Position numbers and translations under genes: made by a program
Source of the DNA: an uncultured Thiothrix sp.
GTDB lineage: Bacteria; Pseudomonadota; Gammaproteobacteria; Poriferisulfidales; GCA-002705445
Direction of reading: 5' to 3'
DNA: 64,000 bases
Assembly (NCBI GenBank): GCA_902595225.1
Contig: CACJPG010000002.1
Span: forward strand, 65,151-129,150
The notes under the pieces: model-generated
What the model was told of the DNA's origin: nothing
Seen by the model: the letters and a program-made list of their open reading frames with translations, nothing else
Database searches by the model: none
Part shown: positions 1 through 64,000 of the stretch, in pieces
Numbering within the stretch: the first letter of the stretch is position 1
Layout: each line of letters opens with the position of its first letter

Positions 1-1069
1 CATTTTCTGGAGTTAATAAAGCGCTGCTATTAGAGTCTTTGAGCTGGATTTGAAGGTTTTTCGTCCTAATTGCGCCAATAACATCTAAAAGATAATTAAC
101 ATTAAACCCTACTTCTATGCTGTCTCCAGAGTAATCGGCTTTGATATCATCTGAAGCTTCTTCTTTTTCAGGGTTGTTTGCGCTTACTTTAATTTCTCCA
201 TTTTCAAAATGAAGCCGAACTCCTCTGAATCTATCATTTGAAAGAATTGAGACCCTGGTCAGCGCCTCTTTAAAAATTTTACAATCAACCAAGATCTGCT
301 TATCTGTGTCTTTTGGAATAACTTTTTCATAATCAGGGAACTTTCCGTCGATAAGCTTGGTTATAGCCATTGCATCGCCGCTATCAACCTGTATATGGTT
401 TTTTGAAGCGGTAATTTTTAATTCTTTGTTTTCGTCAATTTGTTTATCGATTTCCAGAACCCCCTTTCTGGGAATAATGACGCTTACATCATCTTCTGTT
501 GTGGCTTTTATTGTAGATCCTGCTTTTGCAAGCCTGTGCCCATCTGTTGCCACTCCATATAGCTCTTTACTGGATATCTTCATAAAGAGGCCATTTAGGT
601 AATACCTTACATCTTGCTGAGCCATTGCAAAAGCTGTTTTGCTAAAAACTTCTTTAAGGTCAGACGAGTCTAAAGAAAATTCCACAGAATTTTCGTCTTT
701 GTTTTCCATTAGTGGGAACGTTTTTGCATCTAATGCTGAAAGAGTGAATTTACTTTTTTTTGATTCAATTTGAAGTTTTCCTTCATCTTTTTTTTCAATT
801 TCTATCAGCGCCTTGTCAGGCAAACCCTTGCCGATATCAAAAAGCTTCCTGCCAGGGATTGTAATGTCGGCAGCAAAATCAATGGTCTCTTCAAAATTTA
901 TCTTCGATGAAAGCTGGACCTCTAGATCAGAAGCGACGACATGAAACCCGTCATTATCCTTTTTTAAAAGAACATGGCTAAGGATTGGCATAGATTGTCT
1001 TTTCTCAACAACCCCGATCACCTTTTGCAAAGCTTTAATTAAGTTTTCTTTAGTTATTATTAATTTCAT
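1..1069 (-). CDS. dnaN: DNA polymerase III beta sliding clamp, 5' portion (3' end runs off the window)
   Basis: Absent from the ORF track because it is open at the window edge. Reverse-strand translation from the ATG at complement 1069-1067 reads MKLIITKENLIKALQKVIGVVEKRQSMPILSHVLL..., a typical DnaN N-terminus. Lies directly downstream of dnaA. Confidence 0.9.
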   Translation of the reverse strand, partial: MKLIITKENLIKALQKVIGVVEKRQSMPILSHVLLKKDNDGFHVVASDLEVQLSSKINFEETIDFAADITIPGRKLFDIGKGLPDKALIEIEKKDEGKLQIESKKSKFTLSALDAKTFPLMENKDENSVEFSLDSSDLKEVFSKTAFAMAQQDVRYYLNGLFMKISSKELYGVATDGHRLAKAGSTIKATTEDDVSVIIPRKGVLEIDKQIDENKELKITASKNHIQVDSGDAMAITKLIDGKFPDYEKVIPKDTDKQILVDCKIFKEALTRVSILSNDRFRGVRLHFENGEIKVSANNPEKEEASDDIKADYSGDSIEVGFNVNYLLDVIGAIRTKNLQIQLKDSNSSALLTPEN

Positions 1070-1252
1070 ATTATTTATATTAATTATTATTAGTTAAGCG
1101 TAAATCTGTTTATATGTTATTAATCTTTAGCAAAAACAATACTTTATGGACATATTAAATTGTGAACAACTTTTTTGATTATGTGGTTACATATTTATAT
1201 TCAAAGTTATGCATAAAAAATACTGCAATATATACAGGTTCTCCACAAAAAT

Positions 1253-2578
1253 CTATGTGCTTAAAGCTCTTCTTAAATTTATTAAGTCCTCCTTAATTTT
1301 ATTATCAGTTAAACAAACCTCAGATATCTTTTTGCATGCATGCAGCACTGTTGTGTGATCTCTTCCGCCAAATGCATCCCCGATTTCAGGCAAGCTATGA
1401 TTTGTTAATTCTTTTGCTAATGACATAGCTAATTGCCGTGGTCGTGCTAACGATCGGTTTCTCTTTGCCGAAAGTAAGTCTGCCATTCGAATTTTGTAAT
1501 AATTTGCAACAGTTTTTTGAATATTTTCGATCGATACCATGCTGTTTTGAAGAGATATAAGGTCTTGCAACGCTTCTTTTGCAAAAGCAAGAGTTATCTC
1601 CTTTCCGGTAAATTGTGCGTTAGCAACGACTCTTCTTAATGCTCCTTCAAGCTCACGAACGTTCGATTGTATGCATTTAGCAATAAAAAAAGCAACTTCT
1701 GTATCAAGGCTTGTTCCAATGCTGGCCGCCTTTTTTTGAAGAATAGCAACCCTTGTTTCAAGTTCAGGAGGCTCTATAGACTGAGTTAAGCCCCAGCCAA
1801 ATCTTGATTTTAATCTATCGTCAAGCCCATTAACTGCCTTTGGGTATCTGTCGCAAGTCAAAACAATTTGGCAGCTCCCCTCTAGAAGAGCATTAAAAGT
1901 ATGAAAGAATTCTTCTTGCGAGCGCTCTTTCCCTGCAAAAAACTGAATATCATCAATTAATAAGGCGTCAGCCGATCTGTAAAACTTCTTAAATGAATCA
2001 ATTTTGTTATGTTGTAAAGCTCTGACCATGTCGGCAACAAACTTTTCTGAGTGTAGATATAAAATTTTTGCTTTTGGGTTTTGTCGAAGGATGTTATTTC
2101 CTATGGCATTCATTAAGTGGGTTTTGCCCAAGCCCACTCCCCCGTATATGAAGAAAGGGTTATATTGTGTCGTGCCGGGATTGCTAGATACTTGAAGCGC
2201 TGCCGCTCTAGCAAGCTCGTTAGATTTGCCTGTAACAAAATTATCGAAGGTAAAGTCTACTAAAAACCTCCTATCAGAGTCAAAAGAAGTGTGCTTATCT
2301 TCTTCAATAATCGCATTATCTTCTTTAATCTCCTTCGAAATTCCCCCAATAGCGATGCTAAAATTATATTCAGATCCTTGTAGCTTCTTCACAAAATATT
2401 CACTTAAATTTTCATTTGCCCAGTCAACCGCATACTGGTTTGGCGCCTTAATCATAAGTGTTTTATCTATTGTGGTCGCCTGCAGCGGCCTAACCCATGT
2501 GTTAAACTGCTGTTCGTCAAAATCATTTCTAAAGTCAACAAGACATTCTTCCCAGAAACCTGGCTGCATTTGTATCAC
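1253..2578 (-). CDS. dnaA: chromosomal replication initiator DnaA
   Basis: 441 aa with AAA+ Walker [11 protein letters not shown] and a C-terminal DnaA-box binding domain (...[12 protein letters not shown]...). Classic dnaA-dnaN synteny. Confidence 0.97.
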
Positions 2579-2620
2579 CCCAAATTAATTCTTATTCTTC
2601 AATCTTAATTCATATTATAC

Positions 2621-2670
2621 TTATCCACAGTAGAAATAAATCAACAAATCTGTGTAAAATTTGTGGATAA
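2621..2670. promoter_or_regulatory. pair of perfect DnaA boxes in inverted orientation (TTATCCACA 2621-2629; TGTGGATAA 2662-2670) in the dnaA/rpmH divergent spacer
   Basis: Exact matches to the 9-mer DnaA box consensus read directly in the sequence. Could be the dnaA autoregulation site, part of oriC, or both. Confidence 0.7.
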
Positions 2671-2757
2671 GTTATGTAAAAAATTGTGATAAAGTATCTA
2701 TTGACAAATTAAGCCTATAGACGTAATGTCGCGAGCAGAATATTAAAGGATTTTTAC

Positions 2758-2892
2758 ATGAAAAGAACGTTCCAGCCTAGCAAGCTTAAAAGAAAAAGAA
2801 CCCACGGCTTTAGATCGCGAATGAAGACTAGCGGCGGGAGAGCTGTAATAAATGCAAGAAGATCTAAGGGAAGAAAACGTCTTTCCGCTTAA
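2758..2892 (+). CDS. rpmH: 50S ribosomal protein L34
   Basis: Below the ORF-track size cutoff. Hand translation gives [44 protein letters not shown], 44 aa, the canonical L34 sequence. Sits upstream of rnpA. Confidence 0.95.
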
Positions 2893-2926
2893 TTCTAGTA
2901 ATATTTCAGGTAGCCGTGCAAAGAAA

Positions 2927-3238
2927 ATGAGGCTAGATAGCTCTTTGGATTTTAGTAATTGCTTTTTGCAAGGAAAAAGAACATCAACGCATGCTTTCAT
3001 GATCTATTATTTAGAAAATGATTTGGAATATGGTCGTCTAGGCATCAGGATTGCGAAGAAAAAGATAAAAAAAGCGGTTGAAAGAAACAGAATTAAAAGA
3101 ATTGCGAGAGAAGTTTTCAGAAATGGTCACTTTAAAGGTATAGATATAGTTCTAGTTTTGAGAAATGAGAAAAAATTTGAATATGAAAAGTGTTATGAGC
3201 AAATTAATGAGATTTTTAAAACCTTAAAAAGTTTATGA
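2927..3238 (+). CDS. rnpA: ribonuclease P protein component
   Basis: Basic protein with ...GRLGIRIAKKKIKKAVERNRIKRIAREVFR..., following rpmH. The track ORF starts at 2852 inside rpmH, so I prefer the ATG at 2927. The start is uncertain. Confidence 0.8.
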   Translation: MRLDSSLDFSNCFLQGKRTSTHAFMIYYLENDLEYGRLGIRIAKKKIKKAVERNRIKRIAREVFRNGHFKGIDIVLVLRNEKKFEYEKCYEQINEIFKTLKSL

Positions 3239-3447
3239 GCTTCCTGTTGATTAAAATTATTAGAGTTTACCAAATAATGTTGAGCGTTTTTGTTGGCCAA
3301 CACTGTAGATTTTCTCCCACATGTTCAAATTATGCTATCGAGGCTATAAAATATCATGGCCCTATGAAGGGTGGAGCAATGGCAGCGAAAAGGGTATGTA
3401 GATGTCACCCATGGTGTGAAGGTGGTGTTGATGAGGTTCCAAAATGA
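3235..3447 (+). CDS. yidD: membrane protein insertion efficiency factor YidD
   Basis: 70 aa with HCRFSPTCSNYAIEAIKYHG...CHPW, typical of YidD. Lies between rnpA and yidC. Confidence 0.9.
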   Translation: MSFLLIKIIRVYQIMLSVFVGQHCRFSPTCSNYAIEAIKYHGPMKGGAMAAKRVCRCHPWCEGGVDEVPK

Positions 3448-5090
3448 ATAGTAGATTTTTGTTATACATGGCTTTTTTTCTGGTCCTTTTCATGATTTGG
3501 CAACAATGGCAAATGGAACAAAACCCAAATATGACTGCCAATCAAGAATCAGTTAACACTGAAAACTTTATATCGCCTGATGATTTCCCAGAAAAAGACG
3601 CAATTAGCAAAGATCAAAAATCAAATAATGCTGAAGATAGGGCTAGCTCATTGTTAGAGAACGAAACAGGCGAGCTTGTAGTTATTTCTAATAAGGATGT
3701 TCGAGTTTCTGTGGATTCTGTTGGTGGAACGATAAAAAAAATTGAGCTTTTAAATTATTTTCAAACAACTCAAGAGAATAGCGAAAACATAAGTTTGTTA
3801 GATTTTGAAAAGGACTTTTATATTGCAGAATCGGGACTAAAGCATGTTTATAAAGATAAAAAATCTAATAAGTTAAAATTAGCCCCTGGGCATCGCGATG
3901 TCTTTTCAGTCTCAAAAAAACAAACCGGCTCAGTTGTTTTAGTATGGCAAAATGCCGAAAAAGATATTTATGTCACAAAAAAAATTAGTTTAGAGGATAG
4001 AGGTTACAAGGTAAATGTCGAACATGGCATTGTTAATGATTCTAAGCAAGTTTGGGAAGGCAATCAGTATAGACAGCTAAGAAGAAAAAGTCTGGGAGAA
4101 AGCAGGTCTTGGGTAACGCCCACCTTCACAGGCGCGGCATATTTTGATGGAGCGTATAATAAATTATCATATGATGAAATTGCAGAGAAAAAACCAAAGT
4201 TTGATGTTTTGGGCGGATGGATTGCAATGATGGAACATTATTTTGTTTCTTCTTGGGTTTTCGATGGAGATCAAAAAAATAGATTTTACACAAAACATAA
4301 AAAAATCGATGGGGTGAGGAGTGATTATATTATCGGCGCAGGGTCTACAGTAATTAGTATTTCTCCTGGAGAAAAAGCAAGCATGATTTCAACTCTTTAT
4401 GCCGGCCCAAAATTGCAAAACGAGCTCGAAAAAATTTCAGAAGGCCTAGATCTTACGATTGATTACGGAGTTCTGACATTTCTCTCGAAACCATTATTTT
4501 GGTTATTAGATAAAATATATAGCTTTGTTGGCAATTGGGGCTGGGCAATAATAATTCTGACTTTACTAATCAAGCTTGCTTTTTATAAACTTTCAGAAAC
4601 AAGCTATCGTTCTATGGCGAAAATGAAACAATTCTCCCCAAAAATTCAGTCCATTCGAGAAAGATATGGGAACGACAGGCAAAAGATGAATCAGGCCATG
4701 ATGGACATGTATCGCCAAGAAAAAATAAATCCTCTTGGAGGATGCTGGCCAATACTAATTCAAATCCCTGTTTTTATTGCTTTGTACTGGGTTTTGCTAG
4801 AGAGCGTAGAATTGCGCCAAGCAGATTTTATTTTTTGGATTAACGATCTTTCGGTTAGAGATCCATACTTTGTTCTCCCACTGTTGATGGGTATATCAAT
4901 GTACTTTCAACAAAAACTTAACCCTGCTCCACCAGACCCTATGCAAGCCAAAATAATGCAAATGCTGCCAATAATCTTCACGGCTTTCTTTGCCTTTTTC
5001 CCTGCTGGCCTTGTCCTTTACTGGGTGGTCAATAATTTGTTATCAATCGCACAACAGTGGAAAATAACTAAAACAATTACGTCTCAGTAA
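3444..5090 (+). CDS. yidC: membrane protein insertase YidC
   Basis: 548 aa with an N-terminal TM, a large periplasmic domain, and a C-terminal 60 kDa insertase core (...GGCWPILIQIPVFIALYWVL...). Conserved synteny. Confidence 0.95.
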   Translation: MNSRFLLYMAFFLVLFMIWQQWQMEQNPNMTANQESVNTENFISPDDFPEKDAISKDQKSNNAEDRASSLLENETGELVVISNKDVRVSVDSVGGTIKKIELLNYFQTTQENSENISLLDFEKDFYIAESGLKHVYKDKKSNKLKLAPGHRDVFSVSKKQTGSVVLVWQNAEKDIYVTKKISLEDRGYKVNVEHGIVNDSKQVWEGNQYRQLRRKSLGESRSWVTPTFTGAAYFDGAYNKLSYDEIAEKKPKFDVLGGWIAMMEHYFVSSWVFDGDQKNRFYTKHKKIDGVRSDYIIGAGSTVISISPGEKASMISTLYAGPKLQNELEKISEGLDLTIDYGVLTFLSKPLFWLLDKIYSFVGNWGWAIIILTLLIKLAFYKLSETSYRSMAKMKQFSPKIQSIRERYGNDRQKMNQAMMDMYRQEKINPLGGCWPILIQIPVFIALYWVLLESVELRQADFIFWINDLSVRDPYFVLPLLMGISMYFQQKLNPAPPDPMQAKIMQMLPIIFTAFFAFFPAGLVLYWVVNNLLSIAQQWKITKTITSQ

Positions 5091-5095
5091 TTATC

Positions 5096-6442
5096 GTGAA
5101 TAGCGGAGAAACTATTGTCAGTCTTTCAACTCCGATGGGGCTGGGAGCTATTTCGTTAATAAGATGTTCCGGCCTTCAAACGAATAAAATTATAGAAACT
5201 TTCTTTTCAAAAAAGTTTTCACCAAACGAAGCAAATTACCTAAAGTTTAAAAAAGGTGACCAAGTTCTTGATGACGTGATTGCCATTTTTTACAAATCAC
5301 CAAAATCCTACACCGGCGAAGACATGCTTGAAATTATGTGTCATGGCGGCTCTGTTATTTATCAAATGTTAATTAGGGAAATCTTAACAATAGATGGTTG
5401 CCGCCTAGCAAAGCCAGGGGAATTTAGTGAGAGATCATATATGAATAACAAAATGGGCATTTTCGAGGCAGAGTCTATATGTGCCCTTATAAATGCTAAA
5501 ACAGAGTCGGCTGCATTAGCTGCTAGAGAAGCATTATCAGGTAAATTTAGCCAAGACGTTTTCGATATTGACCAAATGATTTTAGAAACCAGAGTCCAAG
5601 TCGAAGCTTTGCTGGATTTTTCTGACGAAGACATCGAAACCGAAGGACAAGAAGAAATACAAGATTGTATCGAGGACTCAAAAAAGAAAATACAAGGGCT
5701 TATATCAAAATTACAAAATAACAGGCTTCTTTATGAAACAAGCAAGGTTGCTGTTTTAGGAATGCCAAATGCCGGTAAGTCCTCTTTGATTAATTTTTTA
5801 ACTGACGAAGATGTGTCAATTGTGAACGAACAAGCAGGAACAACTCGAGATGTTGTTTCAAAAATTTTTAGTCTTGATGGAATACCAGTAACGATTTTTG
5901 ATACTGCCGGTATAAGAGAAACGGATGATAGCATTGAGAAGGAAGGCTCTATAAAAGCCATGAGGCAAGCCAAAGATGTAAACTTAGTGATTTACCTTTA
6001 TGATTTCTCAATTGGGATTAAAGAAGACGATATGACTATTTTGCGTGAGTTGGAAAAAGAAAATATCAGATTTCTTGTCGTAGCAAATAAAATTGATTTA
6101 ACGAAACAGGATAAAGTTGCCTACAAAAGTTTTGCAGAAGCAACCGAATTATTTATTTCAATTAAAGAAAATAAAAACCTAAATGATATGAGGATGCTTT
6201 TGATTGACCAGCTTAAAAAAGTAATTAGCGAAAGCACCTCAGGCCAATACCACGCTTATCATTTGAGATGTCTTACAGCAGCATTACAAGAAATGGATAG
6301 CTTAAATGTGAATCTTAATGAATTAGAATTGGTTGCTGAAAAATTAAAGAGCGTACAAAACTATATTTCTGAAATTTTAGAAAACAAAGATGATGACAGA
6401 GTTTTGTCGGGAATTTTCTCAAATTTTTGCATCGGAAAGTAA
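5096..6442 (+). CDS. mnmE: tRNA modification GTPase MnmE
   Basis: 448 aa, GTG start, G-domain GMPNAGKSSL...DTAGIR, and the C-terminal CIGK tetrapeptide typical of MnmE. Confidence 0.95.
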   Translation: MNSGETIVSLSTPMGLGAISLIRCSGLQTNKIIETFFSKKFSPNEANYLKFKKGDQVLDDVIAIFYKSPKSYTGEDMLEIMCHGGSVIYQMLIREILTIDGCRLAKPGEFSERSYMNNKMGIFEAESICALINAKTESAALAAREALSGKFSQDVFDIDQMILETRVQVEALLDFSDEDIETEGQEEIQDCIEDSKKKIQGLISKLQNNRLLYETSKVAVLGMPNAGKSSLINFLTDEDVSIVNEQAGTTRDVVSKIFSLDGIPVTIFDTAGIRETDDSIEKEGSIKAMRQAKDVNLVIYLYDFSIGIKEDDMTILRELEKENIRFLVVANKIDLTKQDKVAYKSFAEATELFISIKENKNLNDMRMLLIDQLKKVISESTSGQYHAYHLRCLTAALQEMDSLNVNLNELELVAEKLKSVQNYISEILENKDDDRVLSGIFSNFCIGK

Positions 6443-6454
6443 TATAATAAATAT

Positions 6455-8299
6455 ATGAAAGAATACGACGTAATTGTAATTGGTGGAGGACACGCAGGCA
6501 CAGAAGCATGTTTAGCAAGCGCAAGGTGTGGCGCAAAAACTTTATTGGTTACGCAAACTTTTAGCACCGTTGGCCAAATGAGTTGTAATCCATCAATTGG
6601 TGGCATTGGAAAAGGCCATTTAACAAGAGAGGTTGATGCGCTAGGGGGAGTAATGGCTAGAGCGGCTGATGCGTCAGGGATTCACTTTCGAACTTTAAAT
6701 AAGAAAAAAGGCCCCGCTGTATGGGCAACTAGAGCTCAAGCTGATCGGAATTTATATAAAGCTTTTATTCAAAATGAAATAAAATACCAAAAAAACCTTG
6801 ATTTTATCGATGGCGAAGTAATAGATGTAATTATAAAAAATAATGAGATTCGGGGTGTCGAACTTCAAGGAAATCAAACCATATGCTGTAAAAATATTAT
6901 CTTAACAGCTGGCACATTTCTATCTGGAATAATTCATGTTGGTGACAAATCATATTCTGCGGGAAGACTTGGGGAGAATGCGTCAATCAAATTGGCAAAT
7001 AGAATGAGAGATTTAGATCTTATGATGGGACGCTTAAAAACAGGAACCCCGCCAAGGCTTGATGGAAAATCTATAAACTTTGATGTAATGGCAGAACAAC
7101 CAGGAGATTTTCCTAGGCCAGTTTTTTCTTTTTTGGGAAAAACTTCCGACCATCCAAAGCAAGTGAGTTGTTTTATTACTAGAACAAACGAAAAAACTCA
7201 CAAATTGATTCGAAACTCACTTAAAAAATCTCCGCTTTTCAATGGTGTCATTACTGGCAAAGGACCAAGATACTGTCCTTCTATAGAGGACAAAGTAACT
7301 CGTTTCCATGAAAAAAATTCACACCAGATATTTTTAGAGCCCGAAGGACTCAACACAGACTTAATTTATCCAAATGGCATATCTACAAGCTTGCCCGAAG
7401 CAGATCAAGAAGAGTTCATCAGATCGATTCATGGCTTAGAAAAAGCAAAAATCACAAAATTTGGCTACGCAATAGAATATGATTTTTTTGATCCTCGCGG
7501 GCTAACTTCTTTTCTGGAAAACAAAAAAGTTAGAGGATTTTTTATGGCTGGGCAAATTAATGGTACTACAGGTTATGAAGAGGCGGCATCTCAGGGTATT
7601 GTTGCGGGAATAAATGCAGCTTTAAAATCTCAAGAAAAAGAAATGTGGAGCCCGAGACGTGAGCAATCATATATCGGTGTAATGATTGATGATTTGGTTA
7701 CTCAAGGTGCGTCAGAACCATATAGAATGTTCACTAGTAGAGCCGAACACAGACTTTTTCTGAGAGAGGATAATGCCGATCAAAGACTTACAAAATTAGG
7801 CTGGGATTTAGGATCGGTTTCGAAAGAAAGGTTCAGTGCTTATTCAAAAAAAATTAATTTGATTGAAAAAGAAATAGAAAAATTAAGACATGTAACCTTT
7901 TTTGAAGAGGGCAAGAAAGTCTTTGCGGGTGATTATTTAAAAAGACCAAATACTTCATATGACGACTTAGCGAAACTTTGTCCAGATCATAACTTGATAA
8001 ATTCATCCATCGGAGAAAACTGTGCTGTGAATATCCGCTATGAAGGTTATATCGCAAGACAAGAGACAGAGATTATCAGAAATAAAAAGGATGAAGAGCT
8101 TTCATTGCCAGAAAAGATAAATTACGAAAAGATATTAGCGCTATCTTCAGAAGCAAGGGAAAATCTTGCAATTGCAAGACCACAAAATTTAAGACAAGCA
8201 GCAAAAATACCTGGAGTAACGCCGGCAGCAATTTCAATTTTGAAAGTCCAAATAAAAGCTATAAATAACAGTAAAAAAATTGCCAGTGATGGTAAATAA
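6455..8299 (+). CDS. mnmG: tRNA uridine 5-carboxymethylaminomethyl modification enzyme MnmG (GidA)
   Basis: 614 aa with the FAD motif VIVIGGGHAGTEA and MnmG-length architecture. Follows mnmE. Confidence 0.97.
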   Translation: MKEYDVIVIGGGHAGTEACLASARCGAKTLLVTQTFSTVGQMSCNPSIGGIGKGHLTREVDALGGVMARAADASGIHFRTLNKKKGPAVWATRAQADRNLYKAFIQNEIKYQKNLDFIDGEVIDVIIKNNEIRGVELQGNQTICCKNIILTAGTFLSGIIHVGDKSYSAGRLGENASIKLANRMRDLDLMMGRLKTGTPPRLDGKSINFDVMAEQPGDFPRPVFSFLGKTSDHPKQVSCFITRTNEKTHKLIRNSLKKSPLFNGVITGKGPRYCPSIEDKVTRFHEKNSHQIFLEPEGLNTDLIYPNGISTSLPEADQEEFIRSIHGLEKAKITKFGYAIEYDFFDPRGLTSFLENKKVRGFFMAGQINGTTGYEEAASQGIVAGINAALKSQEKEMWSPRREQSYIGVMIDDLVTQGASEPYRMFTSRAEHRLFLREDNADQRLTKLGWDLGSVSKERFSAYSKKINLIEKEIEKLRHVTFFEEGKKVFAGDYLKRPNTSYDDLAKLCPDHNLINSSIGENCAVNIRYEGYIARQETEIIRNKKDEELSLPEKINYEKILALSSEARENLAIARPQNLRQAAKIPGVTPAAISILKVQIKAINNSKKIASDGK

Positions 8300-8918
8300 A
8301 GATAAATATAAAAATTTTTTCGATGTATTAGAGAATAATTTTCAAATAGCAGAATCCGTCTCTAAAAAATTTGTTGAATTTTGCGAGATAATCCAGCAAT
8401 CAAATGAGCATTTTAACCTGACCTCGATAAAGAAAATGGATGATATGCTTATTAAGCATGTATTAGATAGTCTTTCGATTCAGCATCTAGTTTCAGGAAG
8501 AAAAATATTAGATATTGGCACAGGAGCAGGATTGCCTGGGGTGCCGCTCGCATTGGCAAATACAGAATCAGATTTTTTTTTACTAGATTCAAATAACAAA
8601 AAAATAATTTTTTTGAACCATGTTAAAATAAGTCTTGGAATTGAAAACATTTTTCCAGAACACGAGAGGGTTGAGAATCTTGATGGCAAGAAAAGCTTTG
8701 ATACTATTGTCTGCAGATCTTTTTCCTCGCTTGCTAAAATTTATTTAAGAGCTAAAAATTTAAAAAAAAATGAGGGGAAAATTATAGCAATGAAGGGCAA
8801 GTTCCCGAAAGACGAACTCGCAGAACTGAAAACTCTTGACTCAGAGGTTAGGCTTCATGTGGAGAAATTAAAAATTCCAGGGCTTGAAGCAGATAGACAC
8901 GCTGTAATAATATATTAA
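8289..8918 (+). CDS. rsmG: 16S rRNA (guanine527-N7)-methyltransferase RsmG (GidB)
   Basis: SAM-binding motif ILDIGTGAGLPGVPLA, downstream of mnmG. The track starts at TTG 8280; the in-frame ATG at 8289 is preferred. Confidence 0.9.
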   Translation: MVNKDKYKNFFDVLENNFQIAESVSKKFVEFCEIIQQSNEHFNLTSIKKMDDMLIKHVLDSLSIQHLVSGRKILDIGTGAGLPGVPLALANTESDFFLLDSNNKKIIFLNHVKISLGIENIFPEHERVENLDGKKSFDTIVCRSFSSLAKIYLRAKNLKKNEGKIIAMKGKFPKDELAELKTLDSEVRLHVEKLKIPGLEADRHAVIIY

Positions 8919-8932
8919 AAAAAGGACAGATT

Positions 8933-9697
8933 GTGACAAAGATATTTTCTATATGTAATCAGAAAGGCGGTGTGGGCAAGACAACCACAAGTGTTAACTT
9001 ATCTGCTGCATTATCTTTAAATAATAAAAAAGTATTATTAATTGATATGGATCCTCAAGGGAACGCAACTATGGGCTCAGGAATTGACAAGTATCAGCTA
9101 GAGTATTCTCTTGCCGATTCGTTGTTACAGAACAACAGAAACATTAATGAAATTATTTTAAATTCACAAGAGGGCTTTGATGTTATCCCAGCAAATCAAG
9201 CTTTAACTTTTGCAGAAGTGAAGCTTTTAGAACTCAAGGATAGAGAGTTAGTTTTAAAAAAAATTTTAGAAGAAATAAAAAGTAATTATCAATATATTGT
9301 AATAGATTGCCCTCCCTCATTGAATATTCTTACTGTTAATGCGTTAGCAGTTTCTGATTATGTAATTATCCCAACACAATGTGAGTATTATGCTTTGGAA
9401 GGACTAACAGCTCTTTTAGAAACAATTGATAAAATCAAAGTTTCTGTAAACGAAGGACTTAAAATTGGTGGAATTTTGAGAACAATGTATGACCCAAGAA
9501 ACAATCTAGCCCAAGATGTATCATTTGAGCTAGAGAGTCATTTTGGCAAAAATGTTTTAAATACTATTATTCCAAGAAATGTTAGTCTTGCGGAAGCGCC
9601 TAGTTATGGCTCTTCTATAATAAGCTATGACAAGGCCTCTAAAGGCTCAATGTCTTATTTGGCTTTAGCTGGGGAACTTGTTAGAACTTCAAAGTAG
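8933..9697 (+). CDS. parA: chromosome partitioning ATPase ParA/Soj
   Basis: 254 aa with the deviant Walker A NQKGGVGKTTT. Paired with parB. Confidence 0.93.
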   Translation: MTKIFSICNQKGGVGKTTTSVNLSAALSLNNKKVLLIDMDPQGNATMGSGIDKYQLEYSLADSLLQNNRNINEIILNSQEGFDVIPANQALTFAEVKLLELKDRELVLKKILEEIKSNYQYIVIDCPPSLNILTVNALAVSDYVIIPTQCEYYALEGLTALLETIDKIKVSVNEGLKIGGILRTMYDPRNNLAQDVSFELESHFGKNVLNTIIPRNVSLAEAPSYGSSIISYDKASKGSMSYLALAGELVRTSK

Positions 9698-9706
9698 GAA
9701 AGAAAG

Positions 9707-10573
9707 ATGACAAAAAAAAGAGGCGGATTAGGAAATAAAGGGGTAGAAGTTTTATTAAGTTCTTCAAAGTCTTCTAAGTCACCCCCTAAGGAAACCTCCT
9801 CAGAAATTGATGTAACAAAAATAAAACCTAGCCCGTACCAGCCTAGAAAAACATTTGATGAGGATAATCTAAAATCTCTTGTGGAATCAATTAAAGAGCA
9901 GGGAGTGATTCAGCCAATTTTAGTTAGAAATACGAAAGACAAAAAATATGAGTTAATTGCCGGAGAAAGACGCCTTAGGGCAGTTAAAATATTAGGGCAC
10001 AAAAAAATACCTTCGATCATAAAAGAAATTTCAAATGAGTCTGCAGCTATCTTCGCTCTTTTGGAAAACGTGCAAAGAGAAGATTTAAACCCCGTTGAAG
10101 AAGCTCAAGGTCTTGAAAAATTAATTAAGAAATTTAAATTTACACAAGATGCGTTGGCTAAGAAAACAGGCAAATCTCGCTCACATATAGCTAACTTGAT
10201 AAGACTTTTGTCACTAGATAAGTATGTTGTTAAATTATTATCTGATGGAAAGATAGACATGGGTCATGCAAGAGCCTTGATATCCTTAACTCCAAGCTCA
10301 CAAAAGATATATGCTGATAAAGTTGTTTCTCAGGGTTTGACTGTTAGAGAGATTGAGAAAATGATATCTGATAAAGGGGAGTCTTTTTCAAAAAAACCTG
10401 GGAAAACCAAAAAAGATCCACATATCATTGATATTGAAAACAAATTGAAGGAAAAGCTCGGTGTTGCAGTGAATATTTCTTACTCATCAAGCAGAAAAAA
10501 TGGAAAAATAACCCTTAACTATAGTAATTTAGACGTTTTAGAGGGCTTATTAAAAAAGTTAGGATATAAATAA
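9707..10573 (+). CDS. parB: chromosome partitioning protein ParB/Spo0J
   Basis: 288 aa with the ParB box ...LIAGERRLRA... and an HTH region. Follows parA. Confidence 0.93.
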   Translation: MTKKRGGLGNKGVEVLLSSSKSSKSPPKETSSEIDVTKIKPSPYQPRKTFDEDNLKSLVESIKEQGVIQPILVRNTKDKKYELIAGERRLRAVKILGHKKIPSIIKEISNESAAIFALLENVQREDLNPVEEAQGLEKLIKKFKFTQDALAKKTGKSRSHIANLIRLLSLDKYVVKLLSDGKIDMGHARALISLTPSSQKIYADKVVSQGLTVREIEKMISDKGESFSKKPGKTKKDPHIIDIENKLKEKLGVAVNISYSSSRKNGKITLNYSNLDVLEGLLKKLGYK

Positions 10574-10693
10574 TCTTCCTTTGTTTTCGAAAAAAAGAGA
10601 AATTATATACATATATATCAAAAATATCGATATAGTTATTAAATATATTGATAAATTCACTTACTCTTAATATACTTCTTATCCGAAGAGATT

Positions 10694-11038
10694 ATGTTTT
10701 TAAGAAAACTATTTTTTGAACTCTCTATTTTTGTAGTTATAGCTTCAATTTTATGGTTTTTCTCAAATATTGATGTAGCGACGTCTTTTCTTTATGGAGC
10801 GAGTGTAAGTTTTTTATCCAATTCGTACTCAGCATATATGCTGCTTTTTTATAAAGCAAAATCCATAAAGCAAGAGACAAGACGTTTTTATATTGCAGAA
10901 TTTGGAAAATGGTCTATTTCAGTAACATTGTTTGCTTTAATATTCCTAAATATTGATGTTTCAAACCCAGTTATTTTTTTTGGGGCATTCATTTTTGCAA
11001 ATTTAACAACTATTTTTTTACATAAACTAAAAACTTAG
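10694..11038 (+). CDS. atpI: ATP synthase protein I
   Basis: 114 aa hydrophobic protein immediately upstream of atpB. Confidence 0.7.
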   Translation: MFLRKLFFELSIFVVIASILWFFSNIDVATSFLYGASVSFLSNSYSAYMLLFYKAKSIKQETRRFYIAEFGKWSISVTLFALIFLNIDVSNPVIFFGAFIFANLTTIFLHKLKT

Positions 11039-11923
<885 letters not shown>

Positions 11924-11950
11924 ATTTTTTTAACGACAATTTATAAGTAG

Positions 11951-12193
<243 letters not shown>

Positions 12194-12222
12194 ATAGCAG
12201 TTATTTTAAAAGGGAGCGAAAT

Positions 12223-12693
12223 TTGAATATTAATTTAACGTTAATCGGACAAGCAATTTCTTTTGCTATATTCGTATGGTTTTGCATGAAATTTGTATGG
12301 CCTCCGATTACATCAGCTTTAGAGCAGAGAAAGAAAACTATATCGGATGGATTGTCTGCAGCAGAGCAAGGTCAGCAAGCACTTGAAAATGCAAAGGTTG
12401 ATGTTGAACAACAGCTTTCAGAGGCAAAATCAGAAGCCAAATCCATAATTGCAATGGCTGAGAAAAGACAAGGAGATATTTTAGACGAGGCTGGTGTCAA
12501 GGCATCGGAAGAGGCAGCAAAAAAGATTAAGCTTGCTGAACAAGAAGTTGAACAATTATCGATGCGCTTGAAAGAATCGTTAAAAAAAGATTTATCAAAA
12601 CTAGTAGTTGAAGGTGCTGAGATGATTTTGAAAAAGGAAATCGATAAAAAAGCACACGACAAGGCGATTAAAGATTTAATAAACAAAATTTAG
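12223..12693 (+). CDS. atpF: F0F1 ATP synthase subunit b
   Basis: 156 aa, TTG start, one N-terminal TM followed by a long charged helix. Operon position fits. Confidence 0.93.
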
Positions 12694-12700
12694 GACACTT

Positions 12701-13234
12701 ATGTCAGAACTATTAACAACAGCTAGACCATATGCAAAAGCATTATTTAAAAGTGCTAAGGAACAAGGCATGATTGATGAATATTTCATTATGCTTAAGA
12801 ACTTATTAGCTGCTGTTGAAGACAAAAACTTAACGAAGATTCTAAGCAATGATTCTTTTGATAGTAATGACAAGTCAAATATTTTAACTGATGTCTTAAA
12901 AGATAATATCAACGAGTCTTTTATAAGATTCATTAAGTTACTAATTAACAATGACAGGCTAGAAGTAATTAATGAAATTGTAAGTTTATATGATCACCTT
13001 CTGCAGGAAGAAAAGAGTCAGAAAACTGCAATTATTGAAACAGCCTTTGAATTGAGTGCTGATCAGGTTAAAGAAATTAAAAACGCTCTTGAAAAAAGAT
13101 TTGATAAGAAAATTGAAATAAAGCAAAACATTGATTCAGAGCTCCTAGCTGGTGCAATTGTTAAAGTAGACGATTTAGTGATAGATGGGTCTTATAAAGA
13201 ACAGTTGAGAAAATTAGAATCTCAATTAATTTGA
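12701..13234 (+). CDS. atpH: F0F1 ATP synthase subunit delta
   Basis: 177 aa with the OSCP-like start ...ARPYAKALF.... Operon position fits. Confidence 0.92.
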   Translation: MSELLTTARPYAKALFKSAKEQGMIDEYFIMLKNLLAAVEDKNLTKILSNDSFDSNDKSNILTDVLKDNINESFIRFIKLLINNDRLEVINEIVSLYDHLLQEEKSQKTAIIETAFELSADQVKEIKNALEKRFDKKIEIKQNIDSELLAGAIVKVDDLVIDGSYKEQLRKLESQLI

Positions 13235-13254
13235 AACAAGAAGAGGAATAGATA

Positions 13255-14796
13255 ATGCAACTTAGTCCAACAGAAATAAGTGATTTAATTAAGAAAAGAA
13301 TAGAAGGATCTGATCTTTCTGCTGAAGCCAAAACCCAAGGCACTATTGTGGCAGTAACTGATGGTATTGTAAGAATTCATGGTCTTTCGGATGTGATGGC
13401 GGGTGAAATGATAGAGTTTCCAAATAATACCTTTGGCTTAGCTTTAAACTTAGAAAGAGATTCAGTTGGAGCAGTTATTTTAGGAGATTATCAGCATCTC
13501 TCTGAGGGTGACACAGCAAAATGTACTGGAAAGATTTTAGAGGTGCCTGTAGGTGAGTCATTGATTGGCAGAGTCGTAAACTCTCTTGGTGCACCAATAG
13601 ACGGGAAAGGAGAAATAGGCGCAAAAGAATTTTCGCCCATTGAAAAGATTGCGCCCGGAGTTATTCAAAGACAATCAGTAGATCAGCCTGTTCAAACAGG
13701 ACTAAAGTCAATTGACGCAATGGTGCCAATTGGCAGAGGACAAAGAGAATTAATTATTGGTGATAGACAAACCGGGAAAACCGCAATAGCGATTGACACA
13801 ATAATTAATCAAAAGGGCACAGGTGTAAAATGTATTTATGTTGCTATAGGACAAAAAGCCTCATCAGTATCAAATGTTGTAAAAAAACTTGAAGAACATG
13901 GAGCTTTAGAACATACGATTGTTGTGGCGTCAACAGCATCTGAATCTGCGGCAATGCAATATATTGCTCCTTATGCAGGCTGCTCAATGGGAGAATATTT
14001 CAGAGACAGAGGAGAAGATGCTCTAATAATTTACGACGATTTAAGTAAGCAAGCTGTAGCATACAGACAAGTATCTTTATTATTAAAAAGACCTCCTGGA
14101 AGAGAAGCGTACCCAGGAGATGTATTTTATTTGCACTCAAGATTACTTGAGAGAGCTTCAAGAGTTAATGCAGAACACATTGAAAAAATTACTAATGGAG
14201 AGGTTAAAGGAAAAACTGGTTCTTTGACAGCTATGCCAATCATTGAAACCCAAGCTGGGGATGTATCAGCATTTGTTCCTACAAATGTTATTTCTATTAC
14301 AGACGGCCAAATATTTCTGGAAACAAACCTTTTTAACTCTGGACTAAGGCCAGCTGTTGATGCTGGTTTATCCGTTTCTCGAGTTGGTGGAGCTGCTCAG
14401 ACCAAATTAATTAAAAAGCTCGGTGGAGGAGTAAGACTTGCTTTGGCGCAATATAGAGAACTTGCAGCTTTTGCGCAATTTGCATCCGATTTAGATGAGC
14501 AAACCAGAAAACAACTTGAAAGAGGGGAAAGAGTAATGGAGCTAATGAAACAAACTCAATACTCGCCTCTTAATATATCTGGAATGGGGCTAGTACTTTT
14601 TGCTGCCAACGAAGGATATCTTGATAATGTTGAAGTTAATAAAATTAAAGATTTTGAAAAAGCGCTTTTAGGTTTTGCAAACTCAGAATATTCAGATTTT
14701 ATGAATAGCATAGAGGAGTCAGCTGACTACAACGATGAAATTGGGGCAACTTTTAAAGAGCTTATGGATAAATTTGTATCATCACAAACTTGGTAA
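13255..14796 (+). CDS. atpA: F0F1 ATP synthase subunit alpha
   Basis: 513 aa with Walker [10 protein letters not shown]. Confidence 0.98.
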
Positions 14797-14801
14797 ATTA
14801 A

Positions 14802-17065
<2,264 letters not shown>

Positions 17066-17070
17066 CTAAT

Positions 17071-17490
17071 ATGTCCACAATGCATCTTGATATAGTAAGC
17101 GCAGAAGAAGAAATTTTCTCAGGCACTGTAAAAAATCTTTCTGCCGCTGCGATGATGGGAGAAGTTGGAATTTTCCCAAAACATACGCCGATGATAACTC
17201 CATTAAAACCCGGTGAAATCAAAGTTATAACTGAAGACGACGAAGAAAAGGTATTTTTCATATCCGGCGGTGTACTCGAAGTTCAACCAGAGATAGTTAC
17301 AGTGCTTGCTGATACTGCAATAAGAGGTGAGGACTTAGATGAGGCAAAAGCAGCCGAGGCAAAAAAAAGAGCGGAAGAAGCATTAGCAGATAAAAGTGAT
17401 AATATTGATGCTGCAAAGGCTTTAGCAGAGCTTGCGCAGGCTGCAGCTCAGCTTAAAATGATCGAAAATCTTAGAAAAAAAAGCAAATAG
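17071..17490 (+). CDS. atpC: F0F1 ATP synthase subunit epsilon
   Basis: 139 aa, the last gene of the atp operon, with a beta-sandwich plus helical C-terminus pattern. Confidence 0.93.
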   Translation: MSTMHLDIVSAEEEIFSGTVKNLSAAAMMGEVGIFPKHTPMITPLKPGEIKVITEDDEEKVFFISGGVLEVQPEIVTVLADTAIRGEDLDEAKAAEAKKRAEEALADKSDNIDAAKALAELAQAAAQLKMIENLRKKSK

Positions 17491-17549
17491 ATATATAGAT
17501 TTTGCGCATATCTCCCAAAACATAGTAGAATACTGCTATATAATCAAAA

Positions 17550-18917
17550 ATGTATAATTTAATGAGTTTGAATATAATAATTCTTGCTGCTGGAAAAGGT
17601 AAAAGAATGCATAGCAGTCTTCCAAAAGTAATGCATAAAGTTGGAGGCAAAAGTATGTTAGAGCATGTTTTAATTTCTGCAAAGAAATTAAACCCTTCTT
17701 CGATCAATGTGGTGTTAAGTCCTAAAATTGAAAGTATTAAAAAATCCTTTGGCGGCTATGATATTGCTTGGCATAGCCAATCAGAGCAAAAAGGGACAGC
17801 TGATGCAGTAAAGATTGTTCTCCCATCTCTAAAAGAAGATGAAAAAGTTTTAATTTTATATGCTGATACGCCGCTAATTGATTCAGATCTCCTAGACAAA
17901 TTCATTAATTATATGCCGAAGAGCGATGTTAAAGTTTTGACTGTAAATTTACAAAAACCATTTGGATATGGCAGGATAATTAGAGAGCAAGCAGAAGTAG
18001 AAATAATTTCAAAAATAATTGAAGAAACAGAAGCAGATGATTTGCAAAAAAATATCAAAGAATGCAATACGGGAATAATTTTTAGTGATGTTTCAACATT
18101 AAATTCTCTTATAAGCGAAGTAAAAAATGACAATTCAAAAAAAGAATTTTACCTTACAGACATTGTTAGTATTGCGAATTTAAAAAATATGATGGTTGTC
18201 CCACTGCTGTCAAAAGAAACAAATAGTTTGCTTGGAGTAAACGATAAATTACAACTTGAAGAAACTGAACAGATTTATCAAAGCAACAATAGAAAAAAAT
18301 TTTTGCGTCAGGGGGTTACAATGCTTGATTCAAAATCAGTATTTTTTAAGGGAGATGTTGAAATAGGAGAGGATGTAGAGATTGAAGCAAATGTTATTTT
18401 TGAAGGAAATGTAAAATTAGGCGATAAAGTCCAAATTAAATCAAATACCATTATTAAAAATTCAGTCATCAGCAGTGGCACAGAGGTAAAACCATACACA
18501 ATAATTGAAGATTCATTAGTTGGAAAGAATTGTAATATTGGGCCCTTTGCCAGAATAAGGCCAAACTGCACTCTCGAGGAGAGTGTTGGTATTGGTAACT
18601 TTGTTGAAGTAAAAGCATCAAATATAAAGAAAAATACAAAGGCAAATCATCTCACTTACCTTGGAGATTCAGACATTGGCGAGAATGTGAATGTCGGTGC
18701 GGGGGTAATTACATGTAATTACGATGGAGTCAACAAACACAAGACTGTCATCAAAGATAACGTTTTTATTGGCTCTGATTCACAATTAATCGCACCTATA
18801 ATTGTAGAGGAAGGTGTTACAATAGCGGCAGGATCAACTATTACAGATAATTCAGAAAAAGATAGTTTATTGATAGCAAGATCCAGACAACAAGAAAAGA
18901 AAAACTGGAAAAGATAA
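17550..18917 (+). CDS. glmU: bifunctional UDP-N-acetylglucosamine pyrophosphorylase / glucosamine-1-phosphate N-acetyltransferase
   Basis: 455 aa with LAAGKGKRM and C-terminal left-handed beta-helix hexapeptide repeats. The start could instead be the M at 17562. Confidence 0.95.
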   Translation: MYNLMSLNIIILAAGKGKRMHSSLPKVMHKVGGKSMLEHVLISAKKLNPSSINVVLSPKIESIKKSFGGYDIAWHSQSEQKGTADAVKIVLPSLKEDEKVLILYADTPLIDSDLLDKFINYMPKSDVKVLTVNLQKPFGYGRIIREQAEVEIISKIIEETEADDLQKNIKECNTGIIFSDVSTLNSLISEVKNDNSKKEFYLTDIVSIANLKNMMVVPLLSKETNSLLGVNDKLQLEETEQIYQSNNRKKFLRQGVTMLDSKSVFFKGDVEIGEDVEIEANVIFEGNVKLGDKVQIKSNTIIKNSVISSGTEVKPYTIIEDSLVGKNCNIGPFARIRPNCTLEESVGIGNFVEVKASNIKKNTKANHLTYLGDSDIGENVNVGAGVITCNYDGVNKHKTVIKDNVFIGSDSQLIAPIIVEEGVTIAAGSTITDNSEKDSLLIARSRQQEKKNWKR

Positions 18918-18923
18918 GATAAA

Positions 18924-20747
18924 ATGTGCGGTATTGTTGCAGCAGCATCACAAAATAACGTGGTAAATATATTAGCTGATGGGTTAAAACATCTAGAATA
19001 TAGAGGTTACGATTCAGCAGGCATAGCTGTTATTGAAAATGAAAATATACATAGTTATAAAAAAGAAGGACATGTTTCTGAACTAACTAGTATTCTAGGT
19101 AAAGATCTAGCCTCGAATATTGGTATAGCACATACAAGATGGGCTACACATGGAAAACCATCTGAAGCAAATGCTCATCCCCATATATCTGAAAATAGTA
19201 TCGCAATTGTTCATAATGGTATTATTGAAAACTATATTGAAATAAAAGAAAAATTTTTTAAAAACATTAAGCTAGAATCCGAAACAGATTCCGAAGTATT
19301 AGCACATCTTATAAATTTTTATGCAAAAGATAATAATATTCTAGATGCTGTACATTCTGCCTTAAAAGAAGTTAAAGGCTCTTATGCAATCGCAGTCTTA
19401 GATAAAAATAATTCTAGCGAAATAATAGTTGCGCGCCATGGCAGTCCTCTTATTATTGGTGTTGGTGAAGATTCTAATTTCATTGCGTCTGATGCTCATG
19501 CTTTAATTGAACATACAAATCAATTTATATATTTAGATGATGGCGATATGGCTTCAGTGAGTTCAAGCGAAATAAATATTTTCGATAAAGATAAAAATTC
19601 CGTAAATAGAGAAATAAAAAAAAGTAACATTTCATTAGGAAGTAATTCAAAAAATGGATTTGAGCACTTTATGCTTAAAGAAATTTTTGAACAACCAGAG
19701 GCGGTTAAAGCAACAATTCAAGACCGAATAATAAATAACTCTGTACCTAAAGAGATTTTAGGGCCAAGTGCTGAAAAATATCTTGATGGTTTTAAGGTGG
19801 TTCAAATCATTGCATGTGGAACGAGTTATCATGCAGCCTTATTAGCAAAACATTGGTTTGAAAAACTTGCTGGAATTCCCTGCCAGGCAGAAATCGCAAG
19901 TGAATTTAGATATAGGAAGCACGCTGTTCAACCTGGAACATTATCCATATGTATTTCACAGTCTGGAGAGACAGCAGATACTCTTTCGGCATTAAGACAA
20001 ATAAAAGAAGAAAAGAATTATATTGGCACCATTGCAATATGCAATGTGCCAGAAAGTTCAATTGCAAGAGAATGCGATTCAACTTTAATAACACATGCGG
20101 GTCCTGAAATCGGAGTTGCATCAACAAAGGCTTTTACAACACAATTGGTTGCCTTAATGCTTTTAATAATTGTACTCGGGAAAAATTTTGAAATTTCGGA
20201 AGAAATTGAAAAATCACTATGTGAACAATTACAAACTTTACCTGAAAAGATTAAAAGCACCTTGGATTTAGACCAAGAAATAGCAGAACTCTCAAAAATA
20301 TTTTCTAATAAGGAGCATGCTCTATTTTTAGGTCGAGGCTCACATTTCCCAATAGCCAGAGAGGGCGCTTTAAAACTTAAAGAAATATCTTATATTCACG
20401 CAGAAGCTTACGCTGCAGGCGAGCTAAAACATGGGCCGCTTGCTATTGTTGACGAAAATATGCCAGTAGTAGCGGTTGCTCCAAATAATGTTGTTTTAGA
20501 GAAACTGAAATCAAATCTTGAAGAAGTTAAAGCACGTGGTGGAAAACTTTATATATTTGCAGATAAAAAAGCTGGATTTAAAAGTGACGAGATTTCTCAA
20601 GTTTTTGAAATCGATGCACCGCTAAATCCTGTCGCTCCGATACTTTTTACCATTCCTTTGCAACTTTTAGCATATCACTGCGCCATTATTAAAGGTACAA
20701 ATGTTGATATGCCTCGCAACCTTGCCAAATCGGTTACAGTGGAATGA
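18924..20747 (+). CDS. glmS: glutamine--fructose-6-phosphate aminotransferase
   Basis: 607 aa with the N-terminal MCGIV nucleophile, two SIS domains, and the canonical C-terminus ...PRNLAKSVTVE. Confidence 0.98.
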   Translation: MCGIVAAASQNNVVNILADGLKHLEYRGYDSAGIAVIENENIHSYKKEGHVSELTSILGKDLASNIGIAHTRWATHGKPSEANAHPHISENSIAIVHNGIIENYIEIKEKFFKNIKLESETDSEVLAHLINFYAKDNNILDAVHSALKEVKGSYAIAVLDKNNSSEIIVARHGSPLIIGVGEDSNFIASDAHALIEHTNQFIYLDDGDMASVSSSEINIFDKDKNSVNREIKKSNISLGSNSKNGFEHFMLKEIFEQPEAVKATIQDRIINNSVPKEILGPSAEKYLDGFKVVQIIACGTSYHAALLAKHWFEKLAGIPCQAEIASEFRYRKHAVQPGTLSICISQSGETADTLSALRQIKEEKNYIGTIAICNVPESSIARECDSTLITHAGPEIGVASTKAFTTQLVALMLLIIVLGKNFEISEEIEKSLCEQLQTLPEKIKSTLDLDQEIAELSKIFSNKEHALFLGRGSHFPIAREGALKLKEISYIHAEAYAAGELKHGPLAIVDENMPVVAVAPNNVVLEKLKSNLEEVKARGGKLYIFADKKAGFKSDEISQVFEIDAPLNPVAPILFTIPLQLLAYHCAIIKGTNVDMPRNLAKSVTVE

Positions 20748-20770
20748 GTTTCATTGGACAGGATGGGTAG
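20730..20770 (+). repeat. repeat R0: the native glmS terminus (core tcggttacagtggaatga) plus right arm gtttcATTGGACAGGATGggtag
   Basis: The right arm immediately follows the glmS stop. There is no left arm; glmS coding sequence occupies that position. Confidence 0.8.
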
Positions 20771-20776
20771 AAAAAA

Positions 20777-21154
20777 ATGATGAATAAATTGATAAAAATA
20801 TTTTGCAATAGTTGTCTTGTTTTTTTAACAAGTATTTCTTTTGTTTTTGCAGAAGAGAATATATCTAATACATCTTGGTATATTTCTCATAATGATGGTC
20901 ATGAATATATTTTTCAATTTAATCCAGATGGAACTTGCCTCTATTTCCAGAAAAATTCTCCCACTGGAAATACTGGAAAAATCTATGATAACTGCAAATG
21001 GGTTAGGAAAAATAAAGTTTTAGTATTTGATTCTAATAATTATTATGCGGTACACATAGGCAGAATAGAAGGAAGAAGTATGACTGGTTATCGCGTATCA
21101 AATCACGACGTAGTAAAAAAAAGTACTTTTATTGGAAGAAGGATAGATAATTAA
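20777..21154 (+). CDS. cassette 1: small secreted protein of unknown function
   Basis: 125 aa with the Sec-type signal peptide ...LTSISFVFA/EE. No promoter module of its own, so probably read through from glmS. Confidence 0.6.
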   Translation: MMNKLIKIFCNSCLVFLTSISFVFAEENISNTSWYISHNDGHEYIFQFNPDGTCLYFQKNSPTGNTGKIYDNCKWVRKNKVLVFDSNNYYAVHIGRIEGRSMTGYRVSNHDVVKKSTFIGRRIDN

Positions 21155-21183
21155 ATGAGTAAACACAATACATTGAGACCGAT

Positions 21184-21293
21184 GAACATCCTGTCCAATC
21201 AAACGAAATCAGTCACGGTGGAGTAGTTAACTTCCGACATGATGGGTCAGTCCTAATTTTACAACCTCAACAATAATCCGTAGTATTAAAAGT
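21184..21293 (+). repeat. repeat R1: type A left arm, core tcagtcacggtggagtag, right arm, promoter-like module
   Basis: gaaCATCCTGTCCAATc...tcagtcacggtggagtag ttaacttccGACATGATGGgtcagtcctaatTTTACA-17-TAGTAT-7-ATG. Confidence 0.8.
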
Positions 21294-21698
21294 ATGAAAA
21301 TTAAATTACTCACAGTTTGTTTACTCTTAGTCACCTTGCAGGTGTTTGCAGAAAATAGATTTAATTGGACGCTAATATCTACCAGCACTGCTGATGATGG
21401 AAATAAATTTTATGGTGATATAAATAGCATCAGAAAGAACAAATCAGGAAATTATGTTGTTTGGATGTTACTTAATAACGTTGAAGGAGATTCTGTTGTT
21501 ACTTCTGAAGAGTATGATTGTACTCGATTAAGATTTAGATGGGTATATGTTGAACTCTATAGTCATCATTATGGAAAAGGAAAAAAAAAATTTACTGCTG
21601 ACACAGAAGAATTAAAACCAAAAGGTTATACTGATTGGATTTATCCTAAACCCAATTCAAATAATTACCATAAAGTTAATTTCGTTTGTGAAAAATGA
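21294..21698 (+). CDS. cassette 2: secreted protein, surface-adhesin protein E (Adhesin_E)-like fold family
   Basis: 134 aa, signal peptide MKIKLLTVCLLLVTLQVFA/E. Pattern W..I...(K)FY.D..SIRKN....VVWML.N...S...EYDC...R.R.....Y..HYGKG...W.YP......VNFVC matches my recollection of the Adhesin_E domain. Paralog of 22605-23003. Confidence 0.6.
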   Translation: MKIKLLTVCLLLVTLQVFAENRFNWTLISTSTADDGNKFYGDINSIRKNKSGNYVVWMLLNNVEGDSVVTSEEYDCTRLRFRWVYVELYSHHYGKGKKKFTADTEELKPKGYTDWIYPKPNSNNYHKVNFVCEK

Positions 21699-21815
21699 TG
21701 ACGATAACCATCATGTCCATACAAACGCAATCCGTAACAGTGGAGTAGTTAACTTCCGACAGGATGGGTCAGTCCAAATTTTACAATTTCAAAATAATCC
21801 GTATTATTAAAAAAA
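21698..21815 (+). repeat. repeat R2: type A left arm, core tccgtaacagtggagtag, right arm, promoter-like module
   Basis: ATGACGATAACCATCATGTCCat...tccgtaacagtggagtag ttaacttccGACAGGATGGgtcagtccaaatTTTACA-16-TATTAT-8-ATG. Confidence 0.8.
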
Positions 21816-22193
21816 ATGAAAATTAAAATATTTATAACTTGTCTATTTTTTTTATTTTCCGCCAACAGTTTTGCAGAATGGACGGAAATAGGCAGAAATG
21901 AAAAAAATGCTTTGTATATAGATTCTGAAAGAATAAGAAAAGATAATCTTGGGCACATATATGTTTATGTTTTGATGAATCACCTTAACGATGATGACCC
22001 CCGCTCTACAATTGCCTATTTCCAATGCGATTGTGATAAATTCTCATTTAAAATTTTGAAGGAGTTTTATCATAGAAAACTAATGGGTGTTGATAGATAC
22101 GATGATTACGCTGAACCAAAACCAGAATGGAATTACATTTATCCTGAATCAGGAAATGAACTGATTTTAAAGTATGCATGTGAAAATCTCTAA
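21816..22193 (+). CDS. cassette 3: secreted protein, Adhesin_E-like family
   Basis: 125 aa, signal peptide ...FSANSFA/E, then WTEIGRNEKNALYIDSERIRKD...YFQCDCDK...W.YIYPES...YACE. Paralog of 26430-26801. Confidence 0.55.
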   Translation: MKIKIFITCLFFLFSANSFAEWTEIGRNEKNALYIDSERIRKDNLGHIYVYVLMNHLNDDDPRSTIAYFQCDCDKFSFKILKEFYHRKLMGVDRYDDYAEPKPEWNYIYPESGNELILKYACENL

Positions 22194-22308
22194 TGACGAT
22201 AACCATCCTGTCAGAAGTAGAATATTCGGTAACAGTGGAATGAGTTTCAATGGACAGGATGAGTCAGTCCTAATTTTACAATCTTAAAATAATACGTATT
22301 ATTAAAGT
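22193..22308 (+). repeat. repeat R3: type A left arm, core tcggtaacagtggaatga, right arm, promoter-like module
   Basis: ATGACGATAACCATCCTGTCAGAAGT...tcggtaacagtggaatga gtttcaatGGACAGGATGAgtcagtcc.... Confidence 0.8.
22275..22302 (+). promoter_or_regulatory. representative cassette promoter-like module: TTTACA-16 nt-TATTAT ending 6 nt before the ATG (predicted leaderless transcript)
   Basis: The same arrangement recurs in R1, R2, R3, R7, R8, R9 and R10, with the -10-like hexamer 6-8 nt upstream of the ATG and no Shine-Dalgarno. R5 has the same TTTACA-16-TATTAT, but there the next ATG lies 33 nt downstream of the conserved attaaag. Housekeeping genes in this window have GGAG-type SD sequences. 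Confidence 0.45.
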
Positions 22309-22584
22309 ATGAAAATAAAAAAACTAGTAATTTCTTTAATATTATTTTGTAATCTTGCTTATGCCGCATCTGAAGAAAAGCAAATGGAATGGATTAATGA
22401 ATGTATTACACACACACCAAACAATATCTCATATGCTAGAGCAGTAGAATATTGTGGTTGTGCAACTAGAAAATTAATGGATCGATTTACAGAAAAGCAA
22501 ATAGATAACTCTTCTGCAGAAGATATCGCAAAGAATAAGTTAATGTCTGATATTGTTGAAGAATGTAATGCTGTAATAGAATGA
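22309..22584 (+). CDS. cassette 4, ORF a: small secreted Cys-containing protein
   Basis: 91 aa with signal peptide MKIKKLVISLILFCNLAYA/A. Confidence 0.55.
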   Translation: MKIKKLVISLILFCNLAYAASEEKQMEWINECITHTPNNISYARAVEYCGCATRKLMDRFTEKQIDNSSAEDIAKNKLMSDIVEECNAVIE

Positions 22585-22604
22585 ACAAATTTTTCTACTA
22601 ATAA

Positions 22605-23003
22605 ATGAAAACCAAACTACTCACAATCTGTTTACTTTTATTTTCTTCACAGTTGTTTGCAGAAAATTTATTTAATTGGACATACATAGCAACGAGTGAT
22701 GATGGTACTAAATATTATGCAGATAAAAATAGCATCAGAAAGAATAAATCAGGAAATTATATTGTTTGGATGTTAGATAATTCCAGTAAAGGAGATTCAT
22801 TAATTGCATCTGAAGAGTATGATTGTTCTAATTTAAGATATAGATTGGTATATGCTGCACTCTATAATAATCATTATGGAAAAGGGGGAAAAATAGGTTC
22901 TTATGACACAGAGCAATTAAAGTCAATAGGCAAATATAATTGGGTTTATCCTACACCGAAAACACCTAATGACTCTAAAGTTAATTGGGTTTGCAGAAAC
23001 TAA
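22605..23003 (+). CDS. cassette 4, ORF b: secreted protein, Adhesin_E-like family
   Basis: 132 aa, MKTKLLTICLLLFSSQLFA/E. Clear paralog of 21294-21698 (ENLFNWTYIATSDDGTKYYADKNSIRKNKSGNYIVWML...EEYDC...). Confidence 0.65.
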   Translation: MKTKLLTICLLLFSSQLFAENLFNWTYIATSDDGTKYYADKNSIRKNKSGNYIVWMLDNSSKGDSLIASEEYDCSNLRYRLVYAALYNNHYGKGGKIGSYDTEQLKSIGKYNWVYPTPKTPNDSKVNWVCRN

Positions 23004-23088
23004 AGATTAAAACAAAAAAAAGAATGGGAAAAGAAAAAGAAAAAATTTATAATATTTAAGATTTTAAAAAAATTATTGCTAAAAACTT

Positions 23089-23457
23089 ATGGATTTTAAA
23101 ACTGCTGTCAAAACATGTCTTATTGAAAAATATACAACTTTTTCTGGAAGAGCATCTAGATCGGAATACTGGTATTTCACTTTATTTACAACCATAGTTT
23201 TTATATGTGCGAATATTATAGATAATGCAATAGATCCGTATAGCATATTTGGAACATTCTACTTACTTTGCTTAGTGCTTTTAATTACGCCTATTATAGC
23301 ATGTGGTGCTAGAAGACTTCATGATATTGGAAGGTCTGGTTGGTGGTTATTAATTTATCTTACAGGTATTGGTTCAATCCTCATATTTATTTGGTCAATT
23401 ATAGCGGGAACCAAAAACGATAATGAGTATGGTATAAGTACTTACATTGGTAAATAA
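23089..23457 (+). CDS. cassette 4, ORF c: DUF805-family inner membrane protein
   Basis: 122 aa with motifs F.GRASRSEYWYF and RRLHDIGRSGWW characteristic of DUF805 (YhaH/YhaI-like). Multiple TM segments. Confidence 0.75.
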   Translation: MDFKTAVKTCLIEKYTTFSGRASRSEYWYFTLFTTIVFICANIIDNAIDPYSIFGTFYLLCLVLLITPIIACGARRLHDIGRSGWWLLIYLTGIGSILIFIWSIIAGTKNDNEYGISTYIGK

Positions 23458-23560
23458 TTGCACTACCACCTCCAACTCACCTTCCATAACGGTGGAGTAG
23501 TTGCTTTTGGACAGGGTGGGTCTGTTATCTCAGGGTCAGTTCCCTATCTATGTTTTACCA
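23458..23560 (+). repeat. repeat R4: type B left arm, core tccataacggtggagtag (V to I), right arm with a 14-nt insertion
   Basis: ttgcactaccacctccaactcaccttccataacggtggagtag ttgcttTTGGACAGGGTGGgtctgttatctcagggtcagttcc.... Confidence 0.75.
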
Positions 23561-23580
23561 ATATAGTGTTTAAATTATGC

Positions 23581-23611
23581 AATACTTCGAAAAATTGCTA
23601 TAAAGAGATTA
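23581..23611 (+). repeat. second upstream element, copy T2a (AATACTTCGAAAAATTGCTATAAAGAG...)
   Basis: Shares about 28 nt with 25484-25513 and 27781-27810. Followed by a truncated copy of the atgaaaaataa... start seen at 25514. Confidence 0.6.
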
Positions 23612-23646
23612 ATGAAAAATAAGTTTTTTTAAAGAAGGATCAAAAA

Positions 23647-23973
23647 ATGATAAGTATGAAATGGGTACTTTATATTATTGGTGTATCAAGTTGGATACTA
23701 TTTTTATATCAGAATACTGCAGAGAAATATGGATTCATGTCTGGCACCTTCTTTATGAACGGATACGGATTCTTAACAGGATTAATATCAGTAATTGTAT
23801 GCATTTTTTTGATGAGTGAGTTTTATGATTATTTAGAAATACTAGGAAGTTATTTTTTATTTCTATTAATTGCTGGTGCTTTAATTGGCGGATTGAAACA
23901 TCATGCACAGGGTTTAGGTTTATTTGGTCTTGTAATAGGGTACGTTTTATTTTTTATAAATAAATTTATTTAA
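23647..23973 (+). CDS. cassette 5, ORF a: small polytopic membrane protein
   Basis: 108 aa with 3-4 hydrophobic segments. Confidence 0.55.
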   Translation: MISMKWVLYIIGVSSWILFLYQNTAEKYGFMSGTFFMNGYGFLTGLISVIVCIFLMSEFYDYLEILGSYFLFLLIAGALIGGLKHHAQGLGLFGLVIGYVLFFINKFI

Positions 23974-23985
23974 CATGTTAAGAAA

Positions 23986-24741
23986 ATGAAAACCAAACTA
24001 CTCACAATCTGTTTACTCTTATTCACTTCGCAAGTGTTTGCAGAAGAATGCAAAGGAACAGATAAATCTAAGTGGAATAGTTGCATTGGCATAATAGATA
24101 CTTTTGAAAAAATAGAAGAAACAGATACAACGGAGGTTTGGGGTAGTGAAAAAATAGAAGGAAGATATGAGGGTGGTTTTGAACAAGGGTTATTTACTTC
24201 ACAATTTGAAGAAAAAATTATTCATAAAAATATTATTGTAAACGGTAAACATTTCTCAACCAGCAATCGTGGTTTTATGACTGGAAATTTTAAAGATGGA
24301 GTGCAAATAGGTTTATGGGGAGAATGTATCACTACCAATAACAGGTACAAACAATATAATCAGTTTGAAATTGGTAACTATAATAAACACGGGATTCGTG
24401 ATGGAGTTTGGGGACGTTTTTATTATGAAACAACTGCTTTTGATGGAAGTTTTGAAAAAACAGGATGTCATAAAAAAACAGTAGAATTATTTCTTGATAA
24501 AGAAAATTTATGCTCACAAAAGAAAAACAGTCATTTTGCAAGTTTTGAAACATATCTTAATGGCGAGAAAGTATCGGATTTTAACAAACTTTCTTGCAGA
24601 GGTCCGTCTGAATTTATTAATGGTTGGTTGGATTATATATCTACAATTGATGAAGAAAAATTATATTGTGAAGATACTTCATGCAAAAAACCAAGTAATA
24701 CCGACCCAGAATATGCAGAATGGATAAAGAATTTTGAATAA
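23986..24741 (+). CDS. cassette 5, ORF b: secreted protein with degenerate MORN/YwqK-like repeats
   Basis: 251 aa, MKTKLLTICLLLFTSQVFA/EECKG...W.SC.G. This N-module is shared with 27811 and 35688. Has G.xxG-type repeats (NFKDGVQIGLWGE, NKHGIRDGVWGRF). Confidence 0.55.
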   Translation: MKTKLLTICLLLFTSQVFAEECKGTDKSKWNSCIGIIDTFEKIEETDTTEVWGSEKIEGRYEGGFEQGLFTSQFEEKIIHKNIIVNGKHFSTSNRGFMTGNFKDGVQIGLWGECITTNNRYKQYNQFEIGNYNKHGIRDGVWGRFYYETTAFDGSFEKTGCHKKTVELFLDKENLCSQKKNSHFASFETYLNGEKVSDFNKLSCRGPSEFINGWLDYISTIDEEKLYCEDTSCKKPSNTDPEYAEWIKNFE

Positions 24742-24847
24742 CTGCACTATCACCTTCAAGTCACTTCTATCACAGTGGAATGAGTTTCATTGGAAAGGAT
24801 GGGTCAGTCCTAATTTTACAATCTCAAAATAATCCGTATTATTAAAG
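24742..24847 (+). repeat. repeat R5: type B left arm (1-nt deletion), core tctatcacagtggaatga (V to I), right arm, promoter-like module
   Basis: ctgcactatcaccttcaagtcacttctatcacagtggaatga gtttcATTGGAAAGGATGGgtcagtcctaatTTTACA-16-TATTAT. Confidence 0.8.
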
Positions 24848-24879
24848 ACATAAAAATATAAGAATTATATGAGACAAAG

Positions 24880-25320
24880 ATGGGATTATTTAGTTCAAAA
24901 CAAAACATTAGTAACGAAGGGGTATTTAAAAGTATTGTTGATACTATTGGATTTTTGAACTATTTTTTTACAGAAGTAGAAAAAGAAGATTTTACTAAGA
25001 ATACCAGTGAAGGCGTAAAATTTTTTGGAAGATTTTGTTATAATTTTGATGACATGTTTTATTATGCACTTGGTCGTGCAAATATCAAATTAAATAAAGA
25101 GCAAAAGCATAATGTGAAACTTGCATGTGGTTTAATCAGGGATTCACTTTGGGAACCAGAAATAAATGAGATTAAAAATTGTGTTGAGAAATTCTCAGAT
25201 TATCATAAACAAGCAAATGGAAAGTTGATTGCAGGATCTGACCATCCGATGTTTAAGGACTCGGCAACAAAAGTATTTAGAAAAGAACTCGCAGAGCATG
25301 GCATTACTTTTGTTGATTAG
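24880..25320 (+). CDS. cassette 6: hypothetical protein without a signal peptide
   Basis: 146 aa, no hydrophobic N-terminus. One of the few cargo ORFs with neither a signal peptide nor a TM segment. Confidence 0.5.
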   Translation: MGLFSSKQNISNEGVFKSIVDTIGFLNYFFTEVEKEDFTKNTSEGVKFFGRFCYNFDDMFYYALGRANIKLNKEQKHNVKLACGLIRDSLWEPEINEIKNCVEKFSDYHKQANGKLIAGSDHPMFKDSATKVFRKELAEHGITFVD

Positions 25321-25363
25321 CAACACTATCACCTCCAAGTCACCTTCCGTAACAGTGGAGTGA
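25321..25363 (+). repeat. repeat R6: type B left arm plus core tccgtaacagtggagtga; right arm degenerate or absent
   Basis: caacactatcacctccaagtcaccttccgtaacagtggagtga, then unrelated tgttaaacagttgg.... Confidence 0.7.
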
Positions 25364-25463
25364 TGTTAAACAGTTGGTTATGTAATGGGTAAATCGTAAA
25401 AATAGAATTCAGTAAGTATAAGGGTTTTAAGATGTCAGTTTTAGGGTAGTTTAGAGAACGATT

Positions 25464-25513
25464 GGAATGAGGAAAAACTATAAAAATATTTCAAAAATTG
25501 CTATAAAGAGAAT
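25464..25513 (+). repeat. second upstream element, copy T2b
   Basis: ggaatgaggaaaaactataaaaatatttcaaaaattgctataaagagaat compared with 27761-27810 ggaataaggaagaactataaaaatacttaaaaaattgctataaaggaagt gives 43/50 identical by hand count. Confidence 0.7.
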
Positions 25514-25678
25514 ATGAAAAATAATATGAAAGAGTGTGAAGGGTGTGGAAATACAGTTGCAGTATATGCTAATAAATGCCCTAACTGCGGTGCATATACA
25601 CATAAAAGTTTTCAAATAATAGAACTTATTTTTGCAATCTTGACAGTCTCCTTCATTGTATGGTGGTTTATATTGTAA
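25514..25678 (+). CDS. cassette 7, ORF a: small zinc-ribbon protein with a C-terminal TM anchor
   Basis: Below the ORF-track cutoff. Hand translation gives MKNNMKECEGCGNTVAVYANKCPNCGAYTHKSFQIIELIFAILTVSFIVWWFIL (54 aa) with CxxC-x10-CxxC and a hydrophobic tail. Confidence 0.5.
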   Translation: MKNNMKECEGCGNTVAVYANKCPNCGAYTHKSFQIIELIFAILTVSFIVWWFIL

Positions 25679-25745
25679 TGAAATATTCCATTACAATAAA
25701 AAATATCCACACCTACAAAATAACAATTACCCGTATCACGAAAAA

Positions 25746-26396
25746 ATGAAAACCAAACTACTCACAATCTGTTTGCTCTTAGTCACCTCGCAGGTGTTTG
25801 CAGAAGAATGGGCGAATATTTATACTAATAGCGGTGATAAACTTCAAATAGCATTGCCTGACGGGTATTGTGATATTACTCAAACAAATGAAGGTAAATT
25901 TATACTTAATCACTTGAATAAGACAAAACGAAATCTTTCTATTTATAAAAATTTTGAAGCAAAAATTGTATATAATTTATGTGGAAAAAAATATGATTAT
26001 CCATGGGGTTATATATTTTTTAATAATCAAAAATATTCTTCTTCATACACACAAACAGATTTAAACAAACTTGAATCTTCCTCTTTCAATAAAACTTATA
26101 TAAATGAAATAAAAGAAAAAACAAATAAAAGTCATGATATTAATAATCAAGATATAAAAATAGAGTCAGTAGATAGACCTGAATTAGTTTGGGAGGACAA
26201 AAATGCACTGATTTTTTATACCAATATACAGGCAAATATTGAAGGGCAGAAGTTTATTGAAGAGGTAACAGGTAGCACTATTTTATTTAATGGTTACCAA
26301 TTTTCTATGTACATTTATGACAAAAAAGGCGCGCAAAATTCTCTTCATAATTCTCAGTTACTTTTAAATGCTGCTAAATCGACTAAAAGTAGGTAA
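25746..26396 (+). CDS. cassette 7, ORF b: secreted protein of unknown function
   Basis: The track ORF starts at 25656. The internal ATG at 25746 gives the conserved MKTKLLTICLLLVTSQVFA/EE signal peptide, so it is the preferred start (216 aa). Confidence 0.6.
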   Translation: MKTKLLTICLLLVTSQVFAEEWANIYTNSGDKLQIALPDGYCDITQTNEGKFILNHLNKTKRNLSIYKNFEAKIVYNLCGKKYDYPWGYIFFNNQKYSSSYTQTDLNKLESSSFNKTYINEIKEKTNKSHDINNQDIKIESVDRPELVWEDKNALIFYTNIQANIEGQKFIEEVTGSTILFNGYQFSMYIYDKKGAQNSLHNSQLLLNAAKSTKSR

Positions 26397-26429
26397 ATTA
26401 TATACTTACTAAGTAGTTACTAAGTAAAT

Positions 26430-26801
26430 ATGAAAACCAAACTACTCACAATCTGTTTGCTCTTATTCACCTCGCAAGCGTTTGCAGGATGGACTGAGGT
26501 TGGTAAAAATAGCAGTGGTACAATTTTTTATGTAGACTTTGATAGAACTAAAGAGCATAACGGTTATAAATATTTTTATATGTTAGGTGATTACTTGACA
26601 CCATATAACAATGTTTTATCAACTGAATATTATATTCAACTTGATTGTAATAAATATAGATATAGACATATCAGTTTTATATTTTATGATCAATCCATGG
26701 GTAAAGGAAACGGCAGAGTAGATAACGAAATGATGAAGTGGGAAAATATAACTAAAGGTACTATGAATTATACTGTTAGTAAAAAAGTTTGCGATCGCTA
26801 A
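26430..26801 (+). CDS. cassette 7, ORF c: secreted protein, Adhesin_E-like family
   Basis: 123 aa, MKTKLLTICLLLFTSQAFA/G, then WTEVGKNSSGTIFYVDFDR...YIQLDCNKYRYR...GKGNG...W.NI...VC. Confidence 0.6.
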   Translation: MKTKLLTICLLLFTSQAFAGWTEVGKNSSGTIFYVDFDRTKEHNGYKYFYMLGDYLTPYNNVLSTEYYIQLDCNKYRYRHISFIFYDQSMGKGNGRVDNEMMKWENITKGTMNYTVSKKVCDR

Positions 26802-26836
26802 AACAATATTAAAATATATCAGTGTTTGATGCATAA

Positions 26837-26945
26837 TTACACTATCACCTCCAGCACAAATTCCGTCACCGTAGAATAATTTTGTATGGACAGGGTGGGT
26901 CAGTCCTAATTTTACAATATTAAAATAATTGGTATTATTGAAAGA
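26837..26945 (+). repeat. repeat R7: type B left arm, core tccgtcaccgtagaataa, right arm, promoter-like module
   Basis: ttacactatcacctccagcacaaattccgtcaccgtagaataa ttttgtaTGGACAGGGTGGgtcagtcctaatTTTACA-16-TATTAT-7-ATG. Confidence 0.8.
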
Positions 26946-27701
26946 ATGAAAACCAAACTACTCACAATCTGTTTACTCTTATTTACTTCACAGGTGTTTG
27001 CAGAAGGTAAATGGACTTCAACAAATAAACCTAATTGCTTAGTATGGGATCCGGCACCTAGAGACGAACAGACTGTTACATGGTCAGGAGAATGTAAATC
27101 TGGGAAAATACATGGCAAAGGTTTATTAACATGGAATTTTAAAACAAATGGTACACCTCAAACTCAATTAAACGAAGGTGAATTTAAAAATGGACGATTT
27201 TTTGGTCGATTTAAATATACATTTGAAAATGGTGATATATATATTGGTGATGTGCATGAGGAAACTGGAGATATGCACGGACGAGGCACTTATAAATATA
27301 TCAATGGTGATAAGTACGTTGGTGAATATAAGAATGGTCTACTTCACGGACGAGGCACTGCTACCTTAGCAGATGGAGCAGAATATGTTGGAGAATTTAA
27401 AGAAGACAATATGCACGGACGAGGCACTTTTACTTTTCCTGATGGAGAACAGTACATAGGCGAGTGGAAAGAAAATGTTATGCACGGACGAGGCACTTAT
27501 AATTATGCCAATGGTGATAAGTACGTTGGTGAGTACAAGAATGACAATATGCACGGACGAGGCACTTTTACTTATCACAATGGTGATAAGTACGTTGGCG
27601 AGTGGAAAGAAAATGTTATGCACGGACGAGGCACCTACACTTTTGCAGATGGAACAAAAAAAATTGGTCAATTTAAGAATGACGAATATATCGGCAAATA
27701 A
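26946..27701 (+). CDS. cassette 8, ORF a: secreted MORN-repeat protein
   Basis: 251 aa, conserved signal peptide, then about 8 MORN units (Y.GE.KN...HGRGT..Y.NGDK). Confidence 0.8.
   Translation: MKTKLLTICLLLFTSQVFAEGKWTSTNKPNCLVWDPAPRDEQTVTWSGECKSGKIHGKGLLTWNFKTNGTPQTQLNEGEFKNGRFFGRFKYTFENGDIYIGDVHEETGDMHGRGTYKYINGDKYVGEYKNGLLHGRGTATLADGAEYVGEFKEDNMHGRGTFTFPDGEQYIGEWKENVMHGRGTYNYANGDKYVGEYKNDNMHGRGTFTYHNGDKYVGEWKENVMHGRGTYTFADGTKKIGQFKNDEYIGK
27273..27686 (+). repeat. 69-bp (23-codon) tandem repeats inside the MORN gene
   Basis: The cacggacgaggcac motif recurs at 27276, 27345, 27414, 27483, 27552 and 27621, an exact 69-nt period. Confidence 0.85.
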
Positions 27702-27760
27702 TTAAATCATCATTACTTGTTAATTATTCCATTCCTATAGTAACTTCAAAATAAATTTCT

Positions 27761-27810
27761 GGAATAAGGAAGAACTATAAAAATACTTAAAAAATTGCTA
27801 TAAAGGAAGT
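27761..27810 (+). repeat. second upstream element, copy T2c
   Basis: See T2b. Directly precedes the ATG at 27811. Confidence 0.7.
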
Positions 27811-28329
27811 ATGAAAACCAAACTACTCACAATCTGTTTACTCTTATTTACTTCACAGGTGTTTGCAGAAGAATGCAAAGGAAATTATTGGGATAATTGT
27901 TACAGCGCATACACTTTTACCGGTAAGTATGCAGGTGATAAATACATTGGCGAATGGAAGGATAACAAAATGCACGGACTCGGCACTTATACTTATGCCA
28001 TTGGAGATAAATACGTAGGTGAGTTTAAAAACGGAGATTTTCACGGACTTGGCACTTACACTTATGCCAGTGGAGATAAATACTTTGGTGAATATAAAAA
28101 TAATAACAGACATGGACAAGGCACTTACACTTATGCCAGTGGAGATAAATACTTTGGTGAATATAAAAATGATGAAAGATATGGACAAGGCACTTACACT
28201 TATGCCAACGGAGACAAATACGCTGGTGGATTTAAAAATGGCAAGTTTCACGGACAAGGTACTTACACTTATGCCAACGGAGACAAAGAAGTTGGTCAAT
28301 GGGAAAACGACGCATACGTCGGCAAATAA
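27811..28329 (+). CDS. cassette 8, ORF b: secreted MORN-repeat protein
   Basis: 172 aa, MKTKLLTICLLLFTSQVFA/EECKG..., with about 5-6 MORN units (GTYTYA.GDKY.GE.KN...HG.). Confidence 0.8.
   Translation: MKTKLLTICLLLFTSQVFAEECKGNYWDNCYSAYTFTGKYAGDKYIGEWKDNKMHGLGTYTYAIGDKYVGEFKNGDFHGLGTYTYASGDKYFGEYKNNNRHGQGTYTYASGDKYFGEYKNDERYGQGTYTYANGDKYAGGFKNGKFHGQGTYTYANGDKEVGQWENDAYVGK
27970..28310 (+). repeat. 69-bp tandem repeats inside the second MORN gene
   Basis: Unit-start codons at 27973, 28042, 28111, 28180 and 28249, period 69 nt. The units starting at 28111 and 28180 are nearly identical. Confidence 0.85.
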
Positions 28330-28438
28330 TTACTCTGTCACCTCCAACTCACCTTCCGTCACCGTGGAATAATTTTGTATGGACATGATGGGTCAGTCCT
28401 AATTTTACAATCTCAAAATAATCAGTAATATCAGTAGT
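28330..28438 (+). repeat. repeat R8: type B left arm, core tccgtcaccgtggaataa, right arm, promoter-like module
   Basis: ttactctgtcacctccaactcaccttccgtcaccgtggaataa ttttgtaTGGACATGATGGgtcagtcctaatTTTACA-16-TAATAT-7-ATG. Confidence 0.8.
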
Positions 28439-28780
28439 ATGAAAACCAAACTACTCGCAATCTGTTTACTCTTATTCACCTCGCAGGTGTTTGCGGCAGA
28501 TGTATTTGTATGTTCTTATAAAAATTATAAAAACGAGACACGTACATACACTTATATCAGAAAAGATGATGGTAAATTTGTTACCTTTTTAGACGATGTT
28601 GAAATTCCAATGGTAAAAACATATGAAGATAATACATACTTACATCTTGTAGTGTCATTTGAAAATTATTTATTCGCTAGGGTAATTAACAAAATAACTA
28701 AAAAGGTTGAGCAAGTGGGTATAGAAGAATCTAAAACATCAACTGTAGATAAAGTTTATGGAACTTGTAAGGTTAGATAA
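28439..28780 (+). CDS. cassette 9, ORF a: small secreted protein
   Basis: 113 aa, MKTKLLAICLLLFTSQVFA/A. Confidence 0.6.
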   Translation: MKTKLLAICLLLFTSQVFAADVFVCSYKNYKNETRTYTYIRKDDGKFVTFLDDVEIPMVKTYEDNTYLHLVVSFENYLFARVINKITKKVEQVGIEESKTSTVDKVYGTCKVR

Positions 28781-28823
28781 AAAAACGTAATCTACTTTAT
28801 AATAACAACTGAGGTACAAAAGT

Positions 28824-29180
28824 ATGAATATGATTGAATCTGTGACTACATGTTTAAGTAAATATTTTACGTTTGAAGGAGTTGCGACAAGACCAGAATA
28901 TTGGTGGTTCCAATTATTTTATTTCATAGTGATAATAGTCGGTATTGTGCTTGATGGTAATTCTACAAATTCCTGGGATCGAAATTATTACGGATATTGG
29001 GAACTAATATTTACATTATTATTTTTTATACCAGCAATTTCAGTGAGTTGTAGAAGACTTCATGATTTGGGTAAGTCAGGATGGTGGCAATTAATTGGGA
29101 TTACAATTATTGGTCTTATTCCATTGATTTACTGGTTTTGCAAAGAGGGAGGAGTTACAAGCAAATATTCTAGTGAATAA
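28824..29180 (+). CDS. cassette 9, ORF b: DUF805-family inner membrane protein
   Basis: 118 aa with F.G.ATRPEYWWF and RRLHDLGKSGWW motifs. Diverged paralog of 23089-23457. Confidence 0.75.
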   Translation: MNMIESVTTCLSKYFTFEGVATRPEYWWFQLFYFIVIIVGIVLDGNSTNSWDRNYYGYWELIFTLLFFIPAISVSCRRLHDLGKSGWWQLIGITIIGLIPLIYWFCKEGGVTSKYSSE

Positions 29181-29288
29181 TTGCACTATCACCTCCAACT
29201 CACATTCCGTAACAGTGGAATGAGTTCGTTTGGAAAGGGTGGGTCGGTCTGAATTTTACATTTTTTAAATATTCCGTATTATTTAAAT
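29181..29288 (+). repeat. repeat R9: type B left arm, core tccgtaacagtggaatga, right arm, promoter-like module
   Basis: ttgcactatcacctccaactcacattccgtaacagtggaatga gttcgtTTGGAAAGGGTGGgtcggtctgaatTTTACA-16-TATTAT-6-ATG. Confidence 0.8.
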
Positions 29289-29702
29289 ATGAAAATTAAA
29301 CTACTCGCAATCTGTTTACTTTTATTATCCTCGCAAGTGTTTGCGGATCCTGATTATAAGTGGAAGTATATGGCAGAAGGAAAGACTTATTTTTGGTATT
29401 GGGATAGCAAAAATTTGACTGAAAAAAATGATAATTATCTTTTGTGGGTATTATATGATAATAAATATATAGAAAAAGGTATAGGTTCTCAGGTTGCGCT
29501 AATTGAAATTGATTGTGCTTACAACAGATATAAGAATATTTACATAGAGTCTTATGATGGCCAAATGGCAAAAGGGAGAATGCTACATAAAATGAGTTCT
29601 GAAGATTTGCCAGATCATGATTTATGGAAATGGACTTTCATGATAAAAAATAAAAATATCCATAATTTATATTTTCTTTCTTATTGTGATAAAAGGAAAT
29701 AA
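29289..29702 (+). CDS. cassette 10: secreted protein, Adhesin_E-like family (divergent)
   Basis: 137 aa, MKIKLLAICLLLLSSQVFA/D, then W.Y....YFWYWDSKNL......LLWVLYDN....S.VALIEIDCAYNRYK...Y.G.MAKG...W.W....YCD. Confidence 0.5.
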   Translation: MKIKLLAICLLLLSSQVFADPDYKWKYMAEGKTYFWYWDSKNLTEKNDNYLLWVLYDNKYIEKGIGSQVALIEIDCAYNRYKNIYIESYDGQMAKGRMLHKMSSEDLPDHDLWKWTFMIKNKNIHNLYFLSYCDKRK

Positions 29703-29724
29703 TTGAATTTTAAGTGAATATAAG

Positions 29725-29830
29725 CCCCCTGTTTAAACAAACGAAATCAGTCACAGTGGAGTAGTTGCTTTTAGGAAGGATGGGTCCGTCCTAATTTTAC
29801 AATCTCAACAATAATTCGTATTATTGAAGT
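29725..29830 (+). repeat. repeat R10: degenerate type A left arm, core tcagtcacagtggagtag, right arm, promoter-like module
   Basis: ccccctgtttaaacaaacgaaatcagtcacagtggagtag ttgcttttaGGAAGGATGGgtccgtcctaatTTTACA-17-TATTAT-6-ATG. The spacer aaacgaaatcagtcac is shared with R1. Confidence 0.75.
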
Positions 29831-30190
29831 ATGAAAACTAAATTATTGATAACCTGCTTGTTATTTGCACCCTTATTAAGTTGGGGAGTAGATATGATTT
29901 CACCAATAAATTTTAATCCAACCCCTGCGAACAAGAATAAAGTAATTTCGTTTATTAAATATAATGTTAAAGAAACATATTCAAGAATTGGAATGGACAG
30001 TGAGTCAACTTTAAGAATGATGGAAGAAGAAGAGTTGAGGTGTTTTAAAGAACTTACAAAAGTACAAGATATCAATTTATTAAAGAGAGTTAAACGACAA
30101 CTTTGCAACATCGGTATGTGCACTTATTCTACTATTCTCATGATGTACAATGAAGAAGTCAGAGCGTCTAAAAAAAATCTTGAGTGGTAA
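29831..30190 (+). CDS. cassette 11, ORF a: small secreted protein
   Basis: 119 aa, MKTKLLITCLLFAPLLSWG.... Confidence 0.55.
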   Translation: MKTKLLITCLLFAPLLSWGVDMISPINFNPTPANKNKVISFIKYNVKETYSRIGMDSESTLRMMEEEELRCFKELTKVQDINLLKRVKRQLCNIGMCTYSTILMMYNEEVRASKKNLEW

Positions 30191-30203
30191 AATATAATAA
30201 AAA

Positions 30204-30548
30204 ATGAAAACCAAACTACTCACAATCTGTTTACTCTTATTTTCATCACAAGTGTGTGCAGAGACTTGGTCATGCACTTATGAGTTTAATGGCGAAACAA
30301 AAATCAAAGTTTTTTCTATTAAAGAAAATAAAGTTTATTCTAATGGAGAATTATATCAAAGTGCTAAAATACTTCTGAATAATAAAAATGTCATACACAT
30401 ATATACGAGTTATCCTCATATTGGTGATGTAACATTTTTTGCAGAAGTTTATAATAGAACCAACAAGAGATTTTCAATGGCAGCGATTAGTGCAATTAAA
30501 AATGAAAAATATGCTATTATTGAGGGTGATTGTATAATTACTAAATAA
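30204..30548 (+). CDS. cassette 11, ORF b: small secreted protein
   Basis: 114 aa, MKTKLLTICLLLFSSQVCA/E. Confidence 0.6.
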   Translation: MKTKLLTICLLLFSSQVCAETWSCTYEFNGETKIKVFSIKENKVYSNGELYQSAKILLNNKNVIHIYTSYPHIGDVTFFAEVYNRTNKRFSMAAISAIKNEKYAIIEGDCIITK

Positions 30549-30569
30549 AAATAATAAAAAGAGGATATC

Positions 30570-30875
30570 ATGGAAAAGTTTTTAACGTCACTAGGCATAG
30601 CAGGTGTTATCTTTTTTCTTCTACTTGGCATTGCTCAAATATATGTGGGATTTCTTGGTATAGAATACTTTTATGGTTCAATTTGGGCGTGGGTTGCCGT
30701 TTTTTGCGCATTTTTTCTACGTATCGTATTTCCTTGTACAATCGGATCTTATTTTGGAGCATTATACGTTTTAGAATGGGAGTGGTATTTTGCGCTAGCA
30801 TTCGCATTACCAGGTATTCTATTTATCCTTCCAGCGACAATAACTGCATTAATTTCATCATTCAACAAAAATTAA
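30570..30875 (+). CDS. cassette 11, ORF c: small polytopic membrane protein
   Basis: 101 aa, aromatic-rich, 3 TM segments, with an SD-like gaggat upstream. Confidence 0.55.
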   Translation: MEKFLTSLGIAGVIFFLLLGIAQIYVGFLGIEYFYGSIWAWVAVFCAFFLRIVFPCTIGSYFGALYVLEWEWYFALAFALPGILFILPATITALISSFNKN

Positions 30876-30932
30876 AATCAGTATTATTTACTTTTTTGGA
30901 TTTGAAAATTAAATTTAGGGAGATGGTTTTAA

Positions 30933-31229
30933 ATGGATAAAAGCATTTTTTGGATAGCGCCATTAGTTGTTTTGGGAGTTGGACTTCTTCCAATGCCCTA
31001 TGGTTATTATTTTCTATCTAGGTTAGTAGTATGTGTATGTGCAATTTATTATGCTTTGCAATTTAACGAGCATCGAGAGACAACATTAGTCTGGGTATTC
31101 AGTTTTTTTGCTATTTTATATAACCCAATTATACCTATTCATCTTGGAGCAAAAGGATTATGGATTGTTGTAAATTTAATTACTGCTGGAGTATTTTTTG
31201 CAAATAAGGATAAAATCCAATTGGGATAA
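30933..31229 (+). CDS. cassette 11, ORF d: small membrane protein (PYGYY...R...NPIIPIHLG-type family)
   Basis: 98 aa, 3-4 TM segments, SD agggag upstream. The motif layout resembles a widespread small membrane protein family. That is from memory and not verified. Confidence 0.55.
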   Translation: MDKSIFWIAPLVVLGVGLLPMPYGYYFLSRLVVCVCAIYYALQFNEHRETTLVWVFSFFAILYNPIIPIHLGAKGLWIVVNLITAGVFFANKDKIQLG

Positions 31230-31238
31230 TATGCTGAA

Positions 31239-31287
31239 GACGATAACCATCCTTTCCATATAAAAACATTCGGTAACAGTCGAATAA
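31239..31287 (+). repeat. repeat R11 (array terminus): type A left arm plus core tcggtaacagtcgaataa, with no right arm or module
   Basis: GACGATAACCATCCTTTCCatataaaaacattcggtaacagtcgaataa, followed by unrelated attattagaagtgc.... Confidence 0.8.
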
Positions 31288-31331
31288 ATTATTAGAAGTG
31301 CAAAAAAGTTCATATAGAACCTAATTAAAAA

Positions 31332-31541
31332 CTAGTCATCTTTTGGCTCGTTTTTAATTTTCCAACCATTTCTTTTTAAAGCTTCCACCAATGCTTTTAA
31401 TCTTTCTTCACGAGAAGAATCATTAGATAAATCGATTTTTTCAAAAAAGATATTCTTGAGACCCGTCTCTTTCTCTCTGGATTTTATATATTTTTTTTCT
31501 ATAAATTTAGAAAATGGAAAAACTTTAGAAATTTTTTTCAT
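31332..31541 (-). CDS. hypothetical small basic protein
   Basis: 69 aa ORF. No recognisable motif. Confidence 0.4.
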   Translation of the reverse strand: MKKISKVFPFSKFIEKKYIKSREKETGLKNIFFEKIDLSNDSSREERLKALVEALKRNGWKIKNEPKDD

Positions 31542-31652
31542 TCTAACTCCGCTTTAGTACTTTAGGCGATATGCCAAGGTGTACAAGTTGATTGATTAAA
31601 TACCTAACATCATTATATTGCTCAAGGCTGCATATGTCACTTAAATAAATAA

Positions 31653-31958
31653 TTACAAGATGATCTCAAATCCCTCAAACATTGGGCGACCTATGTAAAG
31701 AGGCTTATTTTTACCAGCATTTCTGTGTGCTTTTTTAAACGATTCAGATTTAGTCCATAAAATGAAATCATCTTTACTATCCCAAACTGAGTGGGATGAG
31801 TATAATGTGTACTCTTTATTTGATTCACCTTTTAAGAGATGAAATTCGTTAAATCCTTTGACTTCATCCAAATAGGTTTCACGAGTTCTCCAGACTTCCT
31901 CGAATTCTTTTTCTTTTCCTAATATAATTTTAAATCTATTCATTGCAATATATTTCAT
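31653..31958 (-). CDS. antibiotic biosynthesis monooxygenase (ABM) domain protein
   Basis: 101 aa with the typical ABM/ferredoxin-like pattern (MNRFKI..GKE.EFE..W..R...L....GF..F.LL......Y...S.W.S...F..W..S..F..AH). Confidence 0.6.
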   Translation of the reverse strand: MKYIAMNRFKIILGKEKEFEEVWRTRETYLDEVKGFNEFHLLKGESNKEYTLYSSHSVWDSKDDFILWTKSESFKKAHRNAGKNKPLYIGRPMFEGFEIIL

Positions 31959-32004
31959 CTTTCAAAGATAACATGATTTAATTTCTGTTAAAATATTTTA
32001 GATT

Positions 32005-32289
32005 ATGAAAACCAAATTACTAAATGAAAAAGAATTTAGGGCAATCCAAAAAGCGCGAAAGTTTGTTATTTTCTTTACTTTTTTGACATTTTTATTTCTT
32101 TTTATGCTCGTGCCAATAGAGGCGATTATTGAAGAAATTATCCTTCGAAAATGGAAATGGATAATACTATTCTTATTTTGCTTACTTGGTTACTGGTTGA
32201 GTTATACGCGTCAAACATTATCTATTTTGTCGGCGTTGCCTTTTATTATTTTACTCGGGCAAGTATGGCAGTTTACTATTTATAATTGA
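32005..32289 (+). CDS. small membrane protein
   Basis: 94 aa with 2-3 TM segments. The first 18 nt (atgaaaaccaaattacta) resemble the start of the array signal peptide. Confidence 0.5.
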   Translation: MKTKLLNEKEFRAIQKARKFVIFFTFLTFLFLFMLVPIEAIIEEIILRKWKWIILFLFCLLGYWLSYTRQTLSILSALPFIILLGQVWQFTIYN

Positions 32290-32317
32290 AAAAATAAGTT
32301 ATTACTTGAAAATTTAT

Positions 32318-32551
32318 TTAGCCCTCAAGCTTTTTCTTGATTTCTGTAACCTCAGATTTTATGTCTCTAAGCACGGCTGTGATCCCGCAAGCTATCATAG
32401 TCAATACAAAACCAACTGCTAAAACAAGCAAACCCAGCTCGAAGCTTGGCATATTAAATGAGGCAAGGAGTGTGATAAATAGTAAGACTAAGGCAATTAT
32501 CCCATTTAAAGCCCCAAAAAGAGTTGATACAATTTTGTTGATCTTATCCAT
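32318..32551 (-). CDS. small membrane protein
   Basis: 77 aa with two TM helices. Confidence 0.5.
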   Translation of the reverse strand: MDKINKIVSTLFGALNGIIALVLLFITLLASFNMPSFELGLLVLAVGFVLTMIACGITAVLRDIKSEVTEIKKKLEG

Positions 32552-32610
32552 AGTGATATCCTAAAGTTATAATCAATTTATTATACTAAAAATAAACGGA
32601 GGAGAAAATA

Positions 32611-33057
32611 ATGTTAAATGTATATTTGTCAGGAGAAATACATTCAAACTGGAGACAAGAGATTATTGATTTGTGTAAAGCAGAAAATTTAGATATAAAT
32701 TTCACTTCACCAGTAACCAATCATGAAGCATCAGATAATTGTGGAGTTGATATCTTGGGTTCCGAAGACAATAATTATTGGAAAGATAACAAAGGGGCAA
32801 AAATTAATTCTATTAAAACAAAAAAATCCATAGAAGATTCCGATGTCGTTATTGTTAAGTTTGGAGAAAAATATAAACAGTGGAATGCGGCTTTTGATGC
32901 AGGATTTGCTTCAGCTCTGAATAAATCAATGATTGTTATACATGGAGATGAGCATCAGCATGCTTTAAAAGAGGTTGACGCAGCCGCTTCTGCCGTTGCC
33001 AAGGATCAAGGTCAGGTGGTGAGAATTCTGAAATACATTATCCAAGGGAACCTATAA
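32611..33057 (+). CDS. YtoQ family protein (nucleoside 2-deoxyribosyltransferase-like fold)
   Basis: 148 aa starting M.NVYLSGEIHSNWRQEI, as I recall for the YtoQ family. Confidence 0.55.
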   Translation: MLNVYLSGEIHSNWRQEIIDLCKAENLDINFTSPVTNHEASDNCGVDILGSEDNNYWKDNKGAKINSIKTKKSIEDSDVVIVKFGEKYKQWNAAFDAGFASALNKSMIVIHGDEHQHALKEVDAAASAVAKDQGQVVRILKYIIQGNL

Positions 33058-33121
33058 TTTTAAATTAGGTGGCATCAAGGAGATATTTTCAATTTTTTCA
33101 AAATAGTTTATAGTTAAAGAT

Positions 33122-33478
33122 ATGAAAAATATAAAAAAATTATCATTAATAATTTTACTTTCAGTTTCAATAACATCTTGCGGCGGCTCTGATGTAATAG
33201 TGCAAATATATGGTGCATACGAATATAATTGCACAACAGACGAATATAGAGTTTTAAGTAATAATATGATTTTACCGTTTATGAAGAAAAATAAGTGGTA
33301 TACAAAAGAAGAATTTCACGAAGCACATGTTGAGCATGCATTAGAACCATACAAAAACTTACCTATGAGTGATAGCTCTCTTGCGAAAATAACACCAACT
33401 AGAGAAATGAGTGAAGCTTACTTGGGAGAAATGACCAAGGACATAGATTGCGAAAATCCGCAAGATATTAAATTCTAA
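33122..33478 (+). CDS. lipoprotein of unknown function
   Basis: 118 aa with a signal peptide and the lipobox-like ITSC. Confidence 0.55.
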   Translation: MKNIKKLSLIILLSVSITSCGGSDVIVQIYGAYEYNCTTDEYRVLSNNMILPFMKKNKWYTKEEFHEAHVEHALEPYKNLPMSDSSLAKITPTREMSEAYLGEMTKDIDCENPQDIKF

Positions 33479-33497
33479 GTCAAATACAAGTTTCATT

Positions 33498-33836
33498 ATG
33501 AAAATAAAATCAATCCTATTATTTTTATCAATCTTATCACTGCAGGCCTTTGCCACGAACGGAGAAATGTATGAGCTCAAATGTGACAGCGGCGCTATTC
33601 CTGGGCAGATAAAACGCTGGCATTTTAATCATAAAGATGTTTTCGAAATTTATACTAATGGTTATCGAAGAGTTTATGATCTTCAAAAAAAAGAAAATCA
33701 TAATATATTTGCTAGTGAAGATGCAGAAAATGGAATGTATTATGTAACGATTAGACTTGACAAAGATGAAAGGAGCGTATTAGTCGTTACCCCATTAGCA
33801 ACATATATTGATAGTAATTGCCAAAAAATCAAATAA
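33498..33836 (+). CDS. small secreted protein
   Basis: 112 aa with signal peptide ...LSLQAFA/T. Confidence 0.55.
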   Translation: MKIKSILLFLSILSLQAFATNGEMYELKCDSGAIPGQIKRWHFNHKDVFEIYTNGYRRVYDLQKKENHNIFASEDAENGMYYVTIRLDKDERSVLVVTPLATYIDSNCQKIK

Positions 33837-33840
33837 ATAA

Positions 33841-34287
33841 TTATAACTGTTCTTTTCTGATTAAAGATTTAATTTTATTCTCACTATATTCCTCTAAATC
33901 TTTAATATGAAGGGTTAAGGCGTAATGTGAATGTTGCGCTTCTATAATAAATAAAATAATTGCTAAAATTAGAAATACTACCGAAATAATAAAAAAATTA
34001 AGAGCAAAGTTATATAAGCCTACGAATACGCAAAAAATGGTAATTAAATTAAATAGAAAGGATACACTGGAAAAGGTTTGCATCCATCGAAGTAATAACA
34101 ATCTTTCAGACAAGATTTTGATCCTTTCTGCTGAGAGGTAATTTATTGAGTCGTCTTGAGCTAGAACATGAAGCTTTCTTATTAGCATAGCTAAAGCTGT
34201 ATATTTATTAGAAAAAACCAAAAGAAGTATTGGCATTGCTGGAAATAATAATGCGGGATACCAAAAAAAATTGCTATCAATGTTCAT
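33841..34287 (-). CDS. DUF2721-like membrane protein
   Basis: The track ORF runs to 34323. I prefer the start at MNIDSNFF.... Three TM segments and the ...LIRKLH... pattern resemble DUF2721 (from memory). Confidence 0.5.
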   Translation of the reverse strand: MNIDSNFFWYPALLFPAMPILLLVFSNKYTALAMLIRKLHVLAQDDSINYLSAERIKILSERLLLLRWMQTFSSVSFLFNLITIFCVFVGLYNFALNFFIISVVFLILAIILFIIEAQHSHYALTLHIKDLEEYSENKIKSLIRKEQL

Positions 34288-34400
34288 ACATTTGTAAATG
34301 CATATATTGTGCCAACATAACAAATGTTTTTGAAATTTTTAGAAGGATTGTACAAGGATGTATATGTTAAAATATCATGTTACAAATTTGAGGCGCAAAA

Positions 34401-34697
34401 TTGGCATACGTAAATTTGAAGAAAACTACCCTAATCTTTTTTTTGGCTATTATCCAAGTTCAAATAAGTTATAGCGATCATAATCTTTATGAATTTGAAA
34501 AATACTGCAATATAGCTTGGGACGGCGATATTGGTAAGGTCGAGTGCGCTGAATCTGTATCTTATGGAGTTTATCTTGAGAGAAATTGCGAGACAAGATG
34601 GGATATGGATGAAGGTGTGTTTTATTGTAGAGGCAGTCATTTTCGATCTATTAAGAAAAGGTGCACTGCTGATGATCGTGGAAATATCAAATGTTAA
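34401..34697 (+). CDS. small secreted Cys-rich protein
   Basis: 98 aa, TTG start, hydrophobic N-terminus, 7 Cys in the mature part. Confidence 0.45.
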   Translation: MAYVNLKKTTLIFFLAIIQVQISYSDHNLYEFEKYCNIAWDGDIGKVECAESVSYGVYLERNCETRWDMDEGVFYCRGSHFRSIKKRCTADDRGNIKC

Positions 34698-34752
34698 AAA
34701 CAATTTATTAAGTCTACTGTAAAGATGATATTATCTTAAAAAAAGTTTTAAT

Positions 34753-34881
34753 ATGATGAAAGATTATAAGATTATCTATATGTTATTTATTTTTGTAATA
34801 CTAGCTTTTGCCAGCTTTTATTACATGGATCGCTATTTAAATGATATTCGCACAACTACTGAAATGGAAAAGGGAAAGTGA
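34753..34881 (+). CDS. possible 42-aa single-TM protein
   Basis: Hand translation gives MMKDYKIIYMLFIFVILAFASFYYMDRYLNDIRTTTEMEKGK. Its stop overlaps the GTG start of the next ORF (GTGA). Confidence 0.3.
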   Translation: MMKDYKIIYMLFIFVILAFASFYYMDRYLNDIRTTTEMEKGK

Positions 34882-35153
34882 GCGCAGATTTAAGTGATAG
34901 TATAAAAAGACTCGCAAAAAAAGGAAAAGAAAATGGTTTTGTTCTAATCTCAGAATTAGATGAAATTATTAAAAATCTTAAAGTTGCAGATCAACAATAC
35001 ATTAAAGACGGTCTAGAGGAATTGGAGATTCAGATTGTAAAAACACCAAAAGACTACGACGAATACAAGTATATGACAGGAGAGCAAGCAATTGAATTTT
35101 TACAGAGTCTTAGCGATGGAAAAACAAAGGCATTTGTAAAAGAGGAAGATTAA
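34878..35153 (+). CDS. stand-alone sigma-70 region 1.1-like protein
   Basis: 91 aa. ...LAKKGKENGFVLISELDEII...IKDGLEELEIQIV... resembles the RpoD N-terminal region 1.1. No sigma regions 2-4 are present. Confidence 0.45.
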   Translation: MSADLSDSIKRLAKKGKENGFVLISELDEIIKNLKVADQQYIKDGLEELEIQIVKTPKDYDEYKYMTGEQAIEFLQSLSDGKTKAFVKEED

Positions 35154-35188
35154 ATTGCCTGTCTTTATCCTTAAGATTTAACTTTATA

Positions 35189-35674
35189 ATGAAATTATTT
35201 TTACTTAGGCACGCAAAGTCAGCATGGAGATCTTTTGAAAATGATCATGACCGTGCTTTATCTGAAAGAGGTTTAGGAGATGCCAAGACACTAGCTGAGC
35301 ATATTTCTAATAGTCAAATCAGTTTTAGTAAGATACTTTGTTCAACCGCAAGACGAACCAAAGAAACTTTAAAAATTATTAAAGAAAATTCATCATATGC
35401 TTTCAAGGATATTAATTATACAGAGAATTTATATCATGCCTCTGAATCAATAATGAGAGATATTATTGAAGAAACGCAAACAGATTCTTTATTAATTGTA
35501 TCTCATAACCCAAGTATATCAGGCATGATTTCATATTTATCAGGGTCGCAAGTATATAATTTCCCAACATGTGTGTTCGCTTGCTTTAGTTTGGATGAGA
35601 AAAATATAGATAAAGACGTAAAGACAGAATATATAATTAGGCCTAAAGAGGGGAAAATAATCAGTTTAATTTAA
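35189..35674 (+). CDS. sixA: phosphohistidine phosphatase SixA-type (histidine phosphatase superfamily)
   Basis: 161 aa with MKLFLLRHAKS...RALSERG and ...SHNP.... Confidence 0.65.
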   Translation: MKLFLLRHAKSAWRSFENDHDRALSERGLGDAKTLAEHISNSQISFSKILCSTARRTKETLKIIKENSSYAFKDINYTENLYHASESIMRDIIEETQTDSLLIVSHNPSISGMISYLSGSQVYNFPTCVFACFSLDEKNIDKDVKTEYIIRPKEGKIISLI

Positions 35675-35687
35675 ATATGAAGTTGGT

Positions 35688-36005
35688 ATGAAAACGAAAT
35701 TTTTTTTTATAGTAATCGTATTGTCTTATTCGTGTGCGTTTGCGAAAGATTGTGAAGGCGAATTGAGTGATCAATGGAGCGACTGCGTGGGCACTATCAA
35801 TTCATGGTACGGCACTTATATCGGAGAATTTAAGAATGGAATGAAACACGGCAAAGGAACGATCCATTACTATAACGGGGATAAATTTGTAGGAGAATTT
35901 GAGGATGGTGAAAAAAATGGCAAGGGAAAGTTTACTTATTCGAGCGGGGAAACAAGTTCAGGAATGTGGGAAGATGATCTGTTTATAGGAAATAATGAAC
36001 AATAA
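35688..36005 (+). CDS. secreted MORN-repeat protein (outside the array)
   Basis: 105 aa, MKTKFFF...CAFA/KDCEG..W.DC.G, then YIGEFKNGMKHGKGT..YYNGDKFVGEFEDGEKNGKG. Confidence 0.7.
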   Translation: MKTKFFFIVIVLSYSCAFAKDCEGELSDQWSDCVGTINSWYGTYIGEFKNGMKHGKGTIHYYNGDKFVGEFEDGEKNGKGKFTYSSGETSSGMWEDDLFIGNNEQ

Positions 36006-36091
36006 AAATATTAGCATGTATAAAGTATAAAAAAGTAAAGAATGTCCCTATGATTTCTTCCTTAAGACCATAGGGCATCCATAAAGAGCAA

Positions 36092-36289
36092 CTAAGCGTC
36101 TTTTTCAGAATCTTCCATAACTTCTGATGACTCTTCTTTGCTATCTTTTTCCATTTTCACAGATTCTTTAGTCTCTTCTGCATGATCATGGTCTGCTGCA
36201 CGGTCTGCATCATCCTTATGTGCCCCGCTACAGTGACCAGCAAAAGATACTGCTGAGAAAAAATATAAAACTAATAATAAATATCTCAT
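36092..36289 (-). CDS. small secreted acidic His/Cys-containing protein (tandem paralog 1)
   Basis: 65 aa, signal peptide ...FFSAVSFA/GHCSGAHKDD..., acidic Ser/Glu/Lys-rich tail ending EKDA. Confidence 0.55.
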   Translation of the reverse strand: MRYLLLVLYFFSAVSFAGHCSGAHKDDADRAADHDHAEETKESVKMEKDSKEESSEVMEDSEKDA

Positions 36290-36311
36290 GATATGTCTCC
36301 TGTAAATTTAA

Positions 36312-36512
36312 TTAGGCGTCTTTTTCCGCTTTGTTCATTGCGTCAGACGATTCATCTTTACTTTCTTTTTCAGTTTTAGCGGACTCATTTGATTCCATGT
36401 AACCAGCTTGGTCGGCCTGACGATCTGGACCATTATGACTAGCACCAGAATTACAATGATTTGCAAATGAAATCGCTGAGAAAAAGTAAATTACAAACAA
36501 TAAATATTTCAT
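36312..36512 (-). CDS. small secreted acidic His/Cys-containing protein (tandem paralog 2)
   Basis: 66 aa, ...FFSAISFA/NHCNSGASHNG..., tail ending EKDA. Paralog of 36092-36289. Confidence 0.55.
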   Translation of the reverse strand: MKYLLFVIYFFSAISFANHCNSGASHNGPDRQADQAGYMESNESAKTEKESKDESSDAMNKAEKDA

Positions 36513-36671
36513 GTAAACCTCCTAAAAATATTGAAGGTTTAGTCTATACAAAATATCTTTTATATCTATATGTAAAATATCTGTACATATTTATATGTGC
36601 AAAATATATACATTTCCACTTTTTACACACTTATGAAGCACTATATCGGTATTTCTTGATATATTGCTTTT

Positions 36672-37103
36672 ATGAACTTAATAAAATCTCACTTAAAAAT
36701 TATTATTTTTTTAATAGTCTCTGCGCAAGCCAATGCAGATGTGCAACCTGCTGACAACGATAAAATTATATCACTTATGAAACAAGGTGTACCACTGATC
36801 GACATTCGCACGAACTTAGAGTGGCAAAATACGGGCATAATAAAAAATAGCAAACTACTCACTTTTTTTGACAAAGACGGCAAATCAGATTTTAAGTCTT
36901 GGATGAATAAATTGAGAGAAATGGCAAAAAAAGACCAACCACTCATTATTATTTGCAGAAGTGGTAGAAGAAGCGGAATTGTTTCAGATATGCTTGTAAA
37001 CGAAGAAAATTATTCAAAAGTTTACAATGCAAATTCTGGTATCATGGCATGGATCAATAGTGGTCTTGAAACAACTACGGAAGGGCTTATAAATGAAAAC
37101 TAA
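36672..37103 (+). CDS. periplasmic rhodanese-domain sulfurtransferase
   Basis: 143 aa with a signal peptide and the active-site loop CRSGRRS. Confidence 0.75.
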   Translation: MNLIKSHLKIIIFLIVSAQANADVQPADNDKIISLMKQGVPLIDIRTNLEWQNTGIIKNSKLLTFFDKDGKSDFKSWMNKLREMAKKDQPLIIICRSGRRSGIVSDMLVNEENYSKVYNANSGIMAWINSGLETTTEGLINEN

Positions 37104-37194
37104 AATCTTATTCCTTGCCTTTTTAGCATTATTTTTTTCAAAATCGAGAGTGGTCTTTTTTTCTTACAAAAACTGCGAATAATCGTTAAATAAT

Positions 37195-37416
37195 ATGCTT
37201 AAGAAAAAAACAAACAAGCTCTCACAAGAACAGATTAGTGACATTATTTCATTGGCATTATCTGATGATGTGAGTTTTGATAATATTAAGAAGATGTATG
37301 ATATTAATAGCGATGAAATTAAAAGAGTTATGAAAGATAATGTTTCCTTTGGATCATATAAAAGATGGAGAGAAAGGGTCAAAAAATTCACCGAAAGAAG
37401 AAAACATTATAAATAA
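37195..37416 (+). CDS. DUF2805/TIGR03643-like small protein
   Basis: 73 aa with ...SFDNIKKMY......VMK.....SYKRWRERV.... Family assignment is from memory. Confidence 0.45.
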   Translation: MLKKKTNKLSQEQISDIISLALSDDVSFDNIKKMYDINSDEIKRVMKDNVSFGSYKRWRERVKKFTERRKHYK

Positions 37417-37977
37417 TTGGCTATGTTTATGTTAAAACAAATTTTAAAAATTTACTTATTCTTTTTTATTATGACCAACCAAGTTAGTGCAGAAGAAATA
37501 TTTAAAGATGATTTTGAAGACTCTTCAAAATGGAAATTTATTGCAGACGATGTCATGGGTGGATTATCAACTGGTAGTGTGGTTTATGAAATGGAAGAAG
37601 GAACATCAATCGCTTATCTTAATGGAGAAGTTACGACCGAAAACAATGGCGGTTTTATTCAATTACAAAGAAAATTGAAAGACGTTGATTTAGATCAAGC
37701 AAGGTTTATAAAAATTATTGCGAGAGGGAATAATCAAAAATATTTTATTCATTTACGAACCACAGGAACTATACTTCCTTGGCAATATTATCAATCCTCG
37801 TTTACAGTAAAAGAAAATTACCAAGAGTTTATTCTGCCACTAAATGAATTTAAACGATCTGGATCATTCCTATCAGATAAAGTAAAACCAAGAACCATCA
37901 AATCTATAGGAGTTGTAGCATTTGGTAGAGACCACGTGGCCAACCTATATGTTAAAGAAATTTCTTTTATAAAATAA
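37417..37977 (+). CDS. CIA30 (complex I intermediate-associated protein 30)-domain protein, secreted
   Basis: 186 aa. W.FI.DDVMGGLSTG and ...GGFIQL... are typical of CIA30. The start is uncertain (TTG 37417, or ATG 37423/37429). Confidence 0.6.
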   Translation: MAMFMLKQILKIYLFFFIMTNQVSAEEIFKDDFEDSSKWKFIADDVMGGLSTGSVVYEMEEGTSIAYLNGEVTTENNGGFIQLQRKLKDVDLDQARFIKIIARGNNQKYFIHLRTTGTILPWQYYQSSFTVKENYQEFILPLNEFKRSGSFLSDKVKPRTIKSIGVVAFGRDHVANLYVKEISFIK

Positions 37978-37985
37978 AAAATTAA

Positions 37986-38504
37986 ATGTTTAATAACCTA
38001 AAAAAAATAATATTAATCCTACCTTTCATAACAATGTTAAGTTGCTCAGAAAGTCATATTTTTTCAGATAAAAAAAATTTGAATGCTGCACTTAATGATT
38101 TATTTAAAGGCGATTTCTATTCTTGTAATTTAATTGATGATAATGATTTAGAAAATAAAAAAAATTCAAATACAACAGTAAATTTAATCTACACCGATAC
38201 CATGATTGGCTTAATTTATAAAAGAGATAAATGGGACCATGGAAATAGTATTTTTATAAAAAAAAATGAGAATGATAATGAGTTTGTTTTAAGTAGTTTT
38301 TATTCAGAAAGCGATTTTGATAGAAGCATTCTTAATATTAAACACACCGCTTACTTTGACAAGGAAAATTTAAAGGTAAATTTATTTGATTTAGTAAATC
38401 ATGATAATTATGGATGTATGAAGCTTGAAAAAATATTATCAGAAGCAATGAAAAAAGAAATATTAAAAAATTTTTTACTACAAAAAAACGCTGACAGGCA
38501 ATAA
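37986..38504 (+). CDS. lipoprotein of unknown function
   Basis: 172 aa with lipobox ITMLSC. Confidence 0.55.
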   Translation: MFNNLKKIILILPFITMLSCSESHIFSDKKNLNAALNDLFKGDFYSCNLIDDNDLENKKNSNTTVNLIYTDTMIGLIYKRDKWDHGNSIFIKKNENDNEFVLSSFYSESDFDRSILNIKHTAYFDKENLKVNLFDLVNHDNYGCMKLEKILSEAMKKEILKNFLLQKNADRQ

Positions 38505-38588
38505 ATAAAAAAAATGACAAATCAATTATAATTCAATAATATATATTTGATTCGATAAAACAATTAGAAAAGTTACAAGGAGATTAAT

Positions 38589-38903
38589 ATGGCAGGGGCA
38601 TCAGAAGCTGGAGAAGTTGTAAAAGCAAAATTTAGCTTCAGTAAAAAAGATAATAAGAGGCAGAATGATTATTGCTTAGGTGGAGAAATTTGGAAAAATG
38701 TTCCAAATACAGACTTTGCCTACTATTCAACCCATGGTAGATTTTCGTCTTCAAAAGACGTTGGTTTCCCTGGAAATGGATGCATTCTATGTACTGAAGA
38801 TGAGCTTAAAAAAGAAGTTAATGAGTGGGCAGATCCTGATAATTCTGGTAAAGATTTCTTTACTTTATGGATGGCTCAGGCAAAGGAGAGCGAAGAAGAA
38901 TAA
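38589..38903 (+). CDS. hypothetical protein
   Basis: 104 aa with a good SD (aaggag) upstream. No recognisable domain. Confidence 0.5.
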   Translation: MAGASEAGEVVKAKFSFSKKDNKRQNDYCLGGEIWKNVPNTDFAYYSTHGRFSSSKDVGFPGNGCILCTEDELKKEVNEWADPDNSGKDFFTLWMAQAKESEEE

Positions 38904-38906
38904 TTT

Positions 38907-39599
38907 TTGAATTCAATAATGCTTAGAAATACCTTTTTCATCTTATTAACAATAATCAATCTAAATTCTTTTGCAAATGATTTTCAAAGCAATTTGCACG
39001 CAAGTTATATTTTTTATTATAAAAATATGGCAGCTGGCACAATGGATTTAAAAATGCAGAATGATAATAATGATTTTATTGTTAGCACAACATACGATGG
39101 AAATTTCATAGCATCATTAGCAAGCAAAGGATTTCGAGAAGAGAAAGTATATTTAAAAAGAAAAGATGGAAATTTGATTCCTAAAAGGTATACGTATATT
39201 GATGAAAAAGAATCTTACGAAGTTATTTTTGAAGGAAAGAGAGCAAAAATAATCAGTGATTCTTCTGAAACCATCAGTCTTGAGTCAAGAAACTTAATAT
39301 ATGATCCTATATCGATGTTGGTTTTACTAATGCAAAATTCTAATTATGCTGATCAAGCATATAGTGTAATTTCCAAAAAAAAATTAAAGATATATGATTA
39401 TAAATTTCGAAATGATGTTATATATTCAATTAATGGAAAGAACTTTAATTGTTATTCCGCAGAGTATACTTCAGGAAATAAAACTAATTACTTCTTCTTC
39501 TCTAAAGATCATAATAATTTGCTAATTTCAATGAGAATAGATAAGAATAAAAAGGAAAAAATTAGAATTGATTTATCAGACATACACAGTTTAAATTAG
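38907..39599 (+). CDS. secreted hypothetical protein (possibly DUF3108-like)
   Basis: 230 aa with a signal peptide. The beta-rich Y/N/K composition gives only a weak family guess. Confidence 0.45.
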   Translation: MNSIMLRNTFFILLTIINLNSFANDFQSNLHASYIFYYKNMAAGTMDLKMQNDNNDFIVSTTYDGNFIASLASKGFREEKVYLKRKDGNLIPKRYTYIDEKESYEVIFEGKRAKIISDSSETISLESRNLIYDPISMLVLLMQNSNYADQAYSVISKKKLKIYDYKFRNDVIYSINGKNFNCYSAEYTSGNKTNYFFFSKDHNNLLISMRIDKNKKEKIRIDLSDIHSLN

Positions 39600-39613
39600 G
39601 CCTTTAAAATTAT

Positions 39614-40612
39614 ATGGATCCATTATCACAAGGAATAGTAGGCTCAGTTGCGGCTCAACAAAAAAATAGTAAAGAAAAAATTTTGCTAATTACTATAATT
39701 GGTTTTCTTTCTGGGATGGCTCCTGATCTAGACGTATTTATAAGATCTAGTCATGACCCTCTTTTGGCAATTGAATTTCATAGACAATTTACTCATTCCC
39801 TTATTTTTATACCTTTTGGCGGACTTATATGCGGGACTTTCTTTTACTATGTTCTGACCAATAGAAGAGGTATGTCGTTCAAGGAGACCTATCTCTATTG
39901 CACGCTCGCTTATGCCTCGCATGGGATTTTAGACGCATGTACATCCTATGGGACTCAGCTTTTTTGGCCATTCAGCGATTTTAGAGTTGCATGGAATACC
40001 ATATCTATTGTTGACCCAATTTTTACTATTGTACTATTTATGTTCGTTTTTTTATCAATTTTTAAGAGAAATATGATATTTGCTAGGATTGCATTTATTT
40101 GGGTAATAACATATATGTCTATAGGACTAATTCAACATAATAGAGCTGAAAATATCGGACTTCTTAATGCCAAATCTAGAGACCACATTCCTTTGAGAAT
40201 CGAGGTGAAACCGAGTTTAGCAAATTTACTTGTCTGGAAAGTTATATACGAGACAGATGAAAAGTATTATGTTGATGCTATAAAAGTAGGGTTTAATACT
40301 AAAGTTATTGAGGGAACAAGCATAGATAAACTTAATGTTGAAAATTCTTTCCCGTGGCTTGACCTTAATTCACAACAATCAAAAGATATAGAACGTTTTA
40401 GCTGGTTTTCAGGAGGCTACCTAGCAATATCAAAATATAACCCTAATAGGATTATTGATATAAGATATTCAATGCTTCCAAATGAAATTCACGGACTTTG
40501 GGGTATTGAAATTGAAAAAAATATTGAAAAAAACCAACACGTAAAATACTTTTTTAACAGAGAGAATAATTCTGAAGCGCTAAAAGAATTATGGAGTATA
40601 TTAATAAATTAA
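39614..40612 (+). CDS. membrane-bound metal-dependent hydrolase (DUF457/YbcI-YdjM-like)
   Basis: 332 aa with MDPLSQGIVG...GMAPDLDVFI..., a His-rich polytopic N-domain. Confidence 0.6.
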   Translation: MDPLSQGIVGSVAAQQKNSKEKILLITIIGFLSGMAPDLDVFIRSSHDPLLAIEFHRQFTHSLIFIPFGGLICGTFFYYVLTNRRGMSFKETYLYCTLAYASHGILDACTSYGTQLFWPFSDFRVAWNTISIVDPIFTIVLFMFVFLSIFKRNMIFARIAFIWVITYMSIGLIQHNRAENIGLLNAKSRDHIPLRIEVKPSLANLLVWKVIYETDEKYYVDAIKVGFNTKVIEGTSIDKLNVENSFPWLDLNSQQSKDIERFSWFSGGYLAISKYNPNRIIDIRYSMLPNEIHGLWGIEIEKNIEKNQHVKYFFNRENNSEALKELWSILIN

Positions 40613-40628
40613 TTTAGAAGGATTTAAA

Positions 40629-41324
40629 ATGGATAAACAAGTAATTGCAATTGGCGGGGGTGGTTTTGGAAGAAATCCAGGCTTGGGGATTATAGAAAAA
40701 TATATTTTAGACCAATCAAAAAAAAAGAATCCAAATATATGTTTTATTCCCACTGCGACAGGTGATGATGAATCATATAAAGTTAGCTATTATTCAACTT
40801 TCAGTAAACTCGAATGTAACCCAACTCATTTAGACTTTTTCAAGCGTACACCCAATCTTGAAGATTTAATTCTATCGCAAGATGTAATTTTTGTTGGAGG
40901 AGGAAATACAAAAAGCATGTTATCTGTTTGGCGAGAGTGGGGCTTACACAATATTTTGGAAGTAGGTTACGATAATGGAATAGTAATGAGTGGTGTTAGT
41001 GCCGGTGCAATATGTTGGTTTAATCAAGGCATTACCGATTCATGGGCAGATCAATTAAATATTATAGATTGCCTGGGATTTATTGAGGGTAATTGTTGCC
41101 CTCACTATGATGAAGAATCTGAGCGAAGACCATCGTTAATCAAATTCTTAGAACAGCAGAAATTAAAAGATTGTTATGCTATAGAGGGAGGATGTGCTTT
41201 GCATATTAAAAATGATAATGTATATTCAGCAGTATCTTTCCAAGGAAGTAAAAAGTCTTATCTGGTCGATTTAAAAGATGGGGAGATTAGAGAAAATATT
41301 TGTTCAACAATAAAAATACCTTAA
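40629..41324 (+). CDS. peptidase E-like (S51 family) protein
   Basis: 231 aa with ...FIPTATGD..., ...FVGGGNT..., ...SGVSAGAICW.... Confidence 0.7.
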   Translation: MDKQVIAIGGGGFGRNPGLGIIEKYILDQSKKKNPNICFIPTATGDDESYKVSYYSTFSKLECNPTHLDFFKRTPNLEDLILSQDVIFVGGGNTKSMLSVWREWGLHNILEVGYDNGIVMSGVSAGAICWFNQGITDSWADQLNIIDCLGFIEGNCCPHYDEESERRPSLIKFLEQQKLKDCYAIEGGCALHIKNDNVYSAVSFQGSKKSYLVDLKDGEIRENICSTIKIP

Positions 41325-41340
41325 CCATGAGGGATAGAAA

Positions 41341-41682
41341 ATGAGTATACCTATTATTATTATGGCCTCAACAACTATGTTGTTAGCAGCATACATTGGC
41401 ATTGTTGTTTTTAGAATTAAAAATAATAATTTAACAACTTCAAAATACATAAACCTAGCATTTTCATTTGCATTAATTGCTTTTAAATCTTACATTCAAA
41501 CTGGCAAAGGTTTTGAACTATTGAGCGCCATAGGGCAGTCAATTGGATTTGTATATATGTTTATTGTTCCAGCATTTATAGTTGTTTTTTTGGCAAATAA
41601 ATTTAAATTTAATATGGATGAATTTATGAGTGCGTGGTTCTTTACGCAGATATGCTGTCTTTTTGTTATATCCACTCATTAA
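41341..41682 (+). CDS. small polytopic membrane protein
   Basis: 113 aa with 3-4 TM segments. Confidence 0.5.
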   Translation: MSIPIIIMASTTMLLAAYIGIVVFRIKNNNLTTSKYINLAFSFALIAFKSYIQTGKGFELLSAIGQSIGFVYMFIVPAFIVVFLANKFKFNMDEFMSAWFFTQICCLFVISTH

Positions 41683-41716
41683 GTTCATTTAATAATATTA
41701 AAAAATGGAGTAAATA

Positions 41717-42103
41717 GTGTCAGAGAGTATATTTTATAGTTTTAAAAAATTTGACGAAAATGAATTTTTCTTTGCCCTCAGAGATGGCTATCCTGTAACA
41801 CCTCTTCATACTTTAATTGTTCCGCAAAGGCATATAATTTCTTATTTCGAACTGAATCCTGTTGAGCATCAAAATCTTTTTCCGTTTTTAGAGAGGCAAA
41901 AAAACAAAATTTTAAGCGAAGACCCATCAGTTACTGCTTTTAATATTGGTATTAATGATGGTCCTGATGCTGGTCGTAGTGTACATCACCTTCACATTCA
42001 TTTAATCCCAAGAAGACCAGGGGACATTGAAAATCCACAAGGAGGTGTTCGTGGTGTTATACCAAGTAAACAAAAATATACAAAAAAGGATCTTAAAAAA
42101 TGA
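41717..42103 (+). CDS. HIT family hydrolase
   Basis: 128 aa, GTG start, histidine triad HHLHIHLIP. Confidence 0.8.
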   Translation: MSESIFYSFKKFDENEFFFALRDGYPVTPLHTLIVPQRHIISYFELNPVEHQNLFPFLERQKNKILSEDPSVTAFNIGINDGPDAGRSVHHLHIHLIPRRPGDIENPQGGVRGVIPSKQKYTKKDLKK

Positions 42104-42615
42104 GTGAAACCCCGCAACAGGAAAAAACATTATTCATGACAAGGTTAATGACACCAGATATGTCAAATTTCTCAGGAAAAGTTCATGGAGGAACAATACT
42201 AAAATTACTAGATGAAGCAGCGTTCACATGTGCATCCCGATACTGTAAAACATATGTGGTTACAAAATCATTAGATCAAGTTGTATTTAAAAAACCGATA
42301 GAGGTTGGGGATTTAATGACCTTCAAATGTAATATTAATTATGTTGGAAAAACATCTATGGAAGTGGGAATTAGGGTTGAGGGAGAGAGAATAAAAGAGA
42401 AAATTGAGTATCACGCAATCTCAAGCTATTTTACGATGGTTTCAGTAGATGATGAAGGAAAGCCAATAGAAGTACCTAGATTACAACTGAATTCAGAAGT
42501 TGAAAAAAAACTTTTTGAAGCGGGGAAAATGCGTTTTGCTATGCGAAAAGAAATTCAAGAGAGAAATAAAAAACTTCATGTGAGTCTTGATAATTGGATT
42601 AACATTTGGAAATAA
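42100..42615 (+). CDS. acyl-CoA thioesterase (hotdog fold, YciA-like)
   Basis: 171 aa with ...N..G.VHGGTILKLLDEAAF.CASRY.... Confidence 0.75.
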   Translation: MSETPQQEKTLFMTRLMTPDMSNFSGKVHGGTILKLLDEAAFTCASRYCKTYVVTKSLDQVVFKKPIEVGDLMTFKCNINYVGKTSMEVGIRVEGERIKEKIEYHAISSYFTMVSVDDEGKPIEVPRLQLNSEVEKKLFEAGKMRFAMRKEIQERNKKLHVSLDNWINIWK

Positions 42616-42778
42616 TACTTTCATATACAAAAAATTTATTCTTTACCAAAATTATATTAATAATTTTAAAATCTAATAAAATCATATATTTATAACAAAA
42701 TTCAATCTATTAATGATGAAATTTCTCCATTATGCTAAAATAGCTGTGGCTAAATCATAAAAAACTATTTAAAAATTC

Positions 42779-45598
42779 ATGAGTGATTTTCTTAAAAATT
42801 ATGATGCGATTACAGATTCGCAACTAAGGTCTTGCGTCAAGCTACTAGGCAAGTTGCTTGGTAATGCAATTAAATTGCATGCTGGAAAAGATGTTTATGC
42901 GGTTGTCGAAAAACTTAGGAAAGGGTTTATTAATTTACAAGAAAACCATGATAAAAAACAGCATGATCAATTAATAAAATATATTGAAAAACTTGATCCA
43001 GAAACACTTAAAAACGTGGTTAGATCTTTCTCAAAGTATTTTGCTTTGGTTAATGTTGCTGAGGAAGCATATCAACATATTCATAGGGAAAGTTTAATAA
43101 TATCAGGTAAATCAGGATCAGCATTATGGGAAGGATCCTTTGATCATACTTTGAAAGATTGTAAATCTCATGGAATTACTATTAGTGATTTGCAAAAGCT
43201 TTATCAAAGTCTGCAATTTATTCCGGTTTTTACAGCACACCCAACAGAAGCCATGCGAAGAAGTAAAATGGAAGCAACAAGGCGAATTTTTGCAACGATT
43301 TTAGAGCTTCATATGTATAGAGGACAGTCAATACGTAAAGAAGAAATAATTAAAAAGCTTGAAGCACAAATTTTAATTCTTTGGAAAACAGATGAAGTTA
43401 GAATGAAAAAACCGACAGTGGAAGATGAAGTAAGAAATGGGCTTTATTATTTTAACACTTCTTTGTTTAAAGCAGTTCCACAGATGTATAGAGATTTGGA
43501 AAATGCTACAAAAAGAATCTATTGTGATTCTATGAGTGTAAGCTCGATAAAAGTTCCAAGTTTTCTGAGGTTTGGGTCATGGATTGGCGGAGACCGCGAT
43601 GGAAACCCATATGTTACCCCAGAAGTAACGCAGAAAGCTGTTTATATGCATTCGAAAACAGCACTAAAAGAATATATTAAGAGAGCGCAACAACTATCTA
43701 GATTTATGACTCATTCAGATCAGCTTGTAAGGCCTTCAAAGGAATTTTTAGATTCTTTAGAAAAAGATAATAAATTTTTGGAGCAAGCTTTTTATAAGAA
43801 GAGTAGCACGTTTCCAAAAGAACCATATCGAAGAAAGTTTAAGATAATCAGTTATAGGCTAAATGAGTCTTTACAAAGGATTATTGATTTACAAGATAGC
43901 AAAGAGTCATTAGACAGGCCTAATTGTTATACCTGTGAGAAAGAACTACTTCAAGATTTATATTGTATTCGAGATTCGCTTAATCAAGACGGGGATAGAG
44001 TAATTCTAGAATTTGGGCTAGATGATTTTATAAGACTTGTCGAGACATTTGGATTTTTCTTAGTTAATCTTGATATTAGAGAAGAGTCAACGAAACATTC
44101 CCTAGTTATAAAAACATTGGTTAAGAATCTTAATAAAAAAGACTACGATTCATTATCAGAGGGTGAAAAAGTAGACTTACTAACACGTATTCTCGATTCA
44201 AAAGATACATATTCTAATCAATATGAATTGTTACCAGACGAACAGAAGTTAGTTGTTGATGTATTCAAGACAATGATTTTATTAAGAGAACAAGTAAGTG
44301 AGGAAGCTTTTGGGCATTACATCATATCCATGACACATGATGCTAGTCATGTATTAGAAGTTATGGTTTTAGCAAAGATGGCTGGTTTATTAGGAAGGAC
44401 TGATGATGGGAGATTATTCTGTGATATTTTAATAACTCCTCTTTTTGAAACAATAGATGATTTGGCAAGAATAAAAAATATCTTAGAATCGCTATTTTCA
44501 AATGACGTTTATATTAAATTCCTACAATGCCATGAAGATAATTTGCAGGAAGTAATGCTTGGTTATTCAGATTCATGTAAAGATGGAGGGATTCTTGCTT
44601 CATCATTTGGACTATATGAAGCTCAACAAGAGATTATAGAAATATCAAAAAAATTTGGAATTGAATGTAAAATTTTCCATGGTAGAGGCGGAACAGTCGG
44701 AAGAGGAGGAGGTCCAACACATAACTCAATATTAGCCCAGCCTGCAAAAACAGTTAATGGAAAAATAAAAATTACAGAACAAGGAGAGGTTTTATCCTAC
44801 AAATATGCTCAATATGAAACTGCCTGTTACGAGTTAGAGATGGCAATTGGAGGGCTAATCAAAGCAAGCCAACATATAGTTGTAGAGCAGAAATTAGATG
44901 TCAAAGATTTTGAAAAAACAATGAGAATTATGAAAAAAACTGGTGAAGAGGAGTATCGTGATTTGACTGACAGAACTCCAGGACTCACAGATTATTTCTA
45001 CGAAGCAACACCAGTTCAGGAACTTGGCGAATTAAATATCGGCTCAAGGCCATCGCATAGAGCAAAGGGGGAAAGATCTAGATATTCAATAAGAGCAATA
45101 CCATGGGTTTTCGGTTGGTCATTATCTAGGCATACTTTGCCAGCGTGGTATGGGTTAGGCACTGCTCTTAAAAAAATTCATAGTGAAAGTGGCATTGAGG
45201 TTTTAAGAAAAATGTATAATGATTGGCCTTTTTTTCACATGATGATAGATAATATTGGTCAAGCTATAGCTAAAGCAGATTTAGCAATTGCTAAAGATTA
45301 TGCACTTCTCGCAAAAGATCAGAAGCAAGCTGTAAATATAATAAAAAAAATTGAAGAAGAATATATTTTAACTGAGAATTTAATGTTAGAAATAATTGAG
45401 TCAGACAGATTGTTGGAAGATAACAAAAAACTTGCATTGTCGTTATATAGAAGAAAACCTTATATGGACCCACTAAACTATATTCAGGTTATGCTTTTAA
45501 GAAAACATAGAAGTACTTCTTCCCATGATGACAAAGTATTTAATCCGTTATTGAGGACAATTCATGCAATAGCAGCAGGACTTAGGAATACTGGATAA
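42779..45598 (+). CDS. ppc: phosphoenolpyruvate carboxylase
   Basis: 939 aa with VFTAHPTE, GRGGTVGRGGGP, and a C-terminal ...RNTG. Confidence 0.97.
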   Translation: MSDFLKNYDAITDSQLRSCVKLLGKLLGNAIKLHAGKDVYAVVEKLRKGFINLQENHDKKQHDQLIKYIEKLDPETLKNVVRSFSKYFALVNVAEEAYQHIHRESLIISGKSGSALWEGSFDHTLKDCKSHGITISDLQKLYQSLQFIPVFTAHPTEAMRRSKMEATRRIFATILELHMYRGQSIRKEEIIKKLEAQILILWKTDEVRMKKPTVEDEVRNGLYYFNTSLFKAVPQMYRDLENATKRIYCDSMSVSSIKVPSFLRFGSWIGGDRDGNPYVTPEVTQKAVYMHSKTALKEYIKRAQQLSRFMTHSDQLVRPSKEFLDSLEKDNKFLEQAFYKKSSTFPKEPYRRKFKIISYRLNESLQRIIDLQDSKESLDRPNCYTCEKELLQDLYCIRDSLNQDGDRVILEFGLDDFIRLVETFGFFLVNLDIREESTKHSLVIKTLVKNLNKKDYDSLSEGEKVDLLTRILDSKDTYSNQYELLPDEQKLVVDVFKTMILLREQVSEEAFGHYIISMTHDASHVLEVMVLAKMAGLLGRTDDGRLFCDILITPLFETIDDLARIKNILESLFSNDVYIKFLQCHEDNLQEVMLGYSDSCKDGGILASSFGLYEAQQEIIEISKKFGIECKIFHGRGGTVGRGGGPTHNSILAQPAKTVNGKIKITEQGEVLSYKYAQYETACYELEMAIGGLIKASQHIVVEQKLDVKDFEKTMRIMKKTGEEEYRDLTDRTPGLTDYFYEATPVQELGELNIGSRPSHRAKGERSRYSIRAIPWVFGWSLSRHTLPAWYGLGTALKKIHSESGIEVLRKMYNDWPFFHMMIDNIGQAIAKADLAIAKDYALLAKDQKQAVNIIKKIEEEYILTENLMLEIIESDRLLEDNKKLALSLYRRKPYMDPLNYIQVMLLRKHRSTSSHDDKVFNPLLRTIHAIAAGLRNTG

Positions 45599-45692
45599 GC
45601 CTTATTTGCAATTTTTCCTTTAAATGTTATATTAGATGTTCCTTAAGGCGCATCAAGCATGCGTAAAAAGCTTACCCAAAAGATAAAATTAG

Positions 45693-45968
45693 ATGGAGAT
45701 TTTTGCCATGAAAAAAATCTATAGGGGTACACTTTCATCAGATAAAAATGATGAGCCTAAGTTCAAAAAAGAAGGCAAGATTTATAGAGGTAGTTCAGCT
45801 TTAGTTGAAAGTAAATCTACACTTGCTGAAAAAAGCGACTTGGTTTACAGAGGAGTATCTGAAAACACAACTTATTATCAATTATCCAAGATTAGATCGT
45901 CTCATAGAAAAAGAAAATTGTATCATTCTGGATTAGAAATATTTGGGCAAAAGAAATACTTATATTAA
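45693..45968 (+). CDS. hypothetical protein with repeated (I/V)YRG motifs (DUF4278-like?)
   Basis: 91 aa with KIYRG x2 and LVYRG. Weak family guess. Confidence 0.4.
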   Translation: MEIFAMKKIYRGTLSSDKNDEPKFKKEGKIYRGSSALVESKSTLAEKSDLVYRGVSENTTYYQLSKIRSSHRKRKLYHSGLEIFGQKKYLY

Positions 45969-46558
45969 TTTTTTAGAGCTCTTTTTTCAGACTCTTCTGG
46001 TTCAAAAAGAGTTCTATCTGCTATAAGGCTTTCGATCTTTGCAAAGCCAATAAAAGTTAACCAAAGTGTCATATATGGTTTTTGTAAATCATACGATTCA
46101 AAGCCAGTGCCTTCACCATACCCATCACCACTTGCATAAACCACTGTTGCCTCTTTGCCTCCCATCAAGCCACTATACCCGTCTTCAGGTGTATAGCTCC
46201 ATGAGAGCCCTGGTTGAGTAACAATATCAATGTAATGTTTCAATTTATATGGGATGCTGAAATTCCACATCGGAACACTAAAAATATAATGGTCTGCATC
46301 TTGAAATTCATTAAAAATATCAATAACTTTTGCCCATGCATTATTTTCTTCAGCAGAAGCGTCAGTACCAGCGATAGCTGCATATTTTGCATTCAGCATG
46401 TCACCATCAAATTCAGGCAAATCATAATTCCAAAGATCAATTTTTTTTACTTCATATTCATTATCTTTATTAAATTTATCAATATATTTTTTTGTTACAT
46501 TAATAGAATGTGATCTGTCTTTTCTTGGGGAAGCTTCTATATAAAGGATCTTTTTCAT
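45965..46558 (-). CDS. azoR: FMN-dependent NADH-azoreductase
   Basis: 197 aa flavodoxin-like protein with MKKILYIEASPR...S and ...P.WNFSIP..LK.YID.... Confidence 0.75.
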   Translation of the reverse strand: MKKILYIEASPRKDRSHSINVTKKYIDKFNKDNEYEVKKIDLWNYDLPEFDGDMLNAKYAAIAGTDASAEENNAWAKVIDIFNEFQDADHYIFSVPMWNFSIPYKLKHYIDIVTQPGLSWSYTPEDGYSGLMGGKEATVVYASGDGYGEGTGFESYDLQKPYMTLWLTFIGFAKIESLIADRTLFEPEESEKRALKN

Positions 46559-46760
46559 TTTTACACCTAATTTATTATTGTTATAAAATTATAATATAAA
46601 AAAACTTAGATAATGTAAATAAGAAACATTCTCAAAAAAATATAAATAAAAACAGTAATTTGCAAAGTTTTAGAAAAAAATAATAAATAAATTAACTTGA
46701 AATTTTTGAAATGTATATCGCTTATTTTTTTATAAATCTTTTTGGTAGATTAATACATAA

Positions 46761-46982
46761 TTATTTATCAACTTTTCTGTCTTCAAGTTTTCTTAACGAA
46801 TACAAAGTAAAGGATCTAGTATCTATATTATTTGGTTTATTATTTAATTCAATTTTTTTAGTTAATCTCCATCCAAGCTTTCTGTAATTATTTAGAATAA
46901 AAGCACTTTCTTTCCTATACTTTTTTTGTTTCCACCAGGATGAGTTTTTTGTTACTAGCTCAATTTCTTTGTAAATGTACAT
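46761..46982 (-). CDS. hypothetical protein
   Basis: 73 aa ORF in an AT-rich spacer. No motif. Confidence 0.3.
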   Translation of the reverse strand: MYIYKEIELVTKNSSWWKQKKYRKESAFILNNYRKLGWRLTKKIELNNKPNNIDTRSFTLYSLRKLEDRKVDK

Positions 46983-47057
46983 ATTCAGTATTTTAAGTTA
47001 TTTTAAATATTTGATAATATTTACATAATATATAAACTTTTAAACATAGGTATTAGT

Positions 47058-47447
47058 TTGGCAAAAATATCACTTTGGATTGTAAGGCTTACATTAGGAA
47101 TATCTTTCTTCCTTCATGGTTGGGGAAAATTCCCATATCCCCCAGAAAGATTTGCATCATGGCTTGAGAGTATCGATATGATTGCACCAATGACCATTGC
47201 AACTCTCGTTGCCGTTGGGGAGATGGCTGCTGGAATTGGAATAATCCTTGGGGGTTTTATTGCTGGGCAAATTGGAAATCTCATCACTCGACTATCTGCA
47301 CTTGGTATCTTTATAATAATGATCGGAGCATTTTACTTGGCCCATCCAGACTGGTTTATAAATGAGAAGCTTTTTAAAAGCGAACAAATATACATTTTCG
47401 TTTTAAGCATATTCTTCTTGATAAATGGTAATAAAAATTTTAAATAG
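47058..47447 (+). CDS. DoxX family membrane protein
   Basis: 129 aa, TTG start, ...LGISFFLHGWGKF..., 4 TM segments. Confidence 0.6.
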   Translation: MAKISLWIVRLTLGISFFLHGWGKFPYPPERFASWLESIDMIAPMTIATLVAVGEMAAGIGIILGGFIAGQIGNLITRLSALGIFIIMIGAFYLAHPDWFINEKLFKSEQIYIFVLSIFFLINGNKNFK

Positions 47448-47461
47448 GATTTTTTATTTTT

Positions 47462-47809
47462 ATGAAAACTAAAGTTTATTTTAATAATTCATGTTCAATT
47501 TGCCGTGCAGAAATAAATAATTATAAGAAACATTGCAACAATGATATTGATTGGGTTGATATATCAACATGCAAAGATTCTGAGAAACAAACAGGATTAA
47601 ATGTCGATAATTTATACAGAAGAATGCATGTTATTGAAGATGGAAAGCTTGTTTCAGGATCAAAATCTTTTCTAATAATCTGGGGAAAAATACCAAAATA
47701 TAAATTTCTTAAAAGATTTTTTGAAAATCCCATCATATTCCCTATATTTAATATTTTTTATGAAATAGTTGCCTACTTTTTATACTTAAAAAGTAAATTA
47801 AAAAGATGA
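47462..47809 (+). CDS. DCC1-like thiol-disulfide oxidoreductase (DUF393)
   Basis: 115 aa with an N-terminal CSIC (CxxC) motif and the family-typical length. Confidence 0.55.
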   Translation: MKTKVYFNNSCSICRAEINNYKKHCNNDIDWVDISTCKDSEKQTGLNVDNLYRRMHVIEDGKLVSGSKSFLIIWGKIPKYKFLKRFFENPIIFPIFNIFYEIVAYFLYLKSKLKR

Positions 47810-48465
47810 AAATTCTTTCAGTCAATACATCGCCACCTAAAAAGATAAATTTCAAGAATAAAATTGTAAACACAAGTATTTTTAAAGAACCAAAGAACAA
47901 TGAACTAAGTGTTACGAAAAACGGACTTGAGGGTGACAGGCAAGCCGATTTATTAGCCCATGGAGGCATAAATAAAGCTATTTACGCTTATTCCTATAAA
48001 CATTATGAATATTGGGGTAATTTTCTGAGAAAGGATTTTTCTGAAGAATATGGACTGGTTGGTGAGAATTTAACGATAGATGACTTTGATGAAAAAAATA
48101 TTTATATAGGCGATGAGTTTAAAATTTCTGAAGCTATTCTTAAAGTTACGCAACCCAGAATTCCTTGTTATAAAATTAGCATTAAGATGAATGAGAAAAA
48201 CTTTATGAAATATTTCATAGAATATAATTACCTTGGAATTTATATGAAGGTTATAAATGATGGGAAAATTAAAAAAGGCGATGAAATAGAGCTAATCTAT
48301 CGAGAGCCTAATTCCATGACTATTTATGACATATCTATGCTTCTTTTTTCTGATACTAATATTGAAAAAATGAAAAAAGCAGCCTCACTTGACTTTTTGA
48401 CAGATGAAATAAAGCAACGTTTTAATGAAAGACTTGCTAAACTAGGACATTACGAAACAATATGA
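47806..48465 (+). CDS. MOSC domain protein (YiiM-like)
   Basis: 219 aa with ...GL.GD.QADL..HGG..KA.Y.Y... and ...TQPRIPCYK.... Confidence 0.75.
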   Translation: MKILSVNTSPPKKINFKNKIVNTSIFKEPKNNELSVTKNGLEGDRQADLLAHGGINKAIYAYSYKHYEYWGNFLRKDFSEEYGLVGENLTIDDFDEKNIYIGDEFKISEAILKVTQPRIPCYKISIKMNEKNFMKYFIEYNYLGIYMKVINDGKIKKGDEIELIYREPNSMTIYDISMLLFSDTNIEKMKKAASLDFLTDEIKQRFNERLAKLGHYETI

Positions 48466-48475
48466 TTTTTTTATT

Positions 48476-48778
48476 ATGGAAAAAATAAGAATCTTCTTTA
48501 AAGTTCAAACCAATTATCAACTTTTTATGGTTAATCTTGTTTTTGCATTAACCGGAACATCCTCTTTAGTTTGTGCAGATTACATTTTGGAAATTCTATA
48601 CGTGAATCCAGATACATTTGGGATTGCATCTTATTGGACAATAAGAATTATTCTCATTTTACCAATTTATCAGGTGCTACTTATTTTTGTTGGAGCTATA
48701 TTTGGTGAGTTTTCTTATTTTTGGGAAATGGAAAAAAAAACCTTAAAAAAATTTAATTCAATTTTTAAAAAAAAATAA
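48476..48778 (+). CDS. small membrane protein
   Basis: 100 aa with 2-3 TM segments. Confidence 0.5.
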   Translation: MEKIRIFFKVQTNYQLFMVNLVFALTGTSSLVCADYILEILYVNPDTFGIASYWTIRIILILPIYQVLLIFVGAIFGEFSYFWEMEKKTLKKFNSIFKKK

Positions 48779-48850
48779 AAACAGTAATTAAAAATAAATA
48801 TTTTTGTTACAATTGACGCAATTTTAATTTCTGAGAGGTTAGGAGAAAAA

Positions 48851-49285
48851 ATGGAAAATATCAATAGGCAAAAAGTTATATCAATTTTAAATGATATAAT
48901 GAAGTATGAGTTAGCAGGAGTGGTTAGGTATACGCATTCTGCTCTAATGGTAGTTGGCCCTTATAGAGAAAGCTTAGTGACATACTTTAACGAACAATCA
49001 ACCGAATCGTTAGCACATGCGCAAAGTGCGGGAGAGCTTTTAGTGAGTCTTGGTGGACATCCTTCACAAGAGGTTTCGATAATCGATGAGTCAAATGAGC
49101 ATAATGTTTCTGCATTACTATCTGAGAGTTTAGACCATGAGAGACAGGCTGTTTCACTTTACAAAGAACTTCTAGAAGAAGTTGTAGATAAAAGTATTTA
49201 TTTAGAAGAGTATGCAAAAGAGATGATAAAGAACGAGGAGATTCATAGCTTAACAGTAGAAAAAATGCTTAAAGATTATGAGTAA
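48851..49285 (+). CDS. ferritin-like (bacterioferritin/Dps superfamily) protein
   Basis: 144 aa four-helix pattern with E...H and E..H pairs (ELAGVVRY.H, ESLDHERQ, NEEIH). Confidence 0.55.
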   Translation: MENINRQKVISILNDIMKYELAGVVRYTHSALMVVGPYRESLVTYFNEQSTESLAHAQSAGELLVSLGGHPSQEVSIIDESNEHNVSALLSESLDHERQAVSLYKELLEEVVDKSIYLEEYAKEMIKNEEIHSLTVEKMLKDYE

Positions 49286-50297
49286 AGCACCAAATAATTT
49301 TACCCAAAGAGTCTTATCTGGTGTACAGCCAACAGGTGGACTTCATTTAGGTAATTATTTAGGTGCAATAAAAAATTTTGTACCTCTTCAAGAGCAATAC
49401 GAATCCTTATTTTGCGTGGTTGATTTGCATGCTATAACAACTTGGCAAGATCCATCAGATTTAATATCTAAAAAATGTGAAGTTGCTGCAGCCTTTATAG
49501 CATCTGGCATAAATCCTGATAAGAGCATTATTTTTAATCAATCACAAGTACCTGAGCATACTCAGTTAAGTTGGGTACTAAATTGTGTTGCCAGAATGGG
49601 TTGGCTCAATAGGATGACCCAATTTAAAGATAAAGCTGGTAAAAATAAAGAAAACGTAAGTGTTGGTCTTTTTACTTATCCGGTTCTAATGGCGGCAGAT
49701 ATATTACTTTATAAGGCAACGCATGTTCCTGTTGGTGAAGATCAAAAACAACATTTGGAATTAACTAGAGATATTGCTCTAAAATTTAATAATGATTTTA
49801 ACAAAGAAGTCTTTCCACTTCCTGAGCCAATAATAATGAAAAAGGCTGCAAGAATAATGAGTTTAAGGGATGCATCAAAAAAAATGAGCAAATCAGACAC
49901 TTCAGATTTTTCAAGAATTTCACTTACAGATAGTAATGAAGAAATAGAGAAAAAAATAAAAAAAGCAAAAACAGATGCGTTACCTATTCCAGACTCAAAT
50001 AGATCTTTGGAAGATATGCCAGAGGCAAAAAACCTTTTGACTATTTTCTCTGCTTGCGAGGAAGAAGATTTTGAGAAAACTTTTGATAAATTTAAAGGTA
50101 AAAATTTCTCAGAATTGAAAAGAGATCTCACCGAAGTTTTAATTAATAAAATTGGGCCAATAAGAGATGAAATGAAAAAATTGAATAATGATAAAAAATA
50201 TTTGATTCAAATATTAAATCGTGGTTCACAAAAAGCTCAAAAAATTTCAATAAAGGTTCTGAAAGAAGTTTATGAAGTAACTGGATTAACGTTATAA
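49278..50297 (+). CDS. trpS: tryptophan--tRNA ligase
   Basis: 339 aa with the HIGH-like GGLHLGNYLG and KMSKS motifs. Confidence 0.96.
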   Translation: MSKAPNNFTQRVLSGVQPTGGLHLGNYLGAIKNFVPLQEQYESLFCVVDLHAITTWQDPSDLISKKCEVAAAFIASGINPDKSIIFNQSQVPEHTQLSWVLNCVARMGWLNRMTQFKDKAGKNKENVSVGLFTYPVLMAADILLYKATHVPVGEDQKQHLELTRDIALKFNNDFNKEVFPLPEPIIMKKAARIMSLRDASKKMSKSDTSDFSRISLTDSNEEIEKKIKKAKTDALPIPDSNRSLEDMPEAKNLLTIFSACEEEDFEKTFDKFKGKNFSELKRDLTEVLINKIGPIRDEMKKLNNDKKYLIQILNRGSQKAQKISIKVLKEVYEVTGLTL

Positions 50298-50308
50298 AGA
50301 TAGATAAG

Positions 50309-50923
50309 TTGTTAAGTCAAAAGAAAATATTTGCAGAATTAGTTCATAAAGATAAAAAACTTGAACTAATACTTGATATTGATAAAAAATGCCCTTTCCT
50401 CGAAAAACGCCAACTTAGTGAAGAATTGCTATTTTTTGAGTTAAGTCAATCTATTGTTGGCCAGCAAATTTCTGCAAAAGCAGCTGATGCTATATGGAAT
50501 AGATTGATTTCTTTTTCTGGTAAAAAACAATCTTTTTTAAAATTTATGTCAGAGTCAGATTTGAAATGGGCGAGATCACAGGGCTTGTCACAAAGAAAGC
50601 ATGAATATATAAAAGAAATCGCAATAAAAATACTTTCACAAGAACTGTCCTTGAAATCTGTTGAAAATATGAGTAATGGTGAGGCTATAAATTTTTTATC
50701 TTCCCTAAAAGGCATAGGACCATGGACATCCGAAATGTTTCTAATGTTTGCATATAGAAGATTGGATGTATTCTCGATAGGTGATATTGCTTTAAGAAGA
50801 GCAATTACAAAACTATATGCTGTTGATAGTAAAAATCATGAAAAAATGATTAAAATTTCACAAATTTGGGCACCCTATAGGTCAATTGTATGTTGGTATT
50901 TGTGGGAGTATCTAGGGGTGTAG
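50309..50923 (+). CDS. DNA-3-methyladenine glycosylase II family (HhH-GPD) protein
   Basis: 204 aa, TTG start, HhH-GPD motif ...LKGIGPWTSEMFLMF...D.F..GD.ALRRA.... Confidence 0.75.
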   Translation: MLSQKKIFAELVHKDKKLELILDIDKKCPFLEKRQLSEELLFFELSQSIVGQQISAKAADAIWNRLISFSGKKQSFLKFMSESDLKWARSQGLSQRKHEYIKEIAIKILSQELSLKSVENMSNGEAINFLSSLKGIGPWTSEMFLMFAYRRLDVFSIGDIALRRAITKLYAVDSKNHEKMIKISQIWAPYRSIVCWYLWEYLGV

Positions 50924-50926
50924 GCT

Positions 50927-51106
50927 TTAGAAGTCGTAAGTTATACCTTTTCTTTCCCAATCGCCATATCGGGTAGGTTCAAGTCCTTTTGGGCCATTTT
51001 TTTCTTTTGCTCTAAGAATTGCTATTTCCTTTTTCTTACGAGCTTTAGCCTCTGCTAGAGCTTTCTTTGCATTTTCCTTATGTTTTTCGTCCAAAGTTTT
51101 GTTCAT
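50927..51106 (-). CDS. DUF1674 (SDHAF4-like) small protein
   Basis: Below the ORF-track cutoff. Hand translation of the reverse strand gives MNKTLDEKHKENAKKALAEAKARKKKEIAILRAKEKNGPKGLEPTRYGDWERKGITYDF (59 aa). The ...EPTRYGDWE.KG...DF C-terminus is the DUF1674 signature. Confidence 0.65.
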   Translation of the reverse strand: MNKTLDEKHKENAKKALAEAKARKKKEIAILRAKEKNGPKGLEPTRYGDWERKGITYDF

Positions 51107-51192
51107 AAAATTATTAAACCATATATGAGAATTTTAAAAAATATTAAAGTATAATACGTTACGTAAATTATTTTAACAATAGGGAAATTAAC

Positions 51193-51648
51193 ATGAAAAA
51201 AACAATCAAACTTTATTTATTAATATCTTTATTTTTGGCGAGTAACTTTTCTTTTGCCGGAGATACACATATTGTAAAGATGTTGAACATGTCAGACGAG
51301 GGATCTATGGTTTTTGAGCCGGCATTTATAAAGATTAACGCTGGGGATAGCATTACTTTTGAAATGACAGATGCTGGACATAACGCAGCAACAGTCTATG
51401 GACCAGCTGGAAGTGTACCTTTTGATACAAAATATAAACCATCTACTACCATAAAATTTGATGTTAGCGGTTTATACCTTTATAAATGTTCACCCCATGC
51501 AATGATGGCAATGGCAGGAATAATTCAAGTATCTGATACAAACAATAAATCAGAAATGAAAGAAGCGGTTGATAAGTTCGAGGCAACTGTGATGGTTCCA
51601 AATGCAAAAACAAGAATGTCAGATTTATTTAACGACAATGTCAAATAA
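51193..51648 (+). CDS. pseudoazurin-type blue copper protein
   Basis: 151 aa with a signal peptide. Candidate copper ligands are H in ...DAGHNA... and C-x2-H-x4-M in YKCSPHAMMAM. Confidence 0.75.
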   Translation: MKKTIKLYLLISLFLASNFSFAGDTHIVKMLNMSDEGSMVFEPAFIKINAGDSITFEMTDAGHNAATVYGPAGSVPFDTKYKPSTTIKFDVSGLYLYKCSPHAMMAMAGIIQVSDTNNKSEMKEAVDKFEATVMVPNAKTRMSDLFNDNVK

Positions 51649-51662
51649 TTAGGGCTATTGAT

Positions 51663-51698
51663 ATATAGAGATTCATACTATCTTATGAGTCTCTATAT
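51663..51698. terminator. 15-bp stem hairpin between convergent genes (possible bidirectional terminator)
   Basis: atatagagattcata (51663-51677) pairs 14/15 with tatgagtctctatat (51684-51698). The second arm overlaps the dksA stop codon. Confidence 0.4.
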
Positions 51699-52093
51699 GC
51701 TTTCTCAATTCTTTCTTGCCTGCTTTTCTCTTCTGCACAAAATAAAGCGGTAGGTCTCACCAGTAATCTTTCAATACCGATTGCTTCACCAGTATTTATG
51801 CAGTAACCATAACTTCCTTCATCAATTCGTTTAATTGCCTCATCAATTTTTGGAAGGAGCTTAGATTCTCTATCAAGAATTCTTAATCTTAGATGAATTT
51901 CTTCCTCGACTTGAGCTCTATCTAAATCATCACATTCCCTTGATTGTTTTGATAGCTCTGTACGTTCATTTTCTAAATGTTGTCGCAACTCTTTCTTCAT
52001 GTTTAGAAGACGTTCCTTAAAGAATTCCAATTGGTCTTCATTCATATATCTACTTGCGGCTGCTTTTTTAATTTTTGCTTCAGTGTATTTCAT
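51683..52093 (-). CDS. dksA: RNA polymerase-binding transcription factor DksA (2-Cys variant)
   Basis: 136 aa with a coiled-coil containing the ...DDLDRAQVEEE... tip. The zinc-finger region reads YGYCINTGEAIG...LFCAEEK, keeping only 2 of the canonical 4 Cys. Confidence 0.85.
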   Translation of the reverse strand: MKYTEAKIKKAAASRYMNEDQLEFFKERLLNMKKELRQHLENERTELSKQSRECDDLDRAQVEEEIHLRLRILDRESKLLPKIDEAIKRIDEGSYGYCINTGEAIGIERLLVRPTALFCAEEKSRQERIEKAYRDS

Positions 52094-52207
52094 TATTTAT
52101 CCTTTTAAATCACCTACTATGAAGAAATATTCTAACGCGCGCTATTATACAAGGGTTTAAAGTACAAACAAGATTTATTTTTCTAAATATAAGCTAATGT
52201 TTTTATT

Positions 52208-53512
52208 TCAATTTTTGCTTAAAGATATAATATTTAAGCCTTTTAGAAGGTTTATAGCCTCTGAGAGTTGGTAGTCATTTTCTATTTTTTTATTTTGCTT
52301 TTTAAGTTTGCTATTCCCGTTTTTCTTATCCGTGTTTTTGAGATGACCAAGAAGATCTGACTCTTTAAGAATTTTATCTTTTGAAGCAGAACTAAACTCA
52401 AGATTTTCAACAATTATATCTGGCGTAATACCTTTTGCTTGAATAGATCTTCCATTCGGAGTGTAGTATCGCGCAGTCGTCATTTTTACTGCTGTTTTTG
52501 ATGATATAGGTAAAATTGTCTGCACAGATCCTTTCCCAAAAGATTGAGTACCCATAATGATCGCTCTCTTATGATCTTGTAAGGCACCTGCAACAATCTC
52601 GGAGGCTGATGCTGAGCCACCATTTATAAGGACAACTATTGGCTTGCCATCCGCAAGGTCCGTATCATTTGAGACAAATTCATACATTGCGTCTTCTGCT
52701 CTTCCTCTCGTAAAAACAATTTTCTTTTTACCTTTTATAAATGCATCACTTACATCTACTGCGGCTCCGAGGACACCGCCAGGATTATTTCTCATGTCTA
52801 TTACATACCCTTTGATGTTATTTTTTGTAATTGCTTTTAAATCTTTAAGAGCTTCTTTCAAATTTTTTCCAGTTTTACTTTGGAAGCTTGAAATTCTTAT
52901 ATAACCAAAATTATCTTCAATGACTTCGTATTTAACGCTTTTTACTTTTATCTTGTCTCTAGTTATTTTTACTTCGATAGGCGAGCTTTCCCCTTCTCTA
53001 GCAATTGTTAGTAGAATAGAAGTTCCTATTTTACCTCTCATTAAATCTACTGCCTCACTAAGAGACATACCTTGCACAGAGTTATTATCTATCTCAATTA
53101 TTAGATCACCTGACTGTATTCCAGCATTAAAAGCAGGTGTATCATCAATAGGGGTAATAACTTTTACATATCCTCCTTCCATAGTTATCTCTATTCCAAG
53201 TCCGCCGAATTCACCTTTTGTGCCTATTTTTAAATCTTTAAAATCTTTTTCATTTAAAAAAGTAGAATGAGGATCTAAGCCCTCAAGCATTCCTTTAATA
53301 GCATTATCGAATATTTCTTTATCAGAGATTTCTTGAACATAATTTTGTTTAATTTTTAAATACACTTCAGAGAAAGCTTGAAGCTGATTTAATGGTAAAC
53401 TTGTTTTTGCAGCATGAACATTTTTATTATTATAGGTATAAAACAAAAAAATACTTATTAGGAAAATTCCTAAAAAAACAGCAAAGTTCTTAAATTTTAT
53501 TTTTTTCATCAC
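52208..53512 (-). CDS. carboxy-terminal processing peptidase (S41 family)
   Basis: 434 aa with an N-terminal anchor, a PDZ segment, ...NGGSASASEI... and ...SFGKGSVQ.... Confidence 0.9.
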   Translation of the reverse strand: MMKKIKFKNFAVFLGIFLISIFLFYTYNNKNVHAAKTSLPLNQLQAFSEVYLKIKQNYVQEISDKEIFDNAIKGMLEGLDPHSTFLNEKDFKDLKIGTKGEFGGLGIEITMEGGYVKVITPIDDTPAFNAGIQSGDLIIEIDNNSVQGMSLSEAVDLMRGKIGTSILLTIAREGESSPIEVKITRDKIKVKSVKYEVIEDNFGYIRISSFQSKTGKNLKEALKDLKAITKNNIKGYVIDMRNNPGGVLGAAVDVSDAFIKGKKKIVFTRGRAEDAMYEFVSNDTDLADGKPIVVLINGGSASASEIVAGALQDHKRAIIMGTQSFGKGSVQTILPISSKTAVKMTTARYYTPNGRSIQAKGITPDIIVENLEFSSASKDKILKESDLLGHLKNTDKKNGNSKLKKQNKKIENDYQLSEAINLLKGLNIISLSKN

Positions 53513-53671
53513 TCTATATTATTAGAATTTAACCAAACAGCCAAATCAAAATTTTTTAAGTTTTAATTGTTCACATTTCGTAATGATTTATAATTTCTTT
53601 ATTACTTTATTATAATTAACTTATAAAGTTAAAAAAGTATCGTAAATAATTAATTTTTAATTAAATTAATT

Positions 53672-53689
53672 TATTAGACATATCTAATA
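53672..53689. promoter_or_regulatory. palindrome TATTAGA-caTA-TCTAATA upstream of the ArsR-family gene (candidate operator)
   Basis: Perfect 7-bp inverted repeat with a 4-nt spacer, 66 nt upstream of the start codon at 53755. Confidence 0.35.
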
Positions 53690-53754
53690 TTGATTGGTAA
53701 CATGGTTTCAGAAATTATAACAACAACAAAATTTGATTTTAAGAGGGAAGCTTT

Positions 53755-54084
53755 ATGTCAGAAGCTGCTGGTGAAAGAATAGATCATAGTACTGTTACTC
53801 AAGATGATATTGATAGAGCCTCGCGCTCAATAAAGGCAATGTCTCACCCTTTACGACTTAAAATACTTTGTATTTTAGGAGATAGTGAATTCAGCGTGCA
53901 AGATATAGTTGACACAGTGGGTACATCTCAAAGTAATATTTCGCAGCATTTAGGAATTTTAAAAGATAAAGGTGTCCTAGAGACCAGAAAAGAAGCTAAT
54001 AAGGTTTTTTATAGAGTTAGCGACGAAAGAACTTTGAAATTGCTTGAAATGATGAGAGAAGTTTTTTGTTCTTCACATAAATAA
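53755..54084 (+). CDS. ArsR/SmtB family transcriptional regulator
   Basis: 109 aa winged HTH: ...KAMSHPLRLKILCIL...SVQDIV...G.SQSNISQHL..LKDKG.... Confidence 0.85.
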   Translation: MSEAAGERIDHSTVTQDDIDRASRSIKAMSHPLRLKILCILGDSEFSVQDIVDTVGTSQSNISQHLGILKDKGVLETRKEANKVFYRVSDERTLKLLEMMREVFCSSHK

Positions 54085-54098
54085 AAGAATTATTTGTT

Positions 54099-54521
54099 AT
54101 GCAAGACTATTTAAATTTTATTTCAAATAATCCGGTACTTTTTTCTTTATTTTTCGTGATACTTGCTTTCATAATATTTCACGAATTTAGAAATTTTACT
54201 CAAAAATTTACATCTATCTCACCTCAGGAAGCTGTATTTCTAATAAATAAGGATGCATTTATATTAGATGTAAGAGAAAAAACAGAGTTAGAGCAAGGTT
54301 CAATTAAAAACTCTAAACATATTAGTTATTCATCTTTTAAATCTAGTATTGATAGTATAAAAAAATACTCTAATAAACCTACAATAGTTTATTGCAAGTC
54401 AGGTGTGAGATCTTCTAGTATTTCAAATATCTTAACAAAAAATAATTTTGATGAAGTATATTCAATAAAAGGGGGGTTCGAAGCTTGGGTTTCAGAAAAC
54501 CTTCCAGTGGTGAAAAGTTAA
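54099..54521 (+). CDS. membrane-anchored rhodanese-domain protein (YibN-like)
   Basis: 140 aa with an N-terminal TM and active-site loop CKSGVRS. Lies upstream of grxC, as E. coli yibN does. Confidence 0.75.
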   Translation: MQDYLNFISNNPVLFSLFFVILAFIIFHEFRNFTQKFTSISPQEAVFLINKDAFILDVREKTELEQGSIKNSKHISYSSFKSSIDSIKKYSNKPTIVYCKSGVRSSSISNILTKNNFDEVYSIKGGFEAWVSENLPVVKS

Positions 54522-54522
54522 A

Positions 54523-54771
54523 ATGATTGTAAAGATATATTCAACTGCGATTTGCCCTTACTGCGAAAGAGCAAAAATGTTACTTGAAAAGAGGAACATC
54601 AAATATACAGAATTTAAGATAGATGAAGATGTGAAATTATTTGAAGAAATGCTTGCATTGTCAAACGGAAGACGCTCGGTACCACAAATATTTATCGATG
54701 ATCAACATATTGGCGGATATGATGATCTTGTAGATTTTGATCTTGATGGTGGCTTAAAGAGTGATGAGTAA
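54523..54771 (+). CDS. grxC: glutaredoxin 3
   Basis: 82 aa with the CPYC active site and ...VPQIFI...HIGGYDDL.... Confidence 0.9.
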   Translation: MIVKIYSTAICPYCERAKMLLEKRNIKYTEFKIDEDVKLFEEMLALSNGRRSVPQIFIDDQHIGGYDDLVDFDLDGGLKSDE

Positions 54772-54786
54772 AAAAATAAATTATCT

Positions 54787-55761
54787 ATGAATCTCCCAAA
54801 ATCCTCTATTGACGCTGTGATAATTGGTTCTGGTGCTTGGGGAAGGGCTCTTGCTTTTACACTTTCGCGTAATGATAAGAAAGTCTTGGTTCAATTTAGA
54901 AATAAAAAGCCAAGTAAAAAAGAATGTGATCTCCCTAATATAGAATTTATAAATGATATCAGCGAGATTATATCTTTATCAAAGCCAATTATAATTTCAA
55001 CGCCAGTTTCATCACTAGAAAGCATTGGCAGAATTTTAAAAAATAATAATATTTTGAATATACCAATCTTACTTACTTGTAAAGGTATAGAGTCAAAATC
55101 TGGTCTTTTCCCCACTGAAGTAATGAGTAAATATATTGACATAAATAATCTTGCAGTAATGTCTGGTCCCTCTTTTGCTGCAGAGGTGCTTAAAAATAAA
55201 CCAACCGCTGTAACGCTAGCTGCACAAAATGAAAAAGTTTTAAAAATTTTTAGTAAGTTATTTCATCATAAGTATTTTCGTGTCTATGAGGCTAAAGATA
55301 TGCTTGGATGCCAAATTGGTGGCGCTATGAAAAATATATTGTCTGTAGCTGTTGGTATCTCAGACGGTTTGGAGCTTGGTTCTAATGCAAAAGCTGCATT
55401 AATCACAAGAGGTATGGTAGAAATTAAGCAAGTTGGAGAAGCACTTAACTGTAATGAGAAAACGATATCTGGGCTCAGTGGAATTGGAGATCTTGTGCTA
55501 ACAGCAAATGATAATCAGTCCAGAAATAGAAGATTTGGAATAGAGATTGCAAGAGGTATCAGCGTGGAAGATGCAGAAGCAAAAATTGGTCAAGTTGTCG
55601 AAGGTATTAATGCTTCAAAAGGTTTACAATTATTAGCTAAAAAATATAATCTAAATTTACCAATATGCAATAAAGTTTTTGATATAATTAATGGCGTAAT
55701 TGATCCTAAATCCGCTGTTAATGATCTTTTGGTAAGAGAACAAAAACAAGAGTTTATTTAA
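54787..55761 (+). CDS. gpsA: NAD(P)H-dependent glycerol-3-phosphate dehydrogenase
   Basis: 324 aa with the Rossmann motif IGSGAWG and ...GALKN..A.A.GI.DG.... Confidence 0.93.
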   Translation: MNLPKSSIDAVIIGSGAWGRALAFTLSRNDKKVLVQFRNKKPSKKECDLPNIEFINDISEIISLSKPIIISTPVSSLESIGRILKNNNILNIPILLTCKGIESKSGLFPTEVMSKYIDINNLAVMSGPSFAAEVLKNKPTAVTLAAQNEKVLKIFSKLFHHKYFRVYEAKDMLGCQIGGAMKNILSVAVGISDGLELGSNAKAALITRGMVEIKQVGEALNCNEKTISGLSGIGDLVLTANDNQSRNRRFGIEIARGISVEDAEAKIGQVVEGINASKGLQLLAKKYNLNLPICNKVFDIINGVIDPKSAVNDLLVREQKQEFI

Positions 55762-55790
55762 AAAAATTGTGAAGCTAAGACAAGCTAAGA

Positions 55791-56843
55791 ATGTATAAAA
55801 AATTATTCGAATTATATTTTAAAAAAACTGATCCCGAATTAGCGCATAAATTTGCTATTAACATTATAAAAAATCCATTGCTTTTAAAAAATCCTTTTAT
55901 TCAGGATAATTTTAAAAACCTCAATCAAAAGTTATTTAATTTACATTTTAAAAATCCAATAGGTTTAGCAGCTGGTTTTGATAAAAACGGAGAGATATAT
56001 AATAAAGTTGGAAAACTTGGGTTTGGCTTTACCGAAGTTGGTACAGTTACGCCTGAACCTCAATTTGGTAACCAGAAACCAAGAGTCTTTAGACTTACTG
56101 AGGATCAAGCAATAATTAATAGATTAGGATTTCCAAATGACGGTATGTTTGAAATAAAACGTCGAATGGAAAATTCATTGCCCATGGGGATTTGTGGTGT
56201 AAATATTGGCCCTAACAAGCAAAATGCACATGAATCCGCTGATTTCTTAAAATGTTTTGAACAGTTTTTTAATATTACATCATACATTACTGTGAATATT
56301 TCTTCTCCGAATACACCTAAACTAAGACTACAACACAAAAGAGAAAATATTAAAAAACTGATTGAAGAACTTCACATAAAAAGAGATTCATTATCTTCAA
56401 AAATACCTATACTTTTTAAAATATCACCTGATATAAATATTTTAGAAGTAGAGGAATTGAGTAAAGTTTTTCTTGAGAGTAGCATTGATGGCTTAATTCT
56501 TACAAATACAAGTATTTATAATAAAGATAAGCTAAATAGCTTAAATAGAATTGAAGAGGGTGGTTTGTCAGGACCACCAATTGAAAATACATCGAATCTT
56601 TTGATTCAAGAATTTTACAAAAATATTGGTAGAAAAATACCAATTATTGGAGTCGGTGGAATTAGAGATGGAAAAAGTGCTTTTGAAAAAATTAAGTCAG
56701 GTGCATCTTTGTTACAGCTTTATACTTCAATGATTTATGAGGGACCATTCGTTGCAAATAAAATTAATAGAGAGTTAAGTCTAATTTTAAAAGAAAAAGG
56801 TATTGAAAATATTTCTAGCGCAATAGGATTAAACTGTAATTAG
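55791..56843 (+). CDS. pyrD: dihydroorotate dehydrogenase (quinone), class 2
   Basis: 350 aa with ...GLAAGFDKNGE..., ...EVGTVTP.PQ.GN.KPR.FRL..., ...NISSPNTP.LR.... Confidence 0.93.
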   Translation: MYKKLFELYFKKTDPELAHKFAINIIKNPLLLKNPFIQDNFKNLNQKLFNLHFKNPIGLAAGFDKNGEIYNKVGKLGFGFTEVGTVTPEPQFGNQKPRVFRLTEDQAIINRLGFPNDGMFEIKRRMENSLPMGICGVNIGPNKQNAHESADFLKCFEQFFNITSYITVNISSPNTPKLRLQHKRENIKKLIEELHIKRDSLSSKIPILFKISPDINILEVEELSKVFLESSIDGLILTNTSIYNKDKLNSLNRIEEGGLSGPPIENTSNLLIQEFYKNIGRKIPIIGVGGIRDGKSAFEKIKSGASLLQLYTSMIYEGPFVANKINRELSLILKEKGIENISSAIGLNCN

Positions 56844-56849
56844 ATATAT

Positions 56850-58250
56850 TTATTTCTTCAAAGATTTCATTTTATTTGAAATTGTGTTTCTTCCCCACCC
56901 TAATATTTTGGCTGCTTCTGTTTTATTTCCTTTCGATAATCTTAAGGCAGATTTAATTAAAGTGTCCTCAAAGATATCATTTATATTTTTTGAAATATCT
57001 AAAGATTTATTATCATATTCATTCAAAATCCATGCTTCTAAAACCGAGCTCCAATTCTTTGTCTCAGTTACCTCTATCGCTGGCTCTAAAATCTCTTTAG
57101 GCAGGTCTTCAGCAAGAACCTTATTTCCCTTGATCATTATTGATAAGTATTTGCATACATTTTGAAGCTCTCTAATATTTCCTGGCCAATAATATTTTTG
57201 AAAGATTTTTTGCACATCTTCGTCTAATACTTTTAAGGATGTTTTGTATTCTTTGGAGTATTCAATTAAGAAACTTTCCGATAATTTTAAAATATCATCT
57301 TTTCTATTTCTTAAGCTTGGCAACTCAATTTTTATAGCATTAATTCTATGAAGTAAGTCCTCTCTAAAAAGATCCTTGGCTACTAGAGATTGTAAATTCT
57401 GGTGAGTTGCGGTGATTATCCTCGTTTTTACTTTTATTGATTTTGTTCCTCCTACTCTGAAAAATTCACCTTCTTGCAAAACTCTTAGTAAGCGTGTTTG
57501 AACATCCATAGGCATGTCTCCAATTTCATCTAAAAATAATGTGCCTTCTGAGGCTTGTTCAAATCTGCCGATTCTTTGATTATAAGCACCAGTAAAAGAA
57601 CCTTTTTCATGACCAAAAAGTTCTGATTCCAGCAGTTCAGTTGGAATTGCTCCCGTGTTTATTGCAATAAATGGACTATTTTTTCTCTCACTATTTTCAT
57701 GTATAGATTTTGCAATAAGTTCCTTACCAGTACCAGTTTCTCCAAGGATTAAAACATCAACATTAGTTGATGCAATTTTACCAATTGACTTATATATATC
57801 TTGCATGGATTCAGAGTTCCCAATAATTTTTGATGTATTATTTGATAGTTCAATTTTTTTATTTTCATTATCGGAAGGAATATTTCTTGAGCATTTTTTT
57901 ATTAAAGAGATTGTTTCAACTATATCAAAAGGTTTTGTTATGTAATCATAAGCTCCCTTTTGAAGAGAATTAACTGTTGTATCTAAGTCTGAAAAAGCAG
58001 TCATAATAATTATTGGAATTTTTGGATATTCTCTTTTTACACTCTCTAGCATTTCGATACCACTTTTCCCCGGCATTCTAACATCAGATATGATCACACT
58101 TGGTTCTCTTTTTTGTATATTTGTTAAGACAGAATCTGCATTTTCAAAACAAGTAACTTCAAATCCAGCTTTTTTAAGGGCTTTGTCAAGTATCCATCTT
58201 ATTGATTTATCATCATCAATTACAAATATATTTTCTTTTTTTGTGCTCAT
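56850..58250 (-). CDS. ntrC: nitrogen regulation protein NR(I), sigma-54-dependent response regulator
   Basis: 466 aa with a receiver domain (DD...D), an AAA+ domain with GETGTGKE and GSFTGA, and a C-terminal Fis-type HTH. Downstream of glnA-ntrB. Confidence 0.9.
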   Translation of the reverse strand: MSTKKENIFVIDDDKSIRWILDKALKKAGFEVTCFENADSVLTNIQKREPSVIISDVRMPGKSGIEMLESVKREYPKIPIIIMTAFSDLDTTVNSLQKGAYDYITKPFDIVETISLIKKCSRNIPSDNENKKIELSNNTSKIIGNSESMQDIYKSIGKIASTNVDVLILGETGTGKELIAKSIHENSERKNSPFIAINTGAIPTELLESELFGHEKGSFTGAYNQRIGRFEQASEGTLFLDEIGDMPMDVQTRLLRVLQEGEFFRVGGTKSIKVKTRIITATHQNLQSLVAKDLFREDLLHRINAIKIELPSLRNRKDDILKLSESFLIEYSKEYKTSLKVLDEDVQKIFQKYYWPGNIRELQNVCKYLSIMIKGNKVLAEDLPKEILEPAIEVTETKNWSSVLEAWILNEYDNKSLDISKNINDIFEDTLIKSALRLSKGNKTEAAKILGWGRNTISNKMKSLKK

Positions 58251-59294
58251 CTAATAATTTTCTATAGGTAATATAATTTTAAAAATAGTTCTAGCGTCGT
58301 CATCTTCATACACAATAATTCCATTATTAAGAGAGACTAATTTTTGAGATATTGACAATCCAAGGCCAGAACCTTTCGGTTTATTTGTAACGAGAGGCAA
58401 GAATAACTTACTTTTTATGTCAGGCGATATTCCTATCCCATCATCAATAATGTCTATCATTGCAACTAAATTGTATCTAATAGAACTTATCGTATAATTT
58501 CTTTCAACTCTTGTTTTTATTAAAACTGTTCCTCCCTCTACGGTTGCTTCTTGAGCATTTTTTAAAATATTGAGTAAAGCTTGTATTATCATGTCATTAT
58601 CGATTTTTACCTCGGGAATACTTGGGTCATAATCTCTCACAAAGGTTGTCTCTTTATCTTGGTCTGTTTTAAGAAGTTTTAAAACTCTCTCTATTAATAA
58701 GTGTATATTTGTGTCGTTTAACTCAGGTAATTCACTTGGACCAAGCATTCGGTCAATGTAATTTTTTAGTCTATCAACCTCATTTATAATAATTTCAGTA
58801 TATTCTTTTTGGTTCCTTTTTATCTCTGAATCTAATAATTGTGCTGCTCCTCGAATTCCCCCAAGAGGATTTTTTATCTCATGAGCTATCGATCTAGTTA
58901 TCATCTGAGTTGCATTATTTCTATCATTAAATCTTGCATTCTTTTCAATACTTTTATGTCTTTGATTCTGCAAAATTTCAAGTAGTACATGCTTTTCTTT
59001 ATCAATATAAATTGCTTGAACATTGCAATCTACAATGTGTTTGATTTTTGATTTTAATGAAATATCCATATCCCTAGAAATAGAAGATTGACCTAATGCT
59101 ATCGCATCGTATATTTGATTTATTATTAGATTATTTTTTTTTGCAAAAATATCATTTATCTTTTTGTTTAATAGTTTTTCTTTACTATTTCGAAGAAAGT
59201 TTTCGCCGGAAGCATTAACGTGAACTATTTCCATATATTTGTTTGTAATAATCACCGAAGTAGCAATATTATCTAAGATGTTTTCAACATTCAT
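58251..59294 (-). CDS. ntrB: nitrogen regulation sensor histidine kinase NR(II)
   Basis: 347 aa with a PAS-like N-terminus, H-box HEIKNPL, and N/G boxes. Lies between glnA and ntrC. Confidence 0.87.
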   Translation of the reverse strand: MNVENILDNIATSVIITNKYMEIVHVNASGENFLRNSKEKLLNKKINDIFAKKNNLIINQIYDAIALGQSSISRDMDISLKSKIKHIVDCNVQAIYIDKEKHVLLEILQNQRHKSIEKNARFNDRNNATQMITRSIAHEIKNPLGGIRGAAQLLDSEIKRNQKEYTEIIINEVDRLKNYIDRMLGPSELPELNDTNIHLLIERVLKLLKTDQDKETTFVRDYDPSIPEVKIDNDMIIQALLNILKNAQEATVEGGTVLIKTRVERNYTISSIRYNLVAMIDIIDDGIGISPDIKSKLFLPLVTNKPKGSGLGLSISQKLVSLNNGIIVYEDDDARTIFKIILPIENY

Positions 59295-59354
59295 TTCTAA
59301 GAGAACTCATGGAATTTATTGTTTAAATAAATTATAAAGCAAAGAATAAATATT

Positions 59355-59371
59355 TGCACTAATTTTGTGCA
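59355..59371. promoter_or_regulatory. NtrC-type binding site TGCAC-N7-GTGCA in the glnA-ntrB spacer
   Basis: TGCACTAATTTTGTGCA is 17 bp with the same half-sites and spacing as the enterobacterial NtrC consensus TGCACCnnnnTGGTGCA. Confidence 0.55.
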
Positions 59372-59388
59372 AAAAAGTTTTGTAGAAA

Positions 59389-59405
59389 CGCCCTAATATA
59401 GGGCG
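59389..59405 (-). terminator. hairpin downstream of glnA (CGCCCTA-ata-TAGGGCG) followed by a T-rich tract on the minus strand
   Basis: 7-bp GC-rich stem 7 nt after the glnA stop. The minus strand then reads ...ttctacaaaactttttt. Confidence 0.5.
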
Positions 59406-59411
59406 CCTTAA

Positions 59412-60815
59412 TTACAAGCTGTAATACATTTCGAACTCTAATGGATGAGTATTGGCTTGAAATGCCTGAACTTCCTCCATTTTAAGCTCAATATATGCAT
59501 CTATGGTATCGTCACTCATTACTCCACCAGCTTTTAAAAACTCTCTATCAGCATCTAAAGCCTTAAGTGCTTCATCTAATGACGAACATACATGAGGAAT
59601 TTTTGCTTCTTCTTCAGGGCTTAAGTCATCGAACAGGTCAATATCCATATTTTTACCTGGATCAATTTGATTGTTTATCCCATCAAGTCCAGCCATCATT
59701 AGGGCTGTGAATGTCAAATAAGGGTTTCCGCATGAATCTGGAAATCTTACCTCAATTCTTCTGGCTTTTTCATTTGCTTCAAACGGTATTCTAATACTAG
59801 CTGACCTGTTTTTAGCAGAATAAGTTAAAATTGTAGGTGCCTCAAATCCAGGAACAAGTCTTTTATAGCTGTTTGTAGCAGAGTTTGAGAAAGCATTTAT
59901 TGCTTTTGCATGCTTTATGATTCCACCAATATAATATAATGCAGTTTGTGATAATCCACCATATTCATTACCCAAAAATAAATTTTCACCCCCTTTAAAC
60001 AAAGATTGGTGAACGTGCATTCCATTACCATTATCATTAATTATAGGCTTTGGCATGAACGTCGCAGTTTTTCCATAATTATGCGCAACGTTATGAACAA
60101 CGTATTTGAGTATTTGGTTCTGGTCTGCTCTTTTTACCATTGTATTATACTTGGTTCCAATTTCACATTGCCCAGCTGTTGCAACCTCATGATGATGAAC
60201 TTCAGTTTCTACACCCATTTCTTCCAATACATTACACATTGCTGAACGAATATCCTGCAATGAATCCACTGGTGGCACAGGGAAGTAGCCACCTTTTATA
60301 CCAGGTCTATGACCGGTATTTCCATCTGCGTATTGTTCTCCAGAGCTGAAGCAGCCTTCCTCCGATTCTACTCTATAGAATGATTCACCTATTTCATTGC
60401 CAAAAGTAACGGAATCGAATATGAAGAATTCAGGTTCTGGTCCAAAGTAAGCGGTATCAGCAATTCCAGAATCTTGAAGGTATTTTTCGGCTCTTATTGC
60501 GATCGACCTAGGGTCTCTCGCATAGCCCTCTCCAGAGGTTTCTAAAACATTGCATCTTACCGTTAAAGTTGAATCACTAAAAAAAGGATCCATTATCGCG
60601 GTGTCTTGGTCTGGCATTAAAATCATATCTGACTCGTTAATTGCCTTCCAACCGGCAATAGATGAGCCATCGAACATCTTTCCATTAGTAAATAGAGACT
60701 CATCCACAGCGCTTGCTGGAAGAGTGACATGTTGTTCTTTGCCTTTAGGGTCAGTGAAACGCAAATCCACGAATTTGACGTCATTCTCCTTTATTGTTTT
60801 CATTATATCTGACAT
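59412..60815 (-). CDS. glnA: glutamine synthetase type I
   Basis: 467 aa, full-length GSI, with the ...KP....NGSG/NGMH.H.S... region and the adenylylation-loop-like NLYDLP analog ([10 protein letters not shown]). Confidence 0.97.
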
Positions 60816-60853
60816 TGTTCGCTCCTATTTTTATTACATTTGTTTCAAAGTCA

Positions 60854-60869
60854 TGCATATTTTATGCCA
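60854..60869 (-). promoter_or_regulatory. sigma-54 promoter (minus strand TGGCAT-N5-ATGCA) for glnA
   Basis: The reverse complement of tgcatattttatgcca is TGGCATAAAATATGCA, with GG/GC spacing as in the TGGCAC-N5-TTGCA consensus. It lies about 39-54 nt upstream of the glnA ATG, and an AGGAG SD follows. Confidence 0.6.
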
Positions 60870-61022
60870 AGTTGTCGTTAGACATAAAAATATGGTCAAA
60901 ATTGTGCTAAATTAGTTTAACTTCTCAATAATATATGAGATTTATATAGTAGTATATTAATAATTCAAAATTATAACTATGCTTTATAATACTACCTATT
61001 TTGCAAAAGAATTATTTATATT

Positions 61023-61895
61023 ATGACGTTTCAAGAGATAATATTTAAACTAAAATCGTATTGGGCAGATAAAGAGTGTATTTCTCTGGAGCCATATGAT
61101 CTTCCAATGGGAGCAGCAACCTTTCACCCCTCGACCTTTTTAAGAGCTTTAGGGCCTGAGCCTTGGAAAGCTGTATATATTCAACCTTGTAGAAGGCCAA
61201 CTGACGGTAGATACGGGGAAAACCCAAACCGTCTTCAGCATTATTATCAAATGCAAGTTGTTTTGAAGCCTTCTCCTGACAATATTCAAAATATGTTTTT
61301 AAGTTCATTAGAAAAAATTGGAATCGACACAAAAACCAATGATATTAAGTTTGTTGACGATAATTGGGAGTCACCTTCACTTGGGGCTGCAGGAGTTGGC
61401 TGGGAAGTTTGGTTAAACGGCATGGAAATAAGCCAATTTACATATTTTCAACAAGTTGGAGGAATTGAATGCGCACCAGTTACTGGAGAGCTAACTTATG
61501 GACTTGAAAGAATAGCTATGCATTTGCAATCAATTGACAATTTATATGATATCAAATGGAACAAGTATTTAACTTATGGTGAAATATACATGCAAAATGA
61601 AAAAGAAAACTCGCAGTATAATTTTGAATTAGTTGACGCCAAAATCTTAGCAAAATATTTTGATGATATGGAAAAGGAATGCATTAAACTGACAGATAAT
61701 AATCTGCCAATACCAGCATATGATATTTTGTTACAAAACTCTCACATATTAAATCTTCTAGATTCAAAACAAGCTGTTTCTTCCACTGAAAGACAGGCTT
61801 ATATATTACGCTTAAGAAAATTATCAAACTTAATTGCAAAAAAGTTTTTGGAAAGTAGGGAAGAATTAGAATTTCCATTAATCAAAGAAAAATAA
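61023..61895 (+). CDS. glyQ: glycine--tRNA ligase alpha subunit
   Basis: 290 aa starting [23 protein letters not shown]...GA.TFHP.... Confidence 0.97.
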
Positions 61896-61897
61896 TT

Positions 61898-63973
61898 ATG
61901 GAAACAAAAGACTTACTTTTTGAAATAGGCGTAGAAGATTTGCCACCAAAAAATTTAAATTCTTTTTTAAAAAAAATAAAAAAAAATATTGAGGCAAATT
62001 TATTAAAAGAGAGTATTAACTTCTCAGAATGTAAATTTTTTTATACGAATCTCCGATTAATATTTGTTTTGCAGGATGTTATTACAAGCGTTAATCATGA
62101 AAAAAAACTTATTAAAGGACCACCTTTGAGTAGGTGTTTTGATGAAGAAAATAAATTAACAAAAACTGGTTCTGGTTTTGCAAAAAAACATAACATAAGC
62201 TTTGATCAATTAAAAAAACTAGAAAAAGATGGCGTAGAATATGTATTTTATGAAAAACCTAAATTCTCCCAACATACAAAAGATTTGTTGCCTTCTATTT
62301 TAGAAAATTCCCTAATTGGCGTTGAAGAACAAAAAAAAATGAAATGGGGAAAAGGGAACATTTTTTTTATTAGACCAATTAGATGGATGCTTTTATTTTT
62401 TGGTGATGAATGCATACAAACTTCTATTTTAAATATAAAAACAAAAAACTATACATATGGGCCTAGATGGCTTTCCAAAGAAAAAGTTATTATAAAAAAT
62501 CAAGATCAATTTTTCTTATTTCTTAAAAACAGCAAAATCATATTTGATCAAGAACAAAGAAAAAGACTTATCGAAGAAAAAGCAATAGAGATAATAAAAA
62601 CAGAAAATTGCGAGGAAATTATTGAGGCTGAATTAATTGATGAGCTATCATGCATGACCGAATCTCCCTTTTTATATCTTGGAAATTTTCCGAAAAAATA
62701 CTTAGAACTTCCTGAAAAAGTACTTGAGTATGTTATTCAAGATACTCAAAAGCATTTTTTATTGAGAAAAGATGGAAATATAATTAATAAATTCATTGGC
62801 TTGTCTAGCATTGAAATAAATAAAGAATTAATAAGTGGTAATGAGACTGTTATAAATCCAAGACTTGATGACGCAAAGTTTTTTATTACTAAAGATCTTT
62901 CTAACAATATTTTTAATAAAAAGGAGGATTTAAAAAAAGTTATTTTCCATAAGAAACTTGGAAGTGTACATGACAAAGTAAAACGACTGGCAATATTAGC
63001 TGAACATATTAATAAAAACTATTTTATGAATAACGGAAAATACTTTATTGATTTAATAGAAATATGCAAATTAGATCTAATATCTAATATGGTGGTTGAG
63101 ATGCCAAAATTGCAGGGGTATATTGGAAGTTACTATGCGCAACAGCAAGGTTTTAACGAAAAAATTTCAGACGGGATTAGCCAGCATTACCTGCCTGTAA
63201 ATCCAGAAGACCAGATACCAAGAAATATTGATGCTCAAATTGTATCAATAGCAGATAAGCTTGATACAGTTGTTGGAATTTTTTTGGCAAATGAAAAACC
63301 AACTGGAACTAGAGATCCACTTGGAGTAAGAAGGTCAACAAATGGACTAATAAGAGTTTTACTTGAAGGTAAGGTGCATGCAAATATTTATGATTTAATT
63401 GATATATCTAAAGAATTATTTTCTAAAAATTACAAAAATTTAAACCAGGATCTAAACGAAGATTGCAAAAATTTTTTTAAAGAAAAGTTATTCTTTATAT
63501 TAAAAGATGATTTTAAGTTTAATGATAGTGAAATTAAATCAGTTTTATGGTATAGTGATTATATAGATCCTTATACTATGTTTAGAAAAGTTAGCACTAT
63601 CCATGCTGCATTAAAAAATAGTGATTTTGTAGCTTTATTTTCAAACGCAAAAAGAATTTCAAACATTTTAAAGAAATCTAAACTCAAAATCTCTCATGAA
63701 ATTGATGAAAATTTATTAAGAGAATCTAGTGAGAAGATATTATATAATGAAGCTAATAATATTCGTAATCAATTAGATTCGTATTTGTCTACAAAAGATT
63801 ATGAAAAATACTTAAATCATTTAAATATCTTAAATAAACATATAACAAATTTTTTTGATGAGGTAATAGTAAACGCAGACGAGGAAGATATTAGGTTAAA
63901 TAGATTATCTTTATTAGCAAAAATAGAAAATCTTTATAATCAAATTGGAAATATCGCAACTCTAAATACGTAA
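61898..63973 (+). CDS. glyS: glycine--tRNA ligase beta subunit
   Basis: 691 aa starting ...DLLFEIGVEDLPPK.... Immediately follows glyQ. Confidence 0.93.
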   Translation: METKDLLFEIGVEDLPPKNLNSFLKKIKKNIEANLLKESINFSECKFFYTNLRLIFVLQDVITSVNHEKKLIKGPPLSRCFDEENKLTKTGSGFAKKHNISFDQLKKLEKDGVEYVFYEKPKFSQHTKDLLPSILENSLIGVEEQKKMKWGKGNIFFIRPIRWMLLFFGDECIQTSILNIKTKNYTYGPRWLSKEKVIIKNQDQFFLFLKNSKIIFDQEQRKRLIEEKAIEIIKTENCEEIIEAELIDELSCMTESPFLYLGNFPKKYLELPEKVLEYVIQDTQKHFLLRKDGNIINKFIGLSSIEINKELISGNETVINPRLDDAKFFITKDLSNNIFNKKEDLKKVIFHKKLGSVHDKVKRLAILAEHINKNYFMNNGKYFIDLIEICKLDLISNMVVEMPKLQGYIGSYYAQQQGFNEKISDGISQHYLPVNPEDQIPRNIDAQIVSIADKLDTVVGIFLANEKPTGTRDPLGVRRSTNGLIRVLLEGKVHANIYDLIDISKELFSKNYKNLNQDLNEDCKNFFKEKLFFILKDDFKFNDSEIKSVLWYSDYIDPYTMFRKVSTIHAALKNSDFVALFSNAKRISNILKKSKLKISHEIDENLLRESSEKILYNEANNIRNQLDSYLSTKDYEKYLNHLNILNKHITNFFDEVIVNADEEDIRLNRLSLLAKIENLYNQIGNIATLNT

Positions 63974-64000
63974 ATTATGATGATGGTTGATTATATACAA

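What the first reader, a model, noticed from the sequence alone, without database searches (positions are those of the whole stretch)
20730..31287. Integron-like array of 11 mini-cassettes built onto the 3' end of glmS, with no recombinase in sight
From inside the last glmS codons (20730) to 31287, 21 small same-strand ORFs fall into 11 units. Each unit is about 0.48-1.5 kb and holds 1-4 ORFs. The units are separated by 12 copies of a composite repeat.

A full repeat copy has these parts, in order:
- a left arm, either type A (GACGATAACCATCCTGTCC) or type B (TGCACTATCACCTCCAACTCAC);
- a short spacer;
- an 18-nt core tcN-gtN-acN-gtN-gaR-stop, which is a copy of the last six glmS codons;
- a right arm TTGGACAGGATGGGTCAGTCC, the inverted complement of the type A left arm;
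- an AT-rich module of about 45 nt, then the ATG.

The copy at glmS (R0) has only core plus right arm. The final copy (R11) has only left arm plus core and is followed by unrelated DNA. This polarity is what I would expect if small circular elements, each carrying an attP-like site that mimics the glmS terminus, recombined one after another into the glmS 3' end. Each insertion would regenerate the essential GlmS C-terminus and push older units distally.

I saw no integrase, transposase, tnsABCDE, Tn7 ends or intI/attI anywhere in the 64 kb, so any recombinase would have to act in trans. The locus is the same safe-harbour site used by Tn7 (attTn7), but the architecture differs from Tn7-family elements and from classical integrons. 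I am not aware of a described system like this.
Basis: partly seen in the sequence, partly recalled or inferred. Interest (0 to 1): 0.9.

Follow-up and report, generated by a model that had tools for sequence, protein, structure and literature searches.

The report
Serine-recombinase gene-cassette array at glmS
Eleven tiny promoter-carrying gene cassettes are stacked onto the last codons of the essential glmS gene of a marine bacterium. They most likely got there through a large serine recombinase that is encoded elsewhere, which makes this an integron-like gene-capture site run by a different enzyme family.

Summary
Twelve same-strand copies of the last six glmS codons (S-V-T-V-E-stop) lie between 20730 and 31287 and nowhere else in the window. 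They separate 11 units holding 21 small + strand ORFs.

Related genomes show an empty site, arrays of 1-4 cassettes, and contigs that break just after glmS. The "arms" are not one hairpin per junction. They are terminal inverted repeats of each cassette (p about 1e-6).

Two independent measures place the exchange point at the invariant AC of the Thr codon. Core positions 3-6 travel with the left flank and positions 9-18 with the right flank. The dyad axis of the arms falls between A7 and C8 in 25 of 27 cases.

The window has no recombinase. Related contigs hold 8-9 kb elements with the same arms and core that encode a small plus a large serine recombinase. In one family the 738-aa recombinase ORF runs across the attP site.

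The closest known system is SCCmec/ECC at rlmH. Trans-mobilisation of the mini-cassettes is inferred, not shown.

The parts
18924..20747 (+). glmS (607 aa). Its last 18 nt are the attB core. Upstream lies the usual dnaA...atp operon-glmU-glmS context.
   Evidence: ORF list. It is 76-88% identical to GlmS of L001-L012.
20730..20768 (+). Junction R0 (attL-like): glmS coding, then core TCGGTTACAGTGGAATGA, then a truncated A' right arm. There is no left arm.
20769..21178 (+). Cassette 1: one ORF, 20777-21154, 125 aa, with a signal peptide and no Pfam hit. Its two ends are complementary (score 16).
21179..21253 (+). Junction R1: degenerate A left arm, core 21209-21226, A' right arm.
21254..21699 (+). 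Cassette 2: promoter-like TTTACA-17-TAGTAT at 21258-21286, and ORF 21294-21698 (134 aa, Adhesin_E).
21700..21775 (+). Junction R2: A left arm, core 21731-21748, A' right arm.
21776..22194 (+). Cassette 3: promoter-like site 21780-21807, and ORF 21816-22193 (125 aa, Adhesin_E).
22195..22270 (+). Junction R3: A left arm, core 22226-22243, A' right arm.
22271..23454 (+). Unit 4, a composite. Promoter-like site 22275-22302. ORFs 22309-22584 (91 aa), 22605-23003 (132 aa, Adhesin_E) and 23089-23457 (122 aa, DUF805). Its ends are A' and B, which are not complementary.
23455..23622 (+). Junction R4: B left arm, core 23483-23500, and a long-form A' right arm. The arm runs into a relic (23458-23622, '...GQGGSVISGSVPYLCFT...') of the N-terminus of the 119-aa C-terminal-domain ORF of the large serine recombinase.
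23623..24738 (+). Unit 5, a composite. ORF 23647-23973 (108 aa, membrane protein) and ORF 23986-24741 (251 aa). The 3' 774 nt are 98% and 96% identical to discrete 865-bp cassettes in L112 and L118.
24739..24810 (+). Junction R5: B left arm, core 24766-24783 (S-I-T-V-E-stop), A' right arm.
24811..25317 (+). Cassette 6: promoter-like site 24815-24842, and ORF 24880-25320 (146 aa, no Pfam hit).
25318..25363 (+). Junction R6: B left arm and core 25346-25363. The right flank is C'-like (tgttaaacagt) and there is no A' arm.
25364..26833 (+). Unit 7, a composite. ORFs 25514-25678 (54 aa, zinc ribbon), 25746-26396 (216 aa) and 26430-26801 (123 aa, Adhesin_E). A possible half-junction relic lies at 25462.
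26834..26906 (+). Junction R7: B left arm, core 26862-26879, A' right arm.
26907..28326 (+). Unit 8, a composite. Promoter-like site 26911-26938. ORFs 26946-27701 (251 aa, MORN) and 27811-28329 (172 aa, MORN). A possible half-junction relic lies at 27759.
28327..28399 (+). Junction R8: B left arm, core 28355-28372, A' right arm.
28400..29177 (+). Unit 9: promoter-like site 28404-28431. ORFs 28439-28780 (113 aa) and 28824-29180 (118 aa, DUF805).
29178..29250 (+). Junction R9: B left arm, core 29206-29223, A' right arm.
29251..29721 (+). Cassette 10: promoter-like site 29255-29282, and ORF 29289-29702 (137 aa, Adhesin_E).
29722..29791 (+). Junction R10: very degenerate A left arm, core 29747-29764, A' right arm.
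29792..31238 (+). Unit 11, a composite. Promoter-like site 29796-29824. ORFs 29831-30190 (119 aa), 30204-30548 (114 aa), 30570-30875 (101 aa) and 30933-31229 (98 aa). Sub-parts are 87-97% identical to pieces of L096, L087, L098 and L103.
31239..31287 (+). Junction R11 (attR-like): A left arm and core 31270-31287 (TCGGTAACAGTCGAATAA). Native backbone follows directly.

Best explanation
The region is an accretion array made by conservative site-specific recombination at the last 18 nt of glmS. The recombinase is a serine recombinase that is not encoded in this window.

Each mobile unit carries, at its 5' end, the right half of the site: (AC)N-GTG-GAR-stop plus a P' arm. At its 3' end it carries the left half: a P arm plus TCN-GTN-(AC). 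In a circle these ends join into an attP-like, dyad-symmetric site. Its arms are about 20-25 bp and its centre is the AC of the Thr codon.

Exchange at that dinucleotide with the glmS end inserts the unit. The unit supplies the new Thr-Val-Glu-stop of GlmS, and the previous terminus moves downstream. Repeating this, always on the glmS side or at internal junctions, gives junctions made of the P arm of one cassette and the P' arm of the next.

Autonomous family members (8-9 kb) encode a small plus a large serine recombinase next to the P arm. The 0.3-1.5 kb cassettes seen here keep only the half-sites, their own promoter and 1-4 genes. Here the cargo is surface or secreted proteins; in relatives it is restriction and other defence genes. 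These cassettes are most likely moved in trans.

Shown: the anatomy, the polarity, the empty and filled sites, the exchange point, and the presence of recombinases in related elements.
Inferred: that this recombinase acts on these sites, that mini-cassettes circularise, and that they are mobilised in trans.
For: 1. Twelve cores lie only in the array and all keep S-[V/I]-T-V-E-stop.
2. Among 102 internal or terminal junctions from 58 loci, 76 read SVTVE* and 11 read SITVE*, with variation at wobble positions.
3. A metagenome scan with a right-arm-only pattern found 50 arms. Forty had an intact core and about 7 a degraded core just upstream. Several directly follow glmS genes of different species.
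4. L005 is an empty site. L010 has 4 cassettes and ends in the same native flank as L005. L001 and L009 have 1 cassette each. Many MAG contigs break right after glmS.
5. Arm complementarity is within a cassette, not within a junction. Mean scores are 9.6 (same cassette), 7.2 (same junction) and 7.5 (random pairs), p about 1e-6. Reconstructed circle junctions fold into long stems, from at least 6 different sequence families.
6. Linkage: core positions 3, 4 and 6 follow the left flank (z = 7.3, 2.9, 3.4). Positions 9, 12, 15, 17 and 18 follow the right flank (z = 3.8, 3.8, 9.5, 8.2, 9.2).
7. The dyad axis lies at core coordinate 7.5 in 25 of 27 strongly symmetric circle junctions and in both real attP sites. 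A 2-nt crossover at the centre of a dyad-symmetric site is what serine recombinases do (established knowledge).
8. Recombinases in relatives:
   - L131/L136: a small serine recombinase of 195 aa (PF00239 + HTH_7) and a large one (PF00239 + PF07508) next to an A-type left arm and core. The 738-aa ORF is continuous across attP.
   - L138 (Ca. Thioglobus): a 580-aa large serine recombinase overlaps the last 18 nt of glmS, within an 8.7-kb unit that has inverted-repeat arms.
   - L139-L143: small/large recombinase pairs end 25-45 nt before a left arm plus core.
9. The element with the identical 119-aa domain (P0028) follows glmS in at least 3 hosts. One of these glmS ends is 94% identical to the window's.
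10. Cassettes are shared between hosts and array positions.
Against: - No recombinase gene is present in the window or in the 21-kb loci of the 12 related genomes.
- No circular mini-cassette was seen, and there were no hits in viral contigs.
- Canonical large serine recombinases recombine attP only with attB. Repeated insertion needs attP x attL-type or attP x attP-type reactions, which are known so far mainly for Ccr enzymes (established knowledge).
- About a third of cassettes with an A' right arm end in a B-type left arm that is not complementary to it (11 of 43).
- At least 6 arm families would need either several recombinase lineages or relaxed arm recognition.
- L136 could be a tandem copy rather than a circle, and L131 is a scaffold with a gap.
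Confidence: 0.72

Rival explanations
1. It is a chromosomal integron or a CALIN. The junctions would be attC hairpins recombined by an IntI tyrosine integrase, with the glmS end acting as attI.
For: It is an array of small, same-strand cassettes at a fixed site with no recombinase inside the array. Inverted-repeat arms are present.
Against: The arms of one junction are no more complementary than random pairs, so there is no attC-like hairpin in the array. The exchange point lies at the centre of the site and not at the base of a stem. No tyrosine-recombinase motif was found in the window or in about 60 related loci. Cassettes carry their own promoter-like module. There are no R/L box consensus sequences. 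Related elements encode serine recombinases next to the site.
Confidence: 0.04
2. The small units are only decayed remnants of successive insertions of full 8-9 kb recombinase-encoding elements. Internal deletions left them behind, and they are no longer mobile.
For: The A-type arms are homologous to the recombinase coding sequence on both sides of attP. The window holds a relic of the C-terminal-domain ORF at 23458-23622. Several window units are composites with lost junctions. No circles were seen.
Against: Near-identical small cassettes with both arms intact occur at different array positions and next to glmS genes of different species, for example L010/L102 at 97.8%. Of 80 units, 48 are under 1 kb, and many have a conserved promoter directly after the arm. 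Close relatives with 94% identical glmS ends carry different first cassettes.
Confidence: 0.17
3. The array arose by tandem duplication and unequal crossing-over of a paralogous family of secreted proteins. The repeats would simply be conserved intergenic promoters or terminators.
For: There are five Adhesin_E-like ORFs, two MORN ORFs and two DUF805 ORFs. The signal peptide MKTKLLTICLLLF.SQVFA and the upstream promoter module are nearly identical across cassettes.
Against: This does not explain copies of the glmS terminus with stop codons, the R0/R11 polarity, the empty site, unrelated cargo such as restriction-modification systems and helicases in the same frame in relatives, or cross-species sharing. 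Only one terminator-like site was found in the region.
Confidence: 0.04
4. The cores are target-site duplications made by a transposase or casposase-like integrase, as in CRISPR-repeat or casposon insertion. Alternatively the repeat is a dispersed REP/MITE.
For: Cassettes have terminal inverted repeats flanked by direct repeats, and new units appear on the gene-proximal side.
Against: Duplicated cores would start identical and then decay randomly. Instead, the left and right halves of each core co-vary with different neighbours, with a sharp break at AC. No Cas1, DDE or HUH genes were noted in the translated ORFs of the window or of the related arrays, by eye only and with no profile search. 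The repeat is absent from the rest of the window and is always next to a glmS-type core in metagenomes.
Confidence: 0.03

Closest known systems
SCCmec / SCC / psi-SCC composite islands of staphylococci and the Enterococcus cassette chromosome (CcrAB large serine recombinases, attB in the 3' region of rlmH)
   Same: Both involve serine recombinases encoded as an adjacent pair. Both insert into the 3' end of a conserved housekeeping gene, which stays intact. Direct repeats of the gene end flank the elements. Inverted repeats appear in the circular att site. Complex islands have several att copies and include members without recombinase genes. The cargo is highly variable (PMC6222049; the rest is general knowledge of SCC).
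   Different: The target is glmS, not rlmH. The pair is one small (about 195 aa) plus one large recombinase, not two large ones. Units are 10-100 times smaller (0.3-1.5 kb, one gene with its own promoter) and stack to 11 or more. There are at least 6 arm families around one core. In one lineage the recombinase ORF spans attP. The hosts are streamlined marine gammaproteobacteria.
Integrons (IntI, attI, attC cassettes) and CALINs
   Same: Functionally, both are a fixed capture site, ordered same-strand mini-cassettes, newest probably nearest the site, recombinase outside the cassettes, and highly variable cassette content between strains.
   Different: There is no tyrosine integrase and no attC hairpin within junctions. 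The crossover is at the centre of a dyad-symmetric duplex-type site. Cassettes bring their own promoter. The capture site is the coding end of an essential gene.
Additive flexible genomic islands and tycheposon-type islands (repeats of a tRNA 3' end separating small gene sets)
   Same: Both have recurring copies of the last roughly 20 nt of a target gene between small variable gene sets in streamlined aquatic bacteria. Examples are the tRNA-Lys repeats in Ca. Methylopumilus, with units from 330 bp to 42 kb (PMC10872708), and the tandem junctions of tycheposons (10.1101/2020.12.28.424599).
   Different: Those sit at tRNA genes and are mostly tied to tyrosine recombinases. No palindromic cassette ends or mapped exchange point are reported for them. 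Here the target is a protein-coding end that has to be rebuilt in frame.
Tn7 and Tn7-like elements at attTn7
   Same: They use the same safe-harbour gene, glmS, whose conserved C-terminal coding sequence serves as the address.
   Different: Tn7 inserts about 25 bp downstream of the stop codon by DDE transposition, makes a 5-bp duplication and uses TnsABCD. None of these features is present here, and here the crossover lies inside the last codons.
SSV1-type integrases whose attP lies inside the integrase gene
   Same: Integration splits the recombinase ORF (general knowledge). Here the 738-aa ORF is cut into a truncated recombinase and a 119-aa C-terminal piece.
   Different: SSV1 uses a tyrosine integrase in archaeal viruses. 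Here it is a large serine recombinase, and the detached piece lands in translational overlap with glmS.

Membership tests
Integron / CALIN | An IntI-type tyrosine integrase next to the array (not required for a CALIN) | tested here: not met
   No tyrosine-recombinase box II motif in six-frame translations of the window or of about 60 related loci. ORFs were also read by eye.
Integron / CALIN | attC sites: each junction is itself an imperfect palindrome that folds into a hairpin | tested here: not met
   Same-junction arm complementarity (mean 7.2) equals that of random pairs (7.5). Complementarity is between the two ends of a cassette.
Integron / CALIN | Crossover in the R' box at the edge of attC | tested here: not met
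   The linkage break and the dyad axis both fall at the centre of the site, at core positions 7-8.
Large-serine-recombinase integrative elements (SCC-like) | A serine recombinase (PF00239 + PF07508) encoded by autonomous members next to the att site | tested here: met
   Met in relatives only: L131/L136, L137, L138 and L139-L143. Not present in the window.
Large-serine-recombinase integrative elements (SCC-like) | Dyad-symmetric att site with exchange at a central non-palindromic dinucleotide | tested here: met
   The axis is at coordinate 7.5 in 25 of 27 cases plus 2 true attP sites. Flank linkage switches between positions 6 and 9. This is inferred from sequence, with no biochemistry.
Large-serine-recombinase integrative elements (SCC-like) | Integration leaves the target gene intact, and attL and attR are direct repeats of its end | tested here: met
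   glmS is an intact 607-aa ORF. R0 to R11 are all copies of its end. Empty and filled sites are seen in L005 and L010.
Large-serine-recombinase integrative elements (SCC-like) | The recombinase actually catalyses attP x attB (and attP x attL) at these sites | not testable with these tools
   This needs an in vivo or in vitro recombination assay.
Tn7-like transposon at attTn7 | tnsABC(D/E) genes, Tn7-type ends, and a 5-bp duplication downstream of the glmS stop | tested here: not met
   No such ORFs in the window or in the arrays. The junction lies inside the last glmS codons.
REP / MITE dispersed repeat | Many copies at unrelated sites across the genome | tested here: not met
   There are no copies outside 20730-31287 in the 64 kb. 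In metagenomes the arm is next to a glmS-type core in about 47 of 50 cases. The whole genome was not available.
Casposon / CRISPR-like insertion with target duplication | A Cas1-type integrase, and duplicated target copies that are identical at insertion | tested here: not met
   No Cas1 was seen in the ORFs read by eye. The two halves of each core co-vary with different flanks.

The most novel reading that the evidence does not exclude
This would be a serine-recombinase counterpart of the integron. A small-plus-large serine recombinase pair on a roughly 8-kb helper element captures, excises and shuffles minimal, promoter-carrying, single-gene cassettes at the last codons of glmS in abundant streamlined marine gammaproteobacteria. 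The cassettes keep only the two attP half-sites as terminal inverted repeats. In addition, the helper's recombinase ORF spans attP, so integration detaches a 119-aa DNA-binding C-terminal domain and couples it to glmS translation. This could act as a built-in switch between the integrated and excised states.
Probability: 0.4. Interest if true: 0.85.

Novelty: new variant of a known kind. Interest (0 to 1): 0.72.

Why it matters
Streamlined ocean bacteria have few classical mobile elements, yet they show large strain-level gene-content variation. This locus suggests a compact mechanism for that variation. It is a single safe-harbour site in an essential gene where one-gene cassettes for surface proteins and phage defence are added and swapped across species.

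It would extend cassette capture beyond tyrosine-integrase integrons. It would explain why assemblies of this clade break after glmS. It also points to a family of serine integrases with a short, universally conserved bacterial target (the GlmS C-terminus), a mapped crossover dinucleotide and natural mini-donors, all of which are useful for genome engineering.

The recombinase ORF that is split by integration is a testable candidate for directionality control.

Tried and rejected
- Rfam and tRNA scans of the window found nothing, so the repeat is not a known RNA.
- Four scans of viral contigs, with right-arm, A-left-arm and B-left-arm patterns and with the recombinase protein, gave no hits. 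No phage carrier was found.
- An exact-protein look-up of the window's GlmS found no record.
- I first suspected that a 54-aa resolvase-like HTH ORF in L008 was a recombinase remnant. It sits inside a restriction-modification cassette that has its own arms and is more likely a controller protein.
- I considered hairpin or HUH-type single-strand cleavage, XerCD/IMEX, IS110 bridge recombinases, protelomerase and recombinase-free annealing models. I set these aside once the dyad axis and linkage break coincided at AC and serine recombinases turned up beside the site.
- The AlphaFold model of the 119-aa domain was poor (pLDDT 61). Its PDB matches were not significant (E about 1). They included HTH domains and Bxb1 chains. 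I treat this as inconclusive.
- A PDB sequence search with the 119-aa protein gave no hit.
- Promoter-like sites are not enriched overall in this AT-rich DNA: 59 found against 62.7 expected. Only the conserved position of TTTACA-16/17-TATTAT after the arms is meaningful.
- Literature searches for glmS together with serine recombinase or genomic island found no description of this system.

Full report
**1. Observation**

The window starts with dnaA, followed by the yidC-mnmE-mnmG-parAB-atp operon-glmU-glmS context of a gammaproteobacterium. Its GC content is 32%.

The 18-nt core TCN-GTN-ACN-GTG-GAR-stop occurs 12 times. All copies are on the + strand and all lie between 20730 and 31287. Chance would give 0.37 copies. 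The right arm and the type A and type B left arms are confined to the same stretch.

R0 is glmS plus core plus right arm. R11 is left arm plus core followed by unrelated DNA. R6 lacks a right arm. Spacings range from 479 to 1523 nt, and 21 + strand ORFs fill the 11 units.

Every copy keeps S-[V/I]-T-V-E followed by a stop. All three stop codons are used, and the differences sit at wobble positions. DNA shared with relatives resumes immediately after R11.

**2. Not a dispersed repeat, and variable between relatives**

A GlmS-based scan of species genomes gave 12 close relatives, L001-L012, with 76-88% GlmS identity. They are marine MAGs and SAGs labelled Thiothrix or Gammaproteobacteria, and some lie on contigs of about 1.1 Mb.

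- L005 has glmS followed by native DNA, so it is an empty site.
- L010 has four cassettes and ends in that same native flank.
- L001 and L009 have one cassette each.
- L008 and L012 hold larger units with restriction-modification or helicase genes.
- Five contigs end within about 1 kb after glmS.

A metagenome scan used a pattern taken only from the right arm and promoter module. It returned 44 loci with 50 arms. Forty had an intact core just upstream and about seven a degraded one. Several follow glmS genes of clearly different species. The REP/MITE reading therefore fails.

**3. Anatomy refined**

I compiled 122 junctions. At least six arm families appear (A, B, C/E, D, F, G). In each, a left arm is the reverse complement of a right arm.

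The partners are not the two arms of one junction. Each right arm at the 5' end of a cassette matches the left arm at the 3' end of the same cassette. Mean local alignment scores are 9.6 for the same cassette, 7.2 for the same junction and 7.5 for random pairs (Mann-Whitney p about 1e-6).

Cassettes therefore have terminal inverted repeats. Joining the two ends of a cassette reconstructs a long palindrome around the core. As a single strand it folds with up to -20 kcal/mol.

Pairings by family are A'-A 24, D'-D 3, G'-G 2, B'-B 2 and E'-C 2. There are also 11 A'-B pairs that are not complementary, and I cannot explain them. Eighty units range from 293 to 8667 nt, with a median of 840 nt.

**4. 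Exchange point**

Mutual information between each variable core position and the neighbouring flank gives a sharp result.

| Core positions | Flank they follow | z-scores |
|---|---|---|
| 3, 4, 6 | left | 7.3, 2.9, 3.4 |
| 9, 12, 15, 17, 18 | right | 3.8, 3.8, 9.5, 8.2, 9.2 |

Neither set is linked to the opposite flank. The two halves of the core have thus been reassorted at the invariant A7-C8.

Independently, the dyad axis of the arms lies at core coordinate 7.5. This holds for 25 of 27 strongly symmetric reconstructed circle junctions and for both real attP sites.

A 2-nt, non-palindromic crossover at the centre of a dyad-symmetric site is the hallmark of serine recombinases (established knowledge). 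A tyrosine recombinase with a 6-8 nt overlap would not give linkage that switches between positions 6 and 9.

One consequence follows. An inserting unit supplies the last 10 nt of glmS (N-GTG-GAR-stop), so that half must encode Val-Glu-stop. The left half (TCN-GTN) is never used for coding. It nevertheless keeps the non-wobble bases. This fits an enzyme that reads only those bases of the glmS end that are invariant across hosts.

**5. The recombinase**

Neither the window nor about 60 related loci contain a serine- or tyrosine-recombinase motif. The lead came from a small ORF right after glmS in L012.

That ORF belongs to a conserved family of 119-125-aa proteins with a weak PF07508 'Recombinase' domain. 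In several contigs it starts at an ATG that overlaps the glmS stop (GAATGA), and its N-terminus is encoded by the long form of the A' arm. The window keeps a relic of this at 23458-23622.

One carrier, L131, shows the full unit. In order it holds: core, A' arm, the 119-aa ORF, about 12 small ORFs, a 195-aa resolvase-type recombinase (PF00239 + HTH_7), a 79-aa ORF, a large serine recombinase (PF00239 + PF07508), an A-type left arm and a core.

In contig L136 the large recombinase ORF is continuous for 738 aa (P0187). It contains left arm, core (5488-5505) and right arm. Its last 119 residues are the 'small protein'. Versions of 737-739 aa at 65-75% identity also exist, as do truncated 641-660-aa versions. 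P0041 shows the same fusion.

So attP lies inside the recombinase gene, and integration splits the gene.

The same element, with the identical 119-aa sequence P0028, follows glmS in at least three hosts. One of these glmS ends is 94% identical to the window's.

More distant members confirm the link between this recombinase family and the site.
- In a Ca. Thioglobus genome (L138), GlmS is only 51% identical to the window's. A 580-aa large serine recombinase converges on glmS and overlaps its last 18 nt. It lies in an 8.7-kb unit with inverted-repeat arms, a protein-primed PolB and a tyrosine recombinase, and further cassettes follow.
- In L139-L143, adjacent small/large recombinase pairs end 25-45 nt before a left arm plus core, and arrays continue beyond.

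**6. Cargo and expression**

Window cargo consists of five Adhesin_E-like proteins, two MORN-repeat proteins, two DUF805 membrane proteins and other small proteins with signal peptides.

In relatives the cassettes carry type I and type II restriction-modification systems, helicase-nucleases, HNH and SRA-HNH nucleases and a GIY-YIG-like protein.

Eight junctions have TTTACA-16/17-TATTAT (or a close variant) ending 5-9 nt before the ATG. This suggests each cassette has its own, possibly leaderless, promoter. That step is inferred from position and conservation only.

**7. Mobility of the mini-cassettes**

The last cassette of L010 is 97.8% identical to the first cassette next to a different, more GC-rich glmS in L102. 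Parts of window units 5, 7 and 11 are 96-99% identical to discrete cassettes in other contexts. Close relatives of the window organism have different first cassettes.

This favours movement of small units over the view that they are pure decay remnants. I did not observe circles.

**8. Comparison with known systems**

The system works like SCCmec/ECC. Those use serine recombinases encoded as a pair, have attB in the 3' region of a conserved gene (rlmH), carry direct repeats, show inverted repeats in the circular site, have multiple att copies, and include recombinase-less members (PMC6222049 plus general knowledge).

It resembles integrons in function only. The integron membership tests failed. 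It also matches the 'additive flexible genomic island' pattern of repeated tRNA ends (PMC10872708) and the tandem junctions of tycheposons (10.1101/2020.12.28.424599).

I found no paper linking glmS with a serine recombinase in this way.

**9. Verdict**

The enzyme class and the exchange point can now be named.

Open points:
- Canonical large serine recombinases do not recombine attP with attL.
- A'-B cassettes lack symmetric ends.
- Several arm families imply several recombinase lineages or loose arm recognition.
- Trans-mobilisation is inferred.

I rate it a new variant of a known kind, with high interest.

Noticed in passing
L136 3645-5861 (attP core 5488-5505); L131 1303-9590; window relic 23458-23622: The large serine recombinase ORF (738 aa) runs across attP. 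Integration at glmS cuts off its last 119 residues. That piece becomes a separate ORF whose ATG overlaps the glmS stop (GAATGA). Both the fused form (737-739 aa) and the split form (119 aa; 641-660 aa) are conserved in metagenomes.
   Followed up: partly
L131 6787-7374 with 7734-9590; L139 1685-4014; L140 9420-11659; L137 1555-4748: A resolvase-type small serine recombinase of about 195 aa always sits just upstream of the large one, often with a 4-nt overlap. This is a conserved small/large pair, reminiscent of ccrA/ccrB. Its role (partner, directionality factor or resolvase) is unknown.
   Followed up: no
L138 3076-11743 (Ca. Thioglobus GCA_028370735.1): An 8.7-kb unit at the glmS end carries a protein-primed family B DNA polymerase (PF03175), a 199-aa tyrosine recombinase and a Rep-like ORF, in addition to the large serine recombinase. 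It looks like a self-replicating element using the same site in a host whose GlmS is only 51% identical.
   Followed up: partly
window 21294, 22605, 23986, 25746, 26430, 26946, 27811, 28439, 29289, 30204 (ORF starts): Ten otherwise unrelated cassette ORFs share an almost identical signal peptide, MKTKLLTICLLLF(T/S)SQVFA, at the DNA level (family D2). Some also share the upstream promoter module. This suggests exchange or reuse of a 5' module between cassettes.
   Followed up: no
window 25462-25520 and 27759-27817 (also 23560-23617): A second shared upstream module begins with (T/C)TGGAAT(G/A)AGGAA. It looks like the right half of a core plus a 'ggaag' type arm. It may mark decayed junctions inside units 7 and 8, in which case the array once had more than 11 cassettes.
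   Followed up: partly
window junctions R4-R9 and 11 metagenomic cassettes: Type B left arms usually end cassettes that begin with an A' right arm, although B is not complementary to A'. The reverse complement of B (TTGGAGGTGATAGTG) resembles A' (TTGGACAGGATGGGTCAGT) with indels. It might be a shorter half-site type. This is unexplained.
   Followed up: partly
core, e.g. window 29203-29222: The core is itself a small imperfect palindrome, TCC(G/A)T-NACN-GTGGA, centred on the AC. The Val-to-Ile variant (GTN to ATN), seen in 15 of 102 non-coding copies, improves this symmetry.
   Followed up: no
L002, L003, L004, L006, L011, L125, L128 (contig ends): Short-read MAG and SAG contigs of this clade repeatedly end within about 1 kb after glmS. 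The array is a systematic assembly breakpoint, so it is probably under-represented in genome bins.
   Followed up: no
window 31640-31670 versus L001 12290-12345: In L001 a B left arm plus core sits between 'aataattaca' and 'agat..atcaaatccctcaaac'. In the window those two sequences are directly joined. This could be a secondary or older site, or a deletion.
   Followed up: no
window 33100-39600: Downstream of the array the backbone still carries many small ORFs with signal peptides, including a MORN protein at 35688-36005. Their homologues in L005, L010 and L012 lie in a different order. The region beyond the array is also rearranged between relatives.
   Followed up: no

Follow-up and report, generated by a model that had tools for sequence, protein, structure and literature searches.

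The region behind glmS in the 64-kb window (the whole stretch of DNA analyzed) is most probably an additive island, in which small integrative cassettes have entered the gene's last codons by conservative site-specific recombination and accumulated in tandem. Integration into the glmS core by site-specific recombination is the best supported part of this reading and is very likely; the assignment of the enzyme to the serine recombinases stands at about even chances. The first-pass annotation had recognized the 12 copies of the glmS terminus (R0 to R11) but overlooked that these 18-mers are the cores of attachment sites bounding 11 integrated cassettes of 0.5-1.5 kb. Cassette limits were set from core position 8 of one site to core position 7 of the next. 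Most of the cassettes combine a promoter-like module of their own with genes for small secreted proteins, and paralogous cargo includes six Adhesin_E-like, two MORN, and two DUF805 genes. The features are as follows.

18924..20747, + strand: glmS, 607 aa, with Pfam SIS and GATase domains.
20730-20747, + strand: R0, the chromosomal attachment core, the last 18 nt of glmS, matching the core pattern.
20748..20768, + strand: family-A right arm, gtttcattGGACAGGATGGGT, after R0, forming with it an attL-type junction.
20737..21215, + strand: cassette 1, R0 to R1, matched A/A arms, no promoter module; ORF 20777-21154 (125 aa, no Pfam match).
21216..21737, + strand: cassette 2, ending at R2 (core 21731-21748), promoter-like module 21258-21286; ORF 21294-21698 (Adhesin_E-like, with the shared signal peptide).
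21738..22232, + strand: cassette 3, ending at R3 (22226-22243), promoter module 21780-21807, matched arms (-17.5 kcal/mol); ORF 21816-22193 (Adhesin_E-like).
22233..23489, + strand: cassette 4, unmatched A-type right and B-type left arm, ending at R4 (23483-23500, SITVE-stop); ORFs 22309-22584, 22605-23003 (Adhesin_E), and 23089-23457 (DUF805).
23490..24772, + strand: cassette 5, B-type left arm, ending at R5 (24766-24783, SITVE-stop); ORFs 23647-23973 and 23986-24741.
24773..25352, + strand: cassette 6, B-type left arm, promoter module 24815-24842, ending at R6 (25346-25363); ORF 24880-25320.
25353..26868, + strand: cassette 7, family-C right arm at its start, ending at R7 (26862-26879); ORFs 25656-26396 and 26430-26801 (Adhesin_E).
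26869..28361, + strand: cassette 8, promoter module 26911-26938, ending at R8 (28355-28372); ORFs 26946-27701 and 27811-28329 (both MORN-repeat).
28362..29212, + strand: cassette 9, promoter module 28404-28431, ending at R9 (29206-29223); ORFs 28439-28780 and 28824-29180 (DUF805).
29213..29753, + strand: cassette 10, promoter module 29255-29282, matched arms (-12.5 kcal/mol), ending at R10 (29747-29764); ORF 29289-29702 (Adhesin_E-like).
29754..31276, + strand: cassette 11, promoter module 29796-29824, matched arms (-14.6 kcal/mol), ending at R11 (31270-31287); ORFs 29831-30190, 30204-30548, 30570-30875, and 30933-31229 (DUF6804).
31288..31652, no strand assigned: segment after R11, probably the last of the island, with a 69-aa ORF on the - strand (31332-31541).
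About 31634-31652, no strand assigned: decayed terminal core ATGTCACTTAAATAAATAA, placed by alignment, abutting the native flank TTACAAGATGATCTCAAATCCCTCAAACATTGGGCG.

The degenerate pattern TCNRTNACNGTNGARTRR has exactly 12 matches in the window, all on the + strand (20730 ... 31270) and at the positions annotated before, with 0.00 expected in shuffled sequence. A search of the window allowing up to three mismatches found no extra core copies with one or two and added only scattered chance matches. Over the five sense codons, R1-R11 differ from R0 at 2, 0, and 31 sites in codon positions 1, 2, and 3, respectively, reproducing the earlier hand count. For the 12 copies, the minimum changes come to 1/0/10, and pairwise differences per site average 0.06/0/0.55. 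The sole first-position changes are in R4 and R5, each G to A and Val to Ile, and all three stop codons occur, both as previously described. The wobble-only pattern extends to homologous arrays elsewhere (137 non-redundant sites from relatives and metagenomes); 29 sites found solely via the right arm comprise 21 reading SVTVE-stop, three SITVE-stop, and five decayed; the pattern is strong, not absolute. In-frame stops 2-39 codons upstream of each copy rule out that the copies are ends of other genes, and the 112-codon upstream frame of R8 overlaps a MORN gene in a different reading frame. The full repeat spans ~90-100 bp rather than 18 bp, with a left arm upstream of the core and a right arm and promoter-like module downstream.

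Linkage locates the point of exchange within the core. Bases at positions 3 and 6 covary (z about 12) and follow the left flank, and those at positions 9-18 covary and follow the right flank; no linkage was found between the two blocks (z about 0), and the wobble positions 6 and 9 (z = -0.9) segregate to opposite flanks. In contigs L010 and L091, glmS is the same (94/94) and the second cassette 99% identical, while the first cassettes are unrelated; position 9 is the one core difference at the first junction, whereas the second junction differs at positions 3 and 6 alone. L081 and L089 share the HNH cassette without any difference between core position 8 of its first site and core position 8 of the following one, and the DNA beyond is unrelated. 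These comparisons show that DNA is exchanged at the invariant A7-C8 of the Thr codon, precisely where the inverted-repeat arms of intact cassettes are centered. Further exchange points lie within arm and promoter sequences (L010 vs L109, L081 vs L126).

The division of the core is also seen at the glmS end itself. Ten contigs with an identical GlmS protein (P0011) and identical upstream DNA fall into five types by their 3' half, which ends in TAG, TGA, or TAA and in each type goes with a different neighboring cassette. The host-specific AGT Ser codon is present in 3 of 22 real glmS ends vs none of 115 cassette-side copies, and Ile variants in 10 of those 115 copies vs none of the 22 ends. GlmS thus retains its own Ser-Val codons, and (Thr)-Val-Glu-stop is supplied by the adjacent cassette; in R0, positions 1-7 are the host's own, and positions 8-18 with the right arm come from cassette 1. 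None of 84 arm-anchored sites has TGG at the stop position, although the search pattern permitted it and TGG would be expected in ~1/5 of sites if positions 17 and 18 varied independently. The coding constraint on the 3' half is therefore real: positions 8-18 vary at wobble positions alone, since any cassette's copy may become the real end of the essential enzyme.

In general, the earlier suggestion of a functional tie between the repeats and the glmS terminus is correct, and each of the two explanations then offered applies to part of the core. Service as the translated glmS end accounts for positions 8-18 and fails for positions 1-7, which remain attached to the upstream cassette's left arm and never become part of glmS. 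A DNA-binding protein reading the invariant bases comes close in spirit for positions 1-7, presumably held by recognition as a recombination site; the specific TnsD/attTn7 analogy fails, as discussed below.

R0 has only a right arm and R11 only a left arm, its right arm not being recognizable, and internal sites have both. The right arm at 20748..20768 (family D6) pairs over 17-18 bp with the left arm before R1 (-18.6 kcal/mol). Four or more arm families surround the one core, including the B-type left arm TGCACTACCACCTCC, the family-C right arm tgTTAAACAGTtg of cassette 7, and the family-C left arm ACAAAAACACTGTTTAT seen in L088, L108, L122, and L143. Arms lie 11-30 bp from the dyad center, and their pairing is centered on core coordinate 7.5 in 24 of 28 reconstructed circular junctions (families A, B, and D). 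Pairing is stronger across a cassette than around one site (-10.3 vs -7.7 kcal/mol, Wilcoxon p = 0.004), and 26% of cross-cassette pairs rank within the top decile of all possible partners. In family A, compensation between cognate arms is only modest (z = 3), and mismatches are conserved at some positions. The arms of cassettes 4-9 in the window do not match (right A or C, left B), and arm-family counts are unbalanced. A conserved module of 100-170 nt combining junction, promoter, and signal peptide is repeated (families D2-D4). The sites are imperfect palindromes of considerable length, and as single strands they fold well.

The same glmS-linked system was found in related marine gammaproteobacterial genomes and 56 marine metagenome contigs, the latter retrieved with the family-A left-arm pattern and hence biased towards that family. 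Multi-copy arrays are confined to these; in 68 unrelated bacteria, the sole copy is the glmS end itself. Cassettes overall range from 0.3 to 8 kb, often with one or two genes and their own promoter; the cargo in relatives and metagenomes is mostly restriction-modification and other defense genes, and in divergent hosts also includes ion channel, HNH, and metal resistance genes. Comparison with empty sites shows that the glmS-linked arrays are insertions. Among lineages sharing an identical GlmS protein, some have the site empty (glmS, yhbY, DUF2721, ytoQ ...) and others have different cassettes; in the window, the block that adjoins glmS at empty sites comes after the array, on its downstream side. 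At the empty site in L005, glmS is followed by gtagtagtaaattttgtacatgaac, the flank that in L010 stands after the last repeat of a four-cassette array; TTACAAGATGATCTCAAATCCCTCAAACATTGGGCG directly follows the terminal repeat in L001 and L128. Cassettes are also mobile between array positions and host lineages. A DUF2939 cassette occupies the fourth place in L010 and the first place, behind a divergent glmS, in L109 (97.8% identity), four contigs carry the HNH cassette among different neighbors, and cassette 5 matches a cassette on metagenome contig L121 (98% over 774 nt).

In the proposed mechanism, the presumed circular form of a cassette would carry an attP-like site of left arm, 18-nt core, and right arm, the arms being inverted repeats with their dyad center between core positions 7 and 8. 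In recombination with the end of glmS, DNA would be swapped at A7-C8, so that glmS keeps its Ser-Val-(Thr) bases, the cassette gives the Thr third base, Val, Glu, stop, and right arm, and the old terminus is displaced to the distal end of the insert. An incoming cassette would recombine within the last five codons and have to rebuild the glmS end, which would explain why a copy of these codons borders each cassette. Repeated integration beside glmS would stack cassettes into attL, hybrid internal sites, and attR, and homologous recombination in the conserved arm, promoter, and signal-peptide modules may also shuffle cassette parts.

Domains of integrases, recombinases, or transposases were absent from the scanned window ORFs of at least 120 aa and from the checked cassette ORFs of at least 170 aa in relatives and metagenome contigs. 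With a crossover zone of at most 2 bp exactly at the dyad center, the lack of a cassette-encoded recombinase points to a serine recombinase in trans, probably of the large, Ccr-like kind, encoded elsewhere in the genome or supplied by a helper element. Several considerations weigh against this assignment, which derives from site geometry and linkage. The attP half-site of large serine integrases is usually ~25 bp, and the outer part of the arms exceeds it. To serve four or more arm families around one core, either recombinases of several specificities or recognition of structure would be required. Both arms of internal sites are P-type, and canonical large serine integrases do not recombine two attP-like sites; the enzyme would therefore have to be promiscuous and Ccr-like. 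The unmatched arms and unbalanced family counts, moreover, go beyond core-only recombination. The further exchange points in arm and promoter sequences and the modest compensation in family A likewise tell against the proposed scheme.

The same architecture could be served in trans by a tyrosine recombinase, either a classical integrase (6-8 bp overlap) or IntI acting on folded single-stranded hairpins, which we consider unlikely. Integration at a gene 3' end with its reconstitution is typical of tyrosine integrases, which most marine tycheposon and tRNA-repeat islands use (10.1101/2020.12.28.424599; PMC10872708), and the foldable palindromes are superficially attC-like, as the size, uniform orientation, and array form of the cassettes are integron-like. 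However, an overlap of 6-8 bp centered at 7.5 would span wobble positions 6 and 9, which would have to match or be co-inherited, yet they are unlinked; a hairpin crossover would sit in the unpaired apical loop and not in the stem as in attC. Neither intI nor another integrase lies beside the attachment site or in any cassette, cassette boundaries have no R''/R' (RYYYAAC/GTTRRRY) boxes, and cassettes have their own promoter-like modules.

Unequal crossing-over, duplication, and inter-strain homologous exchange via the conserved repeats (core, arms, promoter and signal-peptide modules), with no dedicated recombinase, would fit the paralogous cargo, the repeated 100-170 nt module, the unbalanced arm families, and the additional exchange points in arm and promoter sequence. 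Such exchange is highly improbable as the whole explanation: it leaves unexplained the origin of the glmS-terminus copies, the linkage switch within 3 bp, the unrelated cargo at the same site in divergent hosts, and the one dyad center common to four unrelated arm families. An 18-bp core with variable wobble bases is also too short for RecA-dependent exchange.

That the copies are sites or decoys for a TnsD-like target selector, or relics of Tn7-like insertions, is scarcely credible despite the classical attTn7 position and the reading of non-wobble glmS bases by TnsD (PMC2918618), since 18 nt rather than the 36-bp TnsD site are repeated with upstream in-frame sequence unrelated to glmS, the junctions lie inside the ORF and not ~20-25 bp past the stop, where Tn7 inserts (PMC2918618), the sites have inverted repeats that attTn7 lacks (PMC2918618), no tnsABCD-like genes occur among the ORFs scanned, and the absence of TGG points to translation rather than binding alone.

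Among known systems, Tn7 similarly uses the conserved glmS C-terminal coding sequence, conserved only at non-wobble positions, as a safe-haven address (PMC2918618). It is, however, a transposon that requires tnsABCD, leaves glmS untouched, and makes no copies of its end, unlike the site-specific recombination system proposed here. Integrons (attI/attC) likewise gather small, mostly co-oriented cassettes (0.5-1.5 kb) in arrays at a single chromosomal platform; their cassettes lack a recombinase of their own, and their sites are imperfect palindromes of variable sequence. They differ in having intI beside the platform, a crossover in the R' box at the stem base rather than at the palindrome center, and cassettes relying on Pc; the platform here is the coding end of an essential gene. 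Tycheposons and tRNA-anchored additive islands of Prochlorococcus and Ca. Methylopumilus resemble the glmS island in partial copies of the target-gene 3' end that separate elements, decaying remnants, defense and niche-adaptive cargo, and abundant streamlined planktonic hosts (10.1101/2020.12.28.424599). Their target is a tRNA, whereas here it is a protein-coding stop region, which gives rise to the codon-position signature; tycheposons also have their own tyrosine (910/937) or large serine integrase, none being linked here, and the present units are much smaller.

SCC/SCCmec, pseudo-SCC, and composite islands, moved by Ccr large serine recombinases, occupy the 3' end of rlmH (orfX) in staphylococci rather than glmS in marine Gammaproteobacteria. 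They are about 20-60 kb long, compared with 0.3-8 kb here, and the present system has several unrelated arm families around one core and no ccr-like gene in about 90 cassettes. As in the glmS island, SCC repeats vary synonymously, and SCC ends carry inverted repeats. In both systems, integration occurs within the last codons of a housekeeping gene whose end is rebuilt, direct repeats with the integration-site sequence flank the elements, several elements are stacked in tandem, and the recombinase-less pseudo-elements of SCC rely on a recombinase in trans (PMC2900268). The 2-bp crossover proposed for the glmS island would likewise suit a serine recombinase.

The core pattern TCNRTNACNGTNGARTRR has exactly 12 matches in the 64-kb window (R0 to R11), all on the plus strand and with none expected by chance, and no further copies with one or two mismatches were found. 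R0 is the real 3' end of the gene for the 607-aa GlmS protein, whereas none of R1-R11 terminates a plausible ORF. The first-pass annotation had claimed that these copies of the glmS end vary almost only at synonymous positions; R1-R11 differ from R0 at 2 first, 0 second, and 31 third codon positions, exactly as in its hand count, and this wobble-only pattern is real and highly non-random.

The conserved repeat unit measures approximately 90-100 bp rather than 18 bp. Most cores are followed on the 3' side by a spacer, a right arm with the consensus ..TTGGACAGGRTGGGTCAGTCC, and a TTTACA-16/17-TATTAT promoter-like module that ends approximately 8 nt before the next ATG. Two kinds of left arm precede the cores in the window, family A (GACGATAACCATCCTGTCC), which is the inverted complement of the right arm, and family B (TGCACTATCACCTCC). 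Of the two outermost cores, R0 carries a right arm alone and R11 a left arm alone. The 11 intervals between successive cores (cassettes 1-11) span 479-1523 bp and carry 1-4 small co-oriented ORFs each, including Adhesin_E-like, MORN, DUF805, and DUF6804 ORFs as well as unknowns. Unmatched arms occur in cassettes 4-9. The features of the island and its end are as follows.

Features of the glmS cassette island (window positions)
18924-20747: glmS gene, ending in R0
21258-21286, 21780-21807, 22275-22302, and 24815-24842: promoter-like modules at a fixed distance past the right arm
26911-26938, 28404-28431, 29255-29282, and 29796-29824: further promoter-like modules at the same fixed distance
Within 21257-30264 (ATGs at 21296, 22607, 23988, 25748, 26432, 26948, 27813, 28441, 29291, and 30206): ten copies of a signal peptide
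25461-25520, 27758-27817, and partly 23580-23617: second conserved 5' module
31332-31541, minus strand: 69-aa ORF
31544-31614, minus strand: sub-threshold match to the SAM-V riboswitch
31640-31612: strong promoter-like site GTGACA-17-TATAAT
About 31634-31652: decayed core
31653-31700: flank abutting the decayed core

The TTTACA-16/17-TATTAT module was found, as a consensus match only, at the start of 8 of the 11 cassettes; promoter-like sites in the region overall are not above the level in shuffles, and only their positional conservation is informative. This arrangement suggests that every cassette may be transcribed from a promoter of its own into a leaderless or near-leaderless mRNA. Ten cassette ORFs whose mature domains are unrelated (Adhesin_E-like, MORN, or unknown) carry an almost identical signal peptide, MKTKLLTICLLLFTSQVFAE, and its sequence is conserved at the DNA level along with the upstream promoter-like region, suggesting a common unit for export and expression that recombination has carried from cassette to cassette. 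The paralogous secreted-protein genes of the window have evidently been produced by duplication and divergence. A second conserved 5' module, TGGAAT[GA]AGGAA[AG]AACTATAAAAATA..AAAAATTGCTATAAAG, lies within cassettes 5, 7, and 8; its first bases are similar to the final 8 nt of the core followed by the 'ggaag' right spacer of other contigs, and these modules may be eroded sites, in which case cassettes 7 and 8 would each be two former cassettes. We also considered the sites as intrinsic terminators and rejected this, as only one weak hairpin was found, at R9, fewer than in shuffles.

The array is preceded by dnaA, mnmG/rsmG, parAB, the atp operon, and glmU and followed by housekeeping genes. 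Past R11, the decayed core ATGTCACTTAAATAAATAA abuts TTACAAGATGATCTCAAATCCCTCAAACATTGGGCG, a sequence that lies directly 3' of the terminal repeat in two other array contigs (L001 and L128). The island thus probably extends approximately 370 nt past R11, its true terminal site having been eroded. The SAM-V-like match (33.5 bits against a gathering score of 41, E = 0.029), the 69-aa ORF directly downstream of it, and the GTGACA promoter-like site all lie between R11 and the native flank. No Rfam family reached its gathering score in the window, and nothing accounts for the repeats as an RNA element. The window also contains no tRNA or tmRNA, and an exact-protein look-up retrieved no identical protein on record for its GlmS, AtpD, and three cassette proteins.

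Scanning one genome per species with GlmS as the guide yielded 12 close relatives (76-88% identity), which are marine gammaproteobacterial MAGs and SAGs. Core arrays stand behind glmS with two copies in L001, three in L008, five in L010, and at least two in L012; the site is empty in other relatives of the 12, and in 68 unrelated bacteria the organism's own glmS end is the sole copy. The flank gtagtagtaaattttgtacatgaac lies directly 3' of glmS at an empty site (L005) and follows the last array repeat in L010, indicating that the arrays are insertions at the glmS terminus and that the last core with this flank is the displaced ancestral glmS end. A metagenome scan with the cassette-side pattern (family-A left arm plus core) matched 56 marine contigs. 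Three site patterns gave 0, 0, and 5 matches in viral contigs, all five being chance matches without the full core, and annotated plasmids and phages had no BLAST match to 7.9 kb of the array. In total, 144 sites were harvested, 137 of them non-redundant, with arms of at least four unrelated families (A to D). The cassette island is widespread in this marine gammaproteobacterial clade.

Cargo in the relatives and metagenomes is mostly defensive, comprising restriction-modification systems of types I and II, C5 and N6 methylases, an Mrr-helicase, and HNH and NucS-like nucleases; an ion channel and genes for metal resistance are also present. Two of the cargo proteins, 331-333 aa long, adjoin sites (L116, 11448-12446; L124, 303-1295, minus strand). 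They have only an N-terminal domain of approximately 170 aa in common, 36% identical, and no Pfam or NCBIfam match, and the L124 contig also holds a C5-methylase cassette. They were examined and set aside as candidate novel recombinases; both lie in restriction-type contexts, and they may represent a new family of modification-dependent nucleases.

The same cassettes are mobile between array positions and host lineages: a DUF2939 cassette is the fourth in L010 and the first after a divergent glmS in L109, with 97.8% identity, and an HNH cassette occurs in four different neighbourhoods. Contigs with one identical GlmS protein differ in what comes next: the site may be empty or may hold a metal-resistance insert or a defence array, and most contigs break within approximately 200 nt past the gene. 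The locus after glmS is hypervariable within populations. In MAGs and metagenomes of the clade, the stretch approximately 0-200 nt past glmS is a much more frequent place for a contig to end than other places are (L002, L003, L004, L006, L011, L146-L148, and L151-L161), an assembly signature of population-level heterogeneity at the locus. On one contig (L150), a solitary right arm of approximately 37 nt (gtttcaatgaacaaggtggtcctgttatcttaggttt, 5022-5060) separates glmS from a flank that adjoins the gene directly in its sister contigs, L142 among them; this arm looks like the scar of a cassette loss.

Three independent lines of evidence, namely linkage, natural experiments, and geometry, agree on the exchange point. 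Across the 137 sites, the core wobble positions form two blocks. Positions 3 and 6 show tight mutual linkage (z about 12) and vary with the left flank, whereas positions 9, 12, 15, 17, and 18 form a second linked set that varies with the right flank, and there is no linkage between the two blocks. The switch between positions 6 and 9 places the exchange at the invariant A7-C8 of the Thr codon. Contigs L010 and L091 have identical glmS sequences (94/94), unrelated first cassettes, and second cassettes that are 99% identical; the sole core difference at the glmS junction is position 9, and at the following junction the cores disagree at positions 3 and 6 alone. Similarly, the HNH cassette shared by L081 and L089 is identical over the whole stretch between core position 8 and the same position of the following site, and the DNA on either side is unrelated. 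We further rebuilt 28 circular junctions by joining the left arm at the end of a cassette to the right arm at its start. The products were long near-perfect palindromes of 13-30 paired bases each, with the dyad centre at core coordinate 7.5 in 24 of the 28 (families A, B, and D). Arms paired across a cassette reach -10.3 kcal/mol vs. -7.7 kcal/mol for arms around one site (p = 0.004), and when ranked against every possible partner, a quarter of the cross-cassette pairs are in the top decile. The right arm is part of the downstream cassette. A model in which the upstream cassette owns the whole palindromic site and crossover occurs at the far end of the right arm was rejected on the linkage, the strain pairs, and the arm-less terminal sites. 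Insertion at the glmS terminus is a tandem, precise addition of discrete units, with a crossover zone of at most 2 bp at the dyad centre.

With crossover at A7-C8, the Ser-Val codons stay glmS's own, and the adjoining cassette supplies the last base of the Thr codon together with the Val and Glu codons and the stop. This transfer is seen directly in three results, the third being the coding-specific constraint on the 3' half described below. Ten contigs with the identical GlmS protein P0011 (nine with identical upstream DNA) carry five different 3' halves (e.g., ..GGTGGAGTAG, ..GGTGGAGTGA, and ..AGTCGAATAA), each paired with a different right arm and cassette. The Ser codon AGT occurs in 3 of 22 real glmS ends vs. 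none of 115 cassette-side sites, and hosts with AGT keep it at glmS whatever comes next, as do all contigs encoding another GlmS, P0096.

The two halves of the core are differently constrained. TAA, TAG, and TGA are all common as core stops, TGG is absent from 84 arm-anchored sites although the retrieval pattern permitted it, and position 15 is A or G only, indicating that the 3' half is under coding-specific constraint; a purine-reading protein would not impose these limits. The AC at positions 7-8 is invariant in 137/137 sites, though the Thr codon fixes it as well. Positions 1-7 of cassette-side sites always remain with the upstream cassette and are not translatable as GlmS, yet they retain T1, C2, T5, and A7, with T1C2 the mirror image of G13A14 about the dyad; this conservation must reflect a role in the recombination site. 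Amino acid-changing variants that are at all common are confined to the 5' half, Val to Ile being found in 10 of 115 cassette-side sites vs. none of 22 real glmS ends. Decayed cores (Ser to Leu, Pro, Phe, or Tyr; Glu to Val; stop to TTG) make up about 5-15% of sites, depending on the anchoring, and selection on the core is thus strong but not absolute. The GlmS C-terminus belongs to the active-site region and shows almost no variation across life (PMC2918618), which accounts for the strength of this selection. The first-pass annotation had proposed that the copies serve as the translated end of glmS or, alternatively, that a DNA-binding protein reads them. The former holds for the 3' 11 nt, as seen from the P0011 3' halves, the AGT codon, and the lack of TGG, but not for the 5' 7 nt, which stay with the upstream cassette; an explanation of the recognition type is needed for these 7 nt.

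We infer that the recombinase is probably a serine recombinase, which would cut the central dinucleotide at the dyad centre and need identity only at that dinucleotide. The features of a generic serine att site are present, with the linkage break at positions 7-8, the dyad at 7.5, and the invariant AC. The arms reach further from the centre than is usual for large serine integrases, four arm families surround one core, internal sites are attP-like on both sides, and the arms of window cassettes 4-9 do not match, all of which are caveats to this assignment. A tyrosine recombinase with a classical 6-8 bp overlap centred on the dyad would take in wobble positions 6 and 9, demanding that they match or co-transmitting both, whereas these two positions show no linkage and segregate to opposite flanks. 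An attC-like folded single-strand substrate was rejected as the active form, as its crossover would sit in the unpaired apical loop. The serine recombinase must act in trans because no cassette encodes one: no recombinase was found in the cassettes examined from relatives and metagenomes, and no recombinase, transposase, or Phage_integrase domain among the scanned window ORFs of at least 120 aa. Action in trans has a precedent in the Ccr recombinases, which act on pseudo-SCC elements (PMC2900268). As a further caveat, some cassette comparisons show extra exchange points inside conserved arm and promoter sequences, and homologous recombination among conserved modules evidently reshuffles cassettes as well.

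It is possible, if somewhat doubtful as a whole, that these elements form a previously undescribed integron-like cassette system of abundant marine Gammaproteobacteria, assembled from other parts than an integron and with the stop-codon region of the essential glmS gene as its platform. Minimal recombinase-less cassettes, often one gene with its own promoter, would be bounded by dyad-symmetric sites of several arm families and carried between positions and host lineages by a single trans recombinase, probably of the serine type and possibly reading palindromic structure rather than sequence. If so, defence and cell-surface cassettes would circulate in a common ocean-wide pool. A trans recombinase, if found, would offer genome engineering a compact site-specific integration system with a short, nearly universally conserved attB and tolerance of diverse attP arms.

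The results give a striking sequence pattern a mechanistic explanation, in which the half of the attachment site donated to the gene is constrained by protein coding and the other half by site recognition. In abundant streamlined marine Gammaproteobacteria, the glmS terminus is a hypervariable island that differs among cells with identical GlmS and carries restriction-modification and other defence genes as well as secreted surface-type proteins, which accounts for the breaks immediately past glmS in metagenome assemblies of this clade. This terminus, almost invariant across life and known as the safe haven of Tn7, also anchors a second, mechanistically unrelated class of mobile element.

The literature searched yielded no description of a glmS-end cassette array or integrase system, although one may still exist. 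Overall, the glmS terminus anchors an additive cassette island that resembles SCC and integrons, and this island departs from SCC, tycheposon-type islands, and integrons in their defining features. Tn7 inserts about 20-25 bp past the glmS stop and leaves glmS intact (PMC2918618), whereas the array junction falls within the ORF, between nucleotides 7 and 8 of its final 18 nt, and no transposase or TnsD-like domain was found among the cassette proteins examined; the two share an address and are unrelated in mechanism. Tycheposons and tRNA-repeat additive islands of streamlined plankton are ecologically alike (10.1101/2020.12.28.424599; PMC10872708), but a tycheposon uses a tRNA/tmRNA site and an element-borne integrase, neither of which is present at the glmS site. 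Integrons resemble the array in cassette size and array form. However, an integron has intI next to attI, whereas the array has glmU and the atp operon upstream and cassettes, then housekeeping genes, downstream, and no Phage_integrase match was found in the relatives. Integron attC sites recombine in the R' box (G|TT) at the stem base and travel whole with the upstream cassette, whereas exchange here falls at the palindrome centre, A7-C8 of the core, and the right arm travels with the downstream cassette. Integron cassettes are promoterless and expressed from a common Pc; 8 of 11 window cassettes start with the promoter-like module, a candidate promoter by consensus match. The closest functional analogue is SCC/pseudo-SCC at rlmH, with its gene-end attachment site, integration in the 3' terminal codons, direct repeats of these codons at element boundaries, tandem composite islands, and recombinase-less elements (PMC2900268). 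Inverted repeats at the element termini are a further shared feature; in the array they pair as cognate arms across cassettes. Neither a ccr gene nor any Resolvase or Recombinase domain was found in any cassette examined, and the target is glmS rather than rlmH; the glmS array works like SCC and is not a member of it.

What the first reader, a model, noticed from the sequence alone, without database searches (positions are those of the whole stretch)
20748..22225. Compensatory covariation links the two ends of the same cassette, not the two arms of one junction
The right arm at the start of a cassette pairs better with the left arm at the end of that same cassette than with the left arm in its own junction.
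- Cassette 1: ATTGGACAGGATG (20753-20765) against CATCCTGTCCAAT (21187-21199) is 13/13 complementary.
- Cassette 2: GACATGATGG (21236-21245) against CCATCATGTC (21708-21717) is 10/10. Both carry the same variant, ATG/CAT instead of the consensus AGG/CCT.
- Cassette 3: ACTTCCGACAGGATGG (21752-21767) against CCATCCTGTCAGAAGT (22203-22218) is 15/16.
- Cassette 11: GGAAGGATGG (29774-29783) against CCATCCTTTCC (31247-31257) shares the C-to-A / G-to-T variant, with a 1-nt indel.

Within single junctions (R1, R2) the arms mismatch at exactly these variant positions. This implies that the unit of mobility is right arm-cargo-left arm, and that the exchange point lies between the arms, in or near the SVTVE core. 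A circularised cassette would then carry an imperfect palindrome of about 60 bp. Type B left arms pair only with bulges, so the evidence is clean only for the type A cassettes.
Basis: seen in the sequence. Interest (0 to 1): 0.8.

Follow-up and report, generated by a model that had tools for sequence, protein, structure and literature searches.

The report
Serine-recombinase gene-cassette array behind glmS
The mirrored "arms" are the two halves of the attachment site of a large serine recombinase. They bound 11 small mobile gene cassettes stacked behind the essential gene glmS of an uncultured marine bacterium, so this is an integron-like array built by a different kind of enzyme.

Summary
All quoted coordinates and matches check out. 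Same-cassette arms match better than same-junction arms in the window (permutation p=0.006). The same holds in 53 type-A cassettes from about 90 related marine contigs: 14.9 versus 13.4 of 21 mirrored positions (p<=1e-4), while same-junction arms show no excess (p=0.37).

Each cassette is right arm, cargo, left arm. The exchange point is the invariant A7-C8 of the Thr codon in the repeated glmS end (TCN GTN ACN GTG GAR stop), which is also the dyad axis of four unrelated arm families.

The enzyme is not in the window. Related contigs carry a 737-749-aa large serine recombinase (LSR) whose own reading frame runs through left arm, core and right arm, so integration splits the gene. One such element is a ~7.5-kb circle. 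The window holds only recombinase remnants, so its 11 cassettes are non-autonomous. They carry exported adhesin-like, MORN-repeat and DUF805 proteins, most with their own promoter-like leader.

The mirror symmetry fits the half-sites of a double-stranded serine-recombinase site rather than a folded attC-like hairpin, but this is not proven. I found no published description. It is a new variant of a known kind.

The parts
18924..20747 (+). glmS. Its last 18 nt (20730-20747, SVTVE + stop) form the chromosomal target (attB core).
   Evidence: ORF list. GlmS homologues carry GATase/SIS domains. The core matches the repeat pattern.
20707..20766 (+). J0: glmS coding half-site (B), core, right arm P' (attL-like). 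There is no left arm.
20737..21215 (+). Cassette 1 (479 bp): a 125-aa ORF (20777-21154) plus a recombinase pseudogene remnant (21049-21255). Its arms match 13/13.
   Evidence: tblastn E=2.8e-7, with stops. It is 92.6% identical to the cassette in L010, whose glmS 3' end is 65% identical.
21186..21245 (+). J1: left arm P of cassette 1, core (21209-21226), right arm P' of cassette 2 (hybrid attP-like).
21216..21737 (+). Cassette 2: Adhesin_E-family exported protein (21294-21698). Promoter-like leader at 21258-21286.
21708..21767 (+). J2: P of cassette 2, core (21731-21748), P' of cassette 3.
21738..22232 (+). Cassette 3: Adhesin_E-family protein (21816-22193). Leader at 21780-21807. Its arms match 15/16.
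22203..22262 (+). J3: P of cassette 3, core (22226-22243), P' of cassette 4.
22233..23489 (+). Cassette 4: three ORFs (a 91-aa ORF, Adhesin_E, DUF805). Leader at 22275-22302. Type-B left arm.
   Evidence: Its head is shared with L066 and L077 behind different left neighbours.
23460..23519 (+). J4: type-B left arm, core (23483-23500, SITVE variant), P' of cassette 5.
23490..24772 (+). Cassette 5: remnant of the recombinase C-terminal domain (23488-23568), a 108-aa membrane ORF and a 251-aa ORF. Type-B left arm.
   Evidence: The 251-aa gene plus its arm is 96-98% identical (blastn) to cassettes in L068 and L081, with other neighbours.
24743..24802 (+). J5: type-B left arm, core (24766-24783), P' of cassette 6.
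24773..25352 (+). Cassette 6: a 146-aa ORF. Leader at 24815-24842. Type-B left arm.
25323..25363 (+). J6: type-B left arm and core (25346-25363). No right arm follows (degenerate junction).
25353..26868 (+). Cassette 7: a 246-aa ORF and an Adhesin_E protein. It lacks a right arm and has a type-B left arm.
26839..26898 (+). J7: type-B left arm, core (26862-26879), P' of cassette 8.
26869..28361 (+). Cassette 8: two MORN-repeat proteins with signal peptides. Leader at 26911-26938. Type-B left arm.
28332..28391 (+). J8: type-B left arm, core (28355-28372), P' of cassette 9.
28362..29212 (+). Cassette 9: a 113-aa ORF and DUF805. Leader at 28404-28431. Type-B left arm.
29183..29242 (+). J9: type-B left arm, core (29206-29223), P' of cassette 10.
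29213..29753 (+). Cassette 10: Adhesin_E-like protein. Leader at 29255-29282. Degenerate type-A left arm; the spacers still mirror (TTCGTTTG).
29724..29783 (+). J10: degenerate P arm, core (29747-29764), P' of cassette 11 (1-nt offset).
29754..31276 (+). Cassette 11: four small ORFs, including DUF6804. Leader at 29796-29824. Type-A left arm.
31247..31287 (+). J11: left arm P of cassette 11 and core (31270-31287), followed by native downstream DNA (attR-like, no right arm).
   Evidence: The downstream genes directly follow glmS at the empty site in relative L099.

Best explanation
The 12 junctions are attachment-site products of a large serine recombinase (LSR) that integrates circular DNA into the last codons of glmS.

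Site anatomy. The free-form site (attP) is a ~60-bp pseudo-palindrome made of left arm P, an 18-nt copy of the glmS end, and right arm P'. Double-strand exchange takes place at the central dinucleotide A7-C8, which is the first two bases of the Thr codon.

Consequences of integration. An integrated unit is P', cargo, P. Its P' side supplies a new ...(T)VE-stop, so GlmS stays intact. Successive insertions give:
- B.P' at glmS (J0);
- hybrid P.P' sites between cassettes (J1-J10);
- P.B' at the far end (J11).

Why the two ends match. The two arms of one cassette are the two half-sites of one attP, adjacent in the circular form and inherited as one module. The two arms of a chromosomal junction come from different cassettes.

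Status of the window's cassettes. They keep only remnants of the recombinase gene, so they are non-autonomous and must be moved in trans. The mover would be an LSR encoded elsewhere, for example on a ~7.5-kb circular element of the kind seen in related samples.

Shown:
- the anatomy of the sites;
- the exchange point;
- the mirror statistics;
- that the recombinase gene contains the site;
- occupied and empty sites in near-identical hosts;
- the same cassettes in different contexts.

Inferred:
- that this LSR is the catalyst;
- that it acts on double-stranded DNA;
- that new cassettes enter mainly at the glmS-proximal site;
- that the window's cassettes are still mobile.
For: Arms and core form one site.
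- 12 cores against 0.18 expected. J0 lacks a left arm and J11 lacks a right arm.

Exchange point.
- Linkage of core positions in 186 distinct junctions switches from the left flank (positions 3, 4, 6: z=11.7, 6.8, 5.4) to the right flank (positions 12, 15, 17, 18: z=5.8, 9.2, 23, 17), with position 9 mostly right.
- Three copies of one cassette share TC[T/C]ATCA and then diverge from position 9 on.
- The dyad axis is at 7.5 for four unrelated arm families: 14.3, 15.7, 19 and 17 of 20, against at most 12 for any other axis.

Enzyme.
- In six full-length genes (737-749 aa) the reading frame runs through P, core and P', and the 11-nt outer motif TG[G/A]ACA[G/T]G[A/G]TG is mirrored 11/11 in five different variants.
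- Pfam finds Resolvase plus Recombinase domains and the sequence has YLRVSTKEQ. Zn_ribbon_recom is present in relatives. The nearest solved structure is the A118 integrase.
- LSR attP sites are known to be pseudo-palindromic, with ~25-bp half-sites around a central dinucleotide (PMC3783163).
- A 40%-identical LSR in a Ca. Thioglobus MAG overlaps the last 18 nt of glmS, and that 8.7-kb element has 19/19 mirrored arms.

Free form.
- L027 and L040 are circular permutations at 99% identity.

Mobility.
- An empty site (L099) and occupied sites (L100, L101) occur with the identical GlmS protein. Strains with identical GlmS carry different first cassettes.
- Cassette 1 is 92.6% identical across hosts whose glmS 3' end is 65% identical.

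Non-autonomy in the window.
- Only short recombinase remnants are present.
Against: - No recombinase gene lies in the 64-kb window, and no activity is shown.
- Canonical LSRs recombine only attP with attB (PMC3783163). Building an 11-cassette array needs attP x attL, attP x attR or attP x attP reactions, or a relaxed enzyme such as the staphylococcal Ccr recombinases.
- Six of the 11 window cassettes have type-B left arms that do not mirror P'.
- No circular mini-cassette contig was found.
- The outer arms are extremely diverse between families yet mirrored within each cassette. That is also the signature of structure-based recognition.
- L027 and L040 have identical recombinase sequence up to the P arm but different, mirrored arms. 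The catalytic, RD and ZD domains therefore do not dictate the arm variants.
Confidence: 0.78

Rival explanations
1. Structure-based (attC-like) recombination. The circular cassette's palindrome folds as a single-stranded hairpin or extrudes as a cruciform, and the recombinase recognises shape rather than sequence. The arm covariation would then be true compensatory base pairing.
For: - At least six unrelated arm sequences are mirrored about the same axis around the same core.
- Spacer positions 12-18 vary freely but covary.
- Reconstituted circular junctions of type-A cassettes fold at -10 to -16 kcal/mol as ssDNA, against -3 to -9 for the chromosomal junctions.
- The ~7.5-kb circle encodes a weak HUH Rep match, which hints at single-stranded replication intermediates.
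- Two 99.9%-identical circles differ in both arms in a mirrored way.
Against: - The exchange point would lie in the loop of such a hairpin, not in the stem. This is unlike attC, where cleavage is in the paired R box.
- The associated enzyme is a serine recombinase, a class known to act on duplex DNA.
- Mismatches between arms show no G.T wobble excess: 45 top-strand, 42 bottom-strand and 144 transversion-type.
- Type-B cassettes form no hairpin.
- Perfectly mirrored outer motifs are ordinary for LSR attP sites (own knowledge of the Bxb1 and phiC31 attP sites; PMC3783163).
Confidence: 0.1
2. Fossil array. The junctions are scars of successive integrations of full-length elements that later lost their interior by deletion. 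The present mini-cassettes would no longer be mobile units, and the arm matching is merely inherited.
For: - The window has only recombinase remnants.
- J6 has lost its right arm and J10 has a decayed left arm.
- Cassettes next to glmS are more symmetric than distal ones (13.7 against 10.9 of 21, p=0.003). They also keep an intact C-terminal-domain ORF more often (10/35 against 3/120, p=2e-5).
Against: - Small cassettes with the same boundaries recur at 89-98% identity behind different neighbours and in hosts with very different glmS.
- Strains with identical GlmS differ in occupancy and in their first cassette.
- Arms remain mirrored in 46 independent cargo clusters.
Confidence: 0.15
3. A classical integron or another tyrosine-recombinase system (IntI, Xer, or a phage-type integrase targeting the glmS 3' end) makes the array.
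For: - The array consists of small, mostly single-gene cassettes separated by imperfect palindromes.
- A 199-aa Phage_integrase-domain gene sits beside the LSR in the Thioglobus element.
Against: - No tyrosine recombinase was found among the 30 window ORFs scanned: 10 large ORFs downstream of the array and the 20 cassette ORFs.
- None was found in the ~7.5-kb circle.
- No run of 6-8 identical bases is available for a tyrosine-recombinase overlap region, because the core varies at every third base.
- The crossover is at the dyad centre, not at an R' box at one end.
- No Rfam or attC-like hit.
Confidence: 0.03

Closest known systems
Phage-type large serine integrases (A118/LI, Bxb1, phiC31) and their attP/attB sites
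   Same: - Resolvase catalytic domain plus recombinase domain plus zinc-ribbon/coiled-coil region.
- Pseudo-palindromic attP with mirrored outer motifs.
- Exchange at a central dinucleotide.
- attB shares only the centre with attP.
   Different: - Only 22-25% identical to any annotated phage or plasmid LSR.
- Half-sites of about 29-30 bp.
- attP lies inside the recombinase ORF.
- An extra ~120-aa C-terminal domain.
- Tandem arrays imply reactions that canonical LSRs do not perform.
SCCmec and other SCC elements (Ccr large serine recombinases at the 3' end of rlmH/orfX in staphylococci)
   Same: - An LSR targets the last codons of a conserved housekeeping gene near the replication origin.
- The gene end is restored.
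- Tandem composite arrays include recombinase-less elements moved in trans, with defence and surface cargo (PMC11470126, listed).
   Different: - The target is glmS, not rlmH, and the hosts are marine gammaproteobacteria.
- Cassettes are 0.5-1.5 kb with one to four genes, against tens of kb.
- The recombinase gene is split by its own site.
- Orthology to Ccr was not tested.
Integrons (IntI, attI, attC cassette arrays)
   Same: - An ordered array of small, mostly single-gene cassettes at one chromosomal site, separated by imperfect palindromes.
- The cassette's recombination site is split between its two ends.
- Non-autonomous cassettes.
   Different: - A serine rather than a tyrosine recombinase.
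- Exchange at the centre of the palindrome, not at the R' box.
- No platform integrase or Pc promoter next to the array.
- Most cassettes carry their own promoter-like leader.
SSV1-type archaeal integrases and myxophage Mx8 Int (attP inside the integrase gene)
   Same: Integration partitions or alters the integrase gene, because attP lies within its coding sequence (PMC8371274, listed, for the archaeal case; own knowledge for Mx8).
   Different: Those are tyrosine recombinases that target tRNA genes. Here it is a bacterial LSR that targets a protein-coding gene end.
Tycheposons and accretion of integrative elements (Prochlorococcus islands; CIME/ICE accretion)
   Same: Repeated site-specific integration at one site pushes older elements distally, leaving partial target repeats and degenerate elements in marine bacteria (10.1101/2020.12.28.424599).
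   Different: Those are mostly tyrosine recombinases at tRNA genes, with larger elements. No intragenic attP is reported there, and the preprint does not mention glmS (0 occurrences).

Membership tests
Large serine recombinase (LSR) integration system | Recombinase with an N-terminal resolvase-type catalytic domain and a serine nucleophile | tested here: met
   Met in related loci, not in the window. Pfam Resolvase E=3.5e-12 and the motif YLRVSTKEQ. The window has only remnants.
Large serine recombinase (LSR) integration system | Recombinase domain plus zinc-ribbon/coiled-coil C-terminal region | tested here: met
   Pfam Recombinase E=5.7e-17. PF13408 is precomputed in many relatives. A118 integrase 6DNW aligns to residues 189-410, E=6e-6.
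Large serine recombinase (LSR) integration system | Pseudo-palindromic attP with two half-sites around a central dinucleotide | tested here: met
   Six intact sites have an 11/11 mirrored outer motif. The axis is at A7|C8 in four arm families.
Large serine recombinase (LSR) integration system | Exchange at the central dinucleotide, which is identical in attP and attB | tested here: met
   Linkage switches between position 6 and position 9. Three-way breakpoints agree. A7 and C8 are invariant. Actual cleavage was not assayed.
Large serine recombinase (LSR) integration system | Strict attP x attB selectivity, with excision only in the presence of a directionality factor | tested here: inconclusive
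   The array architecture (B.P', ten internal junctions that are mostly P.P', and P.B') is not what a single strict attP x attB reaction gives. No directionality factor was identified.
Large serine recombinase (LSR) integration system | Catalytic activity on these sites | not testable with these tools
   Needs an in vivo or in vitro recombination assay.
Integron | IntI-type tyrosine recombinase with an adjacent attI and a Pc promoter | tested here: not met
   No Phage_integrase hit among the 30 window ORFs scanned. The array starts at glmS.
Integron | attC sites (R''-L''...L'-R') with exchange in the R' box at one end | tested here: not met
   Exchange is at the dyad centre. There are no GTTRRRY/RYYYAAC boxes at the arm ends.
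SCC elements (Ccr recombinases) | Integration into the 3' end of rlmH by CcrAB or CcrC | tested here: not met
   The target is glmS. Orthology to Ccr was not examined; the nearest annotated phage or plasmid LSRs are only 22-25% identical.
Tn7-like elements at attTn7 | Insertion downstream of glmS with a 5-bp duplication, Tn7 ends and tnsABCD | tested here: not met
   The duplicated sequence is the 18-nt glmS end, and the exchange lies inside the Thr codon. None of the 30 scanned ORFs matched a transposase or any other Tns-type family.
SSV1/Mx8-type integrases with intragenic attP | attP inside the integrase ORF | tested here: met
SSV1/Mx8-type integrases with intragenic attP | Tyrosine recombinase chemistry | tested here: not met
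   The enzyme here is a serine recombinase.

The most novel reading that the evidence does not exclude
This is a serine-recombinase counterpart of the integron. A clade of LSRs targets only the protein-constrained bases of the glmS end, which would give a broad host range. These LSRs carry attP inside their own gene, so integration detaches a ~120-aa C-terminal DNA-binding domain. That domain persists as a stand-alone ORF abutting glmS, and it, rather than the catalytic/RD/ZD part, co-varies with the arms. The detached domain could set arm specificity and/or switch directionality. That would allow attP x attL reactions, which stack promoter-bearing mini-cassettes into arrays.
Probability: 0.25. 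Interest if true: 0.8.

Novelty: new variant of a known kind. Interest (0 to 1): 0.66.

Why it matters
- It would show that integron-like accumulation of small, self-expressed gene cassettes can be built on serine-recombinase chemistry, at the end of an essential gene next to the replication origin. The hosts are abundant uncultured marine gammaproteobacteria whose glmS proteins are as little as 46% identical.
- It explains why metagenome assemblies of these organisms break right after glmS.
- It points to a hypervariable locus for surface proteins and restriction-modification systems.
- It offers a family of recombinases whose target is nearly universal in bacteria, since SVTVE-stop is highly conserved. 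That is of practical interest for genome engineering.
- The split recombinase gene and the retained C-terminal fragment offer a testable new way of controlling LSR directionality.

Tried and rejected
- Integrase in the window: Pfam on 10 large ORFs downstream of the array and on all 20 cassette ORFs found none.
- Rfam on the array: no hit.
- IMG/VR scan for relatives of the LSR: nothing confirmed.
- Exact look-up of the window's GlmS: not on record.
- Circular mini-cassette contigs: none among the fetched loci have exact terminal repeats. The L027 circle was only seen through permutation against L040.
- G.T wobble asymmetry as a test for strand folding: no signal.
- Type-B left arms as shifted mirrors of P': a weak secondary peak at a +1.5 axis shift, but the set was contaminated by type-A arms, so inconclusive.
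- Terminator reading of the junctions: only one terminator-like hit in 11 kb, fewer than in shuffles.
- Promoter-like sites as a whole are not enriched in this AT-rich region (57 against 61.7). Only their fixed position in 8 cassettes is notable.
- Literature searches on glmS with serine recombinase, on intragenic attP, on cassette arrays and on SUP05 with glmS found no description of this system. One search failed on syntax.
- My first alignment of L027 with L040 used wrong coordinates and was redone.
Full report
**What is there.**
The window runs through gidA/gidB, parAB, the atp operon, glmU and glmS (18924-20747), as shown by the ORF list and by the same gene order in relatives.

The last 18 nt of glmS, TCGGTTACAGTGGAATGA (SVTVE-stop), recur 11 more times downstream, up to 31270. 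That makes 12 matches to TCNRTNACNGTNGARTRR, where 0.18 are expected.
- The copies vary at positions 3, 6, 9, 12 and 15 (codon third bases), at 17/18 (stop-codon variants) and at 4 (Val or Ile).
- Each internal copy has a left arm upstream. It is either type A, GAYGATAACCATCCTGTCC..., or type B, AATAATTRCACTATCACCTCCAACTCACCT.
- Each internal copy except J6 also has a right arm, ..TTGGACAGGATGGGT.
- The true glmS end (J0) has only a right arm. The last copy (J11) has only a left arm.

**Check of the observation.**

A full right-by-left matrix inside the window gives these mean alignment scores:

| Pair type | Mean score |
|---|---|
| Same cassette | 7.95 |
| Same junction | 5.55 |
| All other pairs | 6.29 |

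The permutation test gives p=0.006 for alignment score and p=0.013 for duplex energy. The window alone is thin evidence, for three reasons:
- L2 actually matches R8 18/18.
- L11 matches R5 better than its own partner.
- Six cassettes have type-B arms.

I therefore fetched homologous junctions.
- One scan of genome contigs gave 4 loci.
- One scan of metagenome contigs gave 87 stretches, all marine: Tara, Arctic and GOS.
- Together they yield about 200 junctions.

I scored mirror identity in a fixed register, over positions 12-32 from the dyad axis.

| Set | Observed | Comparison | p |
|---|---|---|---|
| 108 distinct cassettes | 11.56 | random pairs 9.73; same-junction pairs 8.87 | <=2e-4 |
| 53 cassettes with type-A arms | 14.92 | null 13.39+-0.21 | <=1e-4 |
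| 67 same-junction pairs (type-A arms) | 13.12 | null 13.05 | 0.37 |
| One cassette per cargo cluster (46 clusters) | 14.84 | null 13.25 | 0.0005 |

Covariation sits at spacer positions 12, 13, 15 and 17 and at motif positions 23, 25 and 27.

**Where the exchange happens.**
- In 186 distinct junctions, core positions 3, 4 and 6 carry information only about the left flank (z=11.7, 6.8, 5.4; right z<=1). Positions 12, 15, 17 and 18 carry information only about the right flank (z=5.8, 9.2, 23.1, 16.9). Position 9 is mostly linked to the right.
- The cassette carrying the 251-aa gene 23986-24741 recurs in L068 and L081 at 96-98% identity. All three copies share the unusual TC[T/C]ATCA. From position 9 on they differ, each with a different neighbour.
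- Conversely, L066 and L077 share CAGTAGAATAA plus the right arm behind different left arms.
- The dyad axis of the arms falls between A7 and C8 for the main arm family (14.3 of 20). The same holds for three unrelated arm families (15.7, 19 and 17 of 20). No other axis exceeds 12.

A7-C8, the invariant first two bases of the Thr codon, is therefore the candidate crossover dinucleotide. Cassette limits in the window follow from it (see the parts list).

**What enzyme.**
The window has none. In the oriented locus L023, however, a 749-aa ORF with YLRVSTKEQ reads straight through left arm, core and right arm.
- Pfam finds a Resolvase catalytic domain and a Recombinase domain, with a second Recombinase stretch near the C-terminus.
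- Relatives carry the zinc-ribbon domain.
- The nearest solved structure is the A118 integrase.
- Six different full-length genes (L023, L027, L040, L096, L097, L098) all contain the site at about residue 625. In every one the 11-nt outer motif TG[G/A]ACA[G/T]G[A/G]TG is mirrored 11/11, in five different variants.

This is the anatomy described for serine-integrase attP sites: pseudo-palindromic, with half-sites contacted by the recombinase and zinc-ribbon domains around a central dinucleotide (PMC3783163).

L027 and L040 are circular permutations of one another at 99% identity. This indicates a ~7.5-kb circle or a tandem repeat. It carries the LSR, a small serine resolvase and a weak HUH Rep match.

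A 40%-identical LSR in a Ca. Thioglobus MAG lies convergent to glmS and overlaps its last 18 nt. That 8.7-kb element has different arms (ATTTGGATTGTACC) that are mirrored 19/19.

The window itself keeps only fragments:
- a ~70-codon pseudogene piece at 21049-21255 (E=2.8e-7, with stops);
- matches of about 20-27 codons across the junctions.

**Consequence for the finding.**
Integration by exchange at A7-C8 puts P' at the left end and P at the right end of each unit.
- The two ends of one cassette are the two half-sites of one attP. They are contiguous in the circle and are inherited together.
- A chromosomal junction joins half-sites of two different cassettes.

That explains why the diagonal of the matrix is the cassette and not the junction.

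The P' side must also restore ...T V E stop for GlmS, which explains its coding-like conservation. As an inference, the recombinase may read only bases that synonymous change cannot alter. That would fit the very wide host range: the GlmS proteins of the host loci are 46-99% identical to the window's.

**Is it mobile now?**
- A Tara scaffold whose GlmS is 88% identical to the window's has an empty site. There glmS is followed directly by homologues of window 31648-32002 and 32306-32600. Two other contigs encoding the identical GlmS protein are occupied.
- Strains with another identical GlmS carry different first cassettes.
- Cassette 1 is 92.6% identical to the only cassette of L010, whose glmS 3' end is 65% identical.
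- Cassettes adjacent to glmS are more symmetric than later ones (13.7 against 10.9, p=0.003).
- Cassettes adjacent to glmS also carry an intact C-terminal recombinase fragment more often (10/35 against 3/120, p=2e-5). This fits entry at the glmS-proximal site followed by decay distally.
- No circular mini-cassette contig was found, so current mobility of the window's own cassettes is inferred.

**Base pairing or protein half-sites?**

For folding:
- Arm sequences differ completely between families yet are mirrored within cassettes.
- The spacers covary.
- Reconstituted type-A circle junctions fold better as ssDNA than the chromosomal junctions, -10 to -16 against -3 to -9 kcal/mol.
- L027 and L040 differ by 2 bases in 3770 up to the outer edge of the P arm. 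They then differ in both arms in a mirrored way and on into the C-terminal domain.

Against folding:
- The exchange point would be in the loop of the hairpin.
- The enzyme class works on duplex DNA.
- Arm mismatches show no wobble excess: 45, 42 and 144.
- Type-B cassettes do not fold.
- Mirrored outer motifs are normal for LSR attP sites.

One search also shows that the catalytic, RD and ZD parts do not dictate the arm variant. I cannot separate these two.

**Cargo and expression.**
- The cassettes encode small exported or envelope proteins: Adhesin_E family (six, one of them truncated), MORN-repeat proteins (two), DUF805 (two), DUF6804, and ORFs with no family match.
- Eight cassettes carry TTTACA-16/17-TATTAT at a fixed distance after the right arm.
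- Ten genes share a ~98-nt start region that includes the signal peptide.
- Related cassettes carry type I restriction-modification systems.

**Comparison and novelty.**
The system works like a serine-integrase system, and the recombinase is an LSR by sequence. The overall arrangement most resembles SCC elements at rlmH: an LSR, the end of a housekeeping gene near the origin, tandem composites and recombinase-less passengers.

The array of tiny cassettes resembles an integron, but it fails the integron tests for enzyme class and crossover position. An intragenic attP that splits the integrase is known for SSV1-type and Mx8 tyrosine integrases.

Five literature searches found no description of a glmS-targeting LSR, of its split gene or of such arrays. 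The nearest annotated phage or plasmid LSRs are 22-25% identical. I rate it a new variant of a known kind.

**Open points.**
- Type-B (and type-C) left arms.
- How arrays grow, given canonical LSR selectivity.
- Why the ~120-aa C-terminal fragment is kept as a stand-alone ORF. It occurs in at least 73 protein clusters, down to 42% identity, and abuts glmS in further genomes.

Noticed in passing
window 21257-30264 (for example 23949-24046): A ~98-nt module is conserved at the DNA level at the head of 10 cassette genes whose mature parts are unrelated. It comprises a promoter-like TTTACA-16/17-TATTAT, a ribosome site, an ATG and a signal peptide MKTKLLTICLLLF..QVFAE. It looks like a shared expression and secretion leader.
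   Followed up: partly
window 27244-28309: Two neighbouring genes consist of 69-nt tandem repeats that encode MORN repeats behind a signal peptide (Pfam MORN E=5e-45 and 2e-39).
   Followed up: partly
L099 11807-12630; L100, L101; L102-L104: The site is empty in one Tara scaffold and occupied in two others that encode the identical GlmS protein. In a second species, different first cassettes follow an identical GlmS. Many metagenome contigs end 50-130 nt after glmS, as expected for a hypervariable repeat locus.
   Followed up: yes
L027 (whole), L040 (whole): The two contigs are circular permutations at 99% identity of a ~7.5-kb element. It carries the LSR (attP inside the gene), a 205-aa serine resolvase and a 194-aa protein with a weak HUH Rep match (REP_ORF2-G2P, E=2e-4). 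The two copies are identical up to the outer edge of the left arm, then differ through both arms and the C-terminal domain.
   Followed up: partly
L092 1-13573 (Ca. Thioglobus sp. GCA_028370735.1): An 8.7-kb element behind glmS carries a protein-primed family-B DNA polymerase, a 199-aa tyrosine-recombinase-domain protein and a 580-aa LSR. The LSR's 3' end overlaps the last 18 nt of glmS on the opposite strand. Its arms are unrelated to those of the window but are mirrored 19/19.
   Followed up: partly
L063 122-481, L087 5286-5639, L105 10001-10378, L107 10001-10309: The last ~120 residues of the LSR survive as an intact stand-alone ORF that starts at or over the glmS stop codon, in cassettes that have lost the catalytic part. 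At least 73 protein clusters exist, down to 42% identity. The ORF is strongly enriched in the cassette next to glmS.
   Followed up: partly
L018, L043, L045 (D/D' arms); L018, L024 (C/C' arms); L107 12018-13120: Further arm families share the same core and axis: GACCCGACGGTGATT, GTATAAGTAGCGATTTTGTAATT and AACAAAACAGAGAAT. Each is mirrored between the two ends of its own cassette, and they are interleaved with the main family in the same arrays.
   Followed up: partly
window 29203-29222 and other TCC-type cores: With a TCC serine codon the core is itself partly palindromic (TTCCGTAACAGTGGAA), which scores as the only terminator-like hairpin in the array. This is probably the inner, recombinase-domain part of the two half-sites.
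   Followed up: no
window 31288-34000: DNA beyond the last junction has no further cores, but it holds small genes resembling cassette cargo, for example 32005-32289, which starts MKTKLL. The order of two blocks differs from the empty-site relative L099, so this may be old, fully decayed cassettes or a rearrangement.
   Followed up: no
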